Shown here: positions 1 to 64,000 of the stretch, one piece after another
How the letters are laid out: each line of letters begins with the position of its first letter
Numbering within the stretch: position 1 is the first letter of the stretch
Source of the DNA: an uncultured bacterium
GTDB lineage: Bacteria > Armatimonadota > Abditibacteriia > Abditibacteriales > Abditibacteriaceae
Direction of reading: 5' to 3'
Assembly: GCA_963843795.1 (NCBI GenBank)
Contig: CAWJLW010000006.1
Span: forward strand, 1,798,001 to 1,862,000
DNA: 64,000 nt
The notes under the pieces: model-generated
Seen by the model: only the letters and a program-made list of their open reading frames with translations
The model's database searches: none
Told to the model about the DNA's origin: nothing
Made by a program: the position numbers and the translations under genes

Positions 1-1170
1 ACCGGCAAGTACTTGCAGCGCGTTGTGGCGCGATGGCCACAAGCACAAGCTCAAAAACAGCCAGTACGCGGGCACGTCCCAGGTGTTGGTAATCACGAGC
101 GCAGCCATAACTACGCCTGCCAGCCACACGCGCCATGAAAGTGCGCGCGCCAGCCTAAGGGCAAGTCGTTGCCGCGTCGATTTTTCGCTTTTGGGCACTT
201 CTTCAAGTGAAATTGTGCGTGGCTGCATTTGCGCGAACAACGCCCAACCCAGCGATAAAATCAGCAAGCAAACCGGAACTGCGAAATAGTGCGCGTGTAA
301 ATCGGCGTAGGTAAAAGTGAAAAACGGAAATTCGTTGATGGTGTAATTAATGCCGCTACTGTCGCTAATCGGGTTGGGAATCACGCGCGAAGTCGAGAAG
401 TAATCGAGCGGAAGTTCGCCAAACGGCCAGTGGCGCAAACCATTGACATCGGTTTCGATCCATTGGCGCAGCGGTTCCAACGTGCCCAGAATCAAAACCA
501 GAAACGCCGCCACAGCGCCGCGCCGCAAGCGTCCGGTAATCGCACCGGCCAACGACATCAGCAGCGTGAAGCACAGCGCGGGCAGCGTCGCGGCCATCAA
601 ATTGTAAGTCCAGCGAATTGGCGCAGAAATCGCGTCGCTGAGTAAAGCGGTCTGCAAATGGCCCAGATAATAGTAACCGCCCAGCCGCGCGCCCGCGAGG
701 TAAGGATTGGGCGGAGGTAAATGATCGGCGCGCGCGCAGGCACCAATCAGCGCGATATCCATCGGTTTTTCGCCATTGTCAAAATCGGGCCACAAACACC
801 GCAGCGCGAAGAAGATCGCGAAAATTAGCAAAAAAGTCACGTCAATGGCGACGATGGCGCGCAGATGGCGACGCAATTGGGCCAGCAACTCGTTTTTTTC
901 GCACTTCCAGCGCCACAGGGAAAGCGCGGCCAAGAAAATCAGAATGATAGGCGCGAGGCGGACAGGCAAGCCGGCGTTTCCGGCCCAGAACGCACCCAGC
1001 GTCCACAGGGTCAGTAACAAAACGCGACCACACATCCAGCCACCGTCGGGCAAAGTTCCCAGCGTGCTGTCGGCAGAGCGCGCCATCCACAAACGCGCCG
1101 AGAAAGGAAAGGCGATGGGAGCCAGTAGCCACAACAAAAGCAACCAGGAAACGAAAACCGGAATCGGCAT
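1..1170 (-). CDS. DUF2298-like integral membrane protein (partial; continues beyond the window start)
   Basis: Manual translation from ATG 1170 (MPIPVFVSWLLLLW...) reads in one frame through FDNGEKPMDIA, PPPNPYLAG..GYYYLGH and YTINEFPFFTFTYADLHAH, motifs typical of DUF2298 proteins. Absent from the ORF track because no stop lies in the window. Confidence 0.75.
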   Translation of the reverse strand, partial: MPIPVFVSWLLLLWLLAPIAFPFSARLWMARSADSTLGTLPDGGWMCGRVLLLTLWTLGAFWAGNAGLPVRLAPIILIFLAALSLWRWKCEKNELLAQLRRHLRAIVAIDVTFLLIFAIFFALRCLWPDFDNGEKPMDIALIGACARADHLPPPNPYLAGARLGGYYYLGHLQTALLSDAISAPIRWTYNLMAATLPALCFTLLMSLAGAITGRLRRGAVAAFLVLILGTLEPLRQWIETDVNGLRHWPFGELPLDYFSTSRVIPNPISDSSGINYTINEFPFFTFTYADLHAHYFAVPVCLLILSLGWALFAQMQPRTISLEEVPKSEKSTRQRLALRLARALSWRVWLAGVVMAALVITNTWDVPAYWLFLSLCLWPSRHNALQVLAG

Positions 1171-1326
1171 AAATGGGGAGCGGCGCAATCGTAATTTTTG
1201 CGAAATTCGTTCAAATGTCGGTGTGGAACGCGGGAAACGCCCCGCAAGTACTTGCAGGGCGCTTTGGTTGCTATTTCAAACAACGCGTGCGATCAGAATC
1301 GCGCTTATTTTACCAAAACAGTTCCT

Positions 1327-1749
1327 ATGAAGAATTTTCAACTGCTCCCATTTTTGCGTCGCTTGTCTGCTACCGTCTTTATTTTTGCTGGAATTTTCAA
1401 GCTCGGCCTGCTCATTTTTAGTCTTGTTTCACCGTCGCGTTTGCCTTCGTTCACCGCATTATTAGCGACATTGAACGTACCATTTCCCCAAATTTTCGCA
1501 TTCACAGTGCCGCTACTCGAAATCATCGGCGGCGCGCAATTGTGGCGCAAACAACAAGTGCGAATATGGGCGGCGTTGCTAGCGTGCGATATGAGCGTGG
1601 CGATTGCCCTAGTTGGAATTCCCGCGAAATTCGGGCGCGCGCCGAAAATGGGCGCGCTGAGCGTTGGCGGTGAAAGCTGGCGTTTGCCACTGGAAATTGG
1701 CTTGTTGCTGATGTGCTTGTTTCTCGCGCTGCGCAAAAATGCCAAATGA
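1327..1749 (+). CDS. DoxX family membrane protein
   Basis: Small hydrophobic protein with FIFAGIFK...VPFPQIFAFTVPLLEIIGG and a DoxX-like helix pattern. Start placed at ATG 1327. Confidence 0.65.
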   Translation: MKNFQLLPFLRRLSATVFIFAGIFKLGLLIFSLVSPSRLPSFTALLATLNVPFPQIFAFTVPLLEIIGGAQLWRKQQVRIWAALLACDMSVAIALVGIPAKFGRAPKMGALSVGGESWRLPLEIGLLLMCLFLALRKNAK

Positions 1750-1821
1750 TAATGATGGAGTGCAAGTACTTGCACCACGCTTTATAGCCAAAACTGAGCG
1801 CGCGATTTAAACTCGCGCGTT

Positions 1822-2995
1822 ATGTCCACAACTCCTTATCAAATGACGAAAACGCGCGTCGCGATGGACGACGGGCGCACTTTGAACTATTACGATTTCG
1901 CTCCACAAACCCAACAGCCGCCGTTCTTGAAAATCCATCAAGAAGCCGCTGAAAAAAATCCCGCGCCCGGCCCGCGCGTGATGCCCAGCCCGCCCGAAAT
2001 GCGCTGGAATCCAACTCTTGGAGAATGGACGGTTTTCGCGCCCAGCCGCATGAGCCGGGTGCAACTTCCCTCCAAAGATTCGTGCCCATTGTGTCCAGGC
2101 GTCTTGGAATTACCGTTGCCCTATCAGGTCGCGATTTTCGAAAACCGCTCGCCTTCGATGAGCTTTGTGCCACCCGAAGTTTCGTTCGAGCAAGATGAAA
2201 ACACGCTCATCCGTCGCCGTGAACCGGCTCGCGGGCGCTGCGACATCGTGGTGTATTCGCAGGAACACGAAGCGAAAATGGCGCTGATGAGCGTCGAGGA
2301 CATTTTGTGCTTGATCGAAGCATGGCGCGACCGTTACGGCGAACTTATCGCTTTAGACGAAGTGCGAATACGTCTCGATTTTTGAAAACAAAGGCCGCGA
2401 AGCCGGAATGACACTCGACCATCCGCACGGCCAGATTTACGCGTTTCCCTTTCTGCCACCGTTTTTGAAAGCGCAATGGGAAGCGACGCGACGCGCGGCT
2501 GATGACGGCCAGGATTTGTGGTCGCAAATCGTCGAACGTGAATTACAAGACGAAAAGCGCATCATCGCGCAAAGCGAAGGTTTCGTCGCGGGCGTACCGT
2601 ACTATGCGCGCTATCCGTTTGAAGTGCATATCTGGGCGCGCCGCAAAGGCGTTTCGTCGCTGTTACAGATGAACGGGCGCGAGCGCGGCGAGCTGGCGGC
2701 GATGTTGCAGATGATCGTGCGGCGATACGAAAATTTGTGGCCCGATTCGCTGATTGATTTTCCTTCGCTGATGCTGATGCAACAAATCGCAAAACTGGAC
2801 GGCGCGGACGATTTCCGTTTCCATATCGAGTTTTTGCCCTTGCAACGTTCGGAAGAAAAATTGAAATATCGCGCCTCGATTGAAAGCGGAACCGGCACAT
2901 TTCTCAATGATGCGCTTCCTGAAACTCAGGCCGCAGCGATTCAGGCCGCAGCGCCGCATGATTTAGTCATGCCTTCAATTAGCTTTGATGATTAA
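1822..2995 (+). CDS. galT: Galactose-1-phosphate uridylyltransferase (one frameshift near 2365)
   Basis: EMRWNPTLGEW, CPLCP, FENRSP in the 5' ORF, then YVSIFENKG and the catalytic HPHGQ in the +1 frame. Confidence 0.88.
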
Positions 2996-3057
2996 AGCTC
3001 AGCAAAATGTAAAATTGAGCGCTAACACGGTTATAATGAATGCAGGCGCGTAGCAAA

Positions 3058-3087
3058 TTGTGCGCTGCAAGTACTTGCAGCGCACAA
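3058..3087. repeat. 30-bp perfect palindrome centred on the GCAAGTACTTGC core
   Basis: TTGTGCGCTGCAAGT|ACTTGCAGCGCACAA. Confidence 0.9.
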
Positions 3088-3158
3088 ATCACGCATCTCA
3101 ATGAATTTCTGACGGCGAAAGTGTTGCGGCACTAACCGCGCGAGCAAAGGTGTGAATC

Positions 3159-4607
3159 ATGGTGTCCGAGATGGACGCGGGGACGGGAAAAATTGGCTCT
3201 GCCGCGACTTCCGGGCAGCTTGACTTTACGCAGCTTGATTCGCAGCTCGCAGCGGAACAATTCGATGCGAAGCAGCTTTTGGCGCTCGTGCAGAAATTGC
3301 AAGCCGAACTGGGGCATCGAGAGCGTCAAATCGAAGCGATGCAGCACACAGCCGAATCGCTGCTTTCGCAGGCGACTGTCGACGCCATGGTGCGCGAAAC
3401 GCTGGAAATTGCCATTGAAGTTCTCGATGCCGATTCTGGCTCGATACTGCTGCATAACCCGCTCGAAGAAACGTTGGTCTTTCGCTACGCAATCGGCCCG
3501 GCGGCGAATAAGTTGGCGGGTCTGAGCATGCCCGCAGATCAGGGCATTGCGGGGCGCGTTTTCGGCACTGGCCAGCCCGACATCACGCAAAAAGTGGCCG
3601 AAGACAGCGAACACAATCGCGACATCGACGCTCATACCGGCTATCGCACCGAGTCGATGATGACGGTCCCGCTCAAGCGCAATTCGGGCAAAGCCATCGG
3701 TGTGATGCAGGTTTTGAACGCCCGCGAACCGTTCGATGAACTCGATTTAGAAGTACTGCAAGTCATGGCGGCACAGGCCAGTTCGGCAATTGAAAACGCG
3801 CGTTTGATTCAACAGGCGCGTAAAGCCGAAGTGGTTAGCGTGATCGGCGATATTTCACACGATATCAAGAACATGCTAACGCCGATTCAATCCGGTGTAT
3901 GGACGCTGGAACCGATGCTGGACGAAATGTTCCGCTCGCTGGACAACATTCACATCGTGTGCCCGCAGGCCGACGAATATAACAAGCAAATTCGCGAAGC
4001 TGTGGCCATAGTGCGCGAAGATTACGGCTGGATTTTGCAGGCGGCTCTGGGCGCTGCCGAGAAAGTGCAACTGCGCACCAAAGAAATCGCCGACGCGGTA
4101 AAGGGACAAAGCGCGCCGCCCTTTTTCACAGTGGGTAATCTCAACGATGTCGTCAATGAAATCGCGATCTCGCTGCGCCTAGTCGCCCTCGACGCGCGTT
4201 TGGAATTGCACACCGAAATTGAAGAAGATTTGCCAGATTCCGAATTCGACCACAAACAAATTTATAACGCGCTTTATAACCTAACCAATAACGCCATTCC
4301 CGAAACTCCGCCCGATGGAATTATCACCCTTCGCACGAAAAAAATCGACGAAAATCACCTGATGCTTCAAGTGCAGGACACCGGCAAAGGCATTCCCGCC
4401 CAAGTGCGCGAAAGCTTATTCACCGACAACACAATTTCGACTAAAGTCGGCGGCACCGGTCTTGGTACGCGTATCGTCGGAGGCATCGTCGAAAATCACA
4501 GCGGCACTATCACCGTTGAAAGCGAAGAAAATCAGGGCACGACTTTCACTATTATTCTGCCAGTGCGGCATACAGCTCGTTCCAATTCCAATTCAACAGC
4601 AATGTGA
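3159..4607 (+). CDS. GAF-domain sensor histidine kinase
   Basis: GAF (GIAGRVF...DAHTGYRTESMMTVPL...IGVMQVLN), H-box ISHDIKN, N-box NLTNNA, DTGKG, GTGLG. Confidence 0.9.
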   Translation: MVSEMDAGTGKIGSAATSGQLDFTQLDSQLAAEQFDAKQLLALVQKLQAELGHRERQIEAMQHTAESLLSQATVDAMVRETLEIAIEVLDADSGSILLHNPLEETLVFRYAIGPAANKLAGLSMPADQGIAGRVFGTGQPDITQKVAEDSEHNRDIDAHTGYRTESMMTVPLKRNSGKAIGVMQVLNAREPFDELDLEVLQVMAAQASSAIENARLIQQARKAEVVSVIGDISHDIKNMLTPIQSGVWTLEPMLDEMFRSLDNIHIVCPQADEYNKQIREAVAIVREDYGWILQAALGAAEKVQLRTKEIADAVKGQSAPPFFTVGNLNDVVNEIAISLRLVALDARLELHTEIEEDLPDSEFDHKQIYNALYNLTNNAIPETPPDGIITLRTKKIDENHLMLQVQDTGKGIPAQVRESLFTDNTISTKVGGTGLGTRIVGGIVENHSGTITVESEENQGTTFTIILPVRHTARSNSNSTAM

Positions 4608-4711
4608 TAAATTCGCAACCGCGTCTCGACAAATTGCCCTGAACCAACGCCTTGCCTAAATTTTCTTACACAAAGTACTTGACTCTTCACAATTTCTTAT
4701 AATCTTTTTCC

Positions 4712-5896
4712 ATGAACGATTCCGCATCTCCTATCGCCGCTCCCGCTGCTTTGCTTTCCACCGTTTCGGCTTTTCAAAATCAATTTGGCGACGATCAGGG
4801 TGTTTTCACCATCATCGCGCCAGGCCGCGTCAATCTCATCGGTGAACACGTCGATTACAACGATGGGTTGGTTTTGCCGATGGCCGTTTCACTACACACG
4901 GTTTTACGTTTGCGCGCCCGCACCGATAACCTTGTCGATTTATACGCCGTGAATTTCGATGCGCGCGCCAGCTTTGCCATTGACGACTTGGAAAAGCGTG
5001 GCGATTGGCTCGATTACGCGCAGGCCGTCGCGCAGCAGTTGCAACAGAAAGGTTTCGCGGTTGGCGGTTTGGAAGGCGTTATTGAAAGCAACGTTCCCAC
5101 GGCCAGCGGCCTTAGCTCATCGGCAGCCTTTGAAGTCGGAATGGCGCACGCGTTTTTGCACGCGGCAGGCGAAAGCTGCGATCCGATTACAATTGCGCAG
5201 TTATGCCAGCGTGCCGAAAACGAATTTGTCGGCGTTAACTGCGGCATTATGGATCAAACCGCCGTCGCCGCCTGCATTGCCGATCACGCGCTTTTGCTCG
5301 ATTGCCGCTCGCTTGAAACGGAACAGGTGCCATTGAAGTTGGGCGATTATTGCGTTGTAGTAATTGATTCGGGCGCACCGCGCGAATTAGCCAGTTCGGC
5401 ATATAACGAACGCCGCAGTCAGTGCGAAGCGGGCCTGCAAGTACTTGCCGAGCACATCGAAGGCGTGAAATCGCTGCGCGACGTTTCCCCACAGCAATTA
5501 TCCGATCACGCCAGTGAACTGGAGCCGGTTATTTTGCAGCGCGTGCGCCACGTTGTCAGCGAAATTGCGCGCACTCAAGAAGCGGTCGAAGTGTTGCGCA
5601 ACGGCGATTTAGGGCGTTTCGGTCAATTGATGAACGCTTCCCACGATTCGCTGCGCGACGACTACGCGGTTTCAAGCCGTGAATTGGATTGGATCGTTGA
5701 TAAATGTCGCGCGCACGAAGGCGTTTTGGGCGCGCGCATGACCGGAGCTGGTTTCGGCGGCTGCACGATTGCTTTGGTTAAGCGAAAAAACGCACAAACG
5801 TTGGTCGATACGTTGCCCGATGCTTACCAGGCCGCGACCGGCCTCACTGCACGCGCGTGGATTTGTGATGCCGAAGACGGTGCGCGGGTTCTTTAA
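4712..5896 (+). CDS. galK: Galactokinase
   Basis: APGRVNLIGEHVDYN, GLSSSAA, CGIMDQ, GARMTGAGFGG. Confidence 0.95.
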   Translation: MNDSASPIAAPAALLSTVSAFQNQFGDDQGVFTIIAPGRVNLIGEHVDYNDGLVLPMAVSLHTVLRLRARTDNLVDLYAVNFDARASFAIDDLEKRGDWLDYAQAVAQQLQQKGFAVGGLEGVIESNVPTASGLSSSAAFEVGMAHAFLHAAGESCDPITIAQLCQRAENEFVGVNCGIMDQTAVAACIADHALLLDCRSLETEQVPLKLGDYCVVVIDSGAPRELASSAYNERRSQCEAGLQVLAEHIEGVKSLRDVSPQQLSDHASELEPVILQRVRHVVSEIARTQEAVEVLRNGDLGRFGQLMNASHDSLRDDYAVSSRELDWIVDKCRAHEGVLGARMTGAGFGGCTIALVKRKNAQTLVDTLPDAYQAATGLTARAWICDAEDGARVL

Positions 5897-6024
5897 CAGA
5901 AGGTAGGAGGCAGCGAAACGCAGCAGGTAAAATGTGGAGCTACCGCTTAAGCTTCACGGTACGCAGAGTACTTGCCGAGCACATTTCTCCCTTTTTCTGC
6001 CTTCCAGTTTTCACCTTGCCAAAA

Positions 6025-7875
6025 ATGAAACGCGCGCGCTGGATGGATTTCGCTACGATTGCCTTGTTTTCATCGCTTCTGTGCACGCTCTTGTGGCACT
6101 CTCAGCAGCCAATTTTGCGCAGCGTCGATAACTTGTTATTCGATTTTTATTTCCGAGCGCGCGGCCCTGTGCCGCCGGCGGAAATTGAAAAACTGCCGCA
6201 AACGCGCGACATCGTGGTCGTGCAAAGCACTCATCAATTGCCGCGCCCGCTACTGGCTAAACTCATCGACAAACTGCGTTTGGCGCGCGTGGTCGCGCTC
6301 GACTTTATGCTAGTCGATGATCAGAAGAATTTCGCTCCCGACGAGGCGCGCTGGTATCAAAGTGAAATTAAACGTTGGAAAACGGAAACCGAAGTTCTCA
6401 CACGTGCGGTCCAAAAACATGGACGCGTAATTTTAGTGGCGTGGCCCGAAGAAAATTCCACACTCAACTTGCAACCGCTCGCCACTGCGCCACAAATCTC
6501 GACGCAAAATTCGACGCATTTGGTGTGGCGCCATCCGCCCGACGCACTGTGGCGGGCAGCAGGCGCGCACTGCCATCCGATTATTCAAAGTCAGGGCGGT
6601 GTAGCGCGACGTGTGAACTTGCTGCAAAACATCGCGCCGTCCGGAAAAATACCGCAAAACGTGCCGTGCATGGGTTTGGCCTTGGCCGCCCTGAGCCAGC
6701 ATCAAACGCCCGCACAATGGTTGCGCGCGCATCCCGAAATTTCGACCGATGCGCCCATCATGCTGAATTGGCTGGGCAGTCGCGAAACCTTTGGACAACT
6801 CTCGAATTCGATTGGCTACACGCAGGTTTTGGATTTGTGGGAAGCCGAAGATTTCAAGGATAAAATCGTCATCATCGGCGAAGTTTCGCGCCAGAGCAAG
6901 GAAATTGTCCTCACGCCATTCGGCGAAACTCCCGCGCTCCAAGCCCACGCAACGGTTTTGGCCACGCTGCTCGACCCGCGCGGGCCGCCACGCAATTCAA
7001 CTTCGCTTCAATTATTTTTCCTATCGCTGGTCGGCAGTTCGCTTTTGATGTTGCCCTTGCTGCGCTGGCCGCTGTGGATAAGCTTTGTGTGGACGGGCCT
7101 TTTAATTTTGGGCTTCATTATCGGCGGCGCTTGGCTGTTTTCAGCACGCCATCTGGTCTTAGAAGGCAGCGCGCCAATTGCCTCGTGCCTTCTGACTTTG
7201 AACTGCATCGCGCTTTACGAATACTGGCGCACTCGGAACACTCTGGGCCGCTTCATCGGCAGCGAAATGTTGAAGCGCGTTTTGCATCCGTTGGAACAAT
7301 TAAAAGTTGGCGGGCGCGAAGAAATTGCAACCGCGATGTTTTGCGATTTGCGCGGCTATTCGACGCTTTCCGAAGCCATCGCACCTGCGCAAGCCACACA
7401 ACTTTTGAACGCTTATGTCACGCTTTTGCTGCGTGTAATTACCAAACACGGCGGGCGAGCGATTGATTATCAGGGCGATGGCGTTTTCATTTTGTTTGAA
7501 AGCGACCTGGCTGGAACCGACCACGCGCAAGGCGCAGTGCGTGCCGCATTGGAAATTGCCGACGAATTTCGCGCGTTCAACCGCATTTGGCGCGACATCG
7601 TGCACAGCGAATTGGAAGTGGGCATCGGCCTGGAATGTGGCCCGATGCTAATCGGTGTTCTAGGTTCGCAAGACCGCATTCATCTGGGTGCCGTCGGCGA
7701 TGCGGTCAATGTGGCCGCGCGCGTGCAAGCCTTATCGAAAACGTTAGGCAGCACAATTTTAATTACCGAAAACGTGCGCGAACGCCTGGGCGACGAATTT
7801 CGCTTGCAGGAGCACGGTGAACATCTGGTGAAAGGCCGCAGCCAAAGCGTGCAACTGTTTTCGGTTTGTGAATGA
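6025..7875 (+). CDS. CHASE2-domain adenylate/guanylate cyclase
   Basis: N-terminal TM, CHASE2-like region (DFYFRARG...LPRPLLAKLIDKL...VVALDF), three TMs, class III cyclase (FCDLRGYS, YQGDG, GDAVNVAARVQ, VKGR). Confidence 0.88.
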   Translation: MKRARWMDFATIALFSSLLCTLLWHSQQPILRSVDNLLFDFYFRARGPVPPAEIEKLPQTRDIVVVQSTHQLPRPLLAKLIDKLRLARVVALDFMLVDDQKNFAPDEARWYQSEIKRWKTETEVLTRAVQKHGRVILVAWPEENSTLNLQPLATAPQISTQNSTHLVWRHPPDALWRAAGAHCHPIIQSQGGVARRVNLLQNIAPSGKIPQNVPCMGLALAALSQHQTPAQWLRAHPEISTDAPIMLNWLGSRETFGQLSNSIGYTQVLDLWEAEDFKDKIVIIGEVSRQSKEIVLTPFGETPALQAHATVLATLLDPRGPPRNSTSLQLFFLSLVGSSLLMLPLLRWPLWISFVWTGLLILGFIIGGAWLFSARHLVLEGSAPIASCLLTLNCIALYEYWRTRNTLGRFIGSEMLKRVLHPLEQLKVGGREEIATAMFCDLRGYSTLSEAIAPAQATQLLNAYVTLLLRVITKHGGRAIDYQGDGVFILFESDLAGTDHAQGAVRAALEIADEFRAFNRIWRDIVHSELEVGIGLECGPMLIGVLGSQDRIHLGAVGDAVNVAARVQALSKTLGSTILITENVRERLGDEFRLQEHGEHLVKGRSQSVQLFSVCE

Positions 7876-7899
7876 TGCAGCAAGTACTTGCAACACGCT

Positions 7900-9120
7900 T
7901 CAGCGCCGTGTCACTTCATCATAAACCTGTAAGGTCATTTGCGCGGTTTGCGCCCACGAATAATGGGCGGCAAATTCGCGCCCGCGTGCGCGCAAATCTT
8001 CGCGCAAATTATTATCTTCCAAAACACGAGCAATGCTTTGTGCCAAATCGTTGCTGTTGTGCGGATCGATAATCAACGCGGCAGTTTCCAAATTTTCCAA
8101 AGGCACGCGATTGCTGGCGATGACCGGCGCACCGCACGCGAGAGCTTCCAATACCGGTAAACCGAAACCTTCGACGAAAGAGGGGAAAATCATCGCTTCG
8201 CATAGCGCGAATAAAAACGGTAATTCTTCGCGCGGCATGAAATCTAACACCAAAGTTTGCACGGCTGAAATTTGGTGGAATGGCACGATAGCATCGGTTG
8301 CAACGGCCTCGCCAGAACCCAAAGCGCGCTGCATTTGCGGCGGAGCTTGATCGTAGGTGTTGGGCAGTTGATAATCTTCCCAAGCGCGCGCGCCGCCGGT
8401 GGCAACGAGTGGAATTGAACGTAGATGTGGAGGCAATTGCTGCATCGCTTCAACAATCGACGTCACATTTTTCTTCGGTTCGGGATTGCCGACAAATAAT
8501 AGGAAGCGCGCAGGCAAACCCAAACGTTCGCGCGCACCTGCTAATTCCGACACGGAAAAGGTGCGCCGAAACCATTCTTCGACACCCAGCGGAATCATGC
8601 GAGTTTTGTCTTGCGCGTCAGGAATACGCCGCGCAATTTCGCGGGCGACAAACGCACTGGGCACGATAACGCAGTCGGCGCGACGCGCGCTACGGGGTAG
8701 CAATTGACTGTAGTGCAACCGGTTGGCAATCGTCACAAATTGCGGGTGCGAAAGGGCTATGAGATCGTAGATTGTCAAGACAATCGGCAGTGGCGCGTGC
8801 AGCGGGCAAACGTAAGTCGGGCAATGTAAAAGGTCGCAACCATCGCGGCGCGCTTGCAGCGGTAGTTGCATTTGCTGCCACGCGATGCGGCGCGCTTTAT
8901 GTTCGCCGCGAAAACCCAATCGCACAAAACGCCAATTCAAACCGAACACCTGCAATTGAGCGGGCGCAGGCCCATCGTGCGGCAAATAAACCGTCCAACG
9001 GCGCGCGGGCACGGTGCGTTTTAATTCCAATTCATTCTGTGCCAGCAGTAAATTCCATAGCGATAATTCCACACCGCCGAACTTGCCGTATAACGCGGTG
9101 CCATCGATGCCGATTGTCAT
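7900..9120 (-). CDS. GT4 family glycosyltransferase
   Basis: TIYDL, FVGNPEPKKN, FPSFVEGFGLPVLEALACG. Confidence 0.9.
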   Translation of the reverse strand: MTIGIDGTALYGKFGGVELSLWNLLLAQNELELKRTVPARRWTVYLPHDGPAPAQLQVFGLNWRFVRLGFRGEHKARRIAWQQMQLPLQARRDGCDLLHCPTYVCPLHAPLPIVLTIYDLIALSHPQFVTIANRLHYSQLLPRSARRADCVIVPSAFVAREIARRIPDAQDKTRMIPLGVEEWFRRTFSVSELAGARERLGLPARFLLFVGNPEPKKNVTSIVEAMQQLPPHLRSIPLVATGGARAWEDYQLPNTYDQAPPQMQRALGSGEAVATDAIVPFHQISAVQTLVLDFMPREELPFLFALCEAMIFPSFVEGFGLPVLEALACGAPVIASNRVPLENLETAALIIDPHNSNDLAQSIARVLEDNNLREDLRARGREFAAHYSWAQTAQMTLQVYDEVTRR

Positions 9121-9266
9121 AATTGAAAAAGCAGAGAACAAATTTGTGGCCCGCAAGTACTTGCAGCGAATAGAAAAGAGTATGATAGAAATTGCTCGCC
9201 TTTTCTCATTTGTTCGCGCAGCAAGTACTTGCGCGAGACAACCAACTTCAAACTTCCCTTGTCACC

Positions 9267-12200
9267 ATGAACAGCTTCCATTCTCTTAGATCACTGGTTT
9301 TTCTCACGATTATCATTTTGGTCTCGACAAGCGCGCGCGCTCAAAACAGCACTGCCCCGCTCATAACGCCCGATGCGTCGCGCTTGATGCTTGACGAAAT
9401 TGGTTTATACGCGGTCGGTTATCAGTATCGCGGGCAGGCCGAAAAACAATTCCCCATCGGTTGGAGCGGCAATTTTGAGACGCGCACCGGCATCGCTTTG
9501 CAACCGGCGGGTGAACAAAACGGGCGCGCGGCGTGGCTCGAACATCCACCGTGGCGCGGTGGTACAGGCATCACATTTCAAGAATTTCGTTTTCAATTGC
9601 CGCCCCCTGGGAAAGTACGACGCATTATTCTGCGCGGCGCGACTGCGATGCGCGCCGATGCGATTGCCGGTCCAGGCGAAAAAACCAAATCCGATGGTGT
9701 CACTTTTCGTATCAAAGCCAATGGCCGCGAATTGTTAAACGAACAGCGCGATGATGCGAGTTGGAAAGATTTCCAGTTGGATTTAACCAAGTTCGCTGGA
9801 AAAACTTTGATATTGCGTTTTGAAACCGATCCCGGTCCGCAGAACAACTCGTCGTTCGATTTCGCACTTTGGAGCGAGCGCGTTGTCGAATTGCAAGGTT
9901 TTTCGACGCCACCAAATATTGCACAAATAGCAGCGGCCAAATTGGATTTGCGGCGCTTGTATCCACAGCAAAACGGCGAAGTCGCGCCGCGTTCGGGATT
10001 CGATGGCAAAACAACGGTCAGTGTCAACAATAATACCGCTGTTCTGAGTTACAGCGGCGCAGATGGCAACTTGCGATACCGCTGGATGCGCCCGCGCAGT
10101 GGCGCAGATTCACCACTTGGCAGTTGGCAATTGTACGCGAAAATGCGCGGTGCCAAAGCCGAGCAAGCCGTAGCATTGGCCAACGACGCCAGCATCGAAT
10201 GGACGCAAAACGCGACGTTTCAAAGCAGTCATTGGGAAGCTCCGCCCGGTGGCGCGACGCCCGGTGGCGCGATGTGCGTTTCAACGTATCAAATCGAGGG
10301 CAAAACTGCGACTCTGCGTTGCGCGGCGAAATTGATCGGCAAAAGTTTGGTCTTGGAAATCAGTTGCGATACACCGCAAATTAGCGCTTTGAATATCGGA
10401 GAATGGGGGCCGGTTTTGCGCCGGCGCGCGGTCACTACGCCCTATTACTCAGGTCAGATTTACTATCTGGCGCACGAGAATTTATTTGCCAATGCGTTTC
10501 TCGATTGGACGAGTTCTGCAGCTTCGGCTCATGATGGGAATGTCGCTAACTACAACGCGCGCACCGATGGGACGTGCGTTGTCTTGAAAGAACGCGCGAT
10601 TTTTACGGTTGCGTGGCATCTCGCGGAAACTTTGCCAAATCTGCCAAACGCGCCCTCGCCGTTCCGCGCTCATCTCGCCGATAGAATCGTGCTCGATGTG
10701 TGGGGTGGCCCGTTTGAAGACATTGCTAATCGGTTGCAAAATTTGCACGATTACGGCATTTCTCGCTGTGTCGTTATCATCCATGATTGGCAACGCGACG
10801 GCTACGATAATGGCCTGCCCGCGCATGTTCCGGCCAACGCCAAACTGGGCGGCGACGCGGCGATGAAGAAGCTGACCGCGACCGCGAAAAGATTAGGCTA
10901 TGATATCGCGCTGCACGAAAATTACGTCGATTATTACCCCAATTACGAAGATTTCAAGGAAAGCGACATCGCGCTCGATTCCAGTGGCGCGCGCGTCAAA
11001 GCGTGGTTCAACGAGGGCACCAAACTTCAATCTTTCGCGATCCAGCCGCACGCCATTTCGAATTTAGCGCGCGAACAAAGCCCACAAATTCGCGAATTGT
11101 ATGCGCCCAACGCCGATTATTTGGACGTGCATTCCGCTGTGCCACCGTGGTTTCACGTTGATTATCGCGCCTCGTCTGCCGGAGCCGGAACCTATCAACC
11201 AACATGGAGTGCGCACCGCGAGTTGTGGGCGTATGAGCGCGCGTTGTATGGCGGGCCGGTTTTTGGTGAAGGTGCCAATCACTGGTATTGGAGCGGCTTG
11301 CTTGATGGCGTCGAAGCGCAGTTCGGGGCGGGCTGGCCCAGCAACGAAGGTCAGAGCGCGCCCCTGGCAGTCGATTTTACGCTCTTGAAAATTCATCCGC
11401 TGCAATTTAATCATGGCATGGGCTATTACGAGCGTTGGTGGAAAAATGCGAGTTGGAGCGGTCTGCCGCCGATGGAAGTACTCTGACCAGTATCGTATGC
11501 AAGAAATCGCTTTCGGCCACGCCGGTTTTCTGGGCGGCGCGACTTATTCCAACTTGCCCCTGGCGTGGCTCGAACATCACCTATTAACTCCAGTCACTGC
11601 CTTGACCGCGACGGCACGCCCCGTGAACATCGAATATCAAATCAACGGTGCGTGGGTCGATAGCAGCACGGCGGCCAAAGCCAAAAACTGGCAGCGCGTG
11701 CGCATAAAATATGACAAAGGCGTGACTATCACTGCCAACACAAGCCCACAGAATCTACAAAGCGGAAATTTTGTTTTGCCGCAATTTGGCTGGCTGGCGC
11801 AGGGCGCAGGCATTGAAGCGTGGACGGCATTGCGCGACGGAATCATCGCCGATTATGCGCGCACGGCCAACAGCACTTTCGCCAACGCGCGCCGCGCCAG
11901 CGATTGGAACCAGTCTGGCATTCATCGCATTCAACCGAGCGTGGCCGAATTTAAGCCAAATGGCGAGCGAACTTTTGCGCTCACTTACCAATGGAAGGTG
12001 GATGACGATTTGCCAGACGACACCGGCAACATTTTCGTGCATTTCGTCGATGCCAAAGACGGCTCAATTCGTTTTCAAAACGATCACAATTTGCCGCGTT
12101 CCGCCACCGAATGGAAAAAGGGTGCTCTCGTGAAAGACGGACCCTACACCATTAAATTGCCTGACGATTTGCCCGACGGCGATTATGATGTGCGCGTTGG

Positions 12201-12624
12201 CCTGCTGGGGCGCACAGGCGACCGCTTGAGTTTGCAAGGCGCCAGCGATGGTTCCAGTCGCATTCGCCTGGGCACTGTAAAAGTCAGTAATCGGGGTCAA
12301 GACATTGCTTTCGCGCCTGAAACAATCGCACCCGATAAGGGAAACGAAATTTACCAACATCGTTTGAACGCGAGTGGCAAAGTCATTGATTTCGGCGATG
12401 TGCGCACCAATGGCAGCGTTTTGGTGCAGCGCGAAGGTGACGAATGGGTTTTGCGCGCTCTGCCGCGCGACAAAGAGTTTTCTCTGCAAGTACTTGCGGC
12501 GCGCTTTGGGCGTCCAGGCAATGTTCGCTGCGTCGATGGCGCCGCGCCCACGATGACACCGCAGGCCAACGGCAATTGGTGGAGTTTAAAGCTCAACGGC
12601 GCGCGCGAATATCGCTGGAAATAA
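9267..12624 (+). CDS. Large secreted putative glycoside hydrolase (DUF5696 / GH101-GH129-like TIM barrel), frameshift near 11484
   Basis: Signal peptide; HDWQRDGYDN, LHENYVDYY, YLDVHS, FGEG. Reading continues (DQYRMQEIAFGH) in another frame after 11484. Confidence 0.55.
10243..10272 (+). repeat. In-frame 15-bp tandem duplication (CGCCCGGTGGCGCGA x2)
   Basis: Exact tandem copy encoding PGGATPGGA. Confidence 0.85.
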
Positions 12625-12686
12625 CGCCGCAACGCCACGCGGCAAGTACTTGCCGCATCAAATTCCACAATTCAGGAGAACGACTG

Positions 12687-13715
12687 ATGTCCACGCTTCC
12701 CAACCAAGTCACCGTACCGCATTTCAGCGGACAAAGTCGTATCGGCACAATCACTAAAGCGGTTCCGCAGCCCGCGAGCGGGCAACTTTTGTTGCAATGC
12801 AAAGCCAACGCGCTGTGTGGCAGCGAGCGCGGACAGTTTTATGGCGGTTCGGAGGTTACACCCGGCCACGAAGCAGCGGGTGTTGTTGTCGCAGCAGGCA
12901 ATAATACCTCGACACCAATTGGCACAGCGGGTGTGGTTTTTCTGATGGATTTTTGCGGCGAATGTCGCAATTGCCAGCAAAATTTCACCAATCAATGTTT
13001 GCACAAGCGCGCCGACATGGGCTTCAACCGCGACGGCGGTTACGGGCAATATGAGCTGGTGAACGAGAATATTTTCTTCCCCGTCGGCGATTTGCCGTTC
13101 ACCGAAGCGACACTTTTGCTCGACATCATGGGCACCGGCGGCCACGCCATCAATCGCGCGCGCTTGGTGCATAGCGACATTCAAACCATCTTAATTCCCG
13201 GCGCCGGGCCGATTGGCTTGGGCGTGCTGGCGATGGCGAAATTGCTGCTGGGCGAAAAGATAAATGTGATGATTTCCGATGTCGTGCCTTATCGTTTAAA
13301 GCTGGCCGAAGCGATGGGCGGATTGCCGGTCAATTCGCGGGAGTTGTCATTGGAAGATGGCTTGAAACATCACAATCTGCCGTTGCCGGATGTGGCAATT
13401 GATTGCGCGGGCAAAGCGAGCGTGCGCGATGAAGCGATGGCGCTTTTGGCGCATCGCGGCGTTCTGGTGAGCGTGGCGCATGGTGAAGGTTTGACGATTA
13501 ACAACTTATATAGCGATTTCGTTTTCCGCGAAATGACGCTGATTGGTAGCGAGTATTTCGCTTATCACGAACTGGAAAACAACCTTCGATTGCTGAACAA
13601 AAACCGTGCTTATTTGGCTCAAATTATTACGCACCGCTTGGGTGTCGATGAAATCCAGCACGCTTTTGAACTGTTTTTCGCGGGCGAAACCGGCAAGGTG
13701 GTCATTGAACAATGA
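12687..13715 (+). CDS. Zinc-dependent (MDR) alcohol/sugar dehydrogenase
   Basis: CGSE, GHE, CGECRNC...C, GAGPIG; AGGAG RBS upstream. Confidence 0.88.
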   Translation: MSTLPNQVTVPHFSGQSRIGTITKAVPQPASGQLLLQCKANALCGSERGQFYGGSEVTPGHEAAGVVVAAGNNTSTPIGTAGVVFLMDFCGECRNCQQNFTNQCLHKRADMGFNRDGGYGQYELVNENIFFPVGDLPFTEATLLLDIMGTGGHAINRARLVHSDIQTILIPGAGPIGLGVLAMAKLLLGEKINVMISDVVPYRLKLAEAMGGLPVNSRELSLEDGLKHHNLPLPDVAIDCAGKASVRDEAMALLAHRGVLVSVAHGEGLTINNLYSDFVFREMTLIGSEYFAYHELENNLRLLNKNRAYLAQIITHRLGVDEIQHAFELFFAGETGKVVIEQ

Positions 13716-14713
13716 AGGAAATTAATTCCGGAAGATTGAAAATTGCGCTTGTGGGCACCGGCGGTTGGGCGCGCGAACATTGCCGCATTTTATCATCGCG
13801 CCCCGATGTCGATTTCTGCGCTGTTGTAGGCCGTAACGAAGAACGCACTGCGGCGCGCGCTGCTGAATATCGCACGCGAGCTTACACCCATATTGAGGAA
13901 ATGTTGGCCGAGCAGCAGCCAGATTTGGTGTGTGTGTGTTTGCCGAATCAGCATCACTTTGAACCAACGCTGCAAGTACTTGCAGCGGGCTTTCCCGTGT
14001 TGGCCGAAAAACCATTGGTTTTTGAAATGGCTCAAGCCGATGCGCTTTTGCAAGAAGCGAAAGAACGCGATTTGTTTTTCGCCATCAATTTCAATCATCG
14101 CTACGCCAAACCCTTGCAAATGGCGAAAGAAAAAATCGACAGTGGACAAGTCGGCGACATCATTTTTGCAACGTGGCGTTTTGGTGGCGAAGGTTCGAGC
14201 GATCATCCGCACGCGAATCTAATCGAAACTCAGTGCCACGCTTTCGACCAGTTAGAATGGCTGTGTGGCCCGATTGATTCACTCATGGCCGAAATGACAG
14301 AAAAAACCGGCAAGGGCTTTTCCACGCTGGTATTGAGTTTAAAATTTCAAAGCGGCGCAGTGGGAAGTTTGGTAGGCAGTTACGATTCAAGCTACGCTTA
14401 TCGCGACACGATGCGACTGGAAATCAACGGCACGCGCGGGCGCGCTTTAATTGAGGATACGGTGCGGCGTTTTGAATTTCAAAAGTCAGGCGACGAAACC
14501 GCGCAAGTGTGGGAAGCCGGATATTTCAACGATTTAGACCGCGAATTTCACCGCACGTTCGACCGCCACATGGACGAAATCTTGGCCGCGTTTCGTAGAG
14601 GCAACGCGCCGCCGATTGACGCGAGATGGGGAAAACGCGCTCTGCAACTGGCTCTGGCAGCGATAAAATCTTACGAGACAGGACAGCGCGTTATGACACC
14701 GACAAGTTCGTAA
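13712..14713 (+). CDS. Gfo/Idh/MocA oxidoreductase
   Basis: GTGGWA, EKP, NFNHRY; ATGA overlap with the upstream gene. Confidence 0.88.
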   Translation: MKEINSGRLKIALVGTGGWAREHCRILSSRPDVDFCAVVGRNEERTAARAAEYRTRAYTHIEEMLAEQQPDLVCVCLPNQHHFEPTLQVLAAGFPVLAEKPLVFEMAQADALLQEAKERDLFFAINFNHRYAKPLQMAKEKIDSGQVGDIIFATWRFGGEGSSDHPHANLIETQCHAFDQLEWLCGPIDSLMAEMTEKTGKGFSTLVLSLKFQSGAVGSLVGSYDSSYAYRDTMRLEINGTRGRALIEDTVRRFEFQKSGDETAQVWEAGYFNDLDREFHRTFDRHMDEILAAFRRGNAPPIDARWGKRALQLALAAIKSYETGQRVMTPTSS

Positions 14714-15019
14714 TTTCGCTTTAGATATGCACTGTAAGTACTTGCCGCCCGCGTATGGAGATTAGCAGTATTAATAGCAACGTTTGCTTTTTCGCAATCT
14801 TCGCTATGAGTTGCATTTTCCGTTTGCGCATGGCAGTGCAGCAAGCCTGGTGGGACGGCTTGATTCATGAAATGATAACCAGCAGCGCCGTTTTTTAGCC
14901 CCTTATCCTGATGCCATCTTGCAAAAGAGTATCAAAGGTTCTGTCGCGCGCATTGCTGCCGCTATGGTCGGATGGAATTATGAAATGGCGCGTAGATGAC
15001 ACTGAATAACGGATTGATT

Positions 15020-17464
15020 ATGAATTTTTACCGTCACTCCGCCGTGTGTGCGTTATGGATGGCGTGCGGAATCTGGCTATCGAGCCACGGCGCGCTGGCG
15101 CGAGATACGTGGATTACCGTCGATGCCACCAAAATAGAAAACCGCGTTTCGCCCTTGATTTACGGTTCGTGTATTGAAGACGTGAACCACGAAATCTACG
15201 GCGGTTTATACGATCAGAAAATTTTCGGTGAATCTTTTGAAGAACCGGCGCACGGCGCGGCTTTTCAAAATTGGAACACTTGGGGCGGCGATTGGAAACC
15301 AATCGGTGAGGGCATTGAAGTAGGCGCAAGTCCGGGCGCGAAACTGGTGAGCAAAATGCCCGTATTCGGCGATGGCAGTGTGGAAACGGAGGTAAAATTT
15401 CCGCGCGGTGAAGGCGGAAATGCCGGCTTGCTACTACGCGTAAATAGCGCGGGCGAGGGCGCGGACAATTTCGATGGCTACGAAATCAGCCTGCAACCGA
15501 ACGGGCGCGTGATCTTGGGAAAACATCGCCACAACTGGCAGCCATTGCGCGATGTCGAGGTTGGTTTCACACCAACCCAATGGACACGTTTGCGCGTTCA
15601 ACTCGACGGCGCGCGCCTGCGCGTTTTCGTGGGCGACAGCACGACACCGCAGATTGATTTCAAAGATATCGATGCCCCATTTTCGACTGGAACTTTCGCG
15701 CTACGCACCTGGAATTCAGACGCGCAGTTCCAAAACGTGCGCGTGACGCGCGGCTCGATCTCCACAACAAATCGTTTCGTCGTGACCAATCCACAGCGAA
15801 AAGTCAGCAAAATGTGGGACGCAATTCAAGACGGCGCAACCGACAGCAATTTCGACCTGGACAATCAAAACGCGTATAACGGTGCGCAGGCGCAAAGGCT
15901 GCGACACGGAGCAAAAGCCGGCACAATTGGCATCACCAATCGCGGCCTGAATCGCTGGGGCATCGCAGTCGAACAAGGGCAAAAATTGGGAGGACGTTTG
16001 TATTTACGCGGTCAAGATTTGCGTGGTGCGGCTACACTCGCTCTACAAAGCGCCGATGGCCAAACTGTTTACGCCACGCAAACCGTGCGCAATATCGGGA
16101 ATAGCTGGACGAAAATTCCCATCACGCTAACACCCAGAGCAACCGATAAGAACGCTCGTTTCGCAATTATATTAGATAAGCCCGGCACGCTGTGGATCGA
16201 TCAGGTGGTTTTGGGAGGAACCGGTACGGCGCAATTCGAAGGTATGCCGATTCGCGCTGATATCGCCCGAATGATGCAGGCCCAGGGTTTAAGGTTTTTG
16301 CGTTATGGGGGCACCATGGTAAACGCGCCGGAATATCGCTGGAAGAACATGGTTGGCGATCCCGACAAGCGTCCGCCCTATCGGGGCCACTGGTATCCAT
16401 ATTCGACCAATGGTTTCGGCATCGAAGAATTTCTGCGCTTTTGCGAAGCCGCTAAATTCGATGCTGCTTTCGCCATCAACATCGAAGAAACGCCAGAGGA
16501 CATCGCTGCTATGGTCGAGTATTTAAATGGCGCTGCCAGTACTTCTCAGGGAAAGCGTCGCGCGCAAAACGGTCATCCCAATCCTTATAAAGTTCGCTGG
16601 ATTGAAATTGGGAACGAAGAAGTCATTGGCAGCGACAACGCAGAAGAATACGATCATTACATCGAACGTTTCAATTTACTGGCAGATGCAATTCGTTCCA
16701 AAGACCCAACGATTCAATTGGTCTGTTCAGCGTGGTGGCGACCGGAATCGGTCAATGTAGAACGCGTTTTTAAAGCCTTGAACAGCCAAGCCGATTTCTG
16801 GGATTTGCATGTCTGGTCGGATGATGCCAATGCGGGCACAACGGTTGATCGCGATTTGACGCAGATGAAAGATTTGTTCGAGAAATGGGCGCCCAACACA
16901 AAAATGAAATGCGTGATTTTTGAAGAAAACGGCAATTTACACAACCAACAGCGCGCTCTGGGTCACGCTACAACTTTGAATGCCGTCCGTCGTCACGGGG
17001 ATTTTGTGCCGGTTTCGTGTCCGGCCAACGCGCTACAGCCGCTGAATCAAAACGATAACGGCTGGGATCAAGGCCAAATTTTCTTTACGCCCGACCAAGT
17101 CTGGGGCATGCCGCCATTTTACGCGCAACAGATGGAATCCGAAAATTTTTTGCCTTTGCGCGTGTCAAGTGCGTGCAGCGGTGCTTTGGATGTCACGGCA
17201 ACGCGCAGCAAAAACGGCAAAGTCTTGGTACTTCACGTCGTGAATACAAGTGAAAATGCGCTGGAAACTCAACTGCAAATCGACGGTTTCATTATTGGCA
17301 AAACCGCAAAAGTCACGCAGTTAGCCGCACCGCTCACAGCTATCAATACGCCTCAAAATCCCGCGCAAGTGCAATCGCAAACCAGCGTTTGGCCTTTGGA
17401 GAAAACCGGCGTCTTGACCTTCCCGTTCGCGCCTCATTCCTCGACGATTCTCCGTTTTGGATAA
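15020..17464 (+). CDS. GH51 alpha-L-arabinofuranosidase with an inserted DUF1080-like beta-sandwich domain
   Basis: Signal peptide; GSCIEDVNHEIYGGLY, LRYGG, YRWKNMVG, IEIGNEE, arabinofuranosidase-type C-terminus. Confidence 0.8.
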   Translation: MNFYRHSAVCALWMACGIWLSSHGALARDTWITVDATKIENRVSPLIYGSCIEDVNHEIYGGLYDQKIFGESFEEPAHGAAFQNWNTWGGDWKPIGEGIEVGASPGAKLVSKMPVFGDGSVETEVKFPRGEGGNAGLLLRVNSAGEGADNFDGYEISLQPNGRVILGKHRHNWQPLRDVEVGFTPTQWTRLRVQLDGARLRVFVGDSTTPQIDFKDIDAPFSTGTFALRTWNSDAQFQNVRVTRGSISTTNRFVVTNPQRKVSKMWDAIQDGATDSNFDLDNQNAYNGAQAQRLRHGAKAGTIGITNRGLNRWGIAVEQGQKLGGRLYLRGQDLRGAATLALQSADGQTVYATQTVRNIGNSWTKIPITLTPRATDKNARFAIILDKPGTLWIDQVVLGGTGTAQFEGMPIRADIARMMQAQGLRFLRYGGTMVNAPEYRWKNMVGDPDKRPPYRGHWYPYSTNGFGIEEFLRFCEAAKFDAAFAINIEETPEDIAAMVEYLNGAASTSQGKRRAQNGHPNPYKVRWIEIGNEEVIGSDNAEEYDHYIERFNLLADAIRSKDPTIQLVCSAWWRPESVNVERVFKALNSQADFWDLHVWSDDANAGTTVDRDLTQMKDLFEKWAPNTKMKCVIFEENGNLHNQQRALGHATTLNAVRRHGDFVPVSCPANALQPLNQNDNGWDQGQIFFTPDQVWGMPPFYAQQMESENFLPLRVSSACSGALDVTATRSKNGKVLVLHVVNTSENALETQLQIDGFIIGKTAKVTQLAAPLTAINTPQNPAQVQSQTSVWPLEKTGVLTFPFAPHSSTILRFG

Positions 17465-17593
17465 CGCGAAAAGCGCACAAACTTGTGAGCTGTTGCCTTT
17501 GCAGCGAAACTGTTTATCACAACGGATGACCAAATTTCGTGCTCTGCATAACGCGTGCAGCAAGTACTTGCGGAGCATTGACCCGAGACGATT

Positions 17594-18547
17594 ATGAACA
17601 TTTCTTCCTGCTGCGCGCCCAGCGCGCAACGCACAAGCACAGAATCTTCGGAACCGATTTTACCAACGGGTAAAACACCGGATTTATCGGGTATGAAACG
17701 TTTGCCAGGCGGAAAGTTTTGGATGGGAAATATGGACGAACAGGCGCGACCCGAAGATGGCGAAGGGCCGGTGCGCGAAGTTTTTGTATCGGCATTTGCC
17801 ATCGATATTTGCGCCGTTACTAACACACAATTCGAGCAATTTGTGCGGGAAACCGGCTATATCAGCGAAGCGGAAAAGTTCGGTTGGAGCTATGTTTTCC
17901 ATCGCCATCTCACGCCCGCTGCCAAAGACGCGGCGCGCGGGGTGGCCGATGGAACTCAATGGTGGATTGGCGTTGATGGCGCGAGTTGGCGTCATCCTGA
18001 AGGACCAGGGTCAAATCTGAGAAAGCGCGAGCAGCATCCCGTGGTTCACGTTTCGTGGCACGATGCGCAGGCTTTTTGCGCGTGGAGCGGAAAGCGCTTG
18101 CCAACCGAAGCCGAATGGGAGTATGCAGCGCGCGGCGGGCTGGAAAAGAAGCGTTATCCTTGGGGAGACGAATTGATGCCGCGCGGTAAGAAAGGTCAAC
18201 CCGAACATCGTTGCAATATCTGGCAGGGCAAATTTCCAGTCCTTGATACCGGAGCCGATGGTTTTACCAATACCGCGCCGGTGAAAAATTTCACACCCAA
18301 CGGTTTTGGTTTGTATCAAACCAGCGGCAATGCATGGGAATGGTGCAGCGATTGGTGGTCGATTGTGCATCCCGACCGCGATAATCCCCAGGGGCCGAAA
18401 AACGGTGAACAAAAAGTGATTCGCGGCGGCTCGTTTTTGTGTCACATTTCTTACTGCAATCGATATCGCGTGGCCGCGCGCACCTGCAACACGCCCGATA
18501 GTACAACCGCGCACTGCGGCTTTCGCTGCGTGTGCGATGTCGAGTGA
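17594..18547 (+). CDS. Formylglycine-generating enzyme (SUMF1/FGE)
   Basis: RLPTEAEWEYAARGG, GNAWEW, catalytic RGGSFLCHISYCNRYRVAAR. Confidence 0.92.
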   Translation: MNISSCCAPSAQRTSTESSEPILPTGKTPDLSGMKRLPGGKFWMGNMDEQARPEDGEGPVREVFVSAFAIDICAVTNTQFEQFVRETGYISEAEKFGWSYVFHRHLTPAAKDAARGVADGTQWWIGVDGASWRHPEGPGSNLRKREQHPVVHVSWHDAQAFCAWSGKRLPTEAEWEYAARGGLEKKRYPWGDELMPRGKKGQPEHRCNIWQGKFPVLDTGADGFTNTAPVKNFTPNGFGLYQTSGNAWEWCSDWWSIVHPDRDNPQGPKNGEQKVIRGGSFLCHISYCNRYRVAARTCNTPDSTTAHCGFRCVCDVE

Positions 18548-18559
18548 AGATGAGCAAAG

Positions 18560-18595
18560 AAAAATGACGCTGCAAGTACTTGCAGCGTCATTTTT
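18560..18595. terminator. 36-bp perfect palindrome on the repeat core with A/T tracts; likely bidirectional terminator
   Basis: AAAAATGACGCTGCAAGT|ACTTGCAGCGTCATTTTT between convergent genes. Confidence 0.75.
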
Positions 18596-19322
18596 ACGGA
18601 CACGCGCTTCGATCAAGCGTCGGCCCAGTGCCGCCAGTGATATAACCATCAGCGTAAATTTTTTCTGGCCGATACCATTTGATGTGGCCATCTAAAAATG
18701 CCAGATTGCTGCCTCCCAAATGGCGTGTAGAGAACGAATTTCCAGCAAACAGGGCGAAATACCCGTCGTCGGTCGAAGTGTTGGCGACGCTGTTGCCCGC
18801 CGCTTCTTCGCCCATTAGCATCCAACGTGAAGTGTCTTCAAAAGCCGCCAGTGATTTGCCCGTTTTGCCGCCATTGGTTTCTTTGTTCGCCGCATTGACA
18901 CAGCCATTCATTGCATACGAATTGCCCGAACGGCTTGAAGCGCTGCCATCAGACGGACAAACCCAGATTTGCACGCTTTTCAGATAAGGCTGCATTGAAC
19001 TTTGCGCCATCGCAAAAATGACGGTATTCGAGCCAAAGTTATTATACGGATTCCACACACCACTGATGCCATTGCTGATATTGCCATCACCGCCGTCGGC
19101 AGAAGTTGGCAATCGCTCGTCGTAATCTTGCGTATATTGAATAATGCCAAGCGTGATCTGCTTTAAGTTCGATTGACACGCGGCGCGGCGCGCGTTTTCC
19201 CTCGCGCGCGCAAACACGGGAAACAAAATCGCCGCGAGAATCGCGATTATCGCTATCACGACTAAAAGTTCGATGAGCGTGAAGCCTTGCAAGTACTTGC
19301 GGCGCCCGTGGGAAGTTTTCAT
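18594..19322 (-). CDS. Prepilin-type N-terminal cleavage / H-X9-DG (DUF1559) protein
   Basis: [44 protein letters not shown] ... [14 protein letters not shown]. Confidence 0.92.
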
Positions 19323-19364
19323 TCTACACAATAAAGACACCGCATCAGTTCAAACGGTGCGTTA

Positions 19365-20870
19365 TTATGGCATTTTCGCTACGATATGACCATCGACCGA
19401 AGGCGAGGCCACTGGCTTGCCCAAACCGAGTTTGCTCCACATCGCATCGACTTTTTCAACCGTTGCGCGATCCATTTTCACCACGTCCGGCCATTCGCGC
19501 GTATGGCCTTCGCTAGCCCATTTTGTAGTCGCGTCAATGCCCATTTTCGAGCCGAAACCGACCATTGGCGACGCGTGATTCAAGCTATCGACCGGACCTT
19601 TCACAATTTGCACATCGCGCATCGGATCGATATTATTGGTCACGCGCCATAACACTTCGCTCAAGTTGTGGACATCTACATCTTCATCAACTACGATAAT
19701 CACTTTCGAGAACATTAGCTGCCCCAAACCCCACAGCGCGTGCATAGTTTTGTAAGCGTGATTCGGATAGCGTTTTTTGATGGAAACGATGGCGCAGTTG
19801 TGAAAACACGCTTCGACCGGCAGGTTCATATCGACCAGTTCGGGTACTTGCATTTTAATCAAGGGCTTGAAAATTGTGCCGACCGCGCCGCCGAGCCAGC
19901 CGTCTTCCATCGGTGGAATTCCGACAATTGTCGCCGGATAAACTGGCTTGTTGCGGTGCGTGATGCAACGCACATGAAAAACCGGATAATCTTCGATAGG
20001 CGTGTAATAGCCGGTGTGATCGCCGAACGGGCCTTCTGGGCGCGTGTCACCAGGCATCAGAATTCCCTCAATGACGTATTCGCAATCGGCGGGCACTTCG
20101 ATGTCGATGGTTTCGCAGCGCACGGTTTCGACCGGCTTGCCGCGCAGAAAACCCGCGAACATCATTTCGTCGATTTCTTCAGGCAACGGAGCAATGGCAC
20201 AAAAGGGCAAACACGGATCACCGCCCAAACAAACCGCAGCTTCAATCGGCTGGTTTTTTTCGGTCGCCATGCGCTGATGCGCTGCGCCGACTTTATGCAT
20301 TTGCCAGTGCATTCCGGTCGTATTTTTGTCGTAAATCTGCACGCGATACATTCCGACATTACGCTTGCCGCTGTTAGGATTGTGCGTAAAAACCATCGGC
20401 AGCGTGATGAACGGGCCGCCATCATCGGGCCAGCACGTTAAAACCGGAAGTTTCGATAAATCAATATCGTCGCCGAAAATTTTGTTTTCTTTGCAAGGCG
20501 CGGTTTCGGCATCTTTCAAGGTTTTGGTGCCCAAACTCATCGCTGTTGGCAGTAATTTCAAGCCGGTTTGCATTTTTCCCAATAAACCTTGGGGCGGCAC
20601 GGTTTGCAGCAAGTCGGCGATGCGCGCGGCAATGTTTTCGGGCGCGTCGTGCAGCGCGTGCGCCATGCGCTTATCGGAACCGTAAAGGCCAATCGCGACC
20701 GGAACAGTGGGCGTTTCGATCACGTTTTCAAAAAGCAGCGCGGGGCCACCAGTTTTCACCATGCGGTCGGCAATTTCGGTGATTTCGAGATGCGTAGAAA
20801 CCGGATGTTTGATGCGAATGAGGTCTTGATCTTTTTCAAGTTGACGGATGAAAGTTCTTAAATCGGACAT
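19365..20870 (-). CDS. ubiD: UbiD-family decarboxylase (menaquinone-biosynthesis type)
   Basis: WPDDGGPFIT, RNVGMYR, MHWQMHK, EGPFGDHTGYY, GSKMGIDAT. Confidence 0.88.
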   Translation of the reverse strand: MSDLRTFIRQLEKDQDLIRIKHPVSTHLEITEIADRMVKTGGPALLFENVIETPTVPVAIGLYGSDKRMAHALHDAPENIAARIADLLQTVPPQGLLGKMQTGLKLLPTAMSLGTKTLKDAETAPCKENKIFGDDIDLSKLPVLTCWPDDGGPFITLPMVFTHNPNSGKRNVGMYRVQIYDKNTTGMHWQMHKVGAAHQRMATEKNQPIEAAVCLGGDPCLPFCAIAPLPEEIDEMMFAGFLRGKPVETVRCETIDIEVPADCEYVIEGILMPGDTRPEGPFGDHTGYYTPIEDYPVFHVRCITHRNKPVYPATIVGIPPMEDGWLGGAVGTIFKPLIKMQVPELVDMNLPVEACFHNCAIVSIKKRYPNHAYKTMHALWGLGQLMFSKVIIVVDEDVDVHNLSEVLWRVTNNIDPMRDVQIVKGPVDSLNHASPMVGFGSKMGIDATTKWASEGHTREWPDVVKMDRATVEKVDAMWSKLGLGKPVASPSVDGHIVAKMP

Positions 20871-20925
20871 AGAAATTGGAAGAAATGAGCGCTGCAAGTA
20901 CTTGCAACACATTGTTTGTGCGGCG

Positions 20926-22509
20926 TTAATTGGCATTCTGCCAGATGGTGACCGGCGAAGAAAGTGTGAAAGGCAACTCTATACCCAACGCTTTGGAATT
21001 AGCTTCGGCGTCAGCGCTTTGAATGGTAATTTCGCCGAAGGCCGCCACATATTTTTGAGCTTTTAAATTCGCGGGCACTTCTTTCAAGCGCCAACTATAA
21101 TCGCTGGTTTGCGCTTTGGAAGCCGATGGTTTTAACTCGACGCTTTGCCATTTCGATTGCCGGAAATCGCGCGTCGCGCTGCTCGCCAACCACGCGCGCG
21201 CCGACTGAACTTTCATGTCATCGCTTGCAAGTACTTGCAGATGCCAAGTTGAATTTGCGGTTGCGTCCGCGACTTCGCCGGCTTTAGTGTTAAGCGCTAT
21301 GCCCTGCTCGCTTTGCAATTCAGCTTTAAGCTGTGGCAGCGCTTGGTTTTTGGCCAACGCACGAAACCAGGCGACCGAAATACCGACTACGCGCGCTTCG
21401 TTGCCTTCCAACATGTGACCGGCATTGGGCGCGGTGAAAATGTTAGTCGTGCCCGGCAGCGCAGTGCGATACAAATTAAAAGCATCGACTGGCCAATACG
21501 GATCGTTGGCCCCGGTGATAATTAATTTCGGCATGGTGAAACGCTCGCGATAAACGAACGGATCGACAATGCCAATTAAATCGCGTCCGCGTGGTGTGCC
21601 CACCAAATCAGGCAGGCCGCGCTTGGCGTAATCGTCGATTTGGGCCGAATAACGGCCCCACGCCGCCAGTTGATGCGGCATCTGCTGCGCCAGATTCAAA
21701 TTGTCATATACAATCGGAATAATTCCGACAACGCTCGCCTGCGGAGTTAAGGCGGAATTTTCAGCATCCGCGTTCTGGTTTTCAGAGCGCGCGACGTTTT
21801 GCGTGTTAAGCGCGGCGGCAGCGAGCCACGTTGTCCAACCGCGTTTAGATGCGCCGGACAACACCCATTTATCGATAACGTGCTCTTCGGGATTTTTCTT
21901 TTGTTGCGCCTGCGACCATTCACCAACCGCGCGCACAACCTGAGTAACGCTTTTGGTCATCGGCAGCAGAAGTGGCCAGGTCGCGTCTGGCGGATTGCCT
22001 TGAATATATTGAGCGAAGGTGTAAGCGATCAAATCATCTTCGCGACGCTCGAAAATAGGTTGGTTGGGCACATCCCACAGATAAACCACCGTCGCTTTCA
22101 TCGCATTGGCGGCGAGTTGTCCGAAAAAGCGCTCGCCGTCAGTGCCGCCGCCATACGAAATCATTAACAGCGCGCGGTCGGGAAATTCGTTTTCCTGTGG
22201 CGCGATAATATCAACGCGATGTTTCCATGTCGTGTTGTGCCATTGCTGCGAAGTGAGTTCAAGCGTCGTGACCGCGCCTTTGCGTGCGATTTCGCGCCAT
22301 GCAAAAACTGTTTCAGGGCGCGCGATATAATCATCCAAAGCTGTGCGAGGCAACTTTGCGGACGCTGTTACAGCTAATGCAGCGGCAGTCGTAGCATCAT
22401 CGCTCACGCCGCCGCGCGAAGGTGCGGCATTGCAACCGCTCAAAAAAGTTCCACTACCCAAAAAAGTGATAGCAAAAACAGTGTTTAAAATGTAGTAAGG
22501 ACGTATCAT
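20926..22509 (-). CDS. PqaA (PhoPQ-activated pathogenicity-related) family protein, probable lipoprotein
   Basis: LSGC lipobox; VPNQP, EDDLIAYT, LPMTKS, GASKRGWTTW, DPF.Y. Confidence 0.85.
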   Translation of the reverse strand: MIRPYYILNTVFAITFLGSGTFLSGCNAAPSRGGVSDDATTAAALAVTASAKLPRTALDDYIARPETVFAWREIARKGAVTTLELTSQQWHNTTWKHRVDIIAPQENEFPDRALLMISYGGGTDGERFFGQLAANAMKATVVYLWDVPNQPIFERREDDLIAYTFAQYIQGNPPDATWPLLLPMTKSVTQVVRAVGEWSQAQQKKNPEEHVIDKWVLSGASKRGWTTWLAAAALNTQNVARSENQNADAENSALTPQASVVGIIPIVYDNLNLAQQMPHQLAAWGRYSAQIDDYAKRGLPDLVGTPRGRDLIGIVDPFVYRERFTMPKLIITGANDPYWPVDAFNLYRTALPGTTNIFTAPNAGHMLEGNEARVVGISVAWFRALAKNQALPQLKAELQSEQGIALNTKAGEVADATANSTWHLQVLASDDMKVQSARAWLASSATRDFRQSKWQSVELKPSASKAQTSDYSWRLKEVPANLKAQKYVAAFGEITIQSADAEANSKALGIELPFTLSSPVTIWQNAN

Positions 22510-22875
22510 AAGGAAAAACTATTACAAATAGTGGCAAGTAAAAAGAGAAGCACCTTTTCAACAACGAGAAAAGCTGTTCATCGTTGCCTGAGTTCACGGC
22601 GAAAACTCTTTCAAACCATAATGACTTTATTGAGTCGTGAACTTTGCTTGGTGACGATTTTCAGAAGCAAAAATTGAATAGCGCAGTTCAGATTTGATGC
22701 TTTGTGCAGGCAAGTTTGGTTCCCAGTTTGATGCCAATTCAGAACGGCCAACTGACGTATACATAGATAAAACTCCAGATTATGGAGCCACATTCGAAAG
22801 CGTGCTCGAAGCGGGCGAATTCGCATTGGCCACTGCAAAACTCATCCAATTCAGCCCTGATTGATTCCATTTCCT

Positions 22876-24480
22876 ATGATTGATTCTTCAACTCCTCAAA
22901 GCTCAAAATCCGCTAACACAGCAGCGAATATCGCACCTCTAAACGTCATGCGTCGACTGGTCATTAGCTTCATTTCATTGTTGGGAGTTTCATTATTTTT
23001 AGTAGGGTTTTCGATTTTCAACTTTCAAAAATTGGCTGAGGCCAATCTTTGGAACATTCACACTTATCGAGTTTTGCGAGCGACGGGCGAAATCGACAGC
23101 GCGCTCACCAGCATGGACGCCGATGTGCGCAACTTTCTGTTGGCGGGAAATCCGCAAGAAATGGATTTGTACGCAAGGCATCGAGAAAACTTTGAAATAC
23201 AATGGAAGAACGCTTACGATCTCACTTCCGACCGCTCGGTTCAGCAGGAGCGTTTACGACTCTTGCGCTCCGATTTAAATTTGTGGCAGCAACAAGTGCA
23301 AAAAGTCATCGCTATCCGGCGCGCTACTCCCGACACAGCGCGCTCGCTTCAGCGCACCACTCCAAGTGCTGGAAAGCGTAACAACTTATTGCGCCTCATG
23401 CGCGAAAAGTTGAACGAAATGGAGCGGACCGAAGAAATGCTGTTGGAGTTGCGCCAGCAGAAACAGGAAGAAGCGCAGCAGCGCACCAAACTGACATTGT
23501 GGATTGGCGCCATCTTTTCGATTTTGCTGAGCGTAGGACTATTCACTCTGGTCGCCAGTAACACACAGCGATTGGCGCGCGCTAATCAAGAGCTCGCACG
23601 CAGTAATGCGGAAATCGAAGCCGCACGTCAGACCGCTGAACGAATGCAGGGCGAAGCCGAACAAGCGCAAGCCGAAGCCGAACGAGCGCGCCGGAAGATT
23701 GAAACCGCTAATCGGGCTATTGAGCGCTCTAACCTCGAATTACAGCGTTCCAATGAAGAGTTAGGACATTTCGCTTACGTCGCTTCGCACGATTTGCAAG
23801 AACCATTGCGCGCCATCAGCGGTTGTGTACAAATCCTGCAACGCCGTTATGAGGGCCAACTCGATGAGCGCGCCGACCAGTTCATCCAGCATGCGGTTGA
23901 TGGCACGCAGAGAATGCAAACGCTGATTCTCGACTTGCTCGCTTACTCGCGCGTGGGCACGCACGACCAAAAGCTTTCCGAAATCGAAGTGCAAACTCTC
24001 ATTGCGCACGTAAAAATCAGCCTCAGCGAACAAATTGCAGAAAGCAACGCCCAAATTACGCAGGACGCCATGCCAACTGTCGTAGGCGACGCTCAGCAGT
24101 TGGAACAGGTATGGCAGAATTTTATTTCCAATGCCATTAAATTTCGCGGCGATAAAGCGCCGCAGATTCATCTGAGCGCGACGCGCGACGAGGCCAGTAA
24201 AAGCTGGGTCTTTTCGGTGAGCGATCACGGTCCCGGCATCGAGCCACAGTATTTCGAGCGCATCTGGGTGATGTTTCAGCGCTTGCACTCGCGTAGCGAA
24301 TACCCCGGAACGGGCATTGGATTGGCAATTTGCAAAAAAATTATCGAACGCCATGGAGGCACAGTCAGCGTTGAATCGAAAGTTGGAGAAGGCACAATTT
24401 TTCGCTTTTCAATTCCCGACCAACTCACCGATAATTGTCCTCTCCCTGACACGAGTGATGCGGACGACCTTTGCTTATAA
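22876..24480 (+). CDS. CHASE3 sensor histidine kinase
   Basis: TM-CHASE3 (HTYRV...RNFLLAG)-TM, coiled coil, FAYVASHDLQEPLR, YPGTGIGLAICKKI. Confidence 0.92.
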   Translation: MIDSSTPQSSKSANTAANIAPLNVMRRLVISFISLLGVSLFLVGFSIFNFQKLAEANLWNIHTYRVLRATGEIDSALTSMDADVRNFLLAGNPQEMDLYARHRENFEIQWKNAYDLTSDRSVQQERLRLLRSDLNLWQQQVQKVIAIRRATPDTARSLQRTTPSAGKRNNLLRLMREKLNEMERTEEMLLELRQQKQEEAQQRTKLTLWIGAIFSILLSVGLFTLVASNTQRLARANQELARSNAEIEAARQTAERMQGEAEQAQAEAERARRKIETANRAIERSNLELQRSNEELGHFAYVASHDLQEPLRAISGCVQILQRRYEGQLDERADQFIQHAVDGTQRMQTLILDLLAYSRVGTHDQKLSEIEVQTLIAHVKISLSEQIAESNAQITQDAMPTVVGDAQQLEQVWQNFISNAIKFRGDKAPQIHLSATRDEASKSWVFSVSDHGPGIEPQYFERIWVMFQRLHSRSEYPGTGIGLAICKKIIERHGGTVSVESKVGEGTIFRFSIPDQLTDNCPLPDTSDADDLCL

Positions 24481-24582
24481 CAAAAGCCGTTGGCAACCGA
24501 TGCACCTGCTTAAACCTAGAAGCAGTAGAATAAAAATGTTCGGGAACTTGCGGTGCAAGTACTTGCAGGGGAGAATTGGGGC

Positions 24583-25014
24583 ATGAAACCAATCGAGATT
24601 TTATTAGTAGAAGATTCGCCAACTGACGTGCTGTTAGCGCAGGAAGCGCTGATGCACGCCAAAGTGCTGAACAAGTTACACATCGTTAGTGATGGTGTGG
24701 AAGCGATGGATTTCTTGCAGCGCAAAGGCCCTTACGCTGAGATGCCGCGCCCCGATTTGATTCTGCTCGACCTTAATTTGCCACGCAAAGACGGTCGCGA
24801 AGTGCTGGCCGAAGTCAAGGCCGACGATGAACTCAAGCGCATTCCGGTTGTCGTTCTCACCACTTCCAAAGCCGAAGAAGATATTTTCCGCGCCTACGGT
24901 TTGCACGCCAACTGTTACGTTACCAAACCAGTCGATTTCGAGCGCTTCAGCGATGTCGTGCGTGCCATCGAGACGTTCTGGTTCACCGTTGTCTCACTGC
25001 CTGAAAGCACTTGA
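24583..25014 (+). CDS. Single-domain response regulator (Rcp1-like)
   Basis: [30 protein letters not shown]. Confidence 0.92.
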
Positions 25015-25087
25015 AAACCAAGATTAATGCTTTAAATCTCAGACTTCATCTTTAATAAAGCTCCTTATAATTCGCTTTTTTGTTGCC

Positions 25088-26716
25088 ATGACTAAAACTT
25101 CTCTTCAAGTACTTTTAGTAGAAGATAACCCTACCGATGCTTTGTTGGTGGAAGTTGCGCTTGAAGAAACCGTACCGCCAGCGCAGCTGGTTCATGTCAC
25201 GCGTTTGGCCGAAGCCATTGAGCTTTTGCAACAGCGTGAGTTCGATATTGTGCTAATCGATCTTGACTTGCCCGATAGTCAGGGCTTGGATTCTTTCGAG
25301 CGCGTCCATGCTCTCGCTCCGCAAGTTCCCACCATCGCGCTTACCGGTCTGAGCGATGAAAAAATGGCCATCGAAGCCCTGCAGTCGGGAGCTTCCGATT
25401 ACCTGATTAAAGGTCAGACCGGTTCAGCGTTGCTCGAGCGTTCGATGCGTTACGCTATCGAACGTAAGAAAACGGAAAACCAGCGCATCGAACTGATTCG
25501 TGCCCAGACCGAACGTCAAGAAGCCGAAGCCGCTAACACGGCCAAAGACGAATTTTTGGCCACACTTTCTCACGAATTGCGCACACCACTCAACTCGATT
25601 CTGGGCTGGGCTTCGCTTTTGCGCATGCAGAAAATGGATCAGGAAACGCAGTTGAAAGCCTTCGATACCATCGAACGCAGCGCGCGCGCACAAGCCCAAC
25701 TCATCGACGATCTTCTGGATGTTTCGCGTATTATCACCGGCAAATTATCGCTGCAACAAAACCCGCTTGATCTTAGCGAAATCGCGCGCAATACCTTGGA
25801 TAACCTTCATCCTCAAATCGCAAGCAGCGAACTTCAATTCGAAAGGGAATTGCAGCCAGCGTGTTGGGTTTGTGGAGATGCAGTCCGCCTGCAACAGGTA
25901 ATCTGGAATTTACTAACCAACGCCATAAAATTCACGCCCGCCAAGGGCACGATTTGGGTGAAGGTAGCCCGCGACGAAGCCGCAAAGGAGATTGTTTTTT
26001 CCGTGCGCGATACAGGACAGGGCATCGACGCTCGCTTTCTACCTCACGTTTTCGACCGTTTTCGCCAAGCCGACAGCTCGACCACACGCCATCATGGCGG
26101 TTTGGGTTTGGGCTTATCCATCGTGCGTCATCTGACCGAAAGCCACAAAGGTCGCGTCAGCGCGCACTCAGACGGCCCAGGCACGGGCGCCACGTTTCAA
26201 TTGGTTCTTCCCTGCGTTGAAAATTTGGACGAAAGTGAGTGCGCAATCTCCAGTTCACGGATTAATTCGGGTGGCCGAGACAATGCAAGAACCCAAGTCG
26301 GCCTATCACGCGTCGCTCACAATAGCCAGATGCTTTTGTTGGGTCGCAAAATTCTGGGCATCGATGACGAAGCCGATGCTCGTAATATCGTGCGCAGCGC
26401 TCTAAGCGCGTGCGGCGCGCAAGTCAAAATGGCGGCCTCAGCCCACGAAGCCATGCAATTGGTGCAAAGCTGGCTGCCCGACATCATTGTTTCCGACGTC
26501 GGAATGCCCGACATGGACGGCTACGAACTCATGCGTCGCATACGCCAACTTCCTCCTGAAAATGGCGGGCTGATTCCCTCGATTGCTTTAACCGGCTATT
26601 CGCGCAGCGAAGAACGCGAACGAGCGCTGGCAGCGGGGTTTCAAACTTTCTTGCCTAAACCGATAGACACCCAATTGCTGGCACAAACCATCGCCGATTT
26701 GTTGAAGCGCAATTGA
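25088..26716 (+). CDS. Hybrid sensor kinase REC-HisKA-HATPase-REC
   Basis: N-terminal REC, LSHELRTPL, GGLGLGL, C-terminal REC (SDVGMPDMDG). Confidence 0.92.
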   Translation: MTKTSLQVLLVEDNPTDALLVEVALEETVPPAQLVHVTRLAEAIELLQQREFDIVLIDLDLPDSQGLDSFERVHALAPQVPTIALTGLSDEKMAIEALQSGASDYLIKGQTGSALLERSMRYAIERKKTENQRIELIRAQTERQEAEAANTAKDEFLATLSHELRTPLNSILGWASLLRMQKMDQETQLKAFDTIERSARAQAQLIDDLLDVSRIITGKLSLQQNPLDLSEIARNTLDNLHPQIASSELQFERELQPACWVCGDAVRLQQVIWNLLTNAIKFTPAKGTIWVKVARDEAAKEIVFSVRDTGQGIDARFLPHVFDRFRQADSSTTRHHGGLGLGLSIVRHLTESHKGRVSAHSDGPGTGATFQLVLPCVENLDESECAISSSRINSGGRDNARTQVGLSRVAHNSQMLLLGRKILGIDDEADARNIVRSALSACGAQVKMAASAHEAMQLVQSWLPDIIVSDVGMPDMDGYELMRRIRQLPPENGGLIPSIALTGYSRSEERERALAAGFQTFLPKPIDTQLLAQTIADLLKRN

Positions 26717-26815
26717 AAACCCCTATCGCAAGTGCTTCAAGTACTTGCAGCACGATTTTCACTTATCGCAAAACCTTCAGCGCGCTAAACACGACTTCGT
26801 TAAACTGCGCGGGCT

Positions 26816-28664
26816 ATGAATAACTTAAATACAACTCTTCCCGTGCGCGAAGACATTCGCAATTTGGCGATTGTGGCGCACGTCGATCACGGAAAAACCA
26901 CTCTTGTGGATGCCATGCTCAAGCAGGCGCACACTTTTCGCGCCAACCAAGAAGTGCGCGACCGCGTCATGGATTCGATGGACTTGGAGCGCGAACGCGG
27001 CATTACCATCATGGCCAAAAACGCCGCCATGCGCATTCAGCGCGAAGAAAACGGCAAAACGCGCGAATACAAAATCAACATCATCGACACACCCGGCCAT
27101 AGCGATTTCGGCGGCGAAGTCGAGCGCGTGCTCAAAATGGCCGATGGCATTCTGCTCTTGGTTGATGCTTCGGAAGGCGTATTGCCGCAAACCCGATTTG
27201 TGCTGGGCAAAGCCTTGGAAGCGCATCTGACGCCGATTGTTGTCATCAACAAAATCGACCGTCCCGACGAGCGCATTTCCGCCGTTTTAGACGAAATTTA
27301 CGGTTTGTTCATCGACTTGGACGCCGATGAAGATCAGCTTGATTTTCCCGTTGTTTACGCCATCGGTCGCGATGGCATTGCTAAGTTGGCGGTCGAAGAC
27401 GAAAGCGACAGTTTGGAACCGTTGTTCGATACGATTCTCAACACTGTGCCGCCACCGCGCGCTGATGTCGAGGGCGATTTGCAAATGCTGGTCACCAACA
27501 TCGATTACAACGATTATGTGGGCCGCGTGGCGATTGGCCGCATTGTGCGCGGCGAAATTCGCGTCAACGAAGACGCCGTAATTTGCAAGTTGGACGGCAA
27601 GCAGCAGCCGTTCCGCGTCACGCAATTGTTTGAATTTGAAGGTTTGAAGCGCGAAGTCGCACAAAGCGCGCAAGCGGGCGATATCGTCGCTTTGGCGGGC
27701 GTTGAAGGCATTGAAATCGGCGAAACCGTCGCCGCAGCGTCCAATCCCGAAGCGTTGCCGCCGATTATCGTCGATGAGCCGACGATTGCGATGCAGTTCG
27801 CCGCCAACACCAGCCCATTAGCCGGACGCGAAGGCAAGTTCGTCACCGGTCGCCATTTGCGCGACCGTTTGGCCAAAGAAACGCTGGGCAACGTCTCGAT
27901 TCGCGTCGAGCCGACCGAAGATGCCGACGCTTTCAAAGTTTCGGGTCGCGGTGAATTGCAATTGGCGATTATCATCGAAACCATGCGCCGCGAAGGCTTC
28001 GAACTGCAAGTTTCGCGTCCCGAAGTCATCACGCGCGAAGTGGATGGGGAAAAGCAAGAACCCATCGAACACGTTTTTGTCGATTGCCCCGATACTTCCA
28101 TCGGCGTAGTCACCGAATCGTTGGGCCGTCGCAAAGGCACAATGACCAAGATGAGCAATCACGGCGGCGGTCGCGTGCGCATGGAGTTTCAAATTCCTTC
28201 GCGCGGCCTCATCGGTTTCCGCAGCCAATTCCTCACCGACACGCGCGGCATGGGCTTGCTGAACACGCTTGTTTTCGCACTTCGCGCCGTGGGGCGGCCC
28301 GATTCCGCAGCGCCCGAATGGTGCTTTAGTTTCGGATCGCGCCGGCGCGACGACGCCGTACGCGATCGGCAACTTGCAGGAGCGCGGCACGATGTTCATC
28401 AGCCCGCAAACCGTGGTTTACGAAGGCATGGTCATCGGCGAAAACGCGCGCGAAAACGACTTGAACGTGAACATCACCAAAGAAAAGCAGCAGACCAACA
28501 TCCGCAGCTCGACTTCCGACATCGCGGTGAAACTCGTGCCGCCGCAAGTGCCGACGCTGGAGCGCGCACTGGAATGGATCAACGATGACGAACTGGTCGA
28601 AGTCACGCCGCAAAGTTTGCGCATTCGCAAGAAAATTCTGTCGGGGAATAGACGCGAGAAATAA
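26816..28664 (+). CDS. typA: Translational GTPase TypA/BipA (frameshift near 28270)
   Basis: [29 protein letters not shown]; the C-terminal YEGMVIGE...[13 protein letters not shown] lies in a shifted frame. Confidence 0.93.
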
Positions 28665-28679
28665 ATTGTTTGAACGAAG

Positions 28680-28717
28680 CAAAAAGCGCGTGGCAAGTAC
28701 TTGCCACGCGCTTTTTG
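28680..28717. terminator. 38-bp perfect palindrome on the repeat core; likely bidirectional terminator
   Basis: CAAAAAGCGCGTGGCAAGT|ACTTGCCACGCGCTTTTTG between convergent typA and the TPR gene. Confidence 0.75.
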
Positions 28718-28734
28718 TATTTGTGTCGTGCAAT

Positions 28735-29613
28735 TCAAGGAATTTTGGCAGCGTCGCGGATGGCGGCGTCGGCTTTGTCACGCGGCCACATTTGAATCAT
28801 GGTGCTTTTAGCGCTTTTAACTTGTGCAGGATTGCCGAAACGAACGGCGCGCGTGAACATCGGCAAGGCTTCGTCGTAGCGTTTCAAGTCCATGAGTGTT
28901 CTCGCCTGCACATAAGCCAACATTCCATTGCGCGGGGCCAGTTTGAGTGCAGGTTCAAAGTTAGCAACTGCTTCTTTGTAGTCGCCTGTAGAACGGGCCT
29001 CTGCTCCACGCGCCAAGAGAATACTGGCTTCCAAAGCGCGCACGTCATCAATGCCAGGCAGGTCTTCTTTGTTGACGCCGGTGTTGCGCAGCAGATACCT
29101 GTCCGAATACGACTTTTTGGCGTTCTTGTAATCGCCCAAGCGAATGAAACAAAAAGCAACGTTGAGCGATAAGCCGGGATTGGCGCTATGAGAACGCGCC
29201 ACGCCATAGCTTTCCAGCGCTTCTTCGTATTGACCTTTGGCCAATTGAATGTCGCCCAGCAGCTCTTTGGGCCAATCAGCTGCGTAGCTCCCACGAAAAA
29301 TCTTTATCGCCTCGCGGCACTTACGCTCTGCCGCATCCAGATCGCCCTTGTGCAACAACTCTCTGGCTGCTTTGACCCGGTCATCACCAGGCTTCATCGG
29401 GTCTTTGGCTGGATCGTAGTTAGGATTTTGAGGAACTTTGGACTGTCCTTTTACCGGCGCTGGTAAAGCCACTTCTTTAACATCTTGTGGCGGCTCAATG
29501 GCCTGAGTTGTCCTTTGGCCCGCGCTGTTATCTTGGGCTTGCACCGCCAGTAGCGCCGCCAAAGCGCCTACTATCACTATGCCTATTGTCCCTGTCAGGA
29601 AAACACGTCTCAT
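28735..29613 (-). CDS. Secreted tetratricopeptide-repeat protein
   Basis: Signal peptide; LGDIQLAKGQYEEALESY, GDYKEAVANFEPALKLAP repeats. Confidence 0.8.
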   Translation of the reverse strand: MRRVFLTGTIGIVIVGALAALLAVQAQDNSAGQRTTQAIEPPQDVKEVALPAPVKGQSKVPQNPNYDPAKDPMKPGDDRVKAARELLHKGDLDAAERKCREAIKIFRGSYAADWPKELLGDIQLAKGQYEEALESYGVARSHSANPGLSLNVAFCFIRLGDYKNAKKSYSDRYLLRNTGVNKEDLPGIDDVRALEASILLARGAEARSTGDYKEAVANFEPALKLAPRNGMLAYVQARTLMDLKRYDEALPMFTRAVRFGNPAQVKSAKSTMIQMWPRDKADAAIRDAAKIP

Positions 29614-29922
29614 CTTCGTCTCCTTTGAAATCAAGTTTTATTGACTGTGCAAACGCCACAAAACTTCGTATATGTGATTGGCTTTCAAAAATCAAACAAG
29701 ACAACACTTTGAAGCTGCCGCAGTCCGAGATTTGACGATTGGATTATTTCCACTGATAATTATGCCACGCAATTTCTCGTAGAAGTTATTTTTCTCAAAG
29801 AGTCATATTTTTTCGTAATTAGGCTGCAAACTTAAATCGAGAGTTTTTCGTAGATGCGGTTCTGCAAGTACTTGCAGAACCATTTTTCTCGCACCATCAG
29901 CTCCAAATGTGCTTAATTAAAG

Positions 29923-30345
29923 AGTGGAAAAGTGGGCGGGATGGTCGCGCTTTCGAGTCGCAAGCGAAAGTGAGGAAAGTCCGGACACCACAGGGCAAAA
30001 CGGTCGCTAACCGCGACTCATTTCAAACGCGAGTTTGGAATGCGGAACAGGGCCACAGAAATATACCGCCGCAGATTCGTTTGCGGTAAGGGTGAAATGG
30101 TGCGGTAAGAGCGCACCGCCGCGACGGTGACGCAGCGGGCACAGGCAACCTCCGTTTGGTGCAAGTCCAAGCAGAACGCGCTTCAAAACTTCGGTTTTGA
30201 TACACGCGGCTCGCACAGCGTTCGGGTTGGATGCTATCGGTTTTGGAAACGAAATCGGTCACACATCAAGCAATTGGTGTGGCAGAGAAATGACCATCGG
30301 CGTCAGAGCGCCACAGAATCCGGCTTATAAGCCCGCTTTTCCACT
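29923..30345 (+). ncRNA. rnpB: RNase P RNA (type A-like)
   Basis: GAGGAAAGTCC (29972), AGGGTGAAATGGTGCGGTAAGAGCGCACC, ACAGAATCCGGCTTA (30313); P1 pairing AGTGGAAAAGTGGGC / GCCCGCTTTTCCACT. Confidence 0.96.
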
Positions 30346-30382
30346 TTTTCTCAATTAATTCAACTATCATTCAGGGAAATAG

Positions 30383-30416
30383 AAAAGCGCACTGCAAGTA
30401 CTTGCAGTGCGCTTTT
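30383..30416. terminator. 34-bp perfect palindrome on the repeat core; likely bidirectional terminator
   Basis: AAAAGCGCACTGCAAGT|ACTTGCAGTGCGCTTTT between convergent rnpB and the GGDEF gene. Confidence 0.72.
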
Positions 30417-30433
30417 GGTATCAATACTGGATT

Positions 30434-31921
30434 TTACTGCGAGCCGAGCACGCCGATAATTTCCTGATCGCGGTCGATGGCGGGAAATAAATTCGGATAG
30501 CGAACACCTTTTTTGGCGACAAACAAAGCGGCATCGGCGTCTTGTAGCAGTTCGGCCAGTTCTTCGCGAATCGAGAGCGGTTCTTGATAAGGTTCATCAC
30601 CACCCGACTCGTTTTCTGCCGGCGTCTGATAGTAAGGATCGCCATCATTTCGACGTTCGGCTTCACCTATGGAAACCGAAACTGGCAGCGGCCTGTTTTG
30701 CCAGAGAAATTCCTGCGCTTCGATGGCCTGCTGCAACTTTTCGTGCAGTTGCATCGCGCCTTCGACCGGAGTTTCGGGCAACAGGATGGCGAATTTTTTG
30801 GCTCCAAAGCGCGCCACGATGTCGCTGTCGCGCGTCCAAGCACGGATTGTTTGCGCCACACCGCGCAAAATCGCGTCGCCGCATGCATAGCCAAAAGTTT
30901 TGTTGAATAGCTTGAAATGATCGATGTCGATCATCAGGCATGCCAATTTATGATCATAACGGCGCGCGCGCTTGATTTCGCTGTGCGCCAGTTGAAAAAA
31001 GAAGCGGCGATTCAAAACTTGCGTCAAATCGTCGGTTTGCACTTGTTTGCTGAGCTTGTCGTTCAGCATTAAATGTTCGCGTTGTAACCGAGCGAAGCGT
31101 GTCCATAATTGCAAGCGAGATTTCAATTGCTCGACCGAACCGGCTTCCAAAAGCGCATCGGCTCCGGCACTTTCCCAGAAGTCCCAGTTGCGTTCCGCGC
31201 CGCTTTCCGCGCCGTCATCAGCGTTTGTGGGCAGCGCGACAATGACAACCGAACCCAAATTTTCGCATTCGTTTTTCACCTCGCGACATAAAGCCCGCAT
31301 TTCTTTGGAGCGCTGCGCGCCATCAATAATGACAATTTCAGAAGCGTTCACTTCTAAAACACCCCGCCAATGCTGGTCGCTGCACATCGTAACACCCTGA
31401 TCGACTTGAGCCAGGAGATGACGCACGCGATGCGCACTTTGCGCGGCTTCTTCATCGGGTTCAGCACCCGCGATGAGCAAAACGCTCACGCTTGATGGCA
31501 ACAGCGACACTCGAATACCGCCGCCTTCAACCAAAGCCGACATCGCGGTAGATGTAGGTAAAATCGAAGCCAACGGCGGCAATGCCAACGATGGCGCTAA
31601 TGAAAGTGAAGAATCATCAGAAAAAGCGGGCAAAGCTGCGCGGGCGGCATCTATATCCGCAGTTTCCGATTCCCCGACCCGAGCCTCAATTTCAGGCGCG
31701 CCGCGACCGGAAACACCTGCCGAAACCGGATCGCCGGAAACCGGTCCAGTGGGAACAGGCGGAAAATATTGCGAACGAGAAATTTTTTCGGCGGACACGA
31801 GAATTACACCTCTATCGAAAACCGGCTCACTCACGGCATGGGCACAATCGTTGCCAAAGAGAAGCGAACCACCAGGCACTGTCACAAACGAATTTGAAAC
31901 GTGAACACGGTTGCTGAGCAC
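30434..31921 (-). CDS. GGDEF-domain protein with a degenerate active site and pseudo-receiver region (start uncertain)
   Basis: TDDLTQVLNRR, MIDIDHFK..N..FGY..GD, RDSDIVARFGAKKF, VSVSIG. Confidence 0.8.
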   Translation of the reverse strand: MLSNRVHVSNSFVTVPGGSLLFGNDCAHAVSEPVFDRGVILVSAEKISRSQYFPPVPTGPVSGDPVSAGVSGRGAPEIEARVGESETADIDAARAALPAFSDDSSLSLAPSLALPPLASILPTSTAMSALVEGGGIRVSLLPSSVSVLLIAGAEPDEEAAQSAHRVRHLLAQVDQGVTMCSDQHWRGVLEVNASEIVIIDGAQRSKEMRALCREVKNECENLGSVVIVALPTNADDGAESGAERNWDFWESAGADALLEAGSVEQLKSRLQLWTRFARLQREHLMLNDKLSKQVQTDDLTQVLNRRFFFQLAHSEIKRARRYDHKLACLMIDIDHFKLFNKTFGYACGDAILRGVAQTIRAWTRDSDIVARFGAKKFAILLPETPVEGAMQLHEKLQQAIEAQEFLWQNRPLPVSVSIGEAERRNDGDPYYQTPAENESGGDEPYQEPLSIREELAELLQDADAALFVAKKGVRYPNLFPAIDRDQEIIGVLGSQ

Positions 31922-32120
31922 ATATATTCATTGTAACCCTTTTCTGATAAATTCGTCTCGCAAAGGAAATGGTTGGCAGCATTGGTAGCAATTGACACCC
32001 CTTTCAGTTCGTCAAGGTTGGCAAATATCCAAAAAATCGGGTGGCGGGAGAAATGCCAAAAAATGCAGACCTTTCCAGAGCATTACGGAATTTGTTAAAA
32101 TCATCTGCGCCTTTGTAAGC

Positions 32121-32194
32121 GCTCGTGTAGCCCAACTGGCAGAGGCGCCAGATTTAGGATCTGGAGGTTGAAGGTTCGACTCCTTTCACGAGCA
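32121..32194 (+). tRNA. tRNA-Leu(TAG), 74 nt, short variable loop
   Basis: Acceptor GCTCGTG/CACGAGC, D arm GCC..TGGCAGA..GGC, anticodon arm CCAGA-TTTAGGA-TCTGG, T arm GAAGG-TTCGACT-CCTTT, discriminator A. Confidence 0.88.
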
Positions 32195-32200
32195 TAAATT

Positions 32201-32236
32201 GTTTTGTCTCTCGCAAGTACTTGCGAGAGACAAAAC
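32201..32236. repeat. 36-bp perfect palindrome on the repeat core just after tRNA-Leu
   Basis: GTTTTGTCTCTCGCAAGT|ACTTGCGAGAGACAAAAC. Confidence 0.9.
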
Positions 32237-32287
32237 TTTGAAAATTCGTAAAAGCTAAAAAGAAGTTTGTTTTTTTTGCGCTAGCCC

Positions 32288-32316
32288 TTGCATAAGGAAA
32301 TGGAAAGCCGTATAAT
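32288..32316 (+). promoter_or_regulatory. Sigma70-type promoter for tRNA-Gly
   Basis: TTGCAT-17 nt-TATAAT preceded by an A/T-rich tract. Confidence 0.7.
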
Positions 32317-32377
32317 ACCTTTTCGTCCCTGATGGCAAAGTTGCTTGTAGAAATGTTTGCAGAGACAATTTTGGTGT

Positions 32378-32451
32378 GCGGAAGTAGCTCAGTTGGCTAG
32401 AGCATCACCTTGCCAAGGTGAGGGTCGCGAGTTCGAGTCTCGTCTTCCGCT
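32378..32451 (+). tRNA. tRNA-Gly(GCC)
   Basis: GCGGAAG/CTTCCGC acceptor, TCACC-TTGCCAA-GGTGA anticodon arm, GTTCGAG T loop, discriminator T; CCA not encoded. Confidence 0.96.
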
Positions 32452-32696
32452 TTAACATTTTCCGGTGATTTGAGTATTCAATTATTTCAATTTTCACTGC
32501 GCAATTTCCGCCCCGCCACCCCATTGTGTGCGGGGCGTTTTTGCGATTAAAAATCACTATCGAAGTTTTAATATCTTTTAAGATCGAAGTTTCGACTTAA
32601 ATTGATAGAATTGATAGGCCGGCAAAATTTCAACTAAATCCCGAAGCGAGCGAGCGCGTTTGCGTCCGAGAACCGTTTCGGCAGAGGAATCACACG

Positions 32697-34148
32697 ATGA
32701 GCACAGAATTGCAAAACGTATCCATTGAGCGCGGCGAGGGCGGTCTGCTGACGCTGAATATCGAAGTTTCTCCCGACAGCGTGCGGCAAAAGCGCGACCA
32801 CGTCATTCGCGAATATTCGCGCAACATTCGCGTTGCCGGTTTCCGACCCGGAAAAATTCCCGCTAATATTGTCCTGCGCACAGTCGGTGAAGAAGCCATC
32901 GCCCAGCGCGTTTCCGACGAACTCGTCCCCGAGGCTTATCAACAGGTCGTCGAGCAGGAAAATTTGCAGCCTCTTAATCAGGCGCAAGTCGAAAATCTCA
33001 CCTTTGACGCTTTCAAGGGCGATCAGCCGCTGCAATTTACCGCGAAAGTCGTGGTGCGCCCCGAAATCACGTTACCCGAACTCAAAGAATTGCCTGCTCA
33101 ACGTCCGATTATCAATATCACTGATGCGGATGTTGAACTCGGTTTACAAGGTTTGCAAAACGAAAACGCGACGTTGCGCACTATTGAAGGACGCGGCGCG
33201 CAAGATGGCGATGTGTTGTCAGCAGAACTCAGCGTGTTCATGGACGGCGAAGCGCGCAGCGAAGAACCTGCGCAACTGCGCCAGTTCGTACTGGGCGAAA
33301 GCGGTTTCATTCCCTCGATTGACGAGCATTTGCAAGGCGCCGCTTTGGATGAAGAACGTCGCTTTGAAGTGACTTATCCCGATGATTTCAAGGACGAAGA
33401 ACTGGCTGGTAAAACCGCCGAATTTCTGGTCAAAATCACCGCTTTGAAAGAACGCGTGTTACCGGAAATCGACGATGAGTTCGCCAAAAAATTAGGCCTG
33501 GAAGATTTGGCCGATTTGAAAACGCGCATGAGAACCGCGATTGAACAGGGCCGCGAGCGCGAAGCCGCCGATGGTATTCGTTCGCAGGTGGCTTTGGCCG
33601 CGATGCAGAGCGTCGAATTTGAAACGCCCAACGGTTTGGTCGATGCGCGCGTTCAACGTCGCATGCAGAACATGGAAGCCGAACTGGCGCAGCGCGAAGC
33701 AACCATCGAAGATTATTTGGCTTCGATTAGTCAGAGCCGCGATGAATTCGATCAGGAATTGCGCGCCGATGTGGAAAGCGAAGTGCGTCAGGAACTGGTG
33801 CTGGACGAGCTGGCACAGCGCGAAGGTTTCGTGGTGCTGGACGAAGAAATTGAGCAGCATTATCGCATGATGGCCCAGGCGATGCAGCGCCCGATTGAAG
33901 AAGTTGTGCAGTATGTCGATGTTAACACGGTGCGCAGTTCGATTTTGCAACGCAAAGCCGTGGATTGGTTGGTCGATTATGCCAAAATTGAAGAAGTTCC
34001 CGCCGAACAGATGAGCGATGAGGACGCGGCTGACGAAGCCAATGTTGCAGCCGAAGAAGTCGCCGTGAACGCGGTGCCCGACAGCGCGAGTGACGAAACC
34101 GCCACAGAAACCGAAGTTACAAACGAAGCACCCAAAAGCGAAGCGTAA
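32697..34148 (+). CDS. tig: Trigger factor
   Basis: AGFRPGK ribosome-binding signature, FKBP-like FEVTYPDDF..ELAGK, upstream of clpP. Confidence 0.93.
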   Translation: MSTELQNVSIERGEGGLLTLNIEVSPDSVRQKRDHVIREYSRNIRVAGFRPGKIPANIVLRTVGEEAIAQRVSDELVPEAYQQVVEQENLQPLNQAQVENLTFDAFKGDQPLQFTAKVVVRPEITLPELKELPAQRPIINITDADVELGLQGLQNENATLRTIEGRGAQDGDVLSAELSVFMDGEARSEEPAQLRQFVLGESGFIPSIDEHLQGAALDEERRFEVTYPDDFKDEELAGKTAEFLVKITALKERVLPEIDDEFAKKLGLEDLADLKTRMRTAIEQGREREAADGIRSQVALAAMQSVEFETPNGLVDARVQRRMQNMEAELAQREATIEDYLASISQSRDEFDQELRADVESEVRQELVLDELAQREGFVVLDEEIEQHYRMMAQAMQRPIEEVVQYVDVNTVRSSILQRKAVDWLVDYAKIEEVPAEQMSDEDAADEANVAAEEVAVNAVPDSASDETATETEVTNEAPKSEA

Positions 34149-34210
34149 ACGCGAGAAAATGTGCGGCAGCTACTTGTGGGGCACTGCAAGTACTTGCAAG
34201 CGTCAAAATG

Positions 34211-34240
34211 AGCCGGTTTGCTTTTTGCAAACCGGCTTTT
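34211..34240 (+). terminator. Intrinsic terminator-like hairpin between tig and clpP
   Basis: AGCCGGTTTGC-loop-GCAAACCGGCT followed by Ts. Confidence 0.55.
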
Positions 34241-34274
34241 CGTTTAAAATAAGGTTGAATTTCACAGGAGAAAA

Positions 34275-34862
34275 ATGTTAGTTCCCTACATTGTCGAAGA
34301 CACACCGCGCGGCGAGCGCGGTTACGATATTTACTCGCGCCTTTTGCGCGACCGCATCATTCTCATCAACGAGCCGGTAACCGAGCATCTGGCTTCGGTT
34401 GTTATCGCACAGCTGTTGTTTTTGGAAAAAGAAGATCCCGACCGCGACATTGAAATGTATATCAACAGTCCCGGCGGCAGCGTTTATGCGGGCAACGCGA
34501 TTTACGATTCGATGCAGATCATCAAACCCGATATCGCCACAATTTGCACGGGTTTCGCTGCTTCCTATGGTGCGGTTCTGTTGTGCGCTGGCGCGCATGG
34601 CAAGCGTTATTGCACACCGCACGCGCGCGTGATGATTCACCAACCTTCGGGCGGCTTTGAAGGTCAAGCGACCGATGCTGAAATTAATCTGCGCGAAATG
34701 CTGACTTTGAAAAATACGCTCAATGGCATTCTCGCCAAGCACACCGGCCAACCGCTGGAACGCGTGGCGGCAGACGCGGAGCGCGATTACTGGATGGGCG
34801 CCGAAGAAGCCAAAAGTTACGGCATGATCGACCAGATTTTGACGCGCGAATTACGCGGTTGA
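34275..34862 (+). CDS. clpP: ATP-dependent Clp protease proteolytic subunit
   Basis: [23 protein letters not shown](Y)G, MIHQP, ERDYW; AGGAG RBS. Confidence 0.96.
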
Positions 34863-34878
34863 AATCATCACGACAATT

Positions 34879-34922
34879 AAAAGCGCGCTGCAAGTACTCG
34901 CGAGTACTTGCAGCGCGCTTTT
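34879..34922. repeat. 44-bp perfect palindrome with a duplicated repeat core; likely clpP terminator
   Basis: AAAAGCGCGCTGCAAGTACTCG|CGAGTACTTGCAGCGCGCTTTT. Confidence 0.9.
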
Positions 34923-34954
34923 TTGTTATTCTTGCATCCGATTTCATCAATTTT

Positions 34955-36808
34955 ATGAACCCATCACACAATAAATTCGCCGCTTTGCCAGTGGGCTGCG
35001 TCATTCCGCGCGAATGGCTCGGCGCGCAGTTGAGAACGCAGCGCGACGGTTTGACGACATGGCTGGCCAACAATTGGCCCGACATCGCCGATTCGCAGTG
35101 GCTCGGCGGCAAGGCCGAAGGTTGGGAGCGCGGCCCATATTGGCTCGATGGCGCGCTGCCCCTCGCCTTTCTATTGGACGATGAAGATTTGAAAAAGCGC
35201 GTCGGATATTGGATTGAGGCGATTTTAAGTCGTCAACACGAAGACGGTTGGTTGGGCGAAAAAACGACGCACGATCCGGGCGCGGGCGAACGCTTGCTCG
35301 ATCCGTGGCCACTCGCCGTGCTTTTTAAAGCCTTTATTTCGTGGCACGAAGCGACCAACGACGAACGCATAATTCCCGCGATGTCGCGCGCGATTCAAGC
35401 AATTGACAAATTATTGGATGAAACGCCATTGAACGATTGGGCGAAATTTCGCTGGCCCGAACTGGCCTTGGGCGCGCAATGGTTGCATCAGCAAACCGGC
35501 GAAAATTGGCTGCTGCTGGTGATTGAAAAATTTCAGCGGCAAGGCTACGATTGGCGCGCCCATTTCGAGGAATTTCCTTTCAAAGAGCGACAGGAAAAGT
35601 GGACGCTGGAAAATCATGTCGTCAACAACGCGATGGCTTTGAAAGAACCCGCTGTGCGCTTTCGTCAGGGCAGCGATTGGAGTGCAGAACTCGAACGCGC
35701 GCATCAATATATCGCGACTTTAGACACATATCACGGTCAGGCAACGGGCATTTTTTCTGGTGACGAAACTCTCGCCGGACTTTCGCCCGCACAAGGCAGC
35801 GAATTGTGTTCGGTCGTCGAATATTTGTTTTCTCTCGAAGAACTGATTGCGGCCTTTGGCGACGCGCCATTGAGCGACCGATTGGAAGCCATCGCTTTCA
35901 ATGCGTTGCCGGCGACCTTCACGCACGACATGATGGGCCATCAATACGATCAACAGGTGAATCAAGTTTTGTGTTCACACGCCCCACGCGACTGGGTTTC
36001 TAACGGACCAGATTCCAACCTGTTCGGCATCGAGCCACATTTCGGCTGCTGCACCGCCAATATGCATCAAGGCTGGCCCAAATTCGCCGCCCGCTTATGG
36101 ATGACCGATAATCAAAATGATTTAATCGCCGTCGCTCTCGCACCGTGCGAAGTGCGTTTCAACGAATGGCGCGTACGCGAGGAAACGCGTTATCCGTTCG
36201 GCGAGAGCGTTAAATTTCACATCGACAGCGCACCTGAAACTGAAAGCGCGCTGCAACTTCGTATTCCAGTTTGGGCCGATGGTGCCACGTTGCAAATTAA
36301 CAGTGAAAACTCTGTGCAAGTACTTGCGGGCGAGTTTCATCGCGTGTCGCGCGCCTGGCAAAGCGGCGACGTCGTGAAATTGCAACTGCCAATGAAGCTT
36401 CGCATGCAAAAACGACCGAATGGCGCGGTTTCGATCTGGCGCGGGCCGCTAATGTTCGGCTTGAAAATCGACGAAGAATTTCGGGCGCACATAGGCGAAG
36501 CGCCCGCAATCGATTGGGAAGTGTGGCCGCAATCCGCGTGGAATTATGCCTTGGACGGCGATGCTCAAAACTGGACAATCGAAGAAAATGCCATCGGCGC
36601 GCATCCATTCGATCCGCGAATTGCGCCAATTACGATTCGCGCGACGGGACGCAAAGTCGATTGGCCAATGAAGAACAACTCGGCTGCGCCACCGCCCAAA
36701 AGTCCGGTCGAAACCGCTGCAAAAATTGAAGAAATCATTTTGATTCCCTACGGTTCAACGCATTTACGCATCGGCGAATTTCCCGTCACTCAAAGTTTTA
36801 AAATTTAA
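34955..36808 (+). CDS. Beta-L-arabinofuranosidase-like glycoside hydrolase (GH127/GH146)
   Basis: WERGPYWLDG, HVVN, ELCSVVE, FNALP, GCCTANMHQGWPK, LRIPVWA. Confidence 0.85.
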   Translation: MNPSHNKFAALPVGCVIPREWLGAQLRTQRDGLTTWLANNWPDIADSQWLGGKAEGWERGPYWLDGALPLAFLLDDEDLKKRVGYWIEAILSRQHEDGWLGEKTTHDPGAGERLLDPWPLAVLFKAFISWHEATNDERIIPAMSRAIQAIDKLLDETPLNDWAKFRWPELALGAQWLHQQTGENWLLLVIEKFQRQGYDWRAHFEEFPFKERQEKWTLENHVVNNAMALKEPAVRFRQGSDWSAELERAHQYIATLDTYHGQATGIFSGDETLAGLSPAQGSELCSVVEYLFSLEELIAAFGDAPLSDRLEAIAFNALPATFTHDMMGHQYDQQVNQVLCSHAPRDWVSNGPDSNLFGIEPHFGCCTANMHQGWPKFAARLWMTDNQNDLIAVALAPCEVRFNEWRVREETRYPFGESVKFHIDSAPETESALQLRIPVWADGATLQINSENSVQVLAGEFHRVSRAWQSGDVVKLQLPMKLRMQKRPNGAVSIWRGPLMFGLKIDEEFRAHIGEAPAIDWEVWPQSAWNYALDGDAQNWTIEENAIGAHPFDPRIAPITIRATGRKVDWPMKNNSAAPPPKSPVETAAKIEEIILIPYGSTHLRIGEFPVTQSFKI

Positions 36809-36848
36809 GTGGAAAGCGTGCAGCAAGTACTTGCTGCACGCTTTCCAC
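36809..36848. repeat. 40-bp perfect palindrome on the repeat core
   Basis: GTGGAAAGCGTGCAGCAAGT|ACTTGCTGCACGCTTTCCAC immediately after the stop codon. Confidence 0.9.
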
Positions 36849-36872
36849 ATGCGTCGGTGGCGGCGTATTCTT

Positions 36873-38255
36873 ATGAAATCAACACCCGATAACAACTACG
36901 ACGAGAGAAACTCGGAATTGGCAGCGCCTTTGACGATTGAAGCCGCGCTGACCGAACCGGCGCTAAGCGCGTCGCCAGCGGGCAAACCGTTTTACCATCA
37001 CATTTATTTCTGGGTGCTTCTGGGCGTGGTTTTGGGGGTGGCTTTCGGCTTGATGTTTCCATCGAGCAACGGCGAAGAAGGGCGCGCCGAACAAATGAAG
37101 CCACTGGCCGATGGCTTTATCAGTCTGATAAAGATGTTAATCGCGCCGATTATTTTCTTCACCGTGGTCGGCGGCATCGCCAGTGTGGGCGATTTGAAAA
37201 AAGTTGGGCGCGTCGGGTTAAAAGCCTTTGTGTACTTTGAAATTGTAACCACAATAGCGATGCTCATCGCTTTGGGCGCGGTGCATCTTTTTCAACCCGG
37301 CGTCGGTGTGAATTACACGCCAACAGCGAGCGAGGTTAAAAAACTGGCGACTTACAGCGAGACAGCGAGCGAGCAAAGCGCGGTCGATTTCGTGTTACAC
37401 ATCATTCCCAAAACTTTCACCAGCGCTTTTGCCGAAGGCGAAATTTTGCAAGTGCTGCTGGTTTCGATTCTGATGGGCATCGCTCTGGCCAAAATGGGCG
37501 AGCGCGCTAAACCGCTCACCCACGCTTTGCATCTGGCGGCGCAGGCGTTTTTCCTCATTGTCGGTATGGTGGTTTGGCTAGCTCCATTAGCCGCATTTGG
37601 CGCGATGGCTTCGACTGTAGGTAGCGCCGGAATTGGGGCTTTGGTGGCGCTGTTAAAAATGATGGCAGTTTTCTACGCGACTTGTTTCGTCTTCGTCTTT
37701 GGCGTTTTGGGACTTATCGCACGCGCATTCGGTTTTAGCCTGCTGAAATATTTGCGTTATATCAAAGACGAAATTTTGTTGGTTTTAGGCACATCATCCA
37801 GCGAATCGGCCTTGCCGCCGATAATGGAAAAGCTCGAACGCGCGGGCTGCGCGCGCAGCGTGGTCGGCATCGTGTTGCCCGCCGGTTATTCGTTCAATCT
37901 CGACGGCACTTCGATTTATCTGGCGATGGCGATTGTTTTCCTGGCACAGGCGACCAACACTTCGCTTTCGTTTGCACAAGAAATGGGATTGATGGCGTTG
38001 TTGCTTTTAACCAGCAAAGGCGCAGCTGCCGTCACGGGCGGTGGTTTCATCACCCTCGCCGCCACGCTTTCTAGCACGAATAACACGACGCTCGTCGCCG
38101 GCCTGGCGATTCTCATCGGCATCGACCGTTTCATGAGTGAAGCGCGCGCGATTACCAATCTCATCGGCAACGGACTGGCAACGTTCATCATCGCGCGCAG
38201 CGAAGGCGAACTCGATACCCAGATGGCCGCTCCTGTTCTGCGCCAAACTCCCTAA
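36873..38255 (+). CDS. dctA: C4-dicarboxylate transporter (DAACS family)
   Basis: KMLIAPIIF, LGTSSSESALP, GYSFNLDGTSIY, TSKGAAAVTG, GIDRFMSEARA. Confidence 0.92.
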   Translation: MKSTPDNNYDERNSELAAPLTIEAALTEPALSASPAGKPFYHHIYFWVLLGVVLGVAFGLMFPSSNGEEGRAEQMKPLADGFISLIKMLIAPIIFFTVVGGIASVGDLKKVGRVGLKAFVYFEIVTTIAMLIALGAVHLFQPGVGVNYTPTASEVKKLATYSETASEQSAVDFVLHIIPKTFTSAFAEGEILQVLLVSILMGIALAKMGERAKPLTHALHLAAQAFFLIVGMVVWLAPLAAFGAMASTVGSAGIGALVALLKMMAVFYATCFVFVFGVLGLIARAFGFSLLKYLRYIKDEILLVLGTSSSESALPPIMEKLERAGCARSVVGIVLPAGYSFNLDGTSIYLAMAIVFLAQATNTSLSFAQEMGLMALLLLTSKGAAAVTGGGFITLAATLSSTNNTTLVAGLAILIGIDRFMSEARAITNLIGNGLATFIIARSEGELDTQMAAPVLRQTP

Positions 38256-38290
38256 AAATCCCAGTCCGCAAGTACTTGCACCACAATTTT

Positions 38291-39628
38291 ATGCCCAAAA
38301 TTCTGCTTTTGCCCGGTCATGCTGTCACTTGCAACGCCGCTTTTGAAGTTCCGGTTTCGCCCGCGATTCATATTGTAGACGGCGCGATCACTTACATCGG
38401 CTCGCGCGAATTTCAACCGGAATTTTGTGCCGATGAAACCATTGCCAACGAGCATTTCATCGCCCTACCCGGCTTGATTAACACGCACACGCACACCGCG
38501 ATGACGCTTTTACGCGGTTACGCCGACGACATGGCGCTGGAACCGTGGCTACAACAAAAAATTTGGCCCTTTGAAGCCAATCTCACGCCTGAAGACGTGG
38601 TTCTGGGAACCGAGCTGGCCGTTCTGGAAATGCTCAGTGGCGGCACAACTTGCTGCGCTGATATGTATTTTTCCTACGAAAATGGTGCGCAAATTTTCAT
38701 CGATAGCGGAATGCGCGCCTGTCCCGGCGGCGTGTTGCTCGGCTTTCTGCCCAATTCTGATGAGCGCTTGAACAATTCCATCGCTTTCGCGCGCGATTGG
38801 CAAGGCGCGGGCGATAATCGCATCACGCCTTTTCTCGCCCCGCATTCTCTCTACACCTGCAACGCACCGCAATGGGAAAAGTTTGTCGGCGCGGCGCATA
38901 AATACAATTTGATGCTTCACACGCACGTCGCCGAAACGCCGCGCGAAATTGCCGAAGTGCGCGCGCAATGGGGCGAGAAATACGGTCAAACGCCGCTGCA
39001 AGTACTTGCCGCTTTAGGCGCATTGGACGGCCCGCTTTTGGGCGCGCACGGCGTGTATTTGGATGAACATGATTGGGAAATTGTTGATAGCAAGCGTGAC
39101 AACAATGGGCGCTCAAATTTTCGGTTAGCGCATAATCCGACTTCCAATTTAAAGCTCGCTTCGGGCTTTGCCGATGTGCGCAAGTACTTGCAACACAATA
39201 TTACGACCGGAATCGGCACCGATGGCGCGGCTTCAAATAACGACTTGGATATGTGGGAAGAAATGCGGCTGGCCGCTCTGCTCCACAAAGCGACGACCGG
39301 CGATGCGACGGTCGTTTCCGCGCAGCAAGCCTTGCAAATGGCGACACTCGAAGGCGCGAAATGTTTGAATTTAGACGCCAAAATCGGCAGCTTGGAAGTC
39401 GGCAAACGCGCCGATATTATCCTGATGGATTTCGATAAACCACACCTTACGCCGCTGCACAATGTCGTGTCGCATCTTGTTTATGCTGCTAAAGCGAGTG
39501 ACATTGATACGGTGATTATCGACGGCCACATTCGCGTGCGCAATGGCGAAGTGCTTTCTCTGGAAAGTGAACGTGTGTTGAGGTTAACCCAGAAGCGGGC
39601 GTTAGAATTGGCGAATTTGGCGGGCTGA
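38291..39628 (+). CDS. mtaD: Metal-dependent amidohydrolase, MTA/SAH deaminase-like
   Basis: PGLINTHTH, LLRGYADD, APHSLY, HTHVAET, HNPTSNLKLASG, GTDGAASNN. Confidence 0.8.
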   Translation: MPKILLLPGHAVTCNAAFEVPVSPAIHIVDGAITYIGSREFQPEFCADETIANEHFIALPGLINTHTHTAMTLLRGYADDMALEPWLQQKIWPFEANLTPEDVVLGTELAVLEMLSGGTTCCADMYFSYENGAQIFIDSGMRACPGGVLLGFLPNSDERLNNSIAFARDWQGAGDNRITPFLAPHSLYTCNAPQWEKFVGAAHKYNLMLHTHVAETPREIAEVRAQWGEKYGQTPLQVLAALGALDGPLLGAHGVYLDEHDWEIVDSKRDNNGRSNFRLAHNPTSNLKLASGFADVRKYLQHNITTGIGTDGAASNNDLDMWEEMRLAALLHKATTGDATVVSAQQALQMATLEGAKCLNLDAKIGSLEVGKRADIILMDFDKPHLTPLHNVVSHLVYAAKASDIDTVIIDGHIRVRNGEVLSLESERVLRLTQKRALELANLAG

Positions 39629-39699
39629 CGACTTTGCCGTGTGGTTTGGTCGATTGATAGGCAATAGAAACCGAAATACAAAGCATTTAAATGCCTACT

Positions 39700-39733
39700 A
39701 AAGTGGCGCTGCAAGTACTTGCAGCGCCACTTT
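39700..39733. terminator. 34-bp perfect palindrome on the repeat core; likely bidirectional terminator
   Basis: AAAGTGGCGCTGCAAGT|ACTTGCAGCGCCACTTT between convergent genes. Confidence 0.7.
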
Positions 39734-39739
39734 TCGTTT

Positions 39740-42700
39740 CTACACCAAATTCAACACCAATTTTTGCCCCGCTTTCATTTGCACTTTTTGGTTAAACGTA
39801 ATCATCAACCGACCATTGTCAACTTTGCTTGAAAGCGGCACATTTCGCTTGTCCAAATTCGCTTTCACTTTCTTGCCTTGAAATGAATCGGGGACTTCCA
39901 GCGATACGGTTTTCAAGAGCAAATTTTCGTATGACAGCGCGATTTCGGCTGTCATATTGTTGGGCTGAATCTTCTGGCTAAACGTGCCCCAGCCTTGCGC
40001 AGCGGTAAAAGCGCAGCGAAAATTTTCGGGCGTGATTTTGGGCGCGAAGCCCAAATGCCCGCGTGGGCCGTGATATTCGTAGCCGCAGGCAGCGATGTAG
40101 ACGCCGTGGCTGGCCATCGAGCGCGCGTAATGGTCACCGCATTCGACTTCGTTCCACGGGTTGCGACGACTGGCACCATAGCGGTCGTGAATGGCGCGCG
40201 TGACGGCCAAACCTTCTGTCACCAAACCTTCCCAAACCATGTGGCCTGCGGCCTGATATTCAAAGCCGTTCATGCACTCGTTGAAATATCCGGCAAAGAA
40301 GTTCGGTTTACCATCCGTCCCGATGCCACTGGCTTTTTCAAAACTCCAATCGGCGCGTGGAAACGTACACATTAATAATCCGGCTTCACCCGCCATCGCA
40401 TACCAGCGGCCTGGTTTATGGGTTTCGCGGTACCGTCCGGCATCAGGCGTGAAATTGTAGCGATACAATGCCGCCAAAGCCGCTTTGGTTTGATTGGCGG
40501 GCAAAACGCGGCCCAGATGGGTTTGCCATGCCCAACTTTGTCCCAACACTTGATCGATTTCACAGCCGCTACCGGAATTGTTGGCTTCGGGATGGTTGGG
40601 ATCGGGACGACTGATGAAATATTCGCCATTAAATAATTGCGCGCTGATTTCCTGCGTGCCACGCGCAGCGATTTGCTCGCAGCGCGCGGCAAATTTCAGG
40701 TCGTTCATATCGCGCGCCATTTCCGCACCGGCGCGCAAAGCGGCGACATACAGCGAGCTGAGCCACGAAATTTTGCCGAACCATGGCGCGTCCAGCGTGT
40801 TCATCTGCGCGCCCTGCATCACACCGTTTTCGTCTTCATCCAGCTTGAGCAAAGGCACAAAAGTTTTCTGAATGCGCGGCCAATTGCGTTGCAAAAAGGC
40901 GTTGTCACCGGTCATCTGGTGTTCTCGGTACAGGCGCAAAATGGTTCCGGCCTGTCCATCGACTGCCAAACCGCGATCAAATTCAGCACGAAAACCCATT
41001 ACACCGCTATATGGATTCATCGCGACGCCCAGATCAACGCGCTCGCGCGTATCGCGCTCAAGTTCAGGAAATAAACGCGCCAGACTTTGCGCGTAATGCC
41101 AGACGTGTGTGCAAGTACCGGGACAACAGCCGACGCCTTCCCACGCATAAAAACGCCCGTCCTCAAAGCGCATACAAGTCGCAGTCGCTGGAATCGAAGC
41201 GTTGAGGAAAGTGCGATCAAGAAACCAGTACGGGAGCGTCGAATCGTACCACACATCGCGCCATAAGCGCGTTTGGCGCGACAAACGTGGAAACTCGCGT
41301 GCCACATATTGCGCCACTTCACGCGCCGAAGCGAATTGAGTGGCGTAATAACGACCTGTTCGGCCCAAACCTTCGATTTGTAAATTCGGAAAATGCCACG
41401 CGATGACAAAACTAATTTGGTTGGATGCGTTCGGCGCCAAGCGAAACGTGCGACCCAAGGCACCGATGGAAGTTTCTGAAAGTGGCAGCGCGACTTCGTT
41501 TTTTGCCGCCCCACCAAAGCCATTGTTGTCCGATTGTGCCGACGCGTGCTGCGCTGGTGCACCCAGCAACGCCAAACCCATCGTGCCAAAATCGGGCAAT
41601 TCCTCCAGCTTGCCGCTGAGATTGGGCTTATCGCTGAAAGTGATGCGTCCAACGCCAATTTGTCCCCACGGGCCGGTCGCGTTATCAATGATTTCGATGT
41701 GCGCAGTTTGACCCTGATGGGCGCGCACATCGAAAGTTTGGCGGCGCATGGTGTTGGAATCGGAACCTGTGGCGCCGAGGACAATTTTGCCATCAATCAA
41801 TAAGTTGAAGGCAATTTGGCCCGGATGATTGCCACCACCAAGCCAGAAATTGAGAAAATTGCGCTCGATAGTAAAGGGGCGACCGGTCAATTTGCCCACA
41901 TTCGCATCGCGGCCTTCAACAGTCGTGCCCGGAGCCGAAGCGTGCGTGTTGACCATATTTTCATCTTCACCGCCGACATCGCCCTGGTAAGGCATGATCT
42001 CCGAACGCTTCACCGGTCGTGCGCCAAACGCCGTGCCCTCGACTGTCCAGCCTTCGTAAGAATTTTTATCCCAATTTTCAAAGAGGATATCGGGGCGCGT
42101 GCTGACACCCTCGCCTTGCAACGGTTCAACCGAGCAATCGAGCCAGGTGAAATTAGTTTCGCGCTTAATGGAATTGTGCCGCGTGGCCGCAATGCCACGA
42201 TTGTCTAAGCACACCGCGTTTTCCAGCCAACCGCTGAGCGTGGCTTCAACGGTTGCGGGCGAATTGTTTTTCAGTGTGAAATGGAGAATCGTCGCGGGCA
42301 AACTCGAATCGTCGGTATTTAAAGGAATGAACGGCGAAAACGCTTCCAACGTGACTTCCAATGGTGATGCGGAGTCACGATATTCGACGGTGCCAATCGG
42401 ATACTGGCCCAGAAAGCTGATATTGGAAAAACCATTTTTGTCCAGCGTGCGCGTTTGGGTTTGGCCATTTGAACTCATTTGCAGAGCGAAACCTTGCTGC
42501 ACGGGAAAATCGGGCAACGGCGGATTGGCATAATGTCCATCGCCGGTGCCTATGTGACGATTAAAAATGTCCCAGTGCCACAGCTTGCCATCGCCACCCA
42601 AATACAATTGACCAGCGCACATTCCGCCAACTGGCATCCCGATGAAACGCAACTCATCACCGCGATACCATTTGGGCGTTCCGCGCTCGAACAGCGAACG

Positions 42701-42907
42701 CAGCCATTGTGCGCTGAGCTTTTTATCGCTGGGCACGATGCTCTCGAAAGCCGATGAAACTTTGTCATCGTCGAATGGCCCAGCCATGACCGTGCGGCGC
42801 GACGATAAAAGCAGCAACGAACCGACACCGGCCAAGCGCAGAAAATCGCGCCGTTCAATTCCGCTACAACCGCACGCGCTTCCACTGCTACAATTTTCAC
42901 TTTGCAT
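39740..42907 (-). CDS. Tat-exported GH116 (non-lysosomal glucosylceramidase-like) glycoside hydrolase
   Basis: RRDFL Tat signal; GMPVGGMCAG, FSPFIP..SSLP, WEGVGCC.GTCTHVWHY, DGQAG, EVECGDHYARSM. Confidence 0.85.
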   Translation of the reverse strand: MQSENCSSGSACGCSGIERRDFLRLAGVGSLLLLSSRRTVMAGPFDDDKVSSAFESIVPSDKKLSAQWLRSLFERGTPKWYRGDELRFIGMPVGGMCAGQLYLGGDGKLWHWDIFNRHIGTGDGHYANPPLPDFPVQQGFALQMSSNGQTQTRTLDKNGFSNISFLGQYPIGTVEYRDSASPLEVTLEAFSPFIPLNTDDSSLPATILHFTLKNNSPATVEATLSGWLENAVCLDNRGIAATRHNSIKRETNFTWLDCSVEPLQGEGVSTRPDILFENWDKNSYEGWTVEGTAFGARPVKRSEIMPYQGDVGGEDENMVNTHASAPGTTVEGRDANVGKLTGRPFTIERNFLNFWLGGGNHPGQIAFNLLIDGKIVLGATGSDSNTMRRQTFDVRAHQGQTAHIEIIDNATGPWGQIGVGRITFSDKPNLSGKLEELPDFGTMGLALLGAPAQHASAQSDNNGFGGAAKNEVALPLSETSIGALGRTFRLAPNASNQISFVIAWHFPNLQIEGLGRTGRYYATQFASAREVAQYVAREFPRLSRQTRLWRDVWYDSTLPYWFLDRTFLNASIPATATCMRFEDGRFYAWEGVGCCPGTCTHVWHYAQSLARLFPELERDTRERVDLGVAMNPYSGVMGFRAEFDRGLAVDGQAGTILRLYREHQMTGDNAFLQRNWPRIQKTFVPLLKLDEDENGVMQGAQMNTLDAPWFGKISWLSSLYVAALRAGAEMARDMNDLKFAARCEQIAARGTQEISAQLFNGEYFISRPDPNHPEANNSGSGCEIDQVLGQSWAWQTHLGRVLPANQTKAALAALYRYNFTPDAGRYRETHKPGRWYAMAGEAGLLMCTFPRADWSFEKASGIGTDGKPNFFAGYFNECMNGFEYQAAGHMVWEGLVTEGLAVTRAIHDRYGASRRNPWNEVECGDHYARSMASHGVYIAACGYEYHGPRGHLGFAPKITPENFRCAFTAAQGWGTFSQKIQPNNMTAEIALSYENLLLKTVSLEVPDSFQGKKVKANLDKRNVPLSSKVDNGRLMITFNQKVQMKAGQKLVLNLV

Positions 42908-42963
42908 TTAATTTCTCCCAGATTGATCGCATCAAACACACGGCAAGTACTTGCAGGACAAAT

Positions 42964-43609
42964 TTATCGCTTCCACGCCACGATGCGCAACCGCCGATAA
43001 TCGGCCCAACAGTCTTTTTCGACGGACAATTTTCCGTGCTACAGCTTCTAACGCGCGCCAATTCGCTTCGAAGGAGCGTCGGACGGTATAATTGCGCGCA
43101 TGAATCTTCCATTTGGGCGCTTCCCAAAATCGAACAATATCCGACAACTGACGAAAAAGAGTTGCTGAGCAGATCGAAATCGCTACATCTTATCGTTGCC
43201 CATGGTTTTTCGATAACAGGCTCAACGAACGCAATGTTGCCGATTCTTCCGACATTCGCAGCCCAAACGGCGACCGATTTTTAAGGCGCGATAACTGCAA
43301 GCGATGACGTTTTGGTGTTGAATCCATTGCAGCGCGGAATTGGAAAATACGGTATCGAAATCGTGCTCGACATTAAAATCGCGACTATCAATGATTTGCC
43401 AGTTTAGATTGGAGTGCAAGTACTTGCCTCGTGCATTTTCGATCATTTCGGGCGAAACGTCCAAGTCCAGCATGAAATAGGCGTGTTGTGCCGCACACCA
43501 AATCGAGCACACGTTCATGAGGCTGCGGAGCTAAAACTTTAATCAAATCGGCGGCACACTGGTAAACATAAGCGTGTTGCTGTTTGTAAGTTTCCGCGTC
43601 CCATTACAT
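42964..43609 (-). pseudogene. Decayed class I SAM-dependent methyltransferase
   Basis: Manual translation: M*WDAETYKQQHAYVYQ..DLIKVLAPQPHERVLDLVCGT, DVSPEMIENARGKY, FDTVFSNSALQW and C-terminal ADYRRLRIVAWKR*, spread over several frames with an in-frame stop at codon 2. Confidence 0.75.
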
Positions 43610-43637
43610 TTTCAACCTTTTACCATCTTTCACTTTT

Positions 43638-46436
43638 ATGAATTCCACTTCTCAAATTTCGCCCCGCGTCGAACACAATTATATCGAAGACGGTTTTGCA
43701 AAAATCGAAGCCGATTTGAGTTATCTCATGGGATGTCTGCGTGACGTGTTAGTCGAACTGGGGCAAAGCGAAGTCGCCGATGCCCTACCCTGGCTGGACC
43801 GAGCGCAAACTCAGCATCTTGAACCGCTGCACCTGCCCGAACGGTTGGGCCAGGCCTACGCGCTGTCGTTTCAATTGCTGAACATGATCGAAGAAAATAC
43901 CGCCGCGCAGACCCGCCGCGCGCGCGAACGCGATGCTGGTTTGGATGCCGAAAAAGGCCTGTGGGGACACACTTTGCGCCGCCTCCAAAACCAAGGCTGG
44001 AGCGACAATGACATCGCGCAAACCTTGCGACAAGTGCGCGTCGAGCCGGTTCTGACCGTGCATCCAACCGAAGCCAAGCGCGCCACCGTTTTGGAACAGC
44101 ACCGCGCTTTGTATTTATTACTTTTCGAGCGCGAAAACCCGATTTGGACGCGCGCCGAACACGATCAAATTACGCTGCAAATCAAAGCTGCTATTGAACG
44201 TTTGTGGCGCACCGGCGAAATTCTGCTGGTCAAGCCCGACATCGCCGACGAACGACGCAATTTGCTTCATTATTTGCGCGAAGTCTTTCCCGCCGCCTTG
44301 CCACGTTTAGATGCACGTTTGCGCGAATCGTGGCAGGAAAACGGCTTGGATGTGGGGCTTTTGAGCGAGCGCGAAGCCTTGCCGGATTTGAGTTTCGGGA
44401 CGTGGGCCGGTGGCGACCGCGACGGTCATCCGTTCGTGACAGCCGATGTCACGCGAGACACGCTACTCGAATTGAGATTCAACGCACTGCGCGTGTTGCG
44501 AAGGCAGTTAGAAAGTTTGTGGGAAAAGATGAGCCTCAGTTCGCTCGTTCAATCGCCGCCGCAAAATCTCAAAGATGCCATCGCACGTTTGAGCGAAGAA
44601 GTCGGGGAGCGCGCCCAGCGCGCTTTGGATGGAAGCGAAGAAGAACCTTGGCGACAGTTCGTGGCGCTCATGCTGGCCAAAATGCCCGCGCGCCAAACCG
44701 GTGGCTTTTTCGACGCCCAAATTCTCCATCGATCTGGCGATTATCGGCTGGCCAGTGAGGTGCAAAGCGACCTGCAAGTACTGCTGCCTCATTGTACGAA
44801 GTCGGCGCCGAGCGAATCGCCGAAAGTGATGTGCGTCCCGTGCAGCGCGCTTTGGATGTGTTTGGTTTACATCTCGCCACATTGGATATTCGCCAGAATT
44901 CCGCGTGGCACGACAAAGCCCTGACACAATTGATGAACGCCGCTGGTGCTAACCCGCACAATCGCGATTACGCAGATTGGAGTGAAGAAGAACGCTTGCA
45001 CTGGCTAACCACAGAGCTGCATTCGCCACGTCCGTTTTTGCACGCGGGCGCGAATGTGGGCAAAGAAGCTGATGCGGTTTTGGATTGTTACCGCGTTTTG
45101 CGCGAGCATCTCGAGCGCTACGGTACGCGTGGATTGGGCGCGCTGATTGTTTCGATGACGCGCAGCGTATCCGATTTACTCGGGGTTTACGTGCTAGCGC
45201 GCGAAGCCGGTCTGGTACGTACCATCGGAAAACGGTTTGATCTGCGCACTGCCGGTCGTGCCGTTGTTTGAAACCGAAGCCGATTTACGCGGTGGTGCCG
45301 ATATTCTGCGCGAATTTCTCCAGCATCCTTTAACGCAGCGCAGCTTGAAATTGCAAGCGCAAGATAGCACGCCAACCCAGCAGGTAATGGTCGGTTATAG
45401 CGACAGCAACAAAGATTCCGGTATTTTGGCCAGCCAGTGGGCTTTGCATTTGGGGCAGCGCCAGATGTCCGCAGTCGGCGATGAATTGGGCGTGCGGATT
45501 CGCTTTTTTCACGGTCGCGGCGGCACGATAAGTCGAGGCGCGGGGCCGACACATCGCTTTTTGGAAGCCTTGCCGGTCGGCAGTTTGAGTGGCGATGTGC
45601 GCCTAACGGAACAAGGCGAAACCATCGCTCAAAAATTCGCCAACCAAAACACCGCGACTTACAATCTGGAATTACTGTTAGCGGGCACGACCGGCGTGAC
45701 TTTGGGCGGCAAAAAGGGCGATTCGCGCGAGCACGAAATGGAACCCATCGCCGATCAACTGGCGATTTGGAGCCGCGACGCTTATAAAAAATTGCTGCAT
45801 ACCGAAGGTTTCATCGAATTCTTTCAGGGCGCGACGCCAATTGATGCTCTGGAGCACGCGCGCATCGGCTCGCGTCCGGCGCGTCGGACAGGCAAGCGCA
45901 GCGTCGAAGATTTACGCGCCATCCCGTGGGTTTTCAGCTGGAATCAATCACGATTTTACCTGCCCGGTTGGTATGGCATCGGCAGCGCGCTGCGCCGTTT
46001 GAGCAACGAAGATACGCTGGCTTTCGAGCAGCTTACCGGCGATGTGCGCAACTGGCCGTTCATGCGCTACGTGCTCACAAACGTCGAAACCACCTTGGCG
46101 AGCGCTGATTTAGAATTGATGAGCGCTTACGCTGAATTAGTGGAAGATCGCGCTGTGCGCGCGCGTTTCATGGACGAAATCAGCGCCGAATGGCACCGCA
46201 GCCGCGAAATGTTAGCGCGCATTTTCGGCCAATCGTTCGAAACGCGCCGCCCGCGCATGAACGAAACCCTGGAATTGCGCGCCCGCGCTTTGAAACTGCT
46301 ACACCATCAACAAATCGCGCTGCTGCGACAATGGCGCGAATTGCGCAAAAACGATGAAGCCCAGGCCGAAGCAATGTTGCCGCAATTACTGCTTTCAATT
46401 AACGCGATTGCGAGCGGGCTGCGAACGACGGGTTAG
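43638..46436 (+). CDS. ppc: Phosphoenolpyruvate carboxylase (frameshifts near 44783 and 45228)
   Basis: VLTVHPTEAKR, GGDRDGHP, LDIRQNS, VVPLFET, VMVGYSDSNKDSG, FFHGRGG, LRAIPWVFSW, C-terminal GLRTTG, across three ORFs. Confidence 0.93.
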
Positions 46437-46447
46437 AGAAAAAGCAT

Positions 46448-46481
46448 ATAAGTGTGCTGCAAGTACTTGCAGCACACTTAT
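46448..46481. repeat. 34-bp perfect palindrome on the repeat core after ppc
   Basis: ATAAGTGTGCTGCAAGT|ACTTGCAGCACACTTAT. Confidence 0.9.
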
Positions 46482-46619
46482 TTACTTTTCAACGATGGCA
46501 CAAATTCCTTATTGTGTTAAGCTAATAGCTTAAGAAAAAAGCCGCCGTGCCTTTTTTAAAGGCGCGGCGTTTTCGCGTGTCTCAGAGAAAATCAATAGAA
46601 ATTACTCAATTAAAACATT

Positions 46620-48095
46620 ATGACAGCATGGAAAGAACAGTGGTTTTTCAATATCCGCAACGATGTCCTCGCGGGTTTGGTCGTTGCACTCGCTCTCATT
46701 CCCGAAGCGATTGCGTTTTCGATTATCGCGGGTGTCGATCCCAAAGTCGGTTTATATGCTTCGTTTAGCATCGCCATCATCACGGCCATTGTCGGTGGGC
46801 GGCCCGGAATGATTTCGGCAGCGACCGGCGCGATGGCGCTTTTAATGATTTCCTTAGTCAAAAATCACGGTTTGGAATATTTGTTCGCCGCGACGATTCT
46901 GACCGGATTTTTCCAAATTTTGTTCGGCTGGCGGCGCCTGGGGCGTTACATGAAATTCGTGCCGCAATCGGTAATGATCGGCTTCGTCAACGCTCTGGCG
47001 ATTTTGATTTTCATGGCACAATTGCCACAATTCGTGGGCGCAAGCTGGCAGATGTATGCGATGGTCGCGGCCAGTCTGGGCATTATTTATGGTTTGCCGC
47101 GCATCACGAAAGTCGTGCCTTCACCGCTCGTCGCGATTATCACGATGACGATAATCGCCATCGTTTTCAAGTCCGATGTGCGCACCGTGGGCGATATGGG
47201 GCAATTGCCCGATGCGTTGCCGTTTTTCGCGCTGCCGCAAGTACCGCTGAACCTGGAAACCCTGAAAATTATTTTGCCCTACTCGCTGCCTTTGGCTTTA
47301 GTCGGTTTAATCGAATCTCTTTTGACAGCTTCGTTGTTGGATGATTTGACCGATACGCCCAGCGACAAGAACCAGGAATCAATGGGACAAGGTTTGGCCA
47401 ATATCGTCACGGGCTTTTTCGGTGGCATGGCCGGTTGCGCGATGATCGGACAATCGGTCATCAATATCAAATCGGGTGGGCGCGGGCGTTTGTCATCGCT
47501 TCTGGCGGGCTTATTTTTGCTGTTTTTAATTTTGGCGATGGGCAGTTGGGTGCGCCAGATTCCGATGGGTGCTCTGGTCGCCGTGATGTTTATGGTTTCG
47601 ATTGGCACGTTTAACTGGGCGTCATTGAAAAACGTTTTGACGCATCCGCGCGGCGAAACGATCGTGATGGTGGCGACAGTAGTGACCGTTGTGCAAACGC
47701 ACAATCTGGCGATGGGCGTGGGTGTTGGCATCGTGATTAGCGCAGTCGCGTTTGCGCGTAAACTGGCCAAAGTGATTCGCGTGGATAGCACGTTGAGCGA
47801 AGATGGCACGTTGCGAACTTATGCGGTGTGGGGCCAATTGTTTTTCGTTTCGACCGAAGCGTTTCTGGATGCGATTGATTTCAAGGAAAAAGTCGAGAGC
47901 GTCGAAATCGACCTCACACATTCGCATTTATGGGACGCTTCGGCAGTTGGTGCGATTGACAAGGCGGTTTTGAAACTGCGCGAAAATGGCGCGCAAGTTC
48001 ACGTCACCGGAATGAACGAAGCCAGCGCAACAATTGTCGAGCGCTTGGCGATTCACGACAAACCTGATGCGCCGCAAACAACTTCGGCGCACTAA
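46620..48095 (+). CDS. SulP family inorganic anion transporter with STAS domain
   Basis: [37 protein letters not shown]...WDAS. Confidence 0.92.
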
Positions 48096-48113
48096 GATAC
48101 GAATCTTAGCGCC

Positions 48114-48151
48114 CAAATGCCCCGCTGCAAGTACTTGCAGCGGGGCATTTG
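48114..48151. repeat. 38-bp perfect palindrome on the repeat core after the SulP gene
   Basis: CAAATGCCCCGCTGCAAGT|ACTTGCAGCGGGGCATTTG. Confidence 0.9.
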
Positions 48152-48585
48152 AGTTTTTAAAGCGGCAGTCCAACTTTGCAAGAGCTGGAATATAAAGTGA
48201 CAGATAAAGTGCGGGCAAGCCTGTAGGAAAACTCAGAGAAAATAGTTATTGTGGCATCAAGTTTGAGCGGCTGAGAGTTCCGTAAAGAAGTGAAATGTCA
48301 TGTGTAGAGTGTTAGAAATTTTAGTGATGCCAATGATAGGCGATGGCATTTTAAGTGCGCCCCACCCACAAAGCCACGTTCAGTTGTAGCGCAACGGTCC
48401 GCAATGCTATCGCGATATGATGGACAATTTTTTGGAGCGGCCCGACCTGACGCGCGCATTGGGAGTGTTAGAGCTTGGGGTCGCTCTGGCGCTGGCTTTT
48501 CGTAAAGAACTGTGAGCATTGGCATGGCGAGGCAAGCACTCGCCGTGCCGTGCTGCGCTATTTGGAATTACGTTGAGTGAGAAAA

Positions 48586-50151
48586 ATGAGCGAAAAAGAA
48601 TCAACAAAAGCAGCCACTCATCACGACCATCACAGTCCGATGACAATGCGTGGCGTCACGCGACCCTCAATGAGTGGTGAGATGGCGCACGATGGCGACG
48701 ACAAACCAAAAGACGATAAGAAATCGGATGACATGATGGAAATGTCGCACGAAGATCGCGAAAAGATGCGCCAAAAGCATCACGAACAAACGTTGTGGGT
48801 GCCGATCACAGTTATGATGCTAGGCGTGTGGTTGTTCGCTTCGGCGTTCACGTTCGGCCATCAACCATTAAATCCGCGCGTGATTGAAATGACTGCCAAT
48901 CGCGGCTGGTTTCCCTTGGAAATGCGCGGCGAACTGATGTTCTGGAGCGATATTTTTTCCGGTCTGGCTTTGATTGTTCTGGGGGGAATTTGGGCGTGGA
49001 CGCCACGTTTTCCGGTTGTGCCGTGGGCGGCGTGCTTTGTCGGTATTTGGTTGCAATTTGCGCCGCTGCTGTTCTGGGCACCGACGGCGGTTTCATATCT
49101 CAACGACACATTTGTCGGCGCGTGGATTATCGCGCTGACAATTTTAATCGCTGGAATGCCGCCGATGATTATGATCATGAAAATGGGCGCTCAAGTTCCA
49201 CCGGGCTGGAGCTACAATCCTTCTTCGTGGCTGCAACGCGCGCCGCTAGCAGCAACAGGTTTTCTGGGCTGGCTGGTTTCACGTTATCTCGCGGCGTATC
49301 AATTGGGCTACGTAGATCACGTCTGGGAGCCATTTTTTAACGACGGCAGCGTGCAAGTTCTCACGTCAAAAATGTCGGAATCGCTGCCAATTTCCGATGG
49401 CGGTCTGGGTGCGTTTGCTTACACCTTCGAGTTCTTAATGGCCTTCATGGGCGGCGTCAGTCGCTGGCGCACGATGCCGTGGATGGTGGTTTTCTTCGGC
49501 ATTCTGGTGATTCCTCTGGGTTTCACGCACATTTTTCTGGTTAGTTCACAACCGGTTGTGGTCGGTCACTGGTGCACGATGTGCATAGCGGCAGCGCTGA
49601 TTATGCTGGTGATGATTCCACTGAGCGTCGATGAAGTGATTGCGATGGGCCAGTTCGTGTTGAAAAAAGTGCGCGACGAGGGCGAACCATTCTGGCCGGT
49701 TTTTTGGAAAGGTGGCTCGGTTGGTGAAATGGACGATAAGGACGAGCGCACTCCTCACTATACTGCGTCGCCCCATAAAACTGTGCCTGCAATGATCTGG
49801 GGCGTCAGCGCACCGTGGACTCTCATCGCAAGTACCTGCATCGGTCTTTGGCTGCTTTACACACCCACACTTTTCGGTACAGCGAATTATCTCGAAGGTA
49901 ATGATCACCTTTTGGGCGCGCTTGCCGTGACGATTGCTGTAACCTCGATGGCCGAAGTGCTGCGCGTCGGTCGCTTTCTGCTGACGCTGATTGGCGTGTG
50001 GTTAATCGTTGCGCCATTCGTTCTGAGTGGTAGCGCTTCCACTACGGACAGCATAAGCACGGTTATCGCCGGTTTGTTGCTGATGGCTTTGAGCATCCCG
50101 CGCGGTGCGATTCACGAATCGTATGGCGGCTGGGAACGCTTCATCAAATGA
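48586..50151 (+). CDS. SPW-repeat / vitamin K epoxide reductase-like membrane protein
   Basis: His/Met-rich N-terminus, PPGWSYNPSSW, RWRTMPW, CTMC redox motif, YGGW. Confidence 0.75.
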   Translation: MSEKESTKAATHHDHHSPMTMRGVTRPSMSGEMAHDGDDKPKDDKKSDDMMEMSHEDREKMRQKHHEQTLWVPITVMMLGVWLFASAFTFGHQPLNPRVIEMTANRGWFPLEMRGELMFWSDIFSGLALIVLGGIWAWTPRFPVVPWAACFVGIWLQFAPLLFWAPTAVSYLNDTFVGAWIIALTILIAGMPPMIMIMKMGAQVPPGWSYNPSSWLQRAPLAATGFLGWLVSRYLAAYQLGYVDHVWEPFFNDGSVQVLTSKMSESLPISDGGLGAFAYTFEFLMAFMGGVSRWRTMPWMVVFFGILVIPLGFTHIFLVSSQPVVVGHWCTMCIAAALIMLVMIPLSVDEVIAMGQFVLKKVRDEGEPFWPVFWKGGSVGEMDDKDERTPHYTASPHKTVPAMIWGVSAPWTLIASTCIGLWLLYTPTLFGTANYLEGNDHLLGALAVTIAVTSMAEVLRVGRFLLTLIGVWLIVAPFVLSGSASTTDSISTVIAGLLLMALSIPRGAIHESYGGWERFIK

Positions 50152-50163
50152 ATGAGGATAAAA

Positions 50164-51186
50164 ATGGGCAAGAATAACGAAATTCCGCGCGGCCAAGTCG
50201 TGGTCGTCACCGGCGCATCGGCTGGCATCGGACGCGCAACGGCGATTCGCTTCGCGCAAGATGGCGCTAAAGTCGCGCTTTTGGCGCGTGGTCGCGCCGG
50301 TCTTCAAGGTGCCAAACGCGATGTTGAAAAAGCTGGTGGACAAGGCTTGATTATTGAAGTGGATGTGGCTGATGCCGATGCGGTCGAAGCCGCTGCCGAG
50401 CAGATCGAAAATGAACTGGGGCCAATAGATGTGTGGGTGAATAATGCGATGTGTTCGGTTTTTTCACCGGTCAAAGAAATGACGCCGCAAGAATTCGAGC
50501 GCGTGACACAAGTGACTTATCTGGGCACGGTTTACGGCACCTTGGCCGCATTAAAGCGCATGCAGGCGCGCGATAACGGCTCAATTGTTCAAGTTGGCTC
50601 GGCCTTAGCCTATCGCGGCATTCCACTGCAAGCCGCGTATTGCGCGGCCAAGCACGCGATTCAGGGTTTTTGCGATTCGCTGCGCACCGAACTGATGCAC
50701 GATGGAAGCAATGTGCGCCTGACAATGGTGCAACTCTCGGCTTTCAACACGCCGCAATTCGATTGGGTAAAAAGCCGTCTGAGTGGCAAAGGACAACCCG
50801 TCCCACCGATTTTCCAGCCCGAAATCGCCGCCGAGGGCATTCACTGGTCGGCCTACAACGAACGAAGAGAGTTGATGATTGGCTGGCCTTCACTCAAGGC
50901 GATTTATGGAAATAAAATCGCGCCCGAATATGCTGATTGGGTTTTGTCTCGCAACGGCTATAAATCGCAGCAAACCGAGGAGCCGCGCGACCCAAATCGA
51001 CCTAACAACTTGTGGGAACCAGTCGATGCCGAGCGTGATTTCGGTGCGCACGGACGATTTGACGACCGTGCCATCGAGCAAAGCCCGCAGCTTTTTGCCA
51101 CCACGCATCGCCGTGCCCTAGGCGCTGCCGCCATCGCCGTTGCGGGATTAATCAGTGCCGCATTGTGGAAACGCGACCCGAATTGA
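50164..51186 (+). CDS. SDR family oxidoreductase
   Basis: TGASAGIG, VNNA, YCAAKH. Confidence 0.92.
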   Translation: MGKNNEIPRGQVVVVTGASAGIGRATAIRFAQDGAKVALLARGRAGLQGAKRDVEKAGGQGLIIEVDVADADAVEAAAEQIENELGPIDVWVNNAMCSVFSPVKEMTPQEFERVTQVTYLGTVYGTLAALKRMQARDNGSIVQVGSALAYRGIPLQAAYCAAKHAIQGFCDSLRTELMHDGSNVRLTMVQLSAFNTPQFDWVKSRLSGKGQPVPPIFQPEIAAEGIHWSAYNERRELMIGWPSLKAIYGNKIAPEYADWVLSRNGYKSQQTEEPRDPNRPNNLWEPVDAERDFGAHGRFDDRAIEQSPQLFATTHRRALGAAAIAVAGLISAALWKRDPN

Positions 51187-51206
51187 AATTTGCCCTCTCG
51201 TGATAG

Positions 51207-51242
51207 AAAAAGCGCTCTGCAAGTACTTGCAGAGCGCTTTTT
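51207..51242. terminator. 36-bp perfect palindrome on the repeat core; likely bidirectional terminator
   Basis: AAAAAGCGCTCTGCAAGT|ACTTGCAGAGCGCTTTTT between convergent genes. Confidence 0.75.
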
Positions 51243-51256
51243 GCGTTGATTTGCCT

Positions 51257-52919
51257 TTATTTAGTTTTGCCCTTGGGGTCGTAAATCGCGACACCGACGA
51301 ACGAATCGGCGGTACCGTAATACAAAAACCACTTATTGCGAAACGGCACCAAACCTTCGATAAATGTTGTGCCCGCGACATACTGCCCACTTTTTTCAAA
51401 CGCCAGTTCGGGCTTGATGAACGGCTCATCTAAGCGCGCCAGAAGTTTCGTCGGGTCGTTGCGGTCGAATAACGCCTGCCCTCCGGCATAGGCGCCGCTG
51501 CCGATATTGGGGTCGCCATTGTTAGCGTTTTTGCCGTTGTATAACACTAAAATGCCTTTGTCGGTGAGAATCGGCGGCGGACCGGCTTCGGCCAGATTGG
51601 AATCGAATTTTCCTTGGCGGCGGTCGAGTGCAACGAACAATTTCCCGTCACGCTCAATCGGCGTCCAATGAATCAAATCGGGCGAGGAAGCCAGATAAAC
51701 ATCGCCTTCGCCCCAATACATCCAGTACAAACCATTGATTTTCGCCGCGACCACGACACCGTTTTTCAACTGTCCGACAATTGCGCCCGACTTAGTGTAT
51801 TTATCGGAATATTTGGTTCCGGTCTGAGCGAAAATCGAACCGTATTTCGTCCACGTCCGCAAATCTTTGGAAGTCGCAACCGCCAGACGCGCAACTTTGA
51901 TGATTCCATTGCGTATACGTCAAAACGTAAGTGCCGTCTTCAGTCGCAATTAAGCGCGGGTCTTCAGTTCCGCCGTCCCATTCGGCGTCTTTTTGCGCGT
52001 CGTTGGCGGGATAGAAAACCGGCGCGGGCAAGCGCTTGAAGTGAATGCCATCGGTGCTTTCGGCGTAACCCAAGCGCGAGGTGTGAGCGCCAATTTTCAT
52101 CGTGCCGCTGTCGTCTTCGGCGCGATAAAGCACAACAATTTTGCCATCTTTCACCACCGCCGCTGGATTGAACGTGTGCAACGCTTCCCAATGCACCGCG
52201 CGATTACGCATCGGATCATTGAAAATCGAAGTTTTATCGGGACGAATGACCGGCGCGGCACTTTTCGGGCGCGCGAACGGGCCAAGCGCCCAATCGGGCA
52301 GCGGCGCGGGCGGTTTGGGTGGCCCATCTAAAGGCGAAAGCGGCACGATGGGTTTTAGGTTGGGTGAAGGCATCAGTTTGGTTTTGGAATCGGTAGTCAA
52401 TTGCAACGCTTTGTAAACCAGCCAACTGCCGCTTTTGGTCGTGAGTGCGACCGTATTGGTGCCGGTTTTGAAAGTAGCACGCGGCCAATTGATTTTAATT
52501 TCGCTTTTCGTGCCCGCTCTGGGCGTCACGCTCAGGACGCGAGCACTATTGGCCGCGATTTCCAAGCGTGGCGCGAATTGCGGATGCGCGCCTTGAACCT
52601 GAATCGTTAAGGTTCCCGAACCATCGCCACCCAACTTCGCGATATCAAAATTGATGCGATAGGTGTGCTCGCGTGAACCAGCCCAATTGTCTTTCGGGCC
52701 GGCTTGCACAAGCGGCCACGACACAGGCGATGATGTATTGACCGAAAAATTCGCGTCGCCCGCAAATTTTTCACTGACGCTAATCGGCGAAATTTGCGGC
52801 GGCGCACTCACGTTTCCAATTTGCCATAAGGGAGCAACGGTTTTTGCGCGCGCATTCGTGGATAACAGCGCCGAGCTAACAAAAACAGCTCCAAGAAATA
52901 TTGCGTGAAGTTGTTTCAT
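51257..52919 (-). CDS. Secreted GH130 glycosidase/phosphorylase with N-terminal beta-sandwich module (frameshift near 51899)
   Basis: TFNPAA, LYRAED, EDPR, YTQW, then KSGAI, EAGPPP, LYYGTADS in a shifted frame. Confidence 0.85.
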
Positions 52920-52991
52920 ATTTAAAAAGCCCATTAGGTTACAATTTGATTGAAAAGGGCATTGCAAGTGCTTGCAGCGCCCGTTGCATTC

Positions 52992-54125
52992 TTATTCATC
53001 TTTTGCGCCCGTAATCCGACTCAGCAAATCGAAAAAACCGCGTTTGCGCGGCGAATTGATGCTCCAATCAACCGGCACACTTTGAAAACCGTCAACAAAT
53101 ATTTCGTCTTTCATACGAAAATCGAAATATCCCCACGACGCGCCCGATTCGAGCGCTGCCACGAAATTATTCTCTGGCGCGTCGAAATCGAAATGGTCAT
53201 CCTCGTTGAAAACAATCGGCATCGGACGATAACCTTTGGCCGCACGCGTCTGCTCGACCATTTGTGTAATGCGCTTGGGATCGCCCACACCGTTGCCATG
53301 CAGCAAGATATAATCAGCGGTTTTCAGCACGTTTTCATCGGGCAAGCGCCCGCCGCCGTAGCTCGTGCTAACCAGAAAACGTCGGCCACCGCGCGTCTTT
53401 TTGATGACACGCTCGATGAGTTCATGAACGCGCGGTGGCTGCAAAATCGCGTGTTTGTAACGTTGCTCGCATTCGTTGTTGATTTCAATTAAAACGTTGC
53501 GATAATTGCGCTCGAATAGCCAATCGACGACGTTATCCACTCCGCGCACAATCGCCGCTTCATCCTGCATTCGCGGCTCTTGGCCAAAGTAAAACACACC
53601 CAAAATAACGACCATTCCCAGCTCATCTGCGCGGTTTAAAATGCGCTCCAAGCGCTGCAAATAGTTGGTCCGCAGGTTGCCATCGGGCGCGAAAGCCGAA
53701 TTAATCCACGGCTGCGCTTTGGAGTAACCAAACGGACTGCCGCCCTGTAAATTAAGCGTGAAAGCCAGCAGTCCGTGGGCTTTCCACATCGGCATTGCGG
53801 CGATAAATTCGCGCGTATTACGCTCGGCGTCCCATTTTTGCGTATCGGGATAATTCCAGTTGGCACGCGTTTCGGGGTTCTCATCGTCAAAAATGCCCTG
53901 CACCAGACGCGCGTTGAGTAGCAGGCCTTCAATTTTGTGTTCGTTCCACACGCGCCTTTGATAAGTGGGGCGATCGTTGATAAAAAACTGCTCGCCACGA
54001 ATCGAGACTTCGGTTTGGCGCGTAACGGTTTTGGTCATAATATTGTTCTCGTATTGTGCGCTGCAACTGGCTGCAGCGCACAATAATCCCGCCCATAACC
54101 AATGCACAGCCGAAAACATGTTCAT
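52992..54125 (-). CDS. Secreted hypothetical protein, probable glycoside-hydrolase TIM barrel
   Basis: Signal peptide; LNLQGGSP, ADELGMVVILG.FY, EINNEC, FNEDDH resemble clan GH-A motifs. Confidence 0.55.
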   Translation of the reverse strand: MNMFSAVHWLWAGLLCAAASCSAQYENNIMTKTVTRQTEVSIRGEQFFINDRPTYQRRVWNEHKIEGLLLNARLVQGIFDDENPETRANWNYPDTQKWDAERNTREFIAAMPMWKAHGLLAFTLNLQGGSPFGYSKAQPWINSAFAPDGNLRTNYLQRLERILNRADELGMVVILGVFYFGQEPRMQDEAAIVRGVDNVVDWLFERNYRNVLIEINNECEQRYKHAILQPPRVHELIERVIKKTRGGRRFLVSTSYGGGRLPDENVLKTADYILLHGNGVGDPKRITQMVEQTRAAKGYRPMPIVFNEDDHFDFDAPENNFVAALESGASWGYFDFRMKDEIFVDGFQSVPVDWSINSPRKRGFFDLLSRITGAKDE

Positions 54126-54176
54126 AATCTTTTCTGTTTTGAATAACGCAATTTTCGACGTGCCAAATCAGTTACA

Positions 54177-54214
54177 AAATTGGCGTGCTGCAAGTACTTG
54201 CAGCACGCCAATTT
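54177..54214. repeat. 38-bp perfect palindrome on the repeat core
   Basis: AAATTGGCGTGCTGCAAGT|ACTTGCAGCACGCCAATTT. Confidence 0.9.
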
Positions 54215-54220
54215 CACTTT

Positions 54221-55264
54221 CTAGCTTAGAGTTTCATGCGCGTGGCGCAGAATGCGTTCCGTCGCTTCCCAATTCAAACACGCGTCAGTAATGCTGACGC
54301 CGTATTTCAAATCGTCCAAGTTATCGGGCAGTGGTTGATTGCCTTCGTGCAGATAGCTTTCGATCATCAAGCCAATCATCGCTTTGTTGCCTTCGGCGCG
54401 CTGTTGAACGGCGCTGCGCGCGACTTCTTCCTGACGCGCGTGTTTTTTCAGGCTGTTAGCATGGCTGCAATCGACCATCAGCGAAGAATTTTGCCCTTCT
54501 TTTTCCAGCGCCTCGACTGCTTCGGCTAAACTTTTCTCATCATAGTTGGTGCGCGCGCGACCGCCGCGCAACACGATGTGCCCATCGGCGTTGCCGCGGG
54601 TGCGGATGATCGAAGTCAAACCGTCCTGGTCGATGCCGAGAAAACTGTGCGGAGCGCGCGCCGCTTGCATCGCATCCAAGGCGATTTGCAAACCGCCATC
54701 CGTCCCATTTTTGAATCCGACTGGCATCGAAAGCCCGCTCGCCATCTGTCGATGGGTTTGCGATTCGGTCGTACGCGCACCAATGGCCGCCCAACTCACT
54801 AAGTCGGCGATATATTGTGGCACGACGGCATCGAGAAACTCGGTCGCTGCGGGCAAACCCATTTCGGTAATATCGAGCAGCAAACGCCGCGCGCGCGCCA
54901 GTCCGGTTTCGATATCCGAGCTGTTATCGAGATGCGGATCGTAAATCAAACCTTTCCAACCGACCGTCGTGCGCGGCTTTTCAAAATAGACGCGCATGAT
55001 GATGCACAAACGGTCGTTCAATTCTTCGCGCAGTTTGCTGAGTTTTTCGGCATATTCGAGCGCGCCTTTGACATCGTGAATCGAGCACGGCCCGACTACA
55101 ACCAGCAAGCGCGAATCTTCGTGACGCAAAATGCGCTGTACATCGGTACGCCCTTCGACAACAACACGATTGGATTGCAGGCTGGCAGGCAAAGCCTCTT
55201 TTAACGCGCGCGGAGACGACAAGAGCACGGTTTCAACAACATTTAAATCTTGAGTGGGTAACAT
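54221..55264 (-). CDS. 3-deoxy-7-phosphoheptulonate (DAHP) synthase, class I-alpha (AroF/G/H family)
   Basis: [56 protein letters not shown]. Confidence 0.95.
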
Positions 55265-55360
55265 ATATTTGGGTAATCTATTTTGGTCTATCACATCCAG
55301 ACCACTCAAGATGAAAATCTCTGCAAAACGCTGTGCTGGTCCTTGCACAAAACTACGTTT

Positions 55361-56719
55361 TCAACGCCGCAATTGTCGCGAATTTAAGCGGTCCATGAAT
55401 TCGCTATATGGCAAGCTCAAGCCATAATCCAGCGGGTCGCGATTGTTGGCGCGGCGCGCATTTTCTTCCTGTCGGCGTGCTGCAAGTACTTGCAGCATGG
55501 CATCGCAGCGTGCGGGGAATTGGGCGGCCACGTTGTGCTTTTCTTCGGGGTCGTTTTTCAAATCGAATAGCAAAGGTTGATTGTCGCGCGGGTTGCCGTA
55601 GATGTCCACCAGAGCGCGGCCCTCTGCGGTTTGCGATAGTGGCAGAATGAGTTTCCAATCGTGCGTGCGCAGTGCGATGGAGCATTGGCGCGTTGATTCC
55701 ACGCTGAGAATCGAATCGCGTCCGCTGAAGTTTTCGCCTTGCAAAGCGGGCGCGAAGCTTTGGCCGGTTAATTCGTAATTCGGCGACGATAATTCGCAGC
55801 ATTCGATTAAAGTTGGCAGAATGTCTTCGTGCGAAATGAGCGCGTTGCAGGTACTTGCAACGCGCTTTTCGGGTGTTTTCCATAGCAAAGTGAGTCGCGT
55901 GATGGCGTCGTATAAACCGTGATGATCGAAATAAACGCCGCCTTCGCCGAACGCTTCGCCGTGATCGCTAAGCGCGATGAGATGCGAATTGTCCCACAGA
56001 TTTAATCCTTTCAGCGAAGCGAATAAACGTCCGCAGTGATTATCGACATACGAAATTTCGCCATCGTATTGCGCGACGACGTAATCATAATCGTCTTGCA
56101 CTTTCAATTTCATATCGCCCAGAAACGCCTGATAATATTCGGGCGCGTGTTCTATCGCCGCGCTGTAGCGCGCATTGGTATCGGCTTGTGGCTGATAGTG
56201 CATCGTATCGAAAGGCGCGGGCGGGCTGTAGGGCGAATGCGGATCCCATAAATGTAGCCACAAGAAAAACGGTCGGTCTTGCAACTGTTGGCAATAAGAA
56301 ATCGCGCGGTCGGTGAGCTGTTCGCCCTGATTGGAAAACGGCTGATAGAGGAAGCTGGAATAATAATCGAAACCGCGCGAAAACCAGCCGCCGCGCCCGT
56401 GCGCCTGCGTCGCCAAGTTGTCGATGGCGACCGTGACGTAACCGGCATCTTTGGCCAGTTGCGCCAAAGGCTGAATTTCGGGAGCCAAACGTTGCTCGCT
56501 GGCGTGCGCGGTGATGCCGTGACGCAGCGGATGCAAGCCGCTCATCAAAGTGGTGAAGCTCGGCATCGTCGGAATGCCCGCCGCAAACGCGCGTTCGAAA
56601 CGCACAGATTCAGTGGCCAGCGCGTCCAAATTGGGCGAAGTGTTGCGCCCGTAACCGTAACAGCCCAGATGATCGGCGCGCAAACTGTCTATCGTCAAGA
56701 GAACGATGTTGGGTTTCAT
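55361..56719 (-). CDS. Sulfatase-like hydrolase (Thr at the nucleophile position)
   Basis: IDSLRADHLGCYGY, PTMPSF, WDPHSPY, YDGEI, SDHGE, HHGLY. Confidence 0.85.
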   Translation of the reverse strand: MKPNIVLLTIDSLRADHLGCYGYGRNTSPNLDALATESVRFERAFAAGIPTMPSFTTLMSGLHPLRHGITAHASEQRLAPEIQPLAQLAKDAGYVTVAIDNLATQAHGRGGWFSRGFDYYSSFLYQPFSNQGEQLTDRAISYCQQLQDRPFFLWLHLWDPHSPYSPPAPFDTMHYQPQADTNARYSAAIEHAPEYYQAFLGDMKLKVQDDYDYVVAQYDGEISYVDNHCGRLFASLKGLNLWDNSHLIALSDHGEAFGEGGVYFDHHGLYDAITRLTLLWKTPEKRVASTCNALISHEDILPTLIECCELSSPNYELTGQSFAPALQGENFSGRDSILSVESTRQCSIALRTHDWKLILPLSQTAEGRALVDIYGNPRDNQPLLFDLKNDPEEKHNVAAQFPARCDAMLQVLAARRQEENARRANNRDPLDYGLSLPYSEFMDRLNSRQLRR

Positions 56720-56732
56720 AACAGGGAACGAA

Positions 56733-56764
56733 AAATCACGCTGCAAGTACTTGCAGCGTGATTT
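56733..56764. repeat. 32-bp perfect palindrome on the repeat core between the two sulfatase-like genes
   Basis: AAATCACGCTGCAAGT|ACTTGCAGCGTGATTT. Confidence 0.9.
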
Positions 56765-56786
56765 CTGGGAGTTTAGCGGGTTTCGT

Positions 56787-58332
56787 TTACTCGTTCTCGA
56801 CTTCGACGTAACCGTGCAACGGCGCGCCGCTTTGGTCTTGCGCCGTGTTGCCCGCCGCTTGATTATCGGATGACGAATTTTCGCCTTGCGTGTTATCGAC
56901 TTCGACTTCATCGGTCGAATTCAATTCTTCGGGTTTGGGAATCGCGGCGGCTTCTTTGGGCGCGCGCAGATGGAGCGGCGTCGCGCCCGCACCAGGCGTT
57001 TCGCCTTCGATTGGCGTGCCGATGCGCGTGCCGCAACGTCCTTGCTCGATAATCGGGTCGAGTTCGCGACCAGTTTCACGCAAACGCTTTTCCAGCCACG
57101 CATTCAACTTTCCGCTTAAAACTTCGACAATCTCGGGACGGTCTTCGGCGATGTTGTTTTGTTCGGTCGGGTCAGCTTCCAAATCGAACAATTCCTGCAT
57201 CGGTCGCCCGTGTGGGTCGGGTTCATACGCCTGAATGAACTTCCATTTGTGGTCGCGATACGCGCGCTTCACTTCCCACGTCGCTTCCGACAAAAACAGC
57301 TCGTCGTAGTTTTCATCGCGCTCGCCTTCGATACACGGCACCAGACTTTTGCCTTCCAAAGTTTGCATGTTTTCTATCTCGGATAGACCGCTGAGCTCAA
57401 AGAAAGTCGGTAGAAAGTCAACGTTTTGCACGAAGCCCGGAACGCGTTTGCCAGCGGGCAAAGTGCCCGGTTGCACCATGATGAGCGGGACGTGAATATC
57501 TCCTTCATACAAACCGTGATGGTCGTAAAAGCCCAACTGCTCGTCCAGAATCTCACCGTGATCAGCAGTAAAAACCACCAGCGTATCCTCGCGCACATCT
57601 TCCAGCGCGTCCCAAATGCGGCGCAAATGGTCGTCCATGTAACGCGTTTCGGCATCGAAAAGCGCGTTCACGTATTCCGTACCGGTCACGCCGGGCATCC
57701 AATCGTGGAAATACCATTTGAACATTTCGTCGTTCCACGCCGCGTCCATCGAATGATTATTCACGTCATACGGATCGTTTTTCGTGATATCGTAGAACAT
57801 TTCGCGATACGGGCTGGGCGGCAGATACGGCGTGTGCGGGTCCCAGTAATGCAGAAAACAGGAAAAACGGTTTGTCGTCGTTTTTCGCGCCCGCTTTCAA
57901 GGTTTCAATAAGCGGCAACGCCATATCGGTGACGTGTTCGGCGCGACGCAAAGTCAGCGGGTCGCTGCGATCCCATTCCGGCACCAGATAATGCTCGAAA
58001 CCGCGCGGAAAGTGGCGTCCCATCGTATCGACCGCGCCAGTTTGCCAGCCCTGACTTTGCAAAATTTCCGGCAACAGTTGCACGCCGTCTTTAATCGGCA
58101 CGCCGCCGCCGATATTCACAATGTCGTGCGTAATGGCTTCAGTTCCGGTCAGCATCGTGGTGAAGCTGGGATGCGTGGGAATATTAGGCGCGTAGCATTT
58201 TTCAAACAGCACGCCCTGCTCGGCCATCGAATCCAAAAACGGCGACGTGTCGCGCCCAGTTTTGGCTTTGTAGCCGTAGCAGCCCAAATGATCGGCGCGC
58301 TGCGTATCTAAAGCGATTAAAACGATATTCAT
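56787..58332 (-). CDS. Sulfatase-like hydrolase (Thr at the nucleophile position; frameshift near 57855)
   Basis: DTQRADHLGCYGY, PTHPSF; after the shift HYWDPHTPY, ADHGE, HHGLY, ELFDLEADP. Confidence 0.85.
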
Positions 58333-58350
58333 AATTCACTCTTTTGTATG

Positions 58351-58477
58351 AACCACAGAGAACACAAACAGCACAAAGAGCTCAGGAATTTTTATAGAAA
58401 AACGAATTTAAGGCGCGGCAAGTACTTGCCGAACCAAAATCCCAAAAATCTCTGTGAACTCTGCGTCCTCTGTGGTT
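58351..58477. repeat. Small inverted-repeat element (AACCACAGAG...CTCTGTGGTT) enclosing a core palindrome
   Basis: Perfect 10-bp terminal inverted repeats followed by imperfect CACAGAG-like iterations; GCAAGTACTTGC at 58418 inside. Confidence 0.65.
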
Positions 58478-58484
58478 GATTGAT

Positions 58485-59486
58485 TCAAATTTGCGGCACG
58501 TCTTCGACACTGTTGTTCTGATACGAACGAATCGCGGCTTCGATGACTTCTTGGGCGGCCAAGCCTTCTTTGCCAGTCGCAGTTTTCAGTTCGCCCGCGC
58601 TCACTTCATCGACGAAGCTGCCAATGCGATTCTTGAACGTGTCATTAAAGCTGCCCATGCCACCCATGATGCCGTTGTGCCATGAGCGCACACCCGGATC
58701 TTCACGCGGAAAAAAGTCCAAGCGCTCGTAAACGTTTTCGATGACGCCGCGACCTTTGGTGCCCACGACTTCGCAGCGCTCAATCGGATGATGACCCGAT
58801 GCGTCGTAGCTGCCGGTCAAATGGCCTAACGCACCGGACGTGAACTGCAAGTTCATCGATAAGTTGCTCAAGCATTTGCGTTCGCCCGAAGCGTGCATAA
58901 AACATTGCACGCGCGCCACATCGCCGCCGAAAAAGCGCATGACATCAATAGAATGTGCGTGCAGGGCACGAATGTGGAACCACGGCGAACTTTCATTGGG
59001 ATTGTTAATCCATAGTGTCATATTCAGCAGTAGCAAATCGCCCAGTTCGCCATCGTTTTGCATCTGCTTCAAACGCGCTGCCATCGGCGTGAAACGATGA
59101 TTGAGATTGATGCCCAGCATGACGCCTTCTTCGTCAGCAGTTTTGACCATTTCGCGCGCCTGTTCGATGTCGTTGGAAATTGGCTTTTCGCACAAAACAT
59201 GCTTGCCCGCTTTCAAGCATTGTATTGTCGGCTCGTAGTGGTGCGAACCGTTTTCAACGCCCGCTGTCGCCACGCTGACCGCGTCTAAATCTTCATTCTT
59301 CAATAAATCATCGACCGAATAATACGCCTTCACTCCAAATTGTGCCGCAGCGGCATCGGCGCGTTCTTTATCCATGTCGCAAACCGCCAATAATTGCGCG
59401 CCTTTATGACCTTGATACTGTCCGCAATGATTGCGGCCAATCCCGCCCGCGCCAATAACCGCGACTTTCAATGGTGAATTTTCCAT
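58485..59486 (-). CDS. Gfo/Idh/MocA oxidoreductase
   Basis: GAGGIG, CEKP, NLNHRF. Confidence 0.9.
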   Translation of the reverse strand: MENSPLKVAVIGAGGIGRNHCGQYQGHKGAQLLAVCDMDKERADAAAAQFGVKAYYSVDDLLKNEDLDAVSVATAGVENGSHHYEPTIQCLKAGKHVLCEKPISNDIEQAREMVKTADEEGVMLGINLNHRFTPMAARLKQMQNDGELGDLLLLNMTLWINNPNESSPWFHIRALHAHSIDVMRFFGGDVARVQCFMHASGERKCLSNLSMNLQFTSGALGHLTGSYDASGHHPIERCEVVGTKGRGVIENVYERLDFFPREDPGVRSWHNGIMGGMGSFNDTFKNRIGSFVDEVSAGELKTATGKEGLAAQEVIEAAIRSYQNNSVEDVPQI

Positions 59487-59540
59487 AATTTCCTCTAACT
59501 TTTGCTCGTTGTGCCCTGCAAGTGCTTGCAGGGCGTTTGA

Positions 59541-60344
59541 TTAAGCTGCCTCAATATCCTTCAGACAACACGATAGATAACCGCGCGCTTGTGCGCACAG
59601 CGCGACTGAGCGCGGTAAATCGTAGGCTTGCGCGCCGATGATTTCTAAATTCAGCGGCCCGTTATAGCCAATAGAATTCAGCGATTGAAGAATTTCTTTC
59701 AGATCGAGCGCGCCGTTGCCCGGCACTTGCTGTTCGGGCGTTCCGGGCGGTCCTGGCACACGAACCGGACAATCGCGAAAATGGCTGGTGACAATCCACT
59801 TGTCCCAGCGCGGCGCAACTGCCGATGGATTGTCATCAGCGCGCGCTAAATGACTGGGATCGAAATTTAAACCCACCGAGCCTTGCGGAACTTTTCCATC
59901 AAGTTCTTCCATCAAACGCAAACCTGTATTGGCATTGTAAATCGCTTGCCCAACGTGCGGCTTGACGGCTAATGTCACTCCCGCATCGGCCGCCATGCGG
60001 GCAAACTCGCCCATCAATTCAATGGATTCGACCGTAGAGTTTTCGTCGCCAGTTTTACCACCGCTGCCAATATTGACAATTGGCACGCCGATTTCCGCGG
60101 CCAGAGCGAAAATTCCCTGCAAGCGTTCACGGTCATTAGTGGCGGCCTCAATTGCGGTTGCTTCGAGCTCAAAACGCTGCAGCAGTTCGCGAATTACGCC
60201 CGCGTTGTCACCAAATTTGATGTGTTCGGCCATGCCCGCAATCGCGGCTAACTCGACGTACTTGTATCCCGACCAAGCCACGCACTGCAGCGCTTGCTCT
60301 AAAGCCGCCGCGCCCAAAATAACCGTATTCATGCCCAATTTCAT
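59541..60344 (-). CDS. Sugar phosphate isomerase/epimerase (IolE/XylA-like TIM barrel)
   Basis: YVEL, KPH, LNFDPSH, HFRD, PGNG..D, LEI. Confidence 0.8.
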   Translation of the reverse strand: MKLGMNTVILGAAALEQALQCVAWSGYKYVELAAIAGMAEHIKFGDNAGVIRELLQRFELEATAIEAATNDRERLQGIFALAAEIGVPIVNIGSGGKTGDENSTVESIELMGEFARMAADAGVTLAVKPHVGQAIYNANTGLRLMEELDGKVPQGSVGLNFDPSHLARADDNPSAVAPRWDKWIVTSHFRDCPVRVPGPPGTPEQQVPGNGALDLKEILQSLNSIGYNGPLNLEIIGAQAYDLPRSVALCAQARGYLSCCLKDIEAA

Positions 60345-60392
60345 AACGTTTTCCCTTTGATTCAACGCTGCAAGTACTTGCAGCACAGATTT

Positions 60393-61478
60393 CTATAAGT
60401 TCACGCGCGTCCCGCTTTGCGCGCTTTGATAGGCTGCCAAACACATCGCAACACTGACTTTTCCGTCGCGCGCGTTCGCCGCATTTTCGGATTGCGTTCT
60501 GTTCAGCAAATCATCAATCCAAGGCCGCACAATCGCTTTCAAACGCTCGTAATGCGAAATGGGTAAGTCGTGCCGAAATGATTCCCACTGGCTATCCAAT
60601 TTGCGGAACAATTTCAACGCGATGGCATCGTTTGGCGCGTGCGGCGTGGAAACGCCATCGTCCCAATTCTGAATAATTACGCCTTGGTCGCCGTAAATTT
60701 CGCAGGTGTTTTCGCCCGCCAAAGTCACGCTGCTGTTGCACAAGCTCGCCATGCTGCCATCGGCCCAGCGATAAATCGCCAAGCCGGTATCATCGGGCGC
60801 GATTGTCGTGAGAACGTTGCCGATTTCGGCCATCACAGAAACCGGCGCGCCTTGCAACCAATAGAGAAAATCCGCCGCGTGAACCGCATCATCGAAAAAC
60901 ATTCCGACATTTTGCACGGGGTCGATGTGCCACGCTTGCGGGCTGTGCGGCAGTTGGTCGTTGAACAGAAAATTGATACAGTGGCGGCGGCGCAGCAAGT
61001 TCACGCGCCCGACTTCGCCGTTTTCAATCCAACGCTTGATTTGCAAGTTCAGCGGGTCGGTGCGCATTTGAAACGCCATCTGAAACGGCACACCCGCGTT
61101 TTCGACGGCTTGGATGATGCGCTCGCAATCTTCCAGCGTGGTCGCCATCGGCTTCTGACACAGAATCGCTTTGCCCGCAGCCGCCGCCAATTCGATTAAA
61201 TCGGCATGGCGATTGGTTTCGCTGGTGATAATTACGGCATCAATATCGGGGCGTGCCAGTAGCTTTTCGGCGCTATTTTCAAATTGCAAACCGAAGCGTT
61301 CGCAGTGCGGGCGCGCGCGTTCGGAGTCGCTGTCCCACGCGGCAAGTACCTGCGCGTCCGAAAACGTCGCGATTTGGTCACAATATGCGACGGCGTGGCC
61401 GTGCGCAAAACTCAAAATTCCAATTCCCAGCGGCGCGTTGAACGAAGTACTGAACTTCGCATTGTCTTTTGGGTGCAT
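60393..61478 (-). CDS. Gfo/Idh/MocA oxidoreductase
   Basis: LSFAHGH, LCQKP, AFQMR, DDAVH. Confidence 0.85.
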   Translation of the reverse strand: MHPKDNAKFSTSFNAPLGIGILSFAHGHAVAYCDQIATFSDAQVLAAWDSDSERARPHCERFGLQFENSAEKLLARPDIDAVIITSETNRHADLIELAAAAGKAILCQKPMATTLEDCERIIQAVENAGVPFQMAFQMRTDPLNLQIKRWIENGEVGRVNLLRRRHCINFLFNDQLPHSPQAWHIDPVQNVGMFFDDAVHAADFLYWLQGAPVSVMAEIGNVLTTIAPDDTGLAIYRWADGSMASLCNSSVTLAGENTCEIYGDQGVIIQNWDDGVSTPHAPNDAIALKLFRKLDSQWESFRHDLPISHYERLKAIVRPWIDDLLNRTQSENAANARDGKVSVAMCLAAYQSAQSGTRVNL

Positions 61479-61560
61479 AAATGCAGCATAACCTTCTGGC
61501 CGCACTCGGTCTACGATGGAAGCGCTTGCTCTATGGGGGCGATGCTGCTATTTTCTAAGC

Positions 61561-62550
61561 ATGAAATCTCTCGCCGCGCCCAAGCCTAGCGTGCCGCATT
61601 TGCGCGCTCAACAGCATTTCGCAGCCAATTTCCCCTTTCATATTGCCGATGTTTTGCAAGGCCCATTATACGAGCATTCGCACGAATTTTTCGAAGTGGT
61701 TTACGTGCGGCGCGGACGTGGCGAACATCTTCTCAACGGTCGCAACTACGCCCTGAAAGCGGGCGATTTGTACCTCATTCGGCCTGGCGAAATCCACGCC
61801 TATGCGCCGCTACCACATCAGCAAATGCGCATCACGAATGTGCTATGGATGCCCGCTTTGACCGAGCGTTTGTGGCAAACGCAGGAATTCATCGGAAGCG
61901 CCACATGGCCCGCTTTAGACTTTCTGGCACCCGCCAAAATTCAGCACGATTCACCCCACAGCGCAGCGCATTTTTCGCCACGGTTGCATCTTTCGCCGCG
62001 CGCCGCTTATCGCGTGGAAACGCTTTTAGACGAAATGCGACGCGAACAAAACAGCGGCGCGCCCGGCTGTCAGGCGTTGCTGTGCCACTTGTTTTGTACC
62101 TTGATGATTCTGCTGTCGCGCGAATGGCAAAAACAGAACGCCGCCTCTGCGACAAACAGCGCTGCAAGTACTTGCAGTGCGCAAAAATCGCAAACTGCCG
62201 CACCGCACGAACGCGGCGATGTGGTCGGCGAAGCGATTGCGTGGATCGAAGAAAATTATGCGCGTCCGGTGCGCGTTTCTGATGTAGCGTCTCATGTTGC
62301 TCTCAGTGCGAGCCGATTGTCGCATGTTTTCAAAGAGCGCACAGAGCGCGGCGTCATCGAATATCTGCACGAATATCGCATCGCGCGCGCGGCGCGATTG
62401 CTGTGCGAAACATCCCAAAGCGCGCAAAATATCGCGCAACAAACCGGCTTCGGCGACGCGCGCTTTTTTCATCGCTTGTTTCGCCGTCACACCGGCTGCA
62501 CGCCAGCCCAATTTCGCCGCCAATTCCAAGATACCGAGATTTTGGGTTGA
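61561..62550 (+). CDS. AraC family transcriptional regulator (cupin + HTH)
   Basis: HSHEFFE cupin; SRLSHVFK, RIARAARLL, GFGDARFFHRLFRRHTGCTPAQFR. Confidence 0.92.
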   Translation: MKSLAAPKPSVPHLRAQQHFAANFPFHIADVLQGPLYEHSHEFFEVVYVRRGRGEHLLNGRNYALKAGDLYLIRPGEIHAYAPLPHQQMRITNVLWMPALTERLWQTQEFIGSATWPALDFLAPAKIQHDSPHSAAHFSPRLHLSPRAAYRVETLLDEMRREQNSGAPGCQALLCHLFCTLMILLSREWQKQNAASATNSAASTCSAQKSQTAAPHERGDVVGEAIAWIEENYARPVRVSDVASHVALSASRLSHVFKERTERGVIEYLHEYRIARAARLLCETSQSAQNIAQQTGFGDARFFHRLFRRHTGCTPAQFRRQFQDTEILG

Positions 62551-62620
62551 ATTGGTGCGCTGCAAGTACTTGCAGCGCGCAATTCGTGCGGCAAGCGCGC
62601 AAATATCACACACTATTCTT

Positions 62621-63801
62621 ATGATTCCTTACGCAGCGTTCAGGCGCGACAAAGTGTTCACGAAAAAGGACGAGCCGTTGCGCGTTTACGGCACGCTGGG
62701 CGATGGCGAACTGCAAAAGCGCGTCACGGGTGCGATTATCGAATGGTGTTTGCCGCCCGATGTGCGCGACTTCAATTTCGATTTGCTGGACGGCGAAACG
62801 CACAGCATCAGCGATGTTCTTTCGCACGCTTCCAACGTGCCGTTTCTGGCCGAGCGGCGCGTGATTCACGTCACGCGCGCCGAAGCGCTGGATAATCTCA
62901 ATCGCACGGGCGGCGGCGAAAGCAAAGCCAAAAGCAAAACTTCGCCCGCCAAACATCTGAGCGAAGGTTTGAAAAACCTACCGCCGACAACGGTTTTAAT
63001 TTTGTCGCGCACGCCGGAATAGATTCGACCCAAGCGCGCGCAAAAAAGAAAATCGCTGCATCAATGCCGCAGTCGATAAAGCGCTGGAAGATTCCAAAGG
63101 CGGCGCGGGCTTGATTATCGACTGCTCGATGAACCCGAAAAGCGCGTCCACGATTGTCGCGATGCTGGAAAGCGATGCCGCCGAACAAGGCGTGGCCGTC
63201 GAGCGCGGCGCGATTAATTACTCTGGTCGAGCGCGCGGGCAGCGATGTGGCGTTGTGCGCCAACGAATTGGAAAAGTGCATTTTGCGCGTCGGCGTGGGC
63301 CAGACCGTGACGCGCGCGGTCGTCGAGGAAATGGTGAAAGCCAGCGTGCAAGACACGGTTTTCACGCTCGTCGATGCGATACTCGAAGGCAAAAGCGCGC
63401 GCGCCATCGGTTTGATGCGCGAACTGAGCCAGAACAACGAACCACCGGAACTGATTCTCTCCATGCTTTCCAATCAACTGCGCCAACTGCTGCAAGCGCG
63501 CGCCTTATTGGATGCGCGCCTGCCCGTCGCCGCCGCTTCGTTCGCGCGTTTATCGCCCGAACTGGCCGCGCAAATGCCGGACGGCAACGGCAGCTTGCGC
63601 GGCTCGCTGCAATTCATGGCGTGGAAAGCGCGCACCTTGGAATCGCAGGCGCGCAACTTATCAACTGCCAAAATCGAACATGCGCTGCATTTGTGTTTTG
63701 AAGCCGATTTAGCGCTCAAAGGCATCGAAGGCGATGGCGGCTTGGAAGGCAAAAATCAATCGGCGTTGCTGGTGGAATTGCTGATCACGAAAATGGCATA
63801 A
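62621..63801 (+). CDS. holA: DNA polymerase III delta subunit (frameshifts near 63020 and 63215)
   Basis: DFNFDLLDG, PFLAERRVIHV, NELEK, VFTLVDAI.EG, EADLALKG, across three frames. Confidence 0.8.
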
Positions 63802-63806
63802 ATGTG

Positions 63807-63845
63807 AAAACCGCGCGTGAATTCAATTCACGCGCGGCTTTTTTT
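63807..63845. terminator. Bidirectional intrinsic terminator lacking the repeat core
   Basis: AAAA-CCGCGCGTGAATT-C-AATTCACGCGCGG-CTTTTTTT between convergent genes. Confidence 0.75.
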
Positions 63846-63853
63846 GGTTACGT

Positions 63854-64000
63854 TTACTGCCCTTGATAAACGCGCACCCAATCAACATACATATCGGCGC
63901 GGCCATCGTAGCGCGATAAATCGACCGGCCAACCGCCGCCGGTCGCGAGGTTAATCAGGAAGTAGAACGGATACTCTTTGGACGCGGTCATCGTTTTGTG
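63854..64000 (-). CDS. C-terminal fragment of a GH16-like glycoside hydrolase (partial)
   Basis: Manual translation ...PFYFLINLATGGGWP...MYVDWVRVYQGQ*, a typical GH16 C-terminus. Confidence 0.75.
   Translation of the reverse strand, partial: HKTMTASKEYPFYFLINLATGGGWPVDLSRYDGRADMYVDWVRVYQGQ

Follow-up and report, generated by a model that had tools for sequence, protein, structure and literature searches.

A dense 12-bp palindrome with helically phased arms in an Abditibacteriaceae genome and its dialects in related genomes

Copies of the palindrome in the window and across the genome

The stretch of DNA analysed here (the window, 64,000 nt) belongs to a 4.3-Mb source genome (G000; Abditibacteriaceae, Armatimonadota) and holds the 12-bp palindrome GCAAGTACTTGC in 40 perfect copies, the number already given in the initial annotation, between positions 5 and 62573 (unstranded; starts at 5, 1244, 1762, 3067, 5437, 7880, 9153, 9221, 12486, 12642, 13972, 17560, 18572, 19289, 20894, 21227, 24555, 28693, 29864, 30394, 32213, 34186, 36316, 36823, 38268, 38998, 39180, 39711, 42943, 43416, 46459, 48127, 51219, 54190, 55482, 56743, 58418, 60370, 62164 and 62562). 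None occurred in 100 shuffles. The near-copies, previously put at about ten, amount to exactly nine with one mismatch (unstranded, 14734..61353; starts at 14734, 26737, 34890, 34900, 49828, 52964, 55847, 59518 and 61342), compared to a shuffle mean of 0.11. Those at 34890 and 34900 overlap and form a single longer palindrome. A mostly intergenic location had been described with a split of 12 coding to 28 intergenic copies; the tendency was reproduced, while our own gene calls gave 11 and 29, the former spanning 5..62175 (starts at 5, 5437, 12486, 13972, 19289, 21227, 36316, 38998, 39180, 55482 and 62164). In 8 of these 11 the palindrome is read in the Gln-Val-Leu frame. The copy in a galactokinase gene (5437..5448, plus strand) lacks an extended hairpin (z +1.1), and in a pilin-like gene (18594-19340) the one at 19289..19300 (minus strand) immediately precedes the prepilin cleavage motif.

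Several intergenic copies form the tip of a hairpin. Between convergent genes, a perfect hairpin with A and T tracts at its base (18560..18595, z -7.4) resembles a two-way terminator, as judged from its sequence, and a second perfect hairpin occupies the convergent gap 3' of typA (28680..28717, z -6.5). Further hairpins with the motif at the tip lie 3' of a GGDEF gene (30383..30416, minus strand, z -7.5) and in the convergent gaps at 39700..39733 (z -6.3) and 51207..51242 (z -5.8). Self-complementary arms of 9-14 bp also flank the copies starting at 3067, 32213, 36823, 46459, 48127, 54190 and 56743 (span 3058..56764).

The enrichment is not limited to the window: genome-wide, 2,567 copies were counted against 0.65 expected under a third-order Markov model, and they number 30-83 in every one of the main contig's 36 full 100-kb bins. 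All 36 one-mismatch forms pooled reach 506 copies, in which the central GTAC is not better protected than the flanking letters. Another 66 copies carry one additional central base; they resemble long-read errors and give a weak hint of modification. About 70% of the copies are intergenic, with the highest density in convergent gaps, and 30% lie in frame within genes. Their spacing is more even than expected by chance (CV 0.89 versus 1.18 in a gene-aware null), and coding copies are rarer next to a gap that holds a copy than next to one that does not (0.147/kb versus 0.259/kb, p 3e-5). Density falls in mobile islands, the two longest motif-free stretches (26 kb) being islands rich in insertion sequences.

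An assembly artefact as the source of the copies was excluded, since the same or related words occur at high density in metagenome contigs as well as in fragmented assemblies from relatives, and the coding copies show a reading-frame bias. Contigs from four runs, when placed along the genome, yielded scattered pieces only. In line with the assumption that the word was new, no description of GCAAGTACTTGC was found in the literature searched. Dialects in relatives, phased arms, terminator use and a purge of GTAC in sister genera are observations that the initial annotation did not contain.

Origin in place, phased arms and hairpins

The 777 coding copies of the genome are distributed over the three frames as 507/150/120. 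The tripeptides QVL and KYL are inflated; QVL occurs 948 times genome-wide compared to 278 for LVQ, and 566 of the 948 are written in the motif's rare codons. Alignments to orthologues were free of gaps at 33 of 36 coding copies in G001 and at 50 of 55 in metagenome group A, a relative with 64% protein identity, gaps within the 12 columns being slightly above background (3/36, 5/55 and 2/21 versus 2.9%). AGTACT was kept in the same columns at 6 of the 36 and 27 of the 55 copies, respectively. When matched for amino acids, conservation was 27/33 for the motif versus 153/1,309 for the control in group A (p 2.5e-19) and 6/13 versus 24/364 in G001. The alignments indicate that the coding copies arose in place by substitution and not by insertion. 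As proposed earlier, the word is HIP1/DUS-like, lineage-specific and not a copied element; it is under selection or drive.

The flanks had been regarded as unrelated between copies beyond about 16 bp. This did not hold: they share a loose consensus of about 6 GC-rich bases followed by a T tract at +8 to +11, and A/T tracts recur at 10.5 bp on both sides of the motif to about 70 bp or more, with peaks 14.5, 25.5, 35.5, 46.5, 56.5, 67 and 78.5 bp from its centre. The phase is continuous across the centre. Phasing amplitude was 0.050 at the motif compared to 0.003-0.010 in word and A-tract controls; coding copies (0.045) and those lacking the nearest tract (0.053) retained it. Every copy is the midpoint of a larger element with phased arms. 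Close neighbours (18-130 bp apart) are likewise in helical phase with each other (142 pairs, p 3e-9). In group A arm phasing was weak (amplitude 0.009, at the null limit), and in G006 none was seen in the 58 arms examined.

Many intergenic copies also have self-complementary arms of 8-33 bp, whose sequences vary between copies. A copy is present in 279 of the 434 convergent gaps; among the 292 convergent-gap copies, 182 have arms of at least 8 bp compared to 7.7 in shuffles, and of 620 long perfect palindromes 565 are centred on the motif. Copies 3' of genes form the tip of terminator-like hairpins. Such arms are absent from nearly all of the 777 coding and 260 divergent-gap copies.

Dialects, GTAC purge and candidate partner genes

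Exact GCAAGTACTTGC is present in 0-3 copies in each of 40 relatives. Six related genomes use different spellings, all containing GTAC, which brings the motif-bearing genomes of the family to seven; 20 of 27 have no such word. These dialects, at least five spellings, fall in one clade, and in most other family members GTAC is almost purged, with no GTAC clusters at dnaA in the 3.2-kb loci of purging genomes. The word of G006 is mostly an inverted pair. G017 lies within the motif clade, yet is motif-free in the 98 kb sampled, a nested loss.

The search for a methyltransferase, a lead of the initial annotation that proved real, yielded one orphan beta-class adenine methyltransferase in the source genome, its sole PF01555 N6/N4 enzyme (C6:2517365-2518135). 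It is a candidate writer of the core, with GTAC and CTAG fitting equally well as its putative target. The enzyme is family-wide: all seven motif genomes share it, as do 15 genomes without the motif, and its tree does not parallel the motif, the closest orthologue (75%) belonging to G020, one of the purging genomes. Within genus g2, genomes with the enzyme have fewer copies of a GTAC hexamer (p 0.003), a CTAG hexamer shows the same pattern in 5/5 genomes tested, and the losses correspond to about two events on the tree. Like M.RsrI, M.BceJIV (GTWWAC) and CcrM, as far as excerpts of PMC11380664 describe them, it has DPPY before FxGxG, a solitary gene and family-wide conservation; identity to them is about 35%, and the target cannot be read from the alignment because the residues with which M.BceJIV contacts its bases are not clearly retained.

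A type II restriction-modification site was rejected, as no nuclease adjoins the methyltransferase gene in the source genome and the site is enriched, not avoided. A HARE-HTH-Mrr gene adjoins it in only three genomes and was dismissed as cognate nuclease; R.PabI family members were found in 0/31 genomes in a search run with no positive control.

The source genome encodes ComEC, ComEA, DprA and RecA as well as a type IV pilus cluster. Motif-free relatives possess competence genes to the same extent, among them G017, where ComEC and two ComEA were found. DprA was not detected in this 84% complete genome, and competence loss was discarded as the cause of its missing motif. No reader or ComP-like receptor was found, and the neighbourhoods of the methyltransferase, comEC, comEA, dprA and gyrA share no candidate reader. 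The minor pilins of the pilus cluster carry a net charge of -3 to -5 and are thus not basic, and one minor pilin matches 28 of 31 genomes irrespective of the motif.

Possible functions of the palindrome

Only three bacterial groups are known to mark their genomes with a single strict word repeated thousands of times, and the reader of HIP1 is still missing after thirty years. The palindrome combines traits of these systems: overrepresentation by orders of magnitude, substitution origin and a conservation of position that exceeds what codons and amino acids impose as in HIP1, and a strict word about once in 1-2 kb at even intervals, scarcity in foreign DNA, frame bias and inflated tripeptides as in USS/DUS, for which the accessible parts of PMC2817400 and PMC1626085 report the same trait list. 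In the best reading, to which we give a probability of roughly one half, it serves, in the manner of USS/DUS and HIP1, as a species self-signature for uptake or recombination of DNA that molecular drive has spread. Among the four functions (DNA uptake, recombination, methylation, nucleoid-protein signal) between which the initial annotation did not choose, the evidence points to a species-specific signature and to a centre-binding protein that would bend or wrap long flanks.

A two-fold symmetric reader would bind the 12-mer and bend or wrap the DNA around it, which would explain the 10.5-bp recurrence of A/T tracts to either side. If copy-bearing DNA were more often taken up, protected or recombined, mutations creating or improving copies would spread and existing copies would be kept, by a drive such as that proposed for USS/DUS (passages of PMC2817400 and PMC1626085); since one copy would suffice per fragment, new copies would gather where none is nearby. 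Shifts in reader preference would change the flanking letters around a fixed AGTACT/GTAC core, possibly methylated, and give rise to dialects. Methylated HIP1 raises transformation according to the available portion of 10.1101/2024.09.10.611283. Against the self-signature stand the missing receptor, the competence genes of motif-free kin, the nonbasic pilins and the weak or absent arms in group A and G006, as do the slight excess of gaps in the 12 columns, a central GTAC no better protected than the flanks in one-mismatch copies, the motif-guided detection of the small circles described below, and the contrast with USS and DUS, both nonpalindromic, and with the short USS flanks.

HIP1 (GCGATCGC) and alternative cyanobacterial palindromes are alike in their thousands of copies, substitution origin, conserved positions and regular spacing, as described in sections of PMC4390886, PMC5861425 and PMC13756078, the same sections reporting no phased arms. 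HIP1 further shares lineage variants and a 4-bp methylation-type core. The present word differs from it in its 12 bp, GTAC core, occurrence in Armatimonadota instead of cyanobacteria, mainly intergenic location, lack of a C5 methyltransferase, long phased arms, terminator use and a core purged in sister genera. HIP1 proper, with C5 CGATCG and Dam-like methylation, was excluded by its other sequence and phylum, by the lack of PF00145 (C5 methyltransferase) and PF02086 matches in the source genome and by avoidance of CGATCG (ratio 0.2). The Pasteurellaceae USS (Hin and Apl types) resembles the word in having one copy per 1-2 kb, a strict core, two subclade dialects, A/T-rich flanks at helical intervals, a frame bias and inflated tripeptides; it is nonpalindromic, its flanks are one-sided and about 30 bp instead of 140 or more, and its uptake has been shown (PMC1626085 and PMC2817400, in the parts available). 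The Neisseriaceae DUS, which is reportedly read by the pilin ComP and known for its dialects, also varies around a fixed core and is used in terminators, whereas it is nonpalindromic, forms terminators only as an inverted pair and lacks a flanking motif.

It is possible, though unlikely, that the motif instead positions a sequence-specific protein that would wrap some 140 bp or longer and organise the chromosome along with any resident plasmids, in which case selection on chromosome structure would account for the conserved and evenly spaced copies. One continuous phase across the centre is the nucleosome-type register, and both this phase, present in coding copies too, and the helical phase of neighbouring copies are consistent with such an organiser. 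A structural role has also been proposed for HIP1 in parts of PMC5861425 and PMC13756078. The lack of such a word in 20 of 27 family genomes, the 26-kb motif-free stretches, the switching of dialects among close species and a site far stricter than marking 2,600 places requires argue against it, as does the histone fold PF00808, found in 0/5 genomes.

Less probable is a ratchet after Elhai's model for HIP1, in which repair would start from nicks at methylated GTAC and turn nearby mutations toward the palindrome, the copies needing no function. The orphan methyltransferase of all seven motif genomes, GTAC in all dialects, the hexamer pattern of g2 and the 66 copies with an extra central base are in its favour, and according to excerpts of PMC4390886 it predicts spacing as well. 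The 15 enzyme-bearing genomes without motif, the equal behaviour of CTAG and the roughly two loss events weaken these points; the model needs a C5 methyltransferase, absent from the genome, and leaves phased arms and conserved positions unexplained. A MutL endonuclease motif was not found by pattern search.

A small chance is left to a cytoplasmic mark like Chi, which would shield the cell's own DNA from a resecting or anti-plasmid machine and steer recombination, and which plasmids would copy. Chi sites are polar and strand-biased, whereas the word studied here is palindromic and its arms are symmetric, and no such machine could be tied to it. A role of this kind has been suggested for HIP1 in part of a bioRxiv text, and the scarcity of copies in newly acquired islands, their density in some small circles and the few prophage portals would agree with it. 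Two closed circles of the lineage (9-12 kb), found via the motif search, carry 1.4-1.5 copies/kb; two further circles hold merely 1 and 3 copies, and the source genome's own small contigs have 74-500 copies per Mb, below chromosome level. No viral relatives of the two circle primases were found. HK97-type portals (PF04860) occur in 0/7 motif genomes versus 11/20 other family genomes, a comparison of related genomes by a single family model, and the tape measure PF20155 in 0/5 motif genomes; on these two families a gene transfer agent or phage packaging signal was rejected. If transformation cures prophages, scarce portals would be expected under the self-signature as well, in favour of which the two dense circles also count. 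In viral contigs, single copies of the source-genome dialect appeared at six loci, and the G009 dialect was present twice in only 3 of 80 examined loci (119 found); a contig scan with an 18-mer gave at least seven single matches, at chance level.

We tentatively extend the self-signature to a system that would be the fourth independent one after DUS, USS and HIP1 and the first from Armatimonadota: a reader would wrap a methylated core together with about 140-250 bp of phased DNA as one unit, lineages would amplify the word in dialects or purge its core, and circles would mimic the host dialect for entry or persistence. One clade with at least five spellings, a nested loss, purging sister genera and circles with the host spelling provide contrasts for study, the phased arms are a physical clue to the reader of a kind that HIP1 has lacked, and the word may be a key to transforming a hard-to-culture group.

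A terminator or REP/MITE-like element spread by copying is very improbable. The occupancy of convergent gaps, their armed copies, the palindromes centred on the motif and the inverted pair of G006 recall such elements, and REP/BIME also form intergenic hairpins 3' of genes. Here, by contrast, nearly all coding and divergent-gap copies are armless, arms differ, columns are conserved, 30% of the copies lie in frame in genes, and substitution, not indels, explains their origin; with no shared stem, no restriction to intergenic DNA and no insertion as a block, REP/MITE as sole cause is largely refuted. Under the self-signature, hairpin extension behind genes would be secondary and would yield terminators. 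Strong DNA gyrase sites, with the centre as cut site and arms wrapping the GyrA C-terminal domains, are scarcely credible: the gyrase motif is symmetric, 130 bp long and has 10.75-bp periodic arms in the accessible part of PMC6379681, convergent gaps are densest and one gyrA and one gyrB were found, yet gyrase is degenerate at the centre, and the A/T profile, when centred, is anti-correlated with the E. coli matrix (r -0.48; peaks at 18.5, 29.5 and 39.5 versus 14.5, 25.5 and 35.5), about 0.4 being reached on both arms only at a 5-bp offset.

Abundance, dialects and a candidate methyltransferase

The initial annotation had reported 40 perfect copies of the palindrome GCAAGTACTTGC and about 10 near-copies in the 64-kb window; recounting gave the same 40 perfect copies, none in shuffled sequence, and 9 more with one mismatch. 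It had also proposed a genome-wide count against a Markov model and allowed for an enrichment limited to the window. The genome studied, G000 (4.3 Mb, 53% G+C, with the window on its 3.6-Mb main contig C6), holds 2,567 copies compared to 0.2 and 0.65 expected under first- and third-order Markov models, and each of the 36 full 100-kb bins of C6 carries 30-83 copies, showing that the enrichment extends far beyond the window. One G000 protein has named homologues in Abditibacterium utsteinense (77%) and in an Abditibacteriaceae bacterium, which would put the genome in Abditibacteriaceae. One-mismatch forms sum to 506 in G000; palindromes shuffled from the same letters occur on C6, on average, 0.3 times as perfect and 11 times as one-mismatch copies. 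Spacing of the copies is more even than in a null model keeping gene structure (CV 0.89 vs 1.18), with 38 gaps longer than 5 kb compared to 138 in the gene-aware null. The longest motif-free stretches, 26.5 and 25.7 kb, include transposase-like and type I restriction-like genes, identified by eye. After masking of the motif, no further iterated long words were found in G000.

Exact GCAAGTACTTGC is iterated in none of 40 relatives, and the suggested survey of related genomes revealed other GTAC-containing spellings. In the stretches sampled, G001, of the same genus as G000, uses CAAAGTACTTTG, G009, G015 and G019 share TCGAGTACTCGA, and G012 has the looser CGAGTACTCG; G006 carries 2,981 copies of GTACGGTCGA, mostly as an inverted pair. 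The DUS of Neisseriaceae, read by the pilin ComP, occurs in dialects as well. Six genomes have the core AGTACT at a density of 750-1,230 per Mb, and the 109 phylum genomes outside the family do not exceed about 200 per Mb; in the genera g2 and g5, 14 of 17 genomes contain only 1-33 copies. A trigger-factor tree of 24 genomes, G001 not among them, places the motif genomes in one clade with moderate support (83/84), within which motif-free G017 is nested; by eye, an integron-cassette-like repeat array was recognised between short genes of the latter (L045, G017:C44:100001-120000). A metagenome scan yielded 54 loci, 39 from close relatives (group A) and 15 small mobile elements (group B). The 37 group A loci used after two duplicates were dropped (603 kb, median protein identity 64%) show the looser spelling NCAAGTACTTGN.

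In g2 and g5 (e.g. G005, G042, G022) GTAC and CTAG words are nearly purged, with 1-5 AGTACT copies in 4-6 Mb. This purge is relaxed in the clade G010/G021/G023, and AGTACT is likewise purged in the families f11 and f34.

The sole PF01555 methyltransferase of G000 (C6:2517365-2518135) belongs to the beta class, has no adjacent nuclease and is closest among solved structures to M.RsrI and M.BceJIV; PF00145 and PF02086 gave no match in this genome. Of the 27 family genomes, 22 have an orthologue, broken in two of them; at 1e-40, the 83 phylum genomes outside the family gave none. All 7 motif genomes possess one; co-occurring orphan GTAC/AGTACT methyltransferases were among the genes that the initial annotation had suggested looking for. 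In g2 the ratio of a GTAC hexamer to its control is 0.006-0.05 with the enzyme found and 0.02-0.38 without, a contrast amounting to about two enzyme losses on the tree, and a CTAG hexamer follows the same pattern; we put the odds that the enzyme targets GTAC below even. In three purging genomes (L122, L135 and L136, from G005, G014 and G041) a HARE-HTH-Mrr gene lies immediately upstream of the orphan methyltransferase.

Placement relative to genes and resemblance to uptake words

With genes called by a simple in-house procedure (3,515 genes; the assembly contains many split ones), 2,559 copies were classifiable: 777 coding, 1,228 in co-directional, 292 in convergent and 260 in divergent gaps, and 2 at edges. 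The corresponding densities are 0.21, 3.2, 4.5 and 1.9 per kb for the first four classes, and 279 of 434 convergent gaps hold a copy. Split genes in the window, probably due to assembly frameshifts, are galT (1822-2995), ppc (43638-46436), a mannosidase (51257-52967), a sulfatase (56787-58332) and holA (62606-63801); a 289-base homopolymer run at C6:529518 is likely an assembly artefact. Coding copies occupy the reading frames unequally (507, 150, 120). Among G000 tripeptides QVL outnumbers LVQ (948 vs 278; for KYL, 319 vs 77), and motif codons spell 566 of the 948 QVL despite GTA being the rarest Val codon. At matched distance from gene ends, coding-copy density is 0.147/kb beside a gap with a copy and 0.259/kb beside a gap without (98 and 106 coding copies; p 3e-5).

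The motif is like uptake sequences (PMC2817400, PMC1626085) in how strictly it is spelled, in its dialects and frame bias, and in an even spacing that shows diminishing returns; probable terminator use and A/T flanks at helical spacing are further shared traits. Like HIP1, it is a palindrome with conserved positions and a core of methylation type; for HIP1, a transformation gain dependent on methylation is reported (10.1101/2024.09.10.611283). The motif resembles HIP1 and USS in its working, yet belongs to neither. We assign a probability of about 0.5 to its maintenance by drive via uptake or recombination.

Among the genomes tested, ComEC is present in 10/10, ComEA in 9/10 and DprA in 29/31, and G000 has a type IV pilus cluster at C6:385-403 kb; none of these tells genomes with the motif from those without it. 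A phage portal family occurs in 0/7 motif genomes vs 11/20 others (one-sided p 0.013, kin not being independent). Such a contrast would be expected if transformation cures prophages. GCAAGTACTTGC was not found in the literature searched, which lay outside subscription journals, REBASE and bioRxiv supplements, and the dialect words appeared there only in four unrelated papers. Topic searches on such a word in Abditibacteriaceae gave nothing among the matches listed; a survey or methylome may exist elsewhere.

Site anatomy, origin of sites and alternative readings

Just beyond the core, the flanks follow a loosely conserved, symmetric consensus, with a T tract lying at +8 to +11. A/T dinucleotides peak 14.5, 25.5, 35.5, 46.5, 56.5, 67 and 78.5 bp from the motif centre, a period of 10.5 bp, with amplitudes of 0.050 (22-54 bp), 0.015 (54-96 bp) and 0.010 (96-128 bp). 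Deep coding copies give an amplitude of 0.045, and copies without the nearest tract one of 0.053; off-motif GTAC, GATC, TGCA and GCGC and A-tract-anchored sites gave 0.003-0.010, random sites at most 0.0095. Motif pairs 18-130 bp apart are helically in phase (142 pairs, p 3e-9). The phase agrees with G000 in G009/G015/G019 (0.037), G012 (0.026, few sites) and G001 (0.023); group A lies at the null limit (0.009), and phasing was absent from G006. We infer that the arms are the trace of a protein bending or wrapping DNA around a two-fold axis. Their register resembles that of nucleosomes, but no histone fold was found in the 5 genomes examined. That the motif is a chromosome-organisation site appears possible, if rather unlikely.

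In codon alignments with a background gap rate of 2.9%, coding copies lie opposite ungapped columns in 33/36 cases against G001 (396 kb out of 3.1 Mb covered), 50/55 against group A and 19/21 against motif-free genomes. AGTACT occupies the same columns of G001, in its own spelling, in 6/36 cases (amino-acid-matched 6/13 vs 24/364, p 2e-4; residue-differing columns 90/497) and of group A in 27/55 (27/33 vs 153/1,309, p 2.5e-19); g6 samples gave 1/8, not significant. Therefore, motif sites arise through substitution and are then retained even across dialect change. We hold it improbable that they are the product of a repair ratchet, and slightly more so that they act as a Chi-like mark; Chi sites are polar, and the motif is a palindrome.

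Arms extending the palindrome by at least 8 bp occur in 182/292 convergent, 284/1,228 co-directional, 22/260 divergent and 9/777 coding copies, with 7.7, 2.9, 0.2 and 0.2 expected from shuffling. Long-armed copies are most frequent 20-30 bp 3' of the stop codon, and the motif is central in 565 of the 620 perfect palindromes of G000 with arms of at least 12. Five long-armed window copies fold into hairpins whose loop is GUAC (z -5.8 to -7.5), and one coding copy does not. Since hairpin arms are concentrated behind genes and nearly all coding copies lack them, terminator use would be secondary, and a terminator-only role is very hard to credit. Least plausible is a gyrase site, as the arm register centred on the motif misfits (r -0.48) the E. 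coli gyrase matrix in Table DS10 of PMC6379681.

On C6, 18 head-to-tail 12-mer duplications (e.g. 373245, 741191, 2705917; spacing 12 or 13), mostly central in perfect hairpins, perhaps derive from slippage or cruciform processing. One additional central base is carried by 66 G000 copies, e.g. C6:396804; ignoring it opens a long frame in 12/65 copies (3 before), with none in 1,047 dialect copies of relatives. The long-read consensus is probably in error here, at the centre of the motif, which hints weakly at base modification.

Motif copies on small mobile elements

Group B contains 83 perfect copies in 80.6 kb, a density inflated by at least one copy per element because the elements were retrieved via the motif. 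Closed circles are L282 (8.9 kb, 13 copies), L289 (12.2 kb, 17), L277 (3) and L256 (6.1 kb, 1). Genes for a D5-type primase-helicase and for HTH proteins are present on both L282 and L289, and a tape-measure-like gene on L289 in addition; C8, a smaller G000 contig, carries homologues (47-68%). Primase-helicase, HTH and tape-measure-like genes characterise a 9-13 kb element family (L282, L289, L262, L288, L267, L287 and C8:5000-12000); a viral collection searched with two of its primases gave no relatives. L256 and its relative L294 have one copy each, and three of their ORFs searched against Pfam matched nothing. The small contigs of G000 itself carry 74-500 motif copies per Mb.

Follow-up and report, generated by a model that had tools for sequence, protein, structure and literature searches.

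A hyper-abundant 12-base palindrome of a soil bacterium is written into unrelated proteins in three reading frames

The window, as the whole 64-kb stretch of DNA analysed here is called, holds 40 exact copies of the 12-base palindrome GCAAGTACTTGC (the word), where 100 dinucleotide-preserving shuffles gave an expectation of 0.00. The first-pass annotation had claimed that this palindrome is written into proteins in all three reading frames, and the 11 exact in-gene copies that it named all lie where it placed them and encode the peptides that it gave, as do the three one-mismatch copies. Most of its gene names stood as well, since Pfam backs DUF2298, galactokinase, Gfo/Idh/MocA, DUF1559/N_methyl prepilin, PhoPQ_related, GH127, amidohydrolase, sulfatase and AraC, whereas the open reading frame 11413-12624, named 'GH', had no Pfam match at E<=1e-5. 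The 29 other copies fall outside called genes, so that copies within proteins are a minority class. The features, by position in the window, are as follows.

5..16, minus strand: exact word in the DUF2298 gene, LQVLA
1244..1255: exact word, divergent spacer, without palindromic extension
1762..1773: exact word, intergenic
3067..3078: exact word, intergenic, perfect 9-nt extension per side
5437..5448, plus strand: exact word in galactokinase, LQVLA; 11 family orthologues of A-I-L-Q type, no indel
7880..7891: exact word, convergent spacer, without extension
9153..9164: exact word, divergent spacer
9221..9232: exact word, same divergent spacer as 9153..9164
11413-12624, plus strand: open reading frame with no Pfam family found; exact word at 12486..12497, LQVLA
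12642..12653: exact word, tandem spacer
13972..13983, plus strand: exact word in a Gfo/Idh/MocA oxidoreductase, LQVLA
17560..17571: exact word, intergenic
18572..18583: exact word, apex of a 36-nt perfect palindrome with A/T tracts, convergent spacer, terminator-like
19289..19300, minus strand: exact word in a DUF1559 prepilin leader peptide (exceeding that of the G001 orthologue by 3 aa), RKYLQ directly before the G|FTLIELL site
20894..20905: exact word directly upstream of a UbiD-family gene; read as 5' untranslated because of a stop codon here in the G001 alignment
21227..21238, minus strand: exact word in the PhoPQ_related (PqaA-like) gene, LQVLA; QLRAN in G001, gap-free
24555..24566: exact word, intergenic
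28693..28704: exact word, hairpin apex, perfect 13-nt arms, A/T tracts, convergent spacer; terminator-scan hit
29864..29875: exact word, hairpin apex, 6-nt extension; terminator-scan hit
30394..30405: exact word, hairpin apex, 11-nt extension, A/T tracts
32213..32224: exact word, hairpin apex, 12-nt extension, divergent spacer
34186..34197: exact word, intergenic
34879..34922: composite 44-nt palindrome of two overlapping imperfect words, no exact 12-mer; top terminator-scan hit
36316..36327, plus strand: exact word in the GH127 gene, VQVLA
36823..36834: exact word, hairpin apex, 14-nt extension, tandem spacer
38268..38279: exact word directly upstream of the amidohydrolase start
38998..39009, plus strand: exact word in the amidohydrolase, LQVLA; 11 orthologues of I-Q-T-L-K type, site indel-free
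39180..39191: exact word in the amidohydrolase, RKYLQ; 11 orthologues with E-K-F-L-Q or P-D-Y-L-K, no indel
39711..39722: exact word, hairpin apex, 11-nt extension, convergent spacer
42943..42954: exact word, divergent spacer
43416..43427: exact word, divergent spacer
46459..46470: exact word, hairpin apex, 11-nt extension, terminator-like on both strands
48127..48138: exact word, hairpin apex, 13-nt extension
49828..49839: one-mismatch copy GCAAGTACCTGC in a VKOR/SPW gene, ASTC
51219..51230: exact word, hairpin apex, 12-nt extension, convergent spacer
54190..54201: exact word, hairpin apex, 13-nt extension
55482..55493, minus strand: exact word in the C-terminal tail of the sulfatase, LQVLA
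55847..55858, minus strand: one-mismatch copy GCAGGTACTTGC in the sulfatase, ASTC
56743..56754: exact word, hairpin apex, 10-nt extension, between two minus-strand genes
58418..58429: exact word, intergenic
60370..60381: exact word, intergenic
61342..61353, minus strand: one-mismatch copy in a Gfo/Idh/MocA gene, QVLA through CAG-GTA-CTT-GCC
62164..62175, plus strand: exact word in an AraC-family regulator, ASTC, cupin-HTH linker
62562..62573: exact word, intergenic, directly after the AraC stop codon

The 4.3-Mb genome of this soil bacterium (G000) carries 2,567 perfect copies of GCAAGTACTTGC and only 506 with a single mismatch, the latter spread over 36 possible variants. About 68% of the copies are found between genes and 29% within them, at an intergenic density 13-fold above the in-gene density, although the counts of 743 (in genes), 1758 and 66 come from a crude purpose-made gene caller and are approximate. 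The recognised word exceeds 12 nt: it has dyad symmetry, its information is graded across ~16 bp, and a preference for CT...AG beside it also holds inside genes. No published report of GCAAGTACTTGC was found. Altogether, GCAAGTACTTGC is a species-specific, hyper-abundant DNA word that is written into unrelated proteins in three frames.

Genome-wide, the peptides read from in-gene copies fall into the classes QVLA (480), KYL (149) and ASTC (114), which bears out the three-frame claim. The proteome contains QVLA 556 times against the 37.8 expected from residue frequencies, a ~15-fold excess, and 491 of these occurrences (88%) are coded CAAGTACTTGCN (CAA-GTA-CTT-GCN), for which codon usage predicts about 0.4%; both GTA and CTT are rare, at 7% of the codons for Val and 9% of those for Leu, yet used here. 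Similarly, 317 occurrences of KYL, 196 of them coded AAGTACTTG, compare with 113 expected, and 134 of ASTC with 3.8 (~35-fold), the exact word coding 114 of the latter, while control peptides of permuted residues stay near expectation. The over-representation of QVLA, KYL and ASTC that had been put forward as a test was thus found, together with a dominance of word-specific codons over general usage.

Whether such copies are substitutions or insertions had also been raised, and a comparison with the same-genus genome G001 covered 48 in-gene copies with an orthologue. In these alignments 35 of the 48 sites are gap-free within ±6 aa and the word-coded residues stand opposite residues at 46, facing a gap in only 2; moreover, 11 orthologues each from word-less family genomes align free of indels at the galactokinase site and at the two amidohydrolase sites. 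Synonymous rewriting is seen in the sister species, as where AAATATTTC of G000 aligns with AAGTACTTT of G001. The alignments show that in-gene copies arose by point substitution, not insertion. This bears on the view that a REP/MITE-like palindromic element of ~34-36 nt (consensus AAAAA-GCGCGCT-word-AGCGCGC-TTTTT) spreads by insertion and leaves bare 12-mers as decayed copies. REPs lie outside genes, form imperfect palindromes and require a RAYT gene, and the REP/BIME families with RAYT transposases resemble the present word as short gene-end palindromic repeats able to form hairpins. Consistent with such an element, the intergenic hairpin copies have a common flank consensus, extension lengths are distributed bimodally, peaking at 10-13 nt, and a weak Y1-transposase-like fragment lies at C6:752058-752288 (E 4e-7). 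However, insertion is refuted for in-gene copies by their indel-free alignment to orthologous residues, and here 29% of the copies are in genes as bare, substitution-made 12-mers. The 2,567 perfect 12-mers have variable flanks, a pattern opposite to that of a decaying master copy; the stems differ between copies but stay perfectly complementary; beyond that weak fragment, no full RAYT or transposase is associated with the word; and GCAAGTACTTGC is missing from three mobile islands with IS21/DDE transposases, a type I R-M system and a conjugative T4SS. We regard a spreading element as highly improbable.

Inside genes the word keeps to tolerant ground: flank identity is 58% at word sites versus 66% overall, indel-prone stretches hold 13 of the 48 sites against a background of 12.8%, and density in the top codon-score quartile is halved (0.137 vs 0.280 per kb). 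In-gene copies therefore occupy poorly conserved stretches and are rarer in codon-biased genes. They also fill gaps between intergenic copies, given that the spacing CV is 0.826 (null 0.898±0.011) and that gaps >4 kb number 70 (null 111±6), values as low as these being reached by 0 of 1000 permutations in either case. An abundant dimeric nucleoid or chromosome-organising protein, whose sites are selected for regular spacing, would agree with this gap filling, with the under-dispersed counts per 20 kb (mean 12.5, sd 3.25) and with the graded dyad of about 16 bp, and chromosome-level functions have been argued for HIP1 in PMC5861425. It nevertheless seems an improbable reader: a candidate protein was not identified, the rapid turnover of dialects within a genus fits self/non-self tags better than architectural sites, and any slow accumulation would equally leave mobile islands without the word.

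Intergenic copies often cap terminator-like hairpins, at the apex of longer perfect palindromes. Genome-wide, the word forms the apex of 717 of the 1,775 perfect hairpins with a stem of at least 8 and of 233 of the 414 that are terminator-like; 67% of convergent spacers have a copy, and 202 of 296 convergent-spacer copies extend perfectly by at least 5 nt, the median distance to the upstream stop codon being 29 nt. A simple terminator scan gave no excess of sites over shuffles (42 vs 37.4), only its strongest hits carrying the word, as seen in 28001-48000. The terminator-like hairpins, the extended convergent-spacer copies, the distance to the stop codon and the strongest scan hits would suit a word that functions in RNA, as the conserved apex of the hairpin that serves this genome as its usual bidirectional intrinsic terminator or at mRNA 3' ends, with a GCAA/UUGC stem and a GUAC loop, perhaps read by an RNA-binding protein, the in-gene copies being by-products. 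We consider it improbable, because in-gene copies are mostly stemless (478 of 743 have zero palindromic extension) yet bring rare codons and imposed residue changes, because they follow the spacing of the intergenic ones, and because a copy, mostly stemless, is present in 51% of divergent spacers, where nothing terminates. In 46 syntenic spacers the presence of the word in G001 was independent of its presence in G000 (12/28 vs 8/18), so intergenic positions are not conserved.

Related species write dialects of the word, CAAAGTACTTTG and TCGAGTACTCGA; G001 and L135 have the former, and G009, G012, G015, G019, L136 and L137 have (T)CGAGTACTCG(A). The AGTACT centre is kept in every dialect. Turnover is fast, since dialects differ between species of one genus, and the sister genome G006 has a non-palindromic 10-mer, single and as inverted pairs. 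In coding DNA, 11 of 51 core sites of G000 have the core in the same aligned column of G001, against 7.8% for any 8-mer. Among 27 family genomes AGTACT is hyper-abundant in 6 and purged in 17; the purge is seen in most other genera of the family, Abditibacteriaceae.

As for candidate machinery, the genome encodes ComEC, a ComEA-like protein, DprA, secretins and many prepilins. G002 lacks a word of this kind but also encodes the competence genes, which hence do not discriminate. Besides type I-type N6 methylases, one of them in a mobile island, the G000 genome has a sole PF01555-family N6/N4 methyltransferase of the beta-class m6A type, conserved in the family and with no adjoining restriction gene. 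Its orthologue adjoins an Mrr_cat/HARE-HTH endonuclease in G005, G014 and G041, a neighbour not found in G000, G001 or G006. These observations invite a HIP-type reading by methylation and not uptake, in which the word would be the site favoured by the family's solitary m6A methyltransferase, or by whatever reads its mark. Some methyl-directed process, for example strand discrimination during mismatch repair, would require a copy every few kb, and selection would restore sites lost in an ancestral purge of GTAC/AGTACT. The constant restriction-type palindromic centre, its purge or hyper-abundance among relatives, the distribution of the endonuclease partner and the gap filling by in-gene copies speak for this reading, and methyl-directed repair was proposed for HIP1 by Elhai (PMC4390886). 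We hold it to be unlikely: a four- or six-base site would be enough for methylation by the candidate enzyme, yet 12-16 bases are conserved. Furthermore, AGTACT is purged in four g2 genomes (G007, G018, G020 and G024) whose orthologues have no detected partner endonuclease, so a solitary enzyme alone does not explain hyper-abundance; and neither Vsr nor a C5 methyltransferase was found in G000, making conversion drive of the very-short-patch type unlikely there.

The closest analogues of GCAAGTACTTGC are the uptake sequences USS (Pasteurellaceae) and DUS (Neisseriaceae) and the cyanobacterial HIP1. With the former it shares a density of about one per 1-2 kb, absence from recently acquired DNA and use in terminator hairpins. 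As described in PMC1626085, USS likewise arise by mutation rather than insertion, perfect copies outnumbering single-mismatch ones; according to PMC2817400, uptake sequences occur in all frames at poorly conserved residues, inflate the encoded peptides and are missing from genes without homologues, and its table headings give an ORF share of 34.5% in N. meningitidis, compared with 29% here; and DUS dialects surround a common core (PMC3630211). The inflation of QVLA and ASTC exceeds that of USS/DUS, in keeping with a longer word. Unlike the known USS/DUS, which are not palindromes and belong to proteobacteria, GCAAGTACTTGC is a perfect palindrome whose restriction-type centre is purged by sister genera, in an Abditibacteriaceae-type bacterium. 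HIP1 (GCGATCGC) and the palindromes derived from it are, in turn, perfect palindromes hyper-abundant in coding and non-coding DNA, with between-genome site conservation above control levels and a link to solitary (orphan) methyltransferases; they use non-preferred codons and are depleted in codon-biased genes (PMC5861425), and their extensions keep the dyad while lineage variants alter outer bases around a kept centre (PMC4390886). HIP1 differs as another word of 8-10 nt, against 12-16 nt here, in another phylum, and GCAAGTACTTGC is set apart by its strong intergenic bias, its regular place at terminator-hairpin apexes and its faster turnover.

Selection or molecular drive on the DNA word, as the first-pass annotation had suggested, is supported by the codon and insertion tests. 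By analogy with these systems, GCAAGTACTTGC is likely kept by a force on the DNA itself, and we give about an even chance to the prediction that uptake or recombination recognises it as a tag of self DNA, perhaps by way of AGTACT methylation. A dyad-symmetric, dimeric reader would recognise about 12-16 bp; word-bearing alleles would gain a transmission or fitness advantage, and word-creating substitutions would be fixed wherever QVLA, KYL or ASTC is tolerated in a protein. A palindrome would be carried most cheaply in terminator hairpins, and this may account for the higher intergenic density. As a precedent, the methylated form of HIP1 raises natural transformation (bioRxiv 2024.09.10.611283). 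In C. jejuni, whose RAATTY motif is described in PMC10046745 as a degenerate 6-mer and not as a hyper-abundant long word, the RAATTY/CtsM system takes up only DNA methylated at this short palindromic motif, its m6A mark serving as the self tag, and so provides a precedent for a palindromic uptake signal read through methylation.

The 12-base palindrome GCAAGTACTTGC occurs 40 times in the window, against 0.00 expected from 100 dinucleotide-preserving shuffles of the 64 kb, and the whole source genome (G000; 4.30 Mb, 53.6% G+C) carries 2,567 copies, one per 1,675 bp and present on every contig. Singly mismatched copies number only 506, spread over 36 possible variants, and their mismatches are mostly transitions. 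Short words at very high abundance have been described in three bacterial groups (USS, DUS and HIP1), and a frequency of about one per kb with perfect copies exceeding singly mismatched ones is a trait that the word shares with USS and DUS. Gene calls made with our own crude codon-usage caller (3,340 genes, 84% of the genome), which renders the resulting counts approximate, place 1,758 copies in intergenic DNA (2.63 per kb) and 743 wholly within genes (0.20 per kb), with 66 straddling a gene end; copies within genes are evenly spread along gene length. Because the word is its own reverse complement, only three readings are possible whichever strand the gene is on: GCA-AGT-ACT-TGC encodes ASTC (114 in-gene copies), xGC-AAG-TAC-TTG-Cxx encodes KYL (149) and xxG-CAA-GTA-CTT-GCx encodes QVLA (480). 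The first-pass annotation of the window had listed 11 exact in-gene copies encoding QVLA, KYL (within RKYLQ) and ASTC, together with three one-mismatch copies, and the positions and peptides of all of them were verified. Its gene identities agreed with Pfam, except for the 'GH' reading frame at 11413-12624, which gave no hit.

That annotation had also proposed that a force acts on the DNA word itself, and codon choice bears this out, as all three peptides are in excess and are coded mainly by the word despite its rare codons. QVLA is found 556 times against 37.8 expected from residue frequencies, and 491 of these are coded CAAGTACTTGCN, for which codon usage predicts about 0.4% (GTA makes up 7% of Val codons and CTT 9% of Leu codons). 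Likewise, the 317 occurrences of KYL (196 coded AAGTACTTG) compare with 113 expected, and the 134 of ASTC (114 coded by the exact word) with 3.8. Control permutations of the peptides (23 of QVLA, 23 of ASTC and 5 of KYL) remained near expectation, the exceptions being AQVL and ALQV, both of which overlap the word's own flanks. With an excess of this kind and flat controls, it is the word that creates the peptides and not the peptides the word; selection at the peptide level is ruled out by the three unrelated peptides, the rare codons and the permuted controls near expectation. Altogether, perfect copies are maintained in their thousands by a force on the DNA word, and the word adds more than 100 extra cysteines to the proteome. 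An over-represented palindrome found in coding and non-coding DNA independently of codon preference is also the description of HIP, whose function has been debated for some three decades, but HIP1 proper is GCGATCGC or a derivative in cyanobacteria, whereas here both the word and its Abditibacteriaceae host are different.

The first-pass proposal further held that tolerant protein positions are reshaped by point mutation, and the in-gene copies indeed align to orthologue residues as substitutions. Comparison with G001, a genome of the same genus (63% complete, 560 contigs, of which 80 totalling 450 kb were compared) in which no copy of GCAAGTACTTGC was found, covered 48 in-gene copies of G000 with an orthologue of at least 45% identity. 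In 35 of the 48 the alignment is gap-free within ±6 residues; the word lies opposite residues at 46 sites, and word-coded residues face a gap at two, three residues at one site and one at the other. Gaps near word sites (13/48) exceed the 12.8% background (binomial p = 0.008), which indicates that the sites sit in indel-prone, variable stretches. Against 11 orthologues each from family genomes without the word, the galK QVLA lies opposite AILQ-type residues, the amidohydrolase QVLA opposite QTLK or RVLE, and the amidohydrolase KYLQ opposite KFLQ or DYLK, none of them with an indel at the site. Such alignments without indels identify the in-gene copies as substitutions and refute, for these copies, the alternative of a mobile palindromic element that inserted itself; point mutation at tolerant positions, not insertion, is likewise the rule for USS and DUS. 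REP/RAYT elements, which combine extragenic imperfect palindromes with a Y1 transposase, are a different case, ruled out by the 743 in-gene copies and by a Y1_Tnp match in G000 that amounts only to a weak 80-position fragment (E 4e-7). Wherever a protein tolerates QVLA, KYL or ASTC, the force writes the word into it by substitution: flank nucleotide identity at G000 coding sites is 58% against 66% across 192.8 kb of aligned coding sequence, and genes in the lowest codon-score quartile carry 0.280 words per kb, those in the highest 0.137. Within the window, the galK site lies between the GHMP kinase N- and C-terminal domains, the AraC site between cupin and HTH and the sulfatase site in the C-terminal tail, with the amidohydrolase, Gfo and GH127 sites inside domains. 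The amidohydrolase of G000 also has a 4-residue insertion in its EKYG region (residues about 229-236, window about 38960-38985) relative to all 11 orthologues, eight residues upstream of the QVLA word.

Copies are moreover spaced at roughly regular intervals by this force, the counts per 20 kb of the main contig being under-dispersed (mean 12.5, sd 3.25). When non-genic copies were held fixed and the 629 in-gene copies re-placed randomly in coding sequence, the coefficient of variation of spacing was 0.898±0.011 against 0.826 observed, and gaps over 4 kb numbered 111±6 against 70; values as low as those observed were reached in 0 of 1,000 permutations in both cases. A lower variation with fewer long gaps means that in-gene copies occupy the places where intergenic copies lie far apart, suggesting that the genome requires, or benefits from, one copy every few kb. 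On the main contig (C6), three stretches are word-free and hold degenerate word-like sequences only:

C6 56-82 kb, with IS21 IstA/IstB and a DDE transposase.
C6:517601-543500, a 26-kb island of 49% G+C, with type I restriction-modification HsdM and HsdR and a Schlafen/AlbA_2 protein.
C6:3590001-3623414, the last 33 kb of the contig, 59.5% G+C, which encodes a type IV secretion set for conjugation (VirB4, TrbL/VirB6, VirB8/9 (CagX), VirB10 (TrbI) and VirD4-like genes).

This contig end probably represents either a conjugative element that has integrated or a plasmid joined on in error. Since all three stretches carry mobile or acquired genes and lack the word, the word marks resident DNA, the force being slow to act on imported DNA; USS and DUS are similarly missing from recently acquired DNA.

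What is recognised exceeds 12 nt. The flanks are dyad-symmetric, favouring T at -1 and C at -2 (66-67% overall), followed outwards by G+C-rich alternating bases and an A tract from -11 to -8 that is mirrored by a T tract. This preference is weaker within genes (58% of copies have C at -2, 48% T at -1), and it accounts for seven of the eight exact QVLA sites of the window being LQVLA (CTG) and for GCA as the commonest Ala codon after the word. Among the 1,758 intergenic copies, 538 extend the palindrome perfectly by at least 6 nt on each side (mode 10-13 nt) around the consensus AAAAA-GCGCGCT-word-AGCGCGC-TTTTT, and individual stems differ from one another, each being perfectly complementary. 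Of 1,775 perfect hairpins in the genome (stem of at least 8, loop of 3-8), 717 are capped by the exact word and 72 by a one-mismatch word; 414 have a flanking T or A run, and 233 of these bear the word. A rival explanation places the function in RNA, as a terminator. A subset of hairpins, judged by sequence, would qualify as intrinsic (rho-independent) terminators, having a G+C-rich stem-loop and a T tract at a gene 3' end, and copies are found in 67% of convergent spacers (3.97 per kb), mostly stemmed, and in 49% of tandem spacers at a median of 29 nt past the upstream stop codon. Divergent spacers also have a copy in 51% of cases, however, and 216 of these 260 copies have little or no stem, so the word is not simply a terminator. 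A terminator scan of window positions 28001-48000 found 42 sites against 37.4 in shuffles, which is no excess, although seven of the nine entries with at least 10 stem pairs carry the exact word and an eighth combines two imperfect ones. The strongest terminator-like hit of that region was the following:

Window 34879-34922, a 44-nt perfect palindrome centred on CGCG, in which two imperfect words overlap.

The inner halves of this palindrome are similar to the dialect of genus g6 described below. Downstream of the amidohydrolase, no synteny was found across 11 family genomes.

The specificity of the force drifts between species while AGTACT is kept. In 40 related genomes the exact 12-mer has 0-3 copies each, and the 8-mer core AAGTACTT counts 2,965 in G000, 2,725 in G001 and 0-90 elsewhere. 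The dialect of G001 is CAAAGTACTTTG, to which the public locus L135 also belongs, and loci L136 and L137 together with the g6 genomes G009, G012, G015 and G019 use (T)CGAGTACTCG(A); AGTACT is common to all three dialects, GCAAGTACTTGC, CAAAGTACTTTG and TCGAGTACTCGA, and lineage dialects with a shared core are again a feature of USS and DUS. Over 192 coding alignments between G000 and G001, core sites number 51 in G000 and 115 in G001, with 11 in the same column (11/51, against 7.8% for any perfectly conserved 8-mer). Where a site is shared, each species has the outer bases of its own dialect, for instance GCGCAAGTACTTGCC opposite GACAAAGTACTTTCA, and many sites found only in G001 are synonymous rewrites of G000, such as AAA-TAT-TTC opposite AAG-TAC-TTT. 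No positional association was seen in 46 syntenic spacers, where the G001 word occurs in 12/28 with and 8/18 without a G000 word. In the 192.8 kb of aligned coding sequence (loci L009-L088), core density in G001 was more than twice that of G000 (115 against 51); its word is fuzzier, the full 12-mer being present at about 40% of cores, and is less often part of a long hairpin. To our knowledge, all described USS and DUS are asymmetric, whereas the word is a perfect palindrome; the g6 genome G006 does possess an asymmetric 10-mer, GTACGGTCGA, with 104 hits in both orientations in 120 kb (L122-L127, contig C14, six 20-kb samples). It appears mostly as inverted pairs with two A/T bases between them at terminator-like hairpin apexes, and also as single copies. 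With the preceding AA, its first nine bases are one base off the Hin-type USS core as given in PMC1626085, a likeness that may be coincidence.

A survey of AGTACT in 27 genomes of the family, with TCATGA as control 6-mer, found it hyper-abundant in six (e.g., 3,241 against 626 and 4,150 against 236 TCATGA), intermediate in four, and purged in all four g5 genomes (G005, G008, G011 and G014; 1-15 per 5-6 Mb against 654-1,172 TCATGA) and in all 13 of g2 (1-126 against 305-1,419). GTAC is purged in samples of both genera as well, 20 kb of G005 having 0 copies where 23 would be expected, and the pattern is one of strong long-term avoidance of a restriction-type site. No such word was found in about 70 loci of other Armatimonadota. 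In a 20-kb sample of G005 (C66:1-20000, L134) the top 10-mer was AAATGCAAAA, present 10 times, a possible sign of another iterated word in g5.

The sole N6_N4 (PF01555) methyltransferase of G000 (256 aa, C6:2517368-2518135) is predicted to be of the beta class and adenine type (m6A), its best solved relative being M.RsrI (E 1.6e-36); it adjoins RNase PH and RdgB, with no restriction gene nearby. Of 25 other family genomes, 19 have a full-length orthologue at 56% identity or more. In three AGTACT-purged genomes (G005, G014 and G041) the orthologue directly adjoins a Mrr_cat/HARE-HTH endonuclease, of which only paralogues of 31-37% identity, and no orthologue, were found in g1 or g6. As a lead more than a result, this would fit a restriction system that lost its nuclease in word-rich lineages; however, in four AGTACT-purged g2 genomes (G007, G018, G020 and G024) the methyltransferase has no partner endonuclease that we could detect either. 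The methyltransferase of G020 (C88:3115-3876) is 75% identical to that of G000, against 74% for same-genus G001, and may reflect gene transfer within the family. The PF09569 (RE_ScaI family) profile was silent in five genomes, G000 included, where control profiles were equally silent. Vsr and C5 methyltransferases were absent from G000, G001 and G002, which rules out a very-short-patch conversion drive in G000. Competence-type genes of G000 comprise ComEC, a ComEA-like protein, DprA, eight secretin matches and many prepilins, and G002, a genome without such a word, has them equally, so they do not discriminate between genomes with and without one.

Because the whole pattern matches USS/DUS biology, with its substitutional origin, perfect over singly mismatched copies, core-sharing dialects, use in terminators, lack of the word in acquired DNA and a sister genome (G006) with an asymmetric word in inverted pairs, there is roughly an even chance that the force lies in the word being recognised, possibly through methylation, as a self-DNA tag during uptake or recombination. 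The comparison draws on PMC1626085, PMC2817400 and PMC3630211, and methylated palindromic signals in transformation have precedents in HIP1 (bioRxiv 2024.09.10.611283) and in RAATTY of C. jejuni (PMC10046745). Rivals to the self-tag are a methyl-directed housekeeping function of the word that needs no uptake, and occupation of the word as the site of an architectural protein. More speculatively, AGTACT/GTAC would be a restriction-type core, purged in most genera, that flipped to a self-tag in at least two lineages; there it would have become evenly spaced and hyper-abundant, mutations of its outer bases would have produced species-specific dialects, and uptake or recombination machinery would read it as methylated duplex DNA. 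That all this forms one undescribed system across the Abditibacteriaceae is a tentative and rather doubtful proposal; if it holds, this would be the first system of USS/DUS type outside Proteobacteria and would link uptake sequences mechanistically to cyanobacterial HIP1.

The kind of feature to which the word belongs is known from USS, DUS and HIP1. The exact 12-mer is absent from the searched literature (supplements of the cited papers aside), matches listed for the 8-mer core and for Abditibacteri with palindrom were all unrelated, and among those listed on competence none mentions Abditibacterium. New with respect to that literature are the word, its host lineage, dialects that turn over inside one genus and a family in which purged genomes contrast with hyper-abundant ones; they add an independent case from a barely studied soil phylum. 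A single family here offers a natural experiment, with the same AGTACT core purged in 17 and hyper-abundant in six genomes, three palindromic dialects and one asymmetric word among close relatives, and a methyltransferase that sits beside an endonuclease in some genomes and has none nearby in others, so that drive or selection, the need for methylation and dialect change become testable by comparative genomics and a few assays.

In practice, the word distinguishes native from acquired DNA and is a candidate aid for transforming Abditibacteriaceae-type organisms. It also confuses k-mer assemblers: unitigs of the soil sequencing run X1 (Logan contigs), short low-depth pieces from mixed strains, join different word hairpins that lie thousands of nucleotides from each other, window 28715/30417 to 39705 and 39726 to 46456, in joints that look like assembly artefacts and were probably caused by the repeated word and its similar stems.
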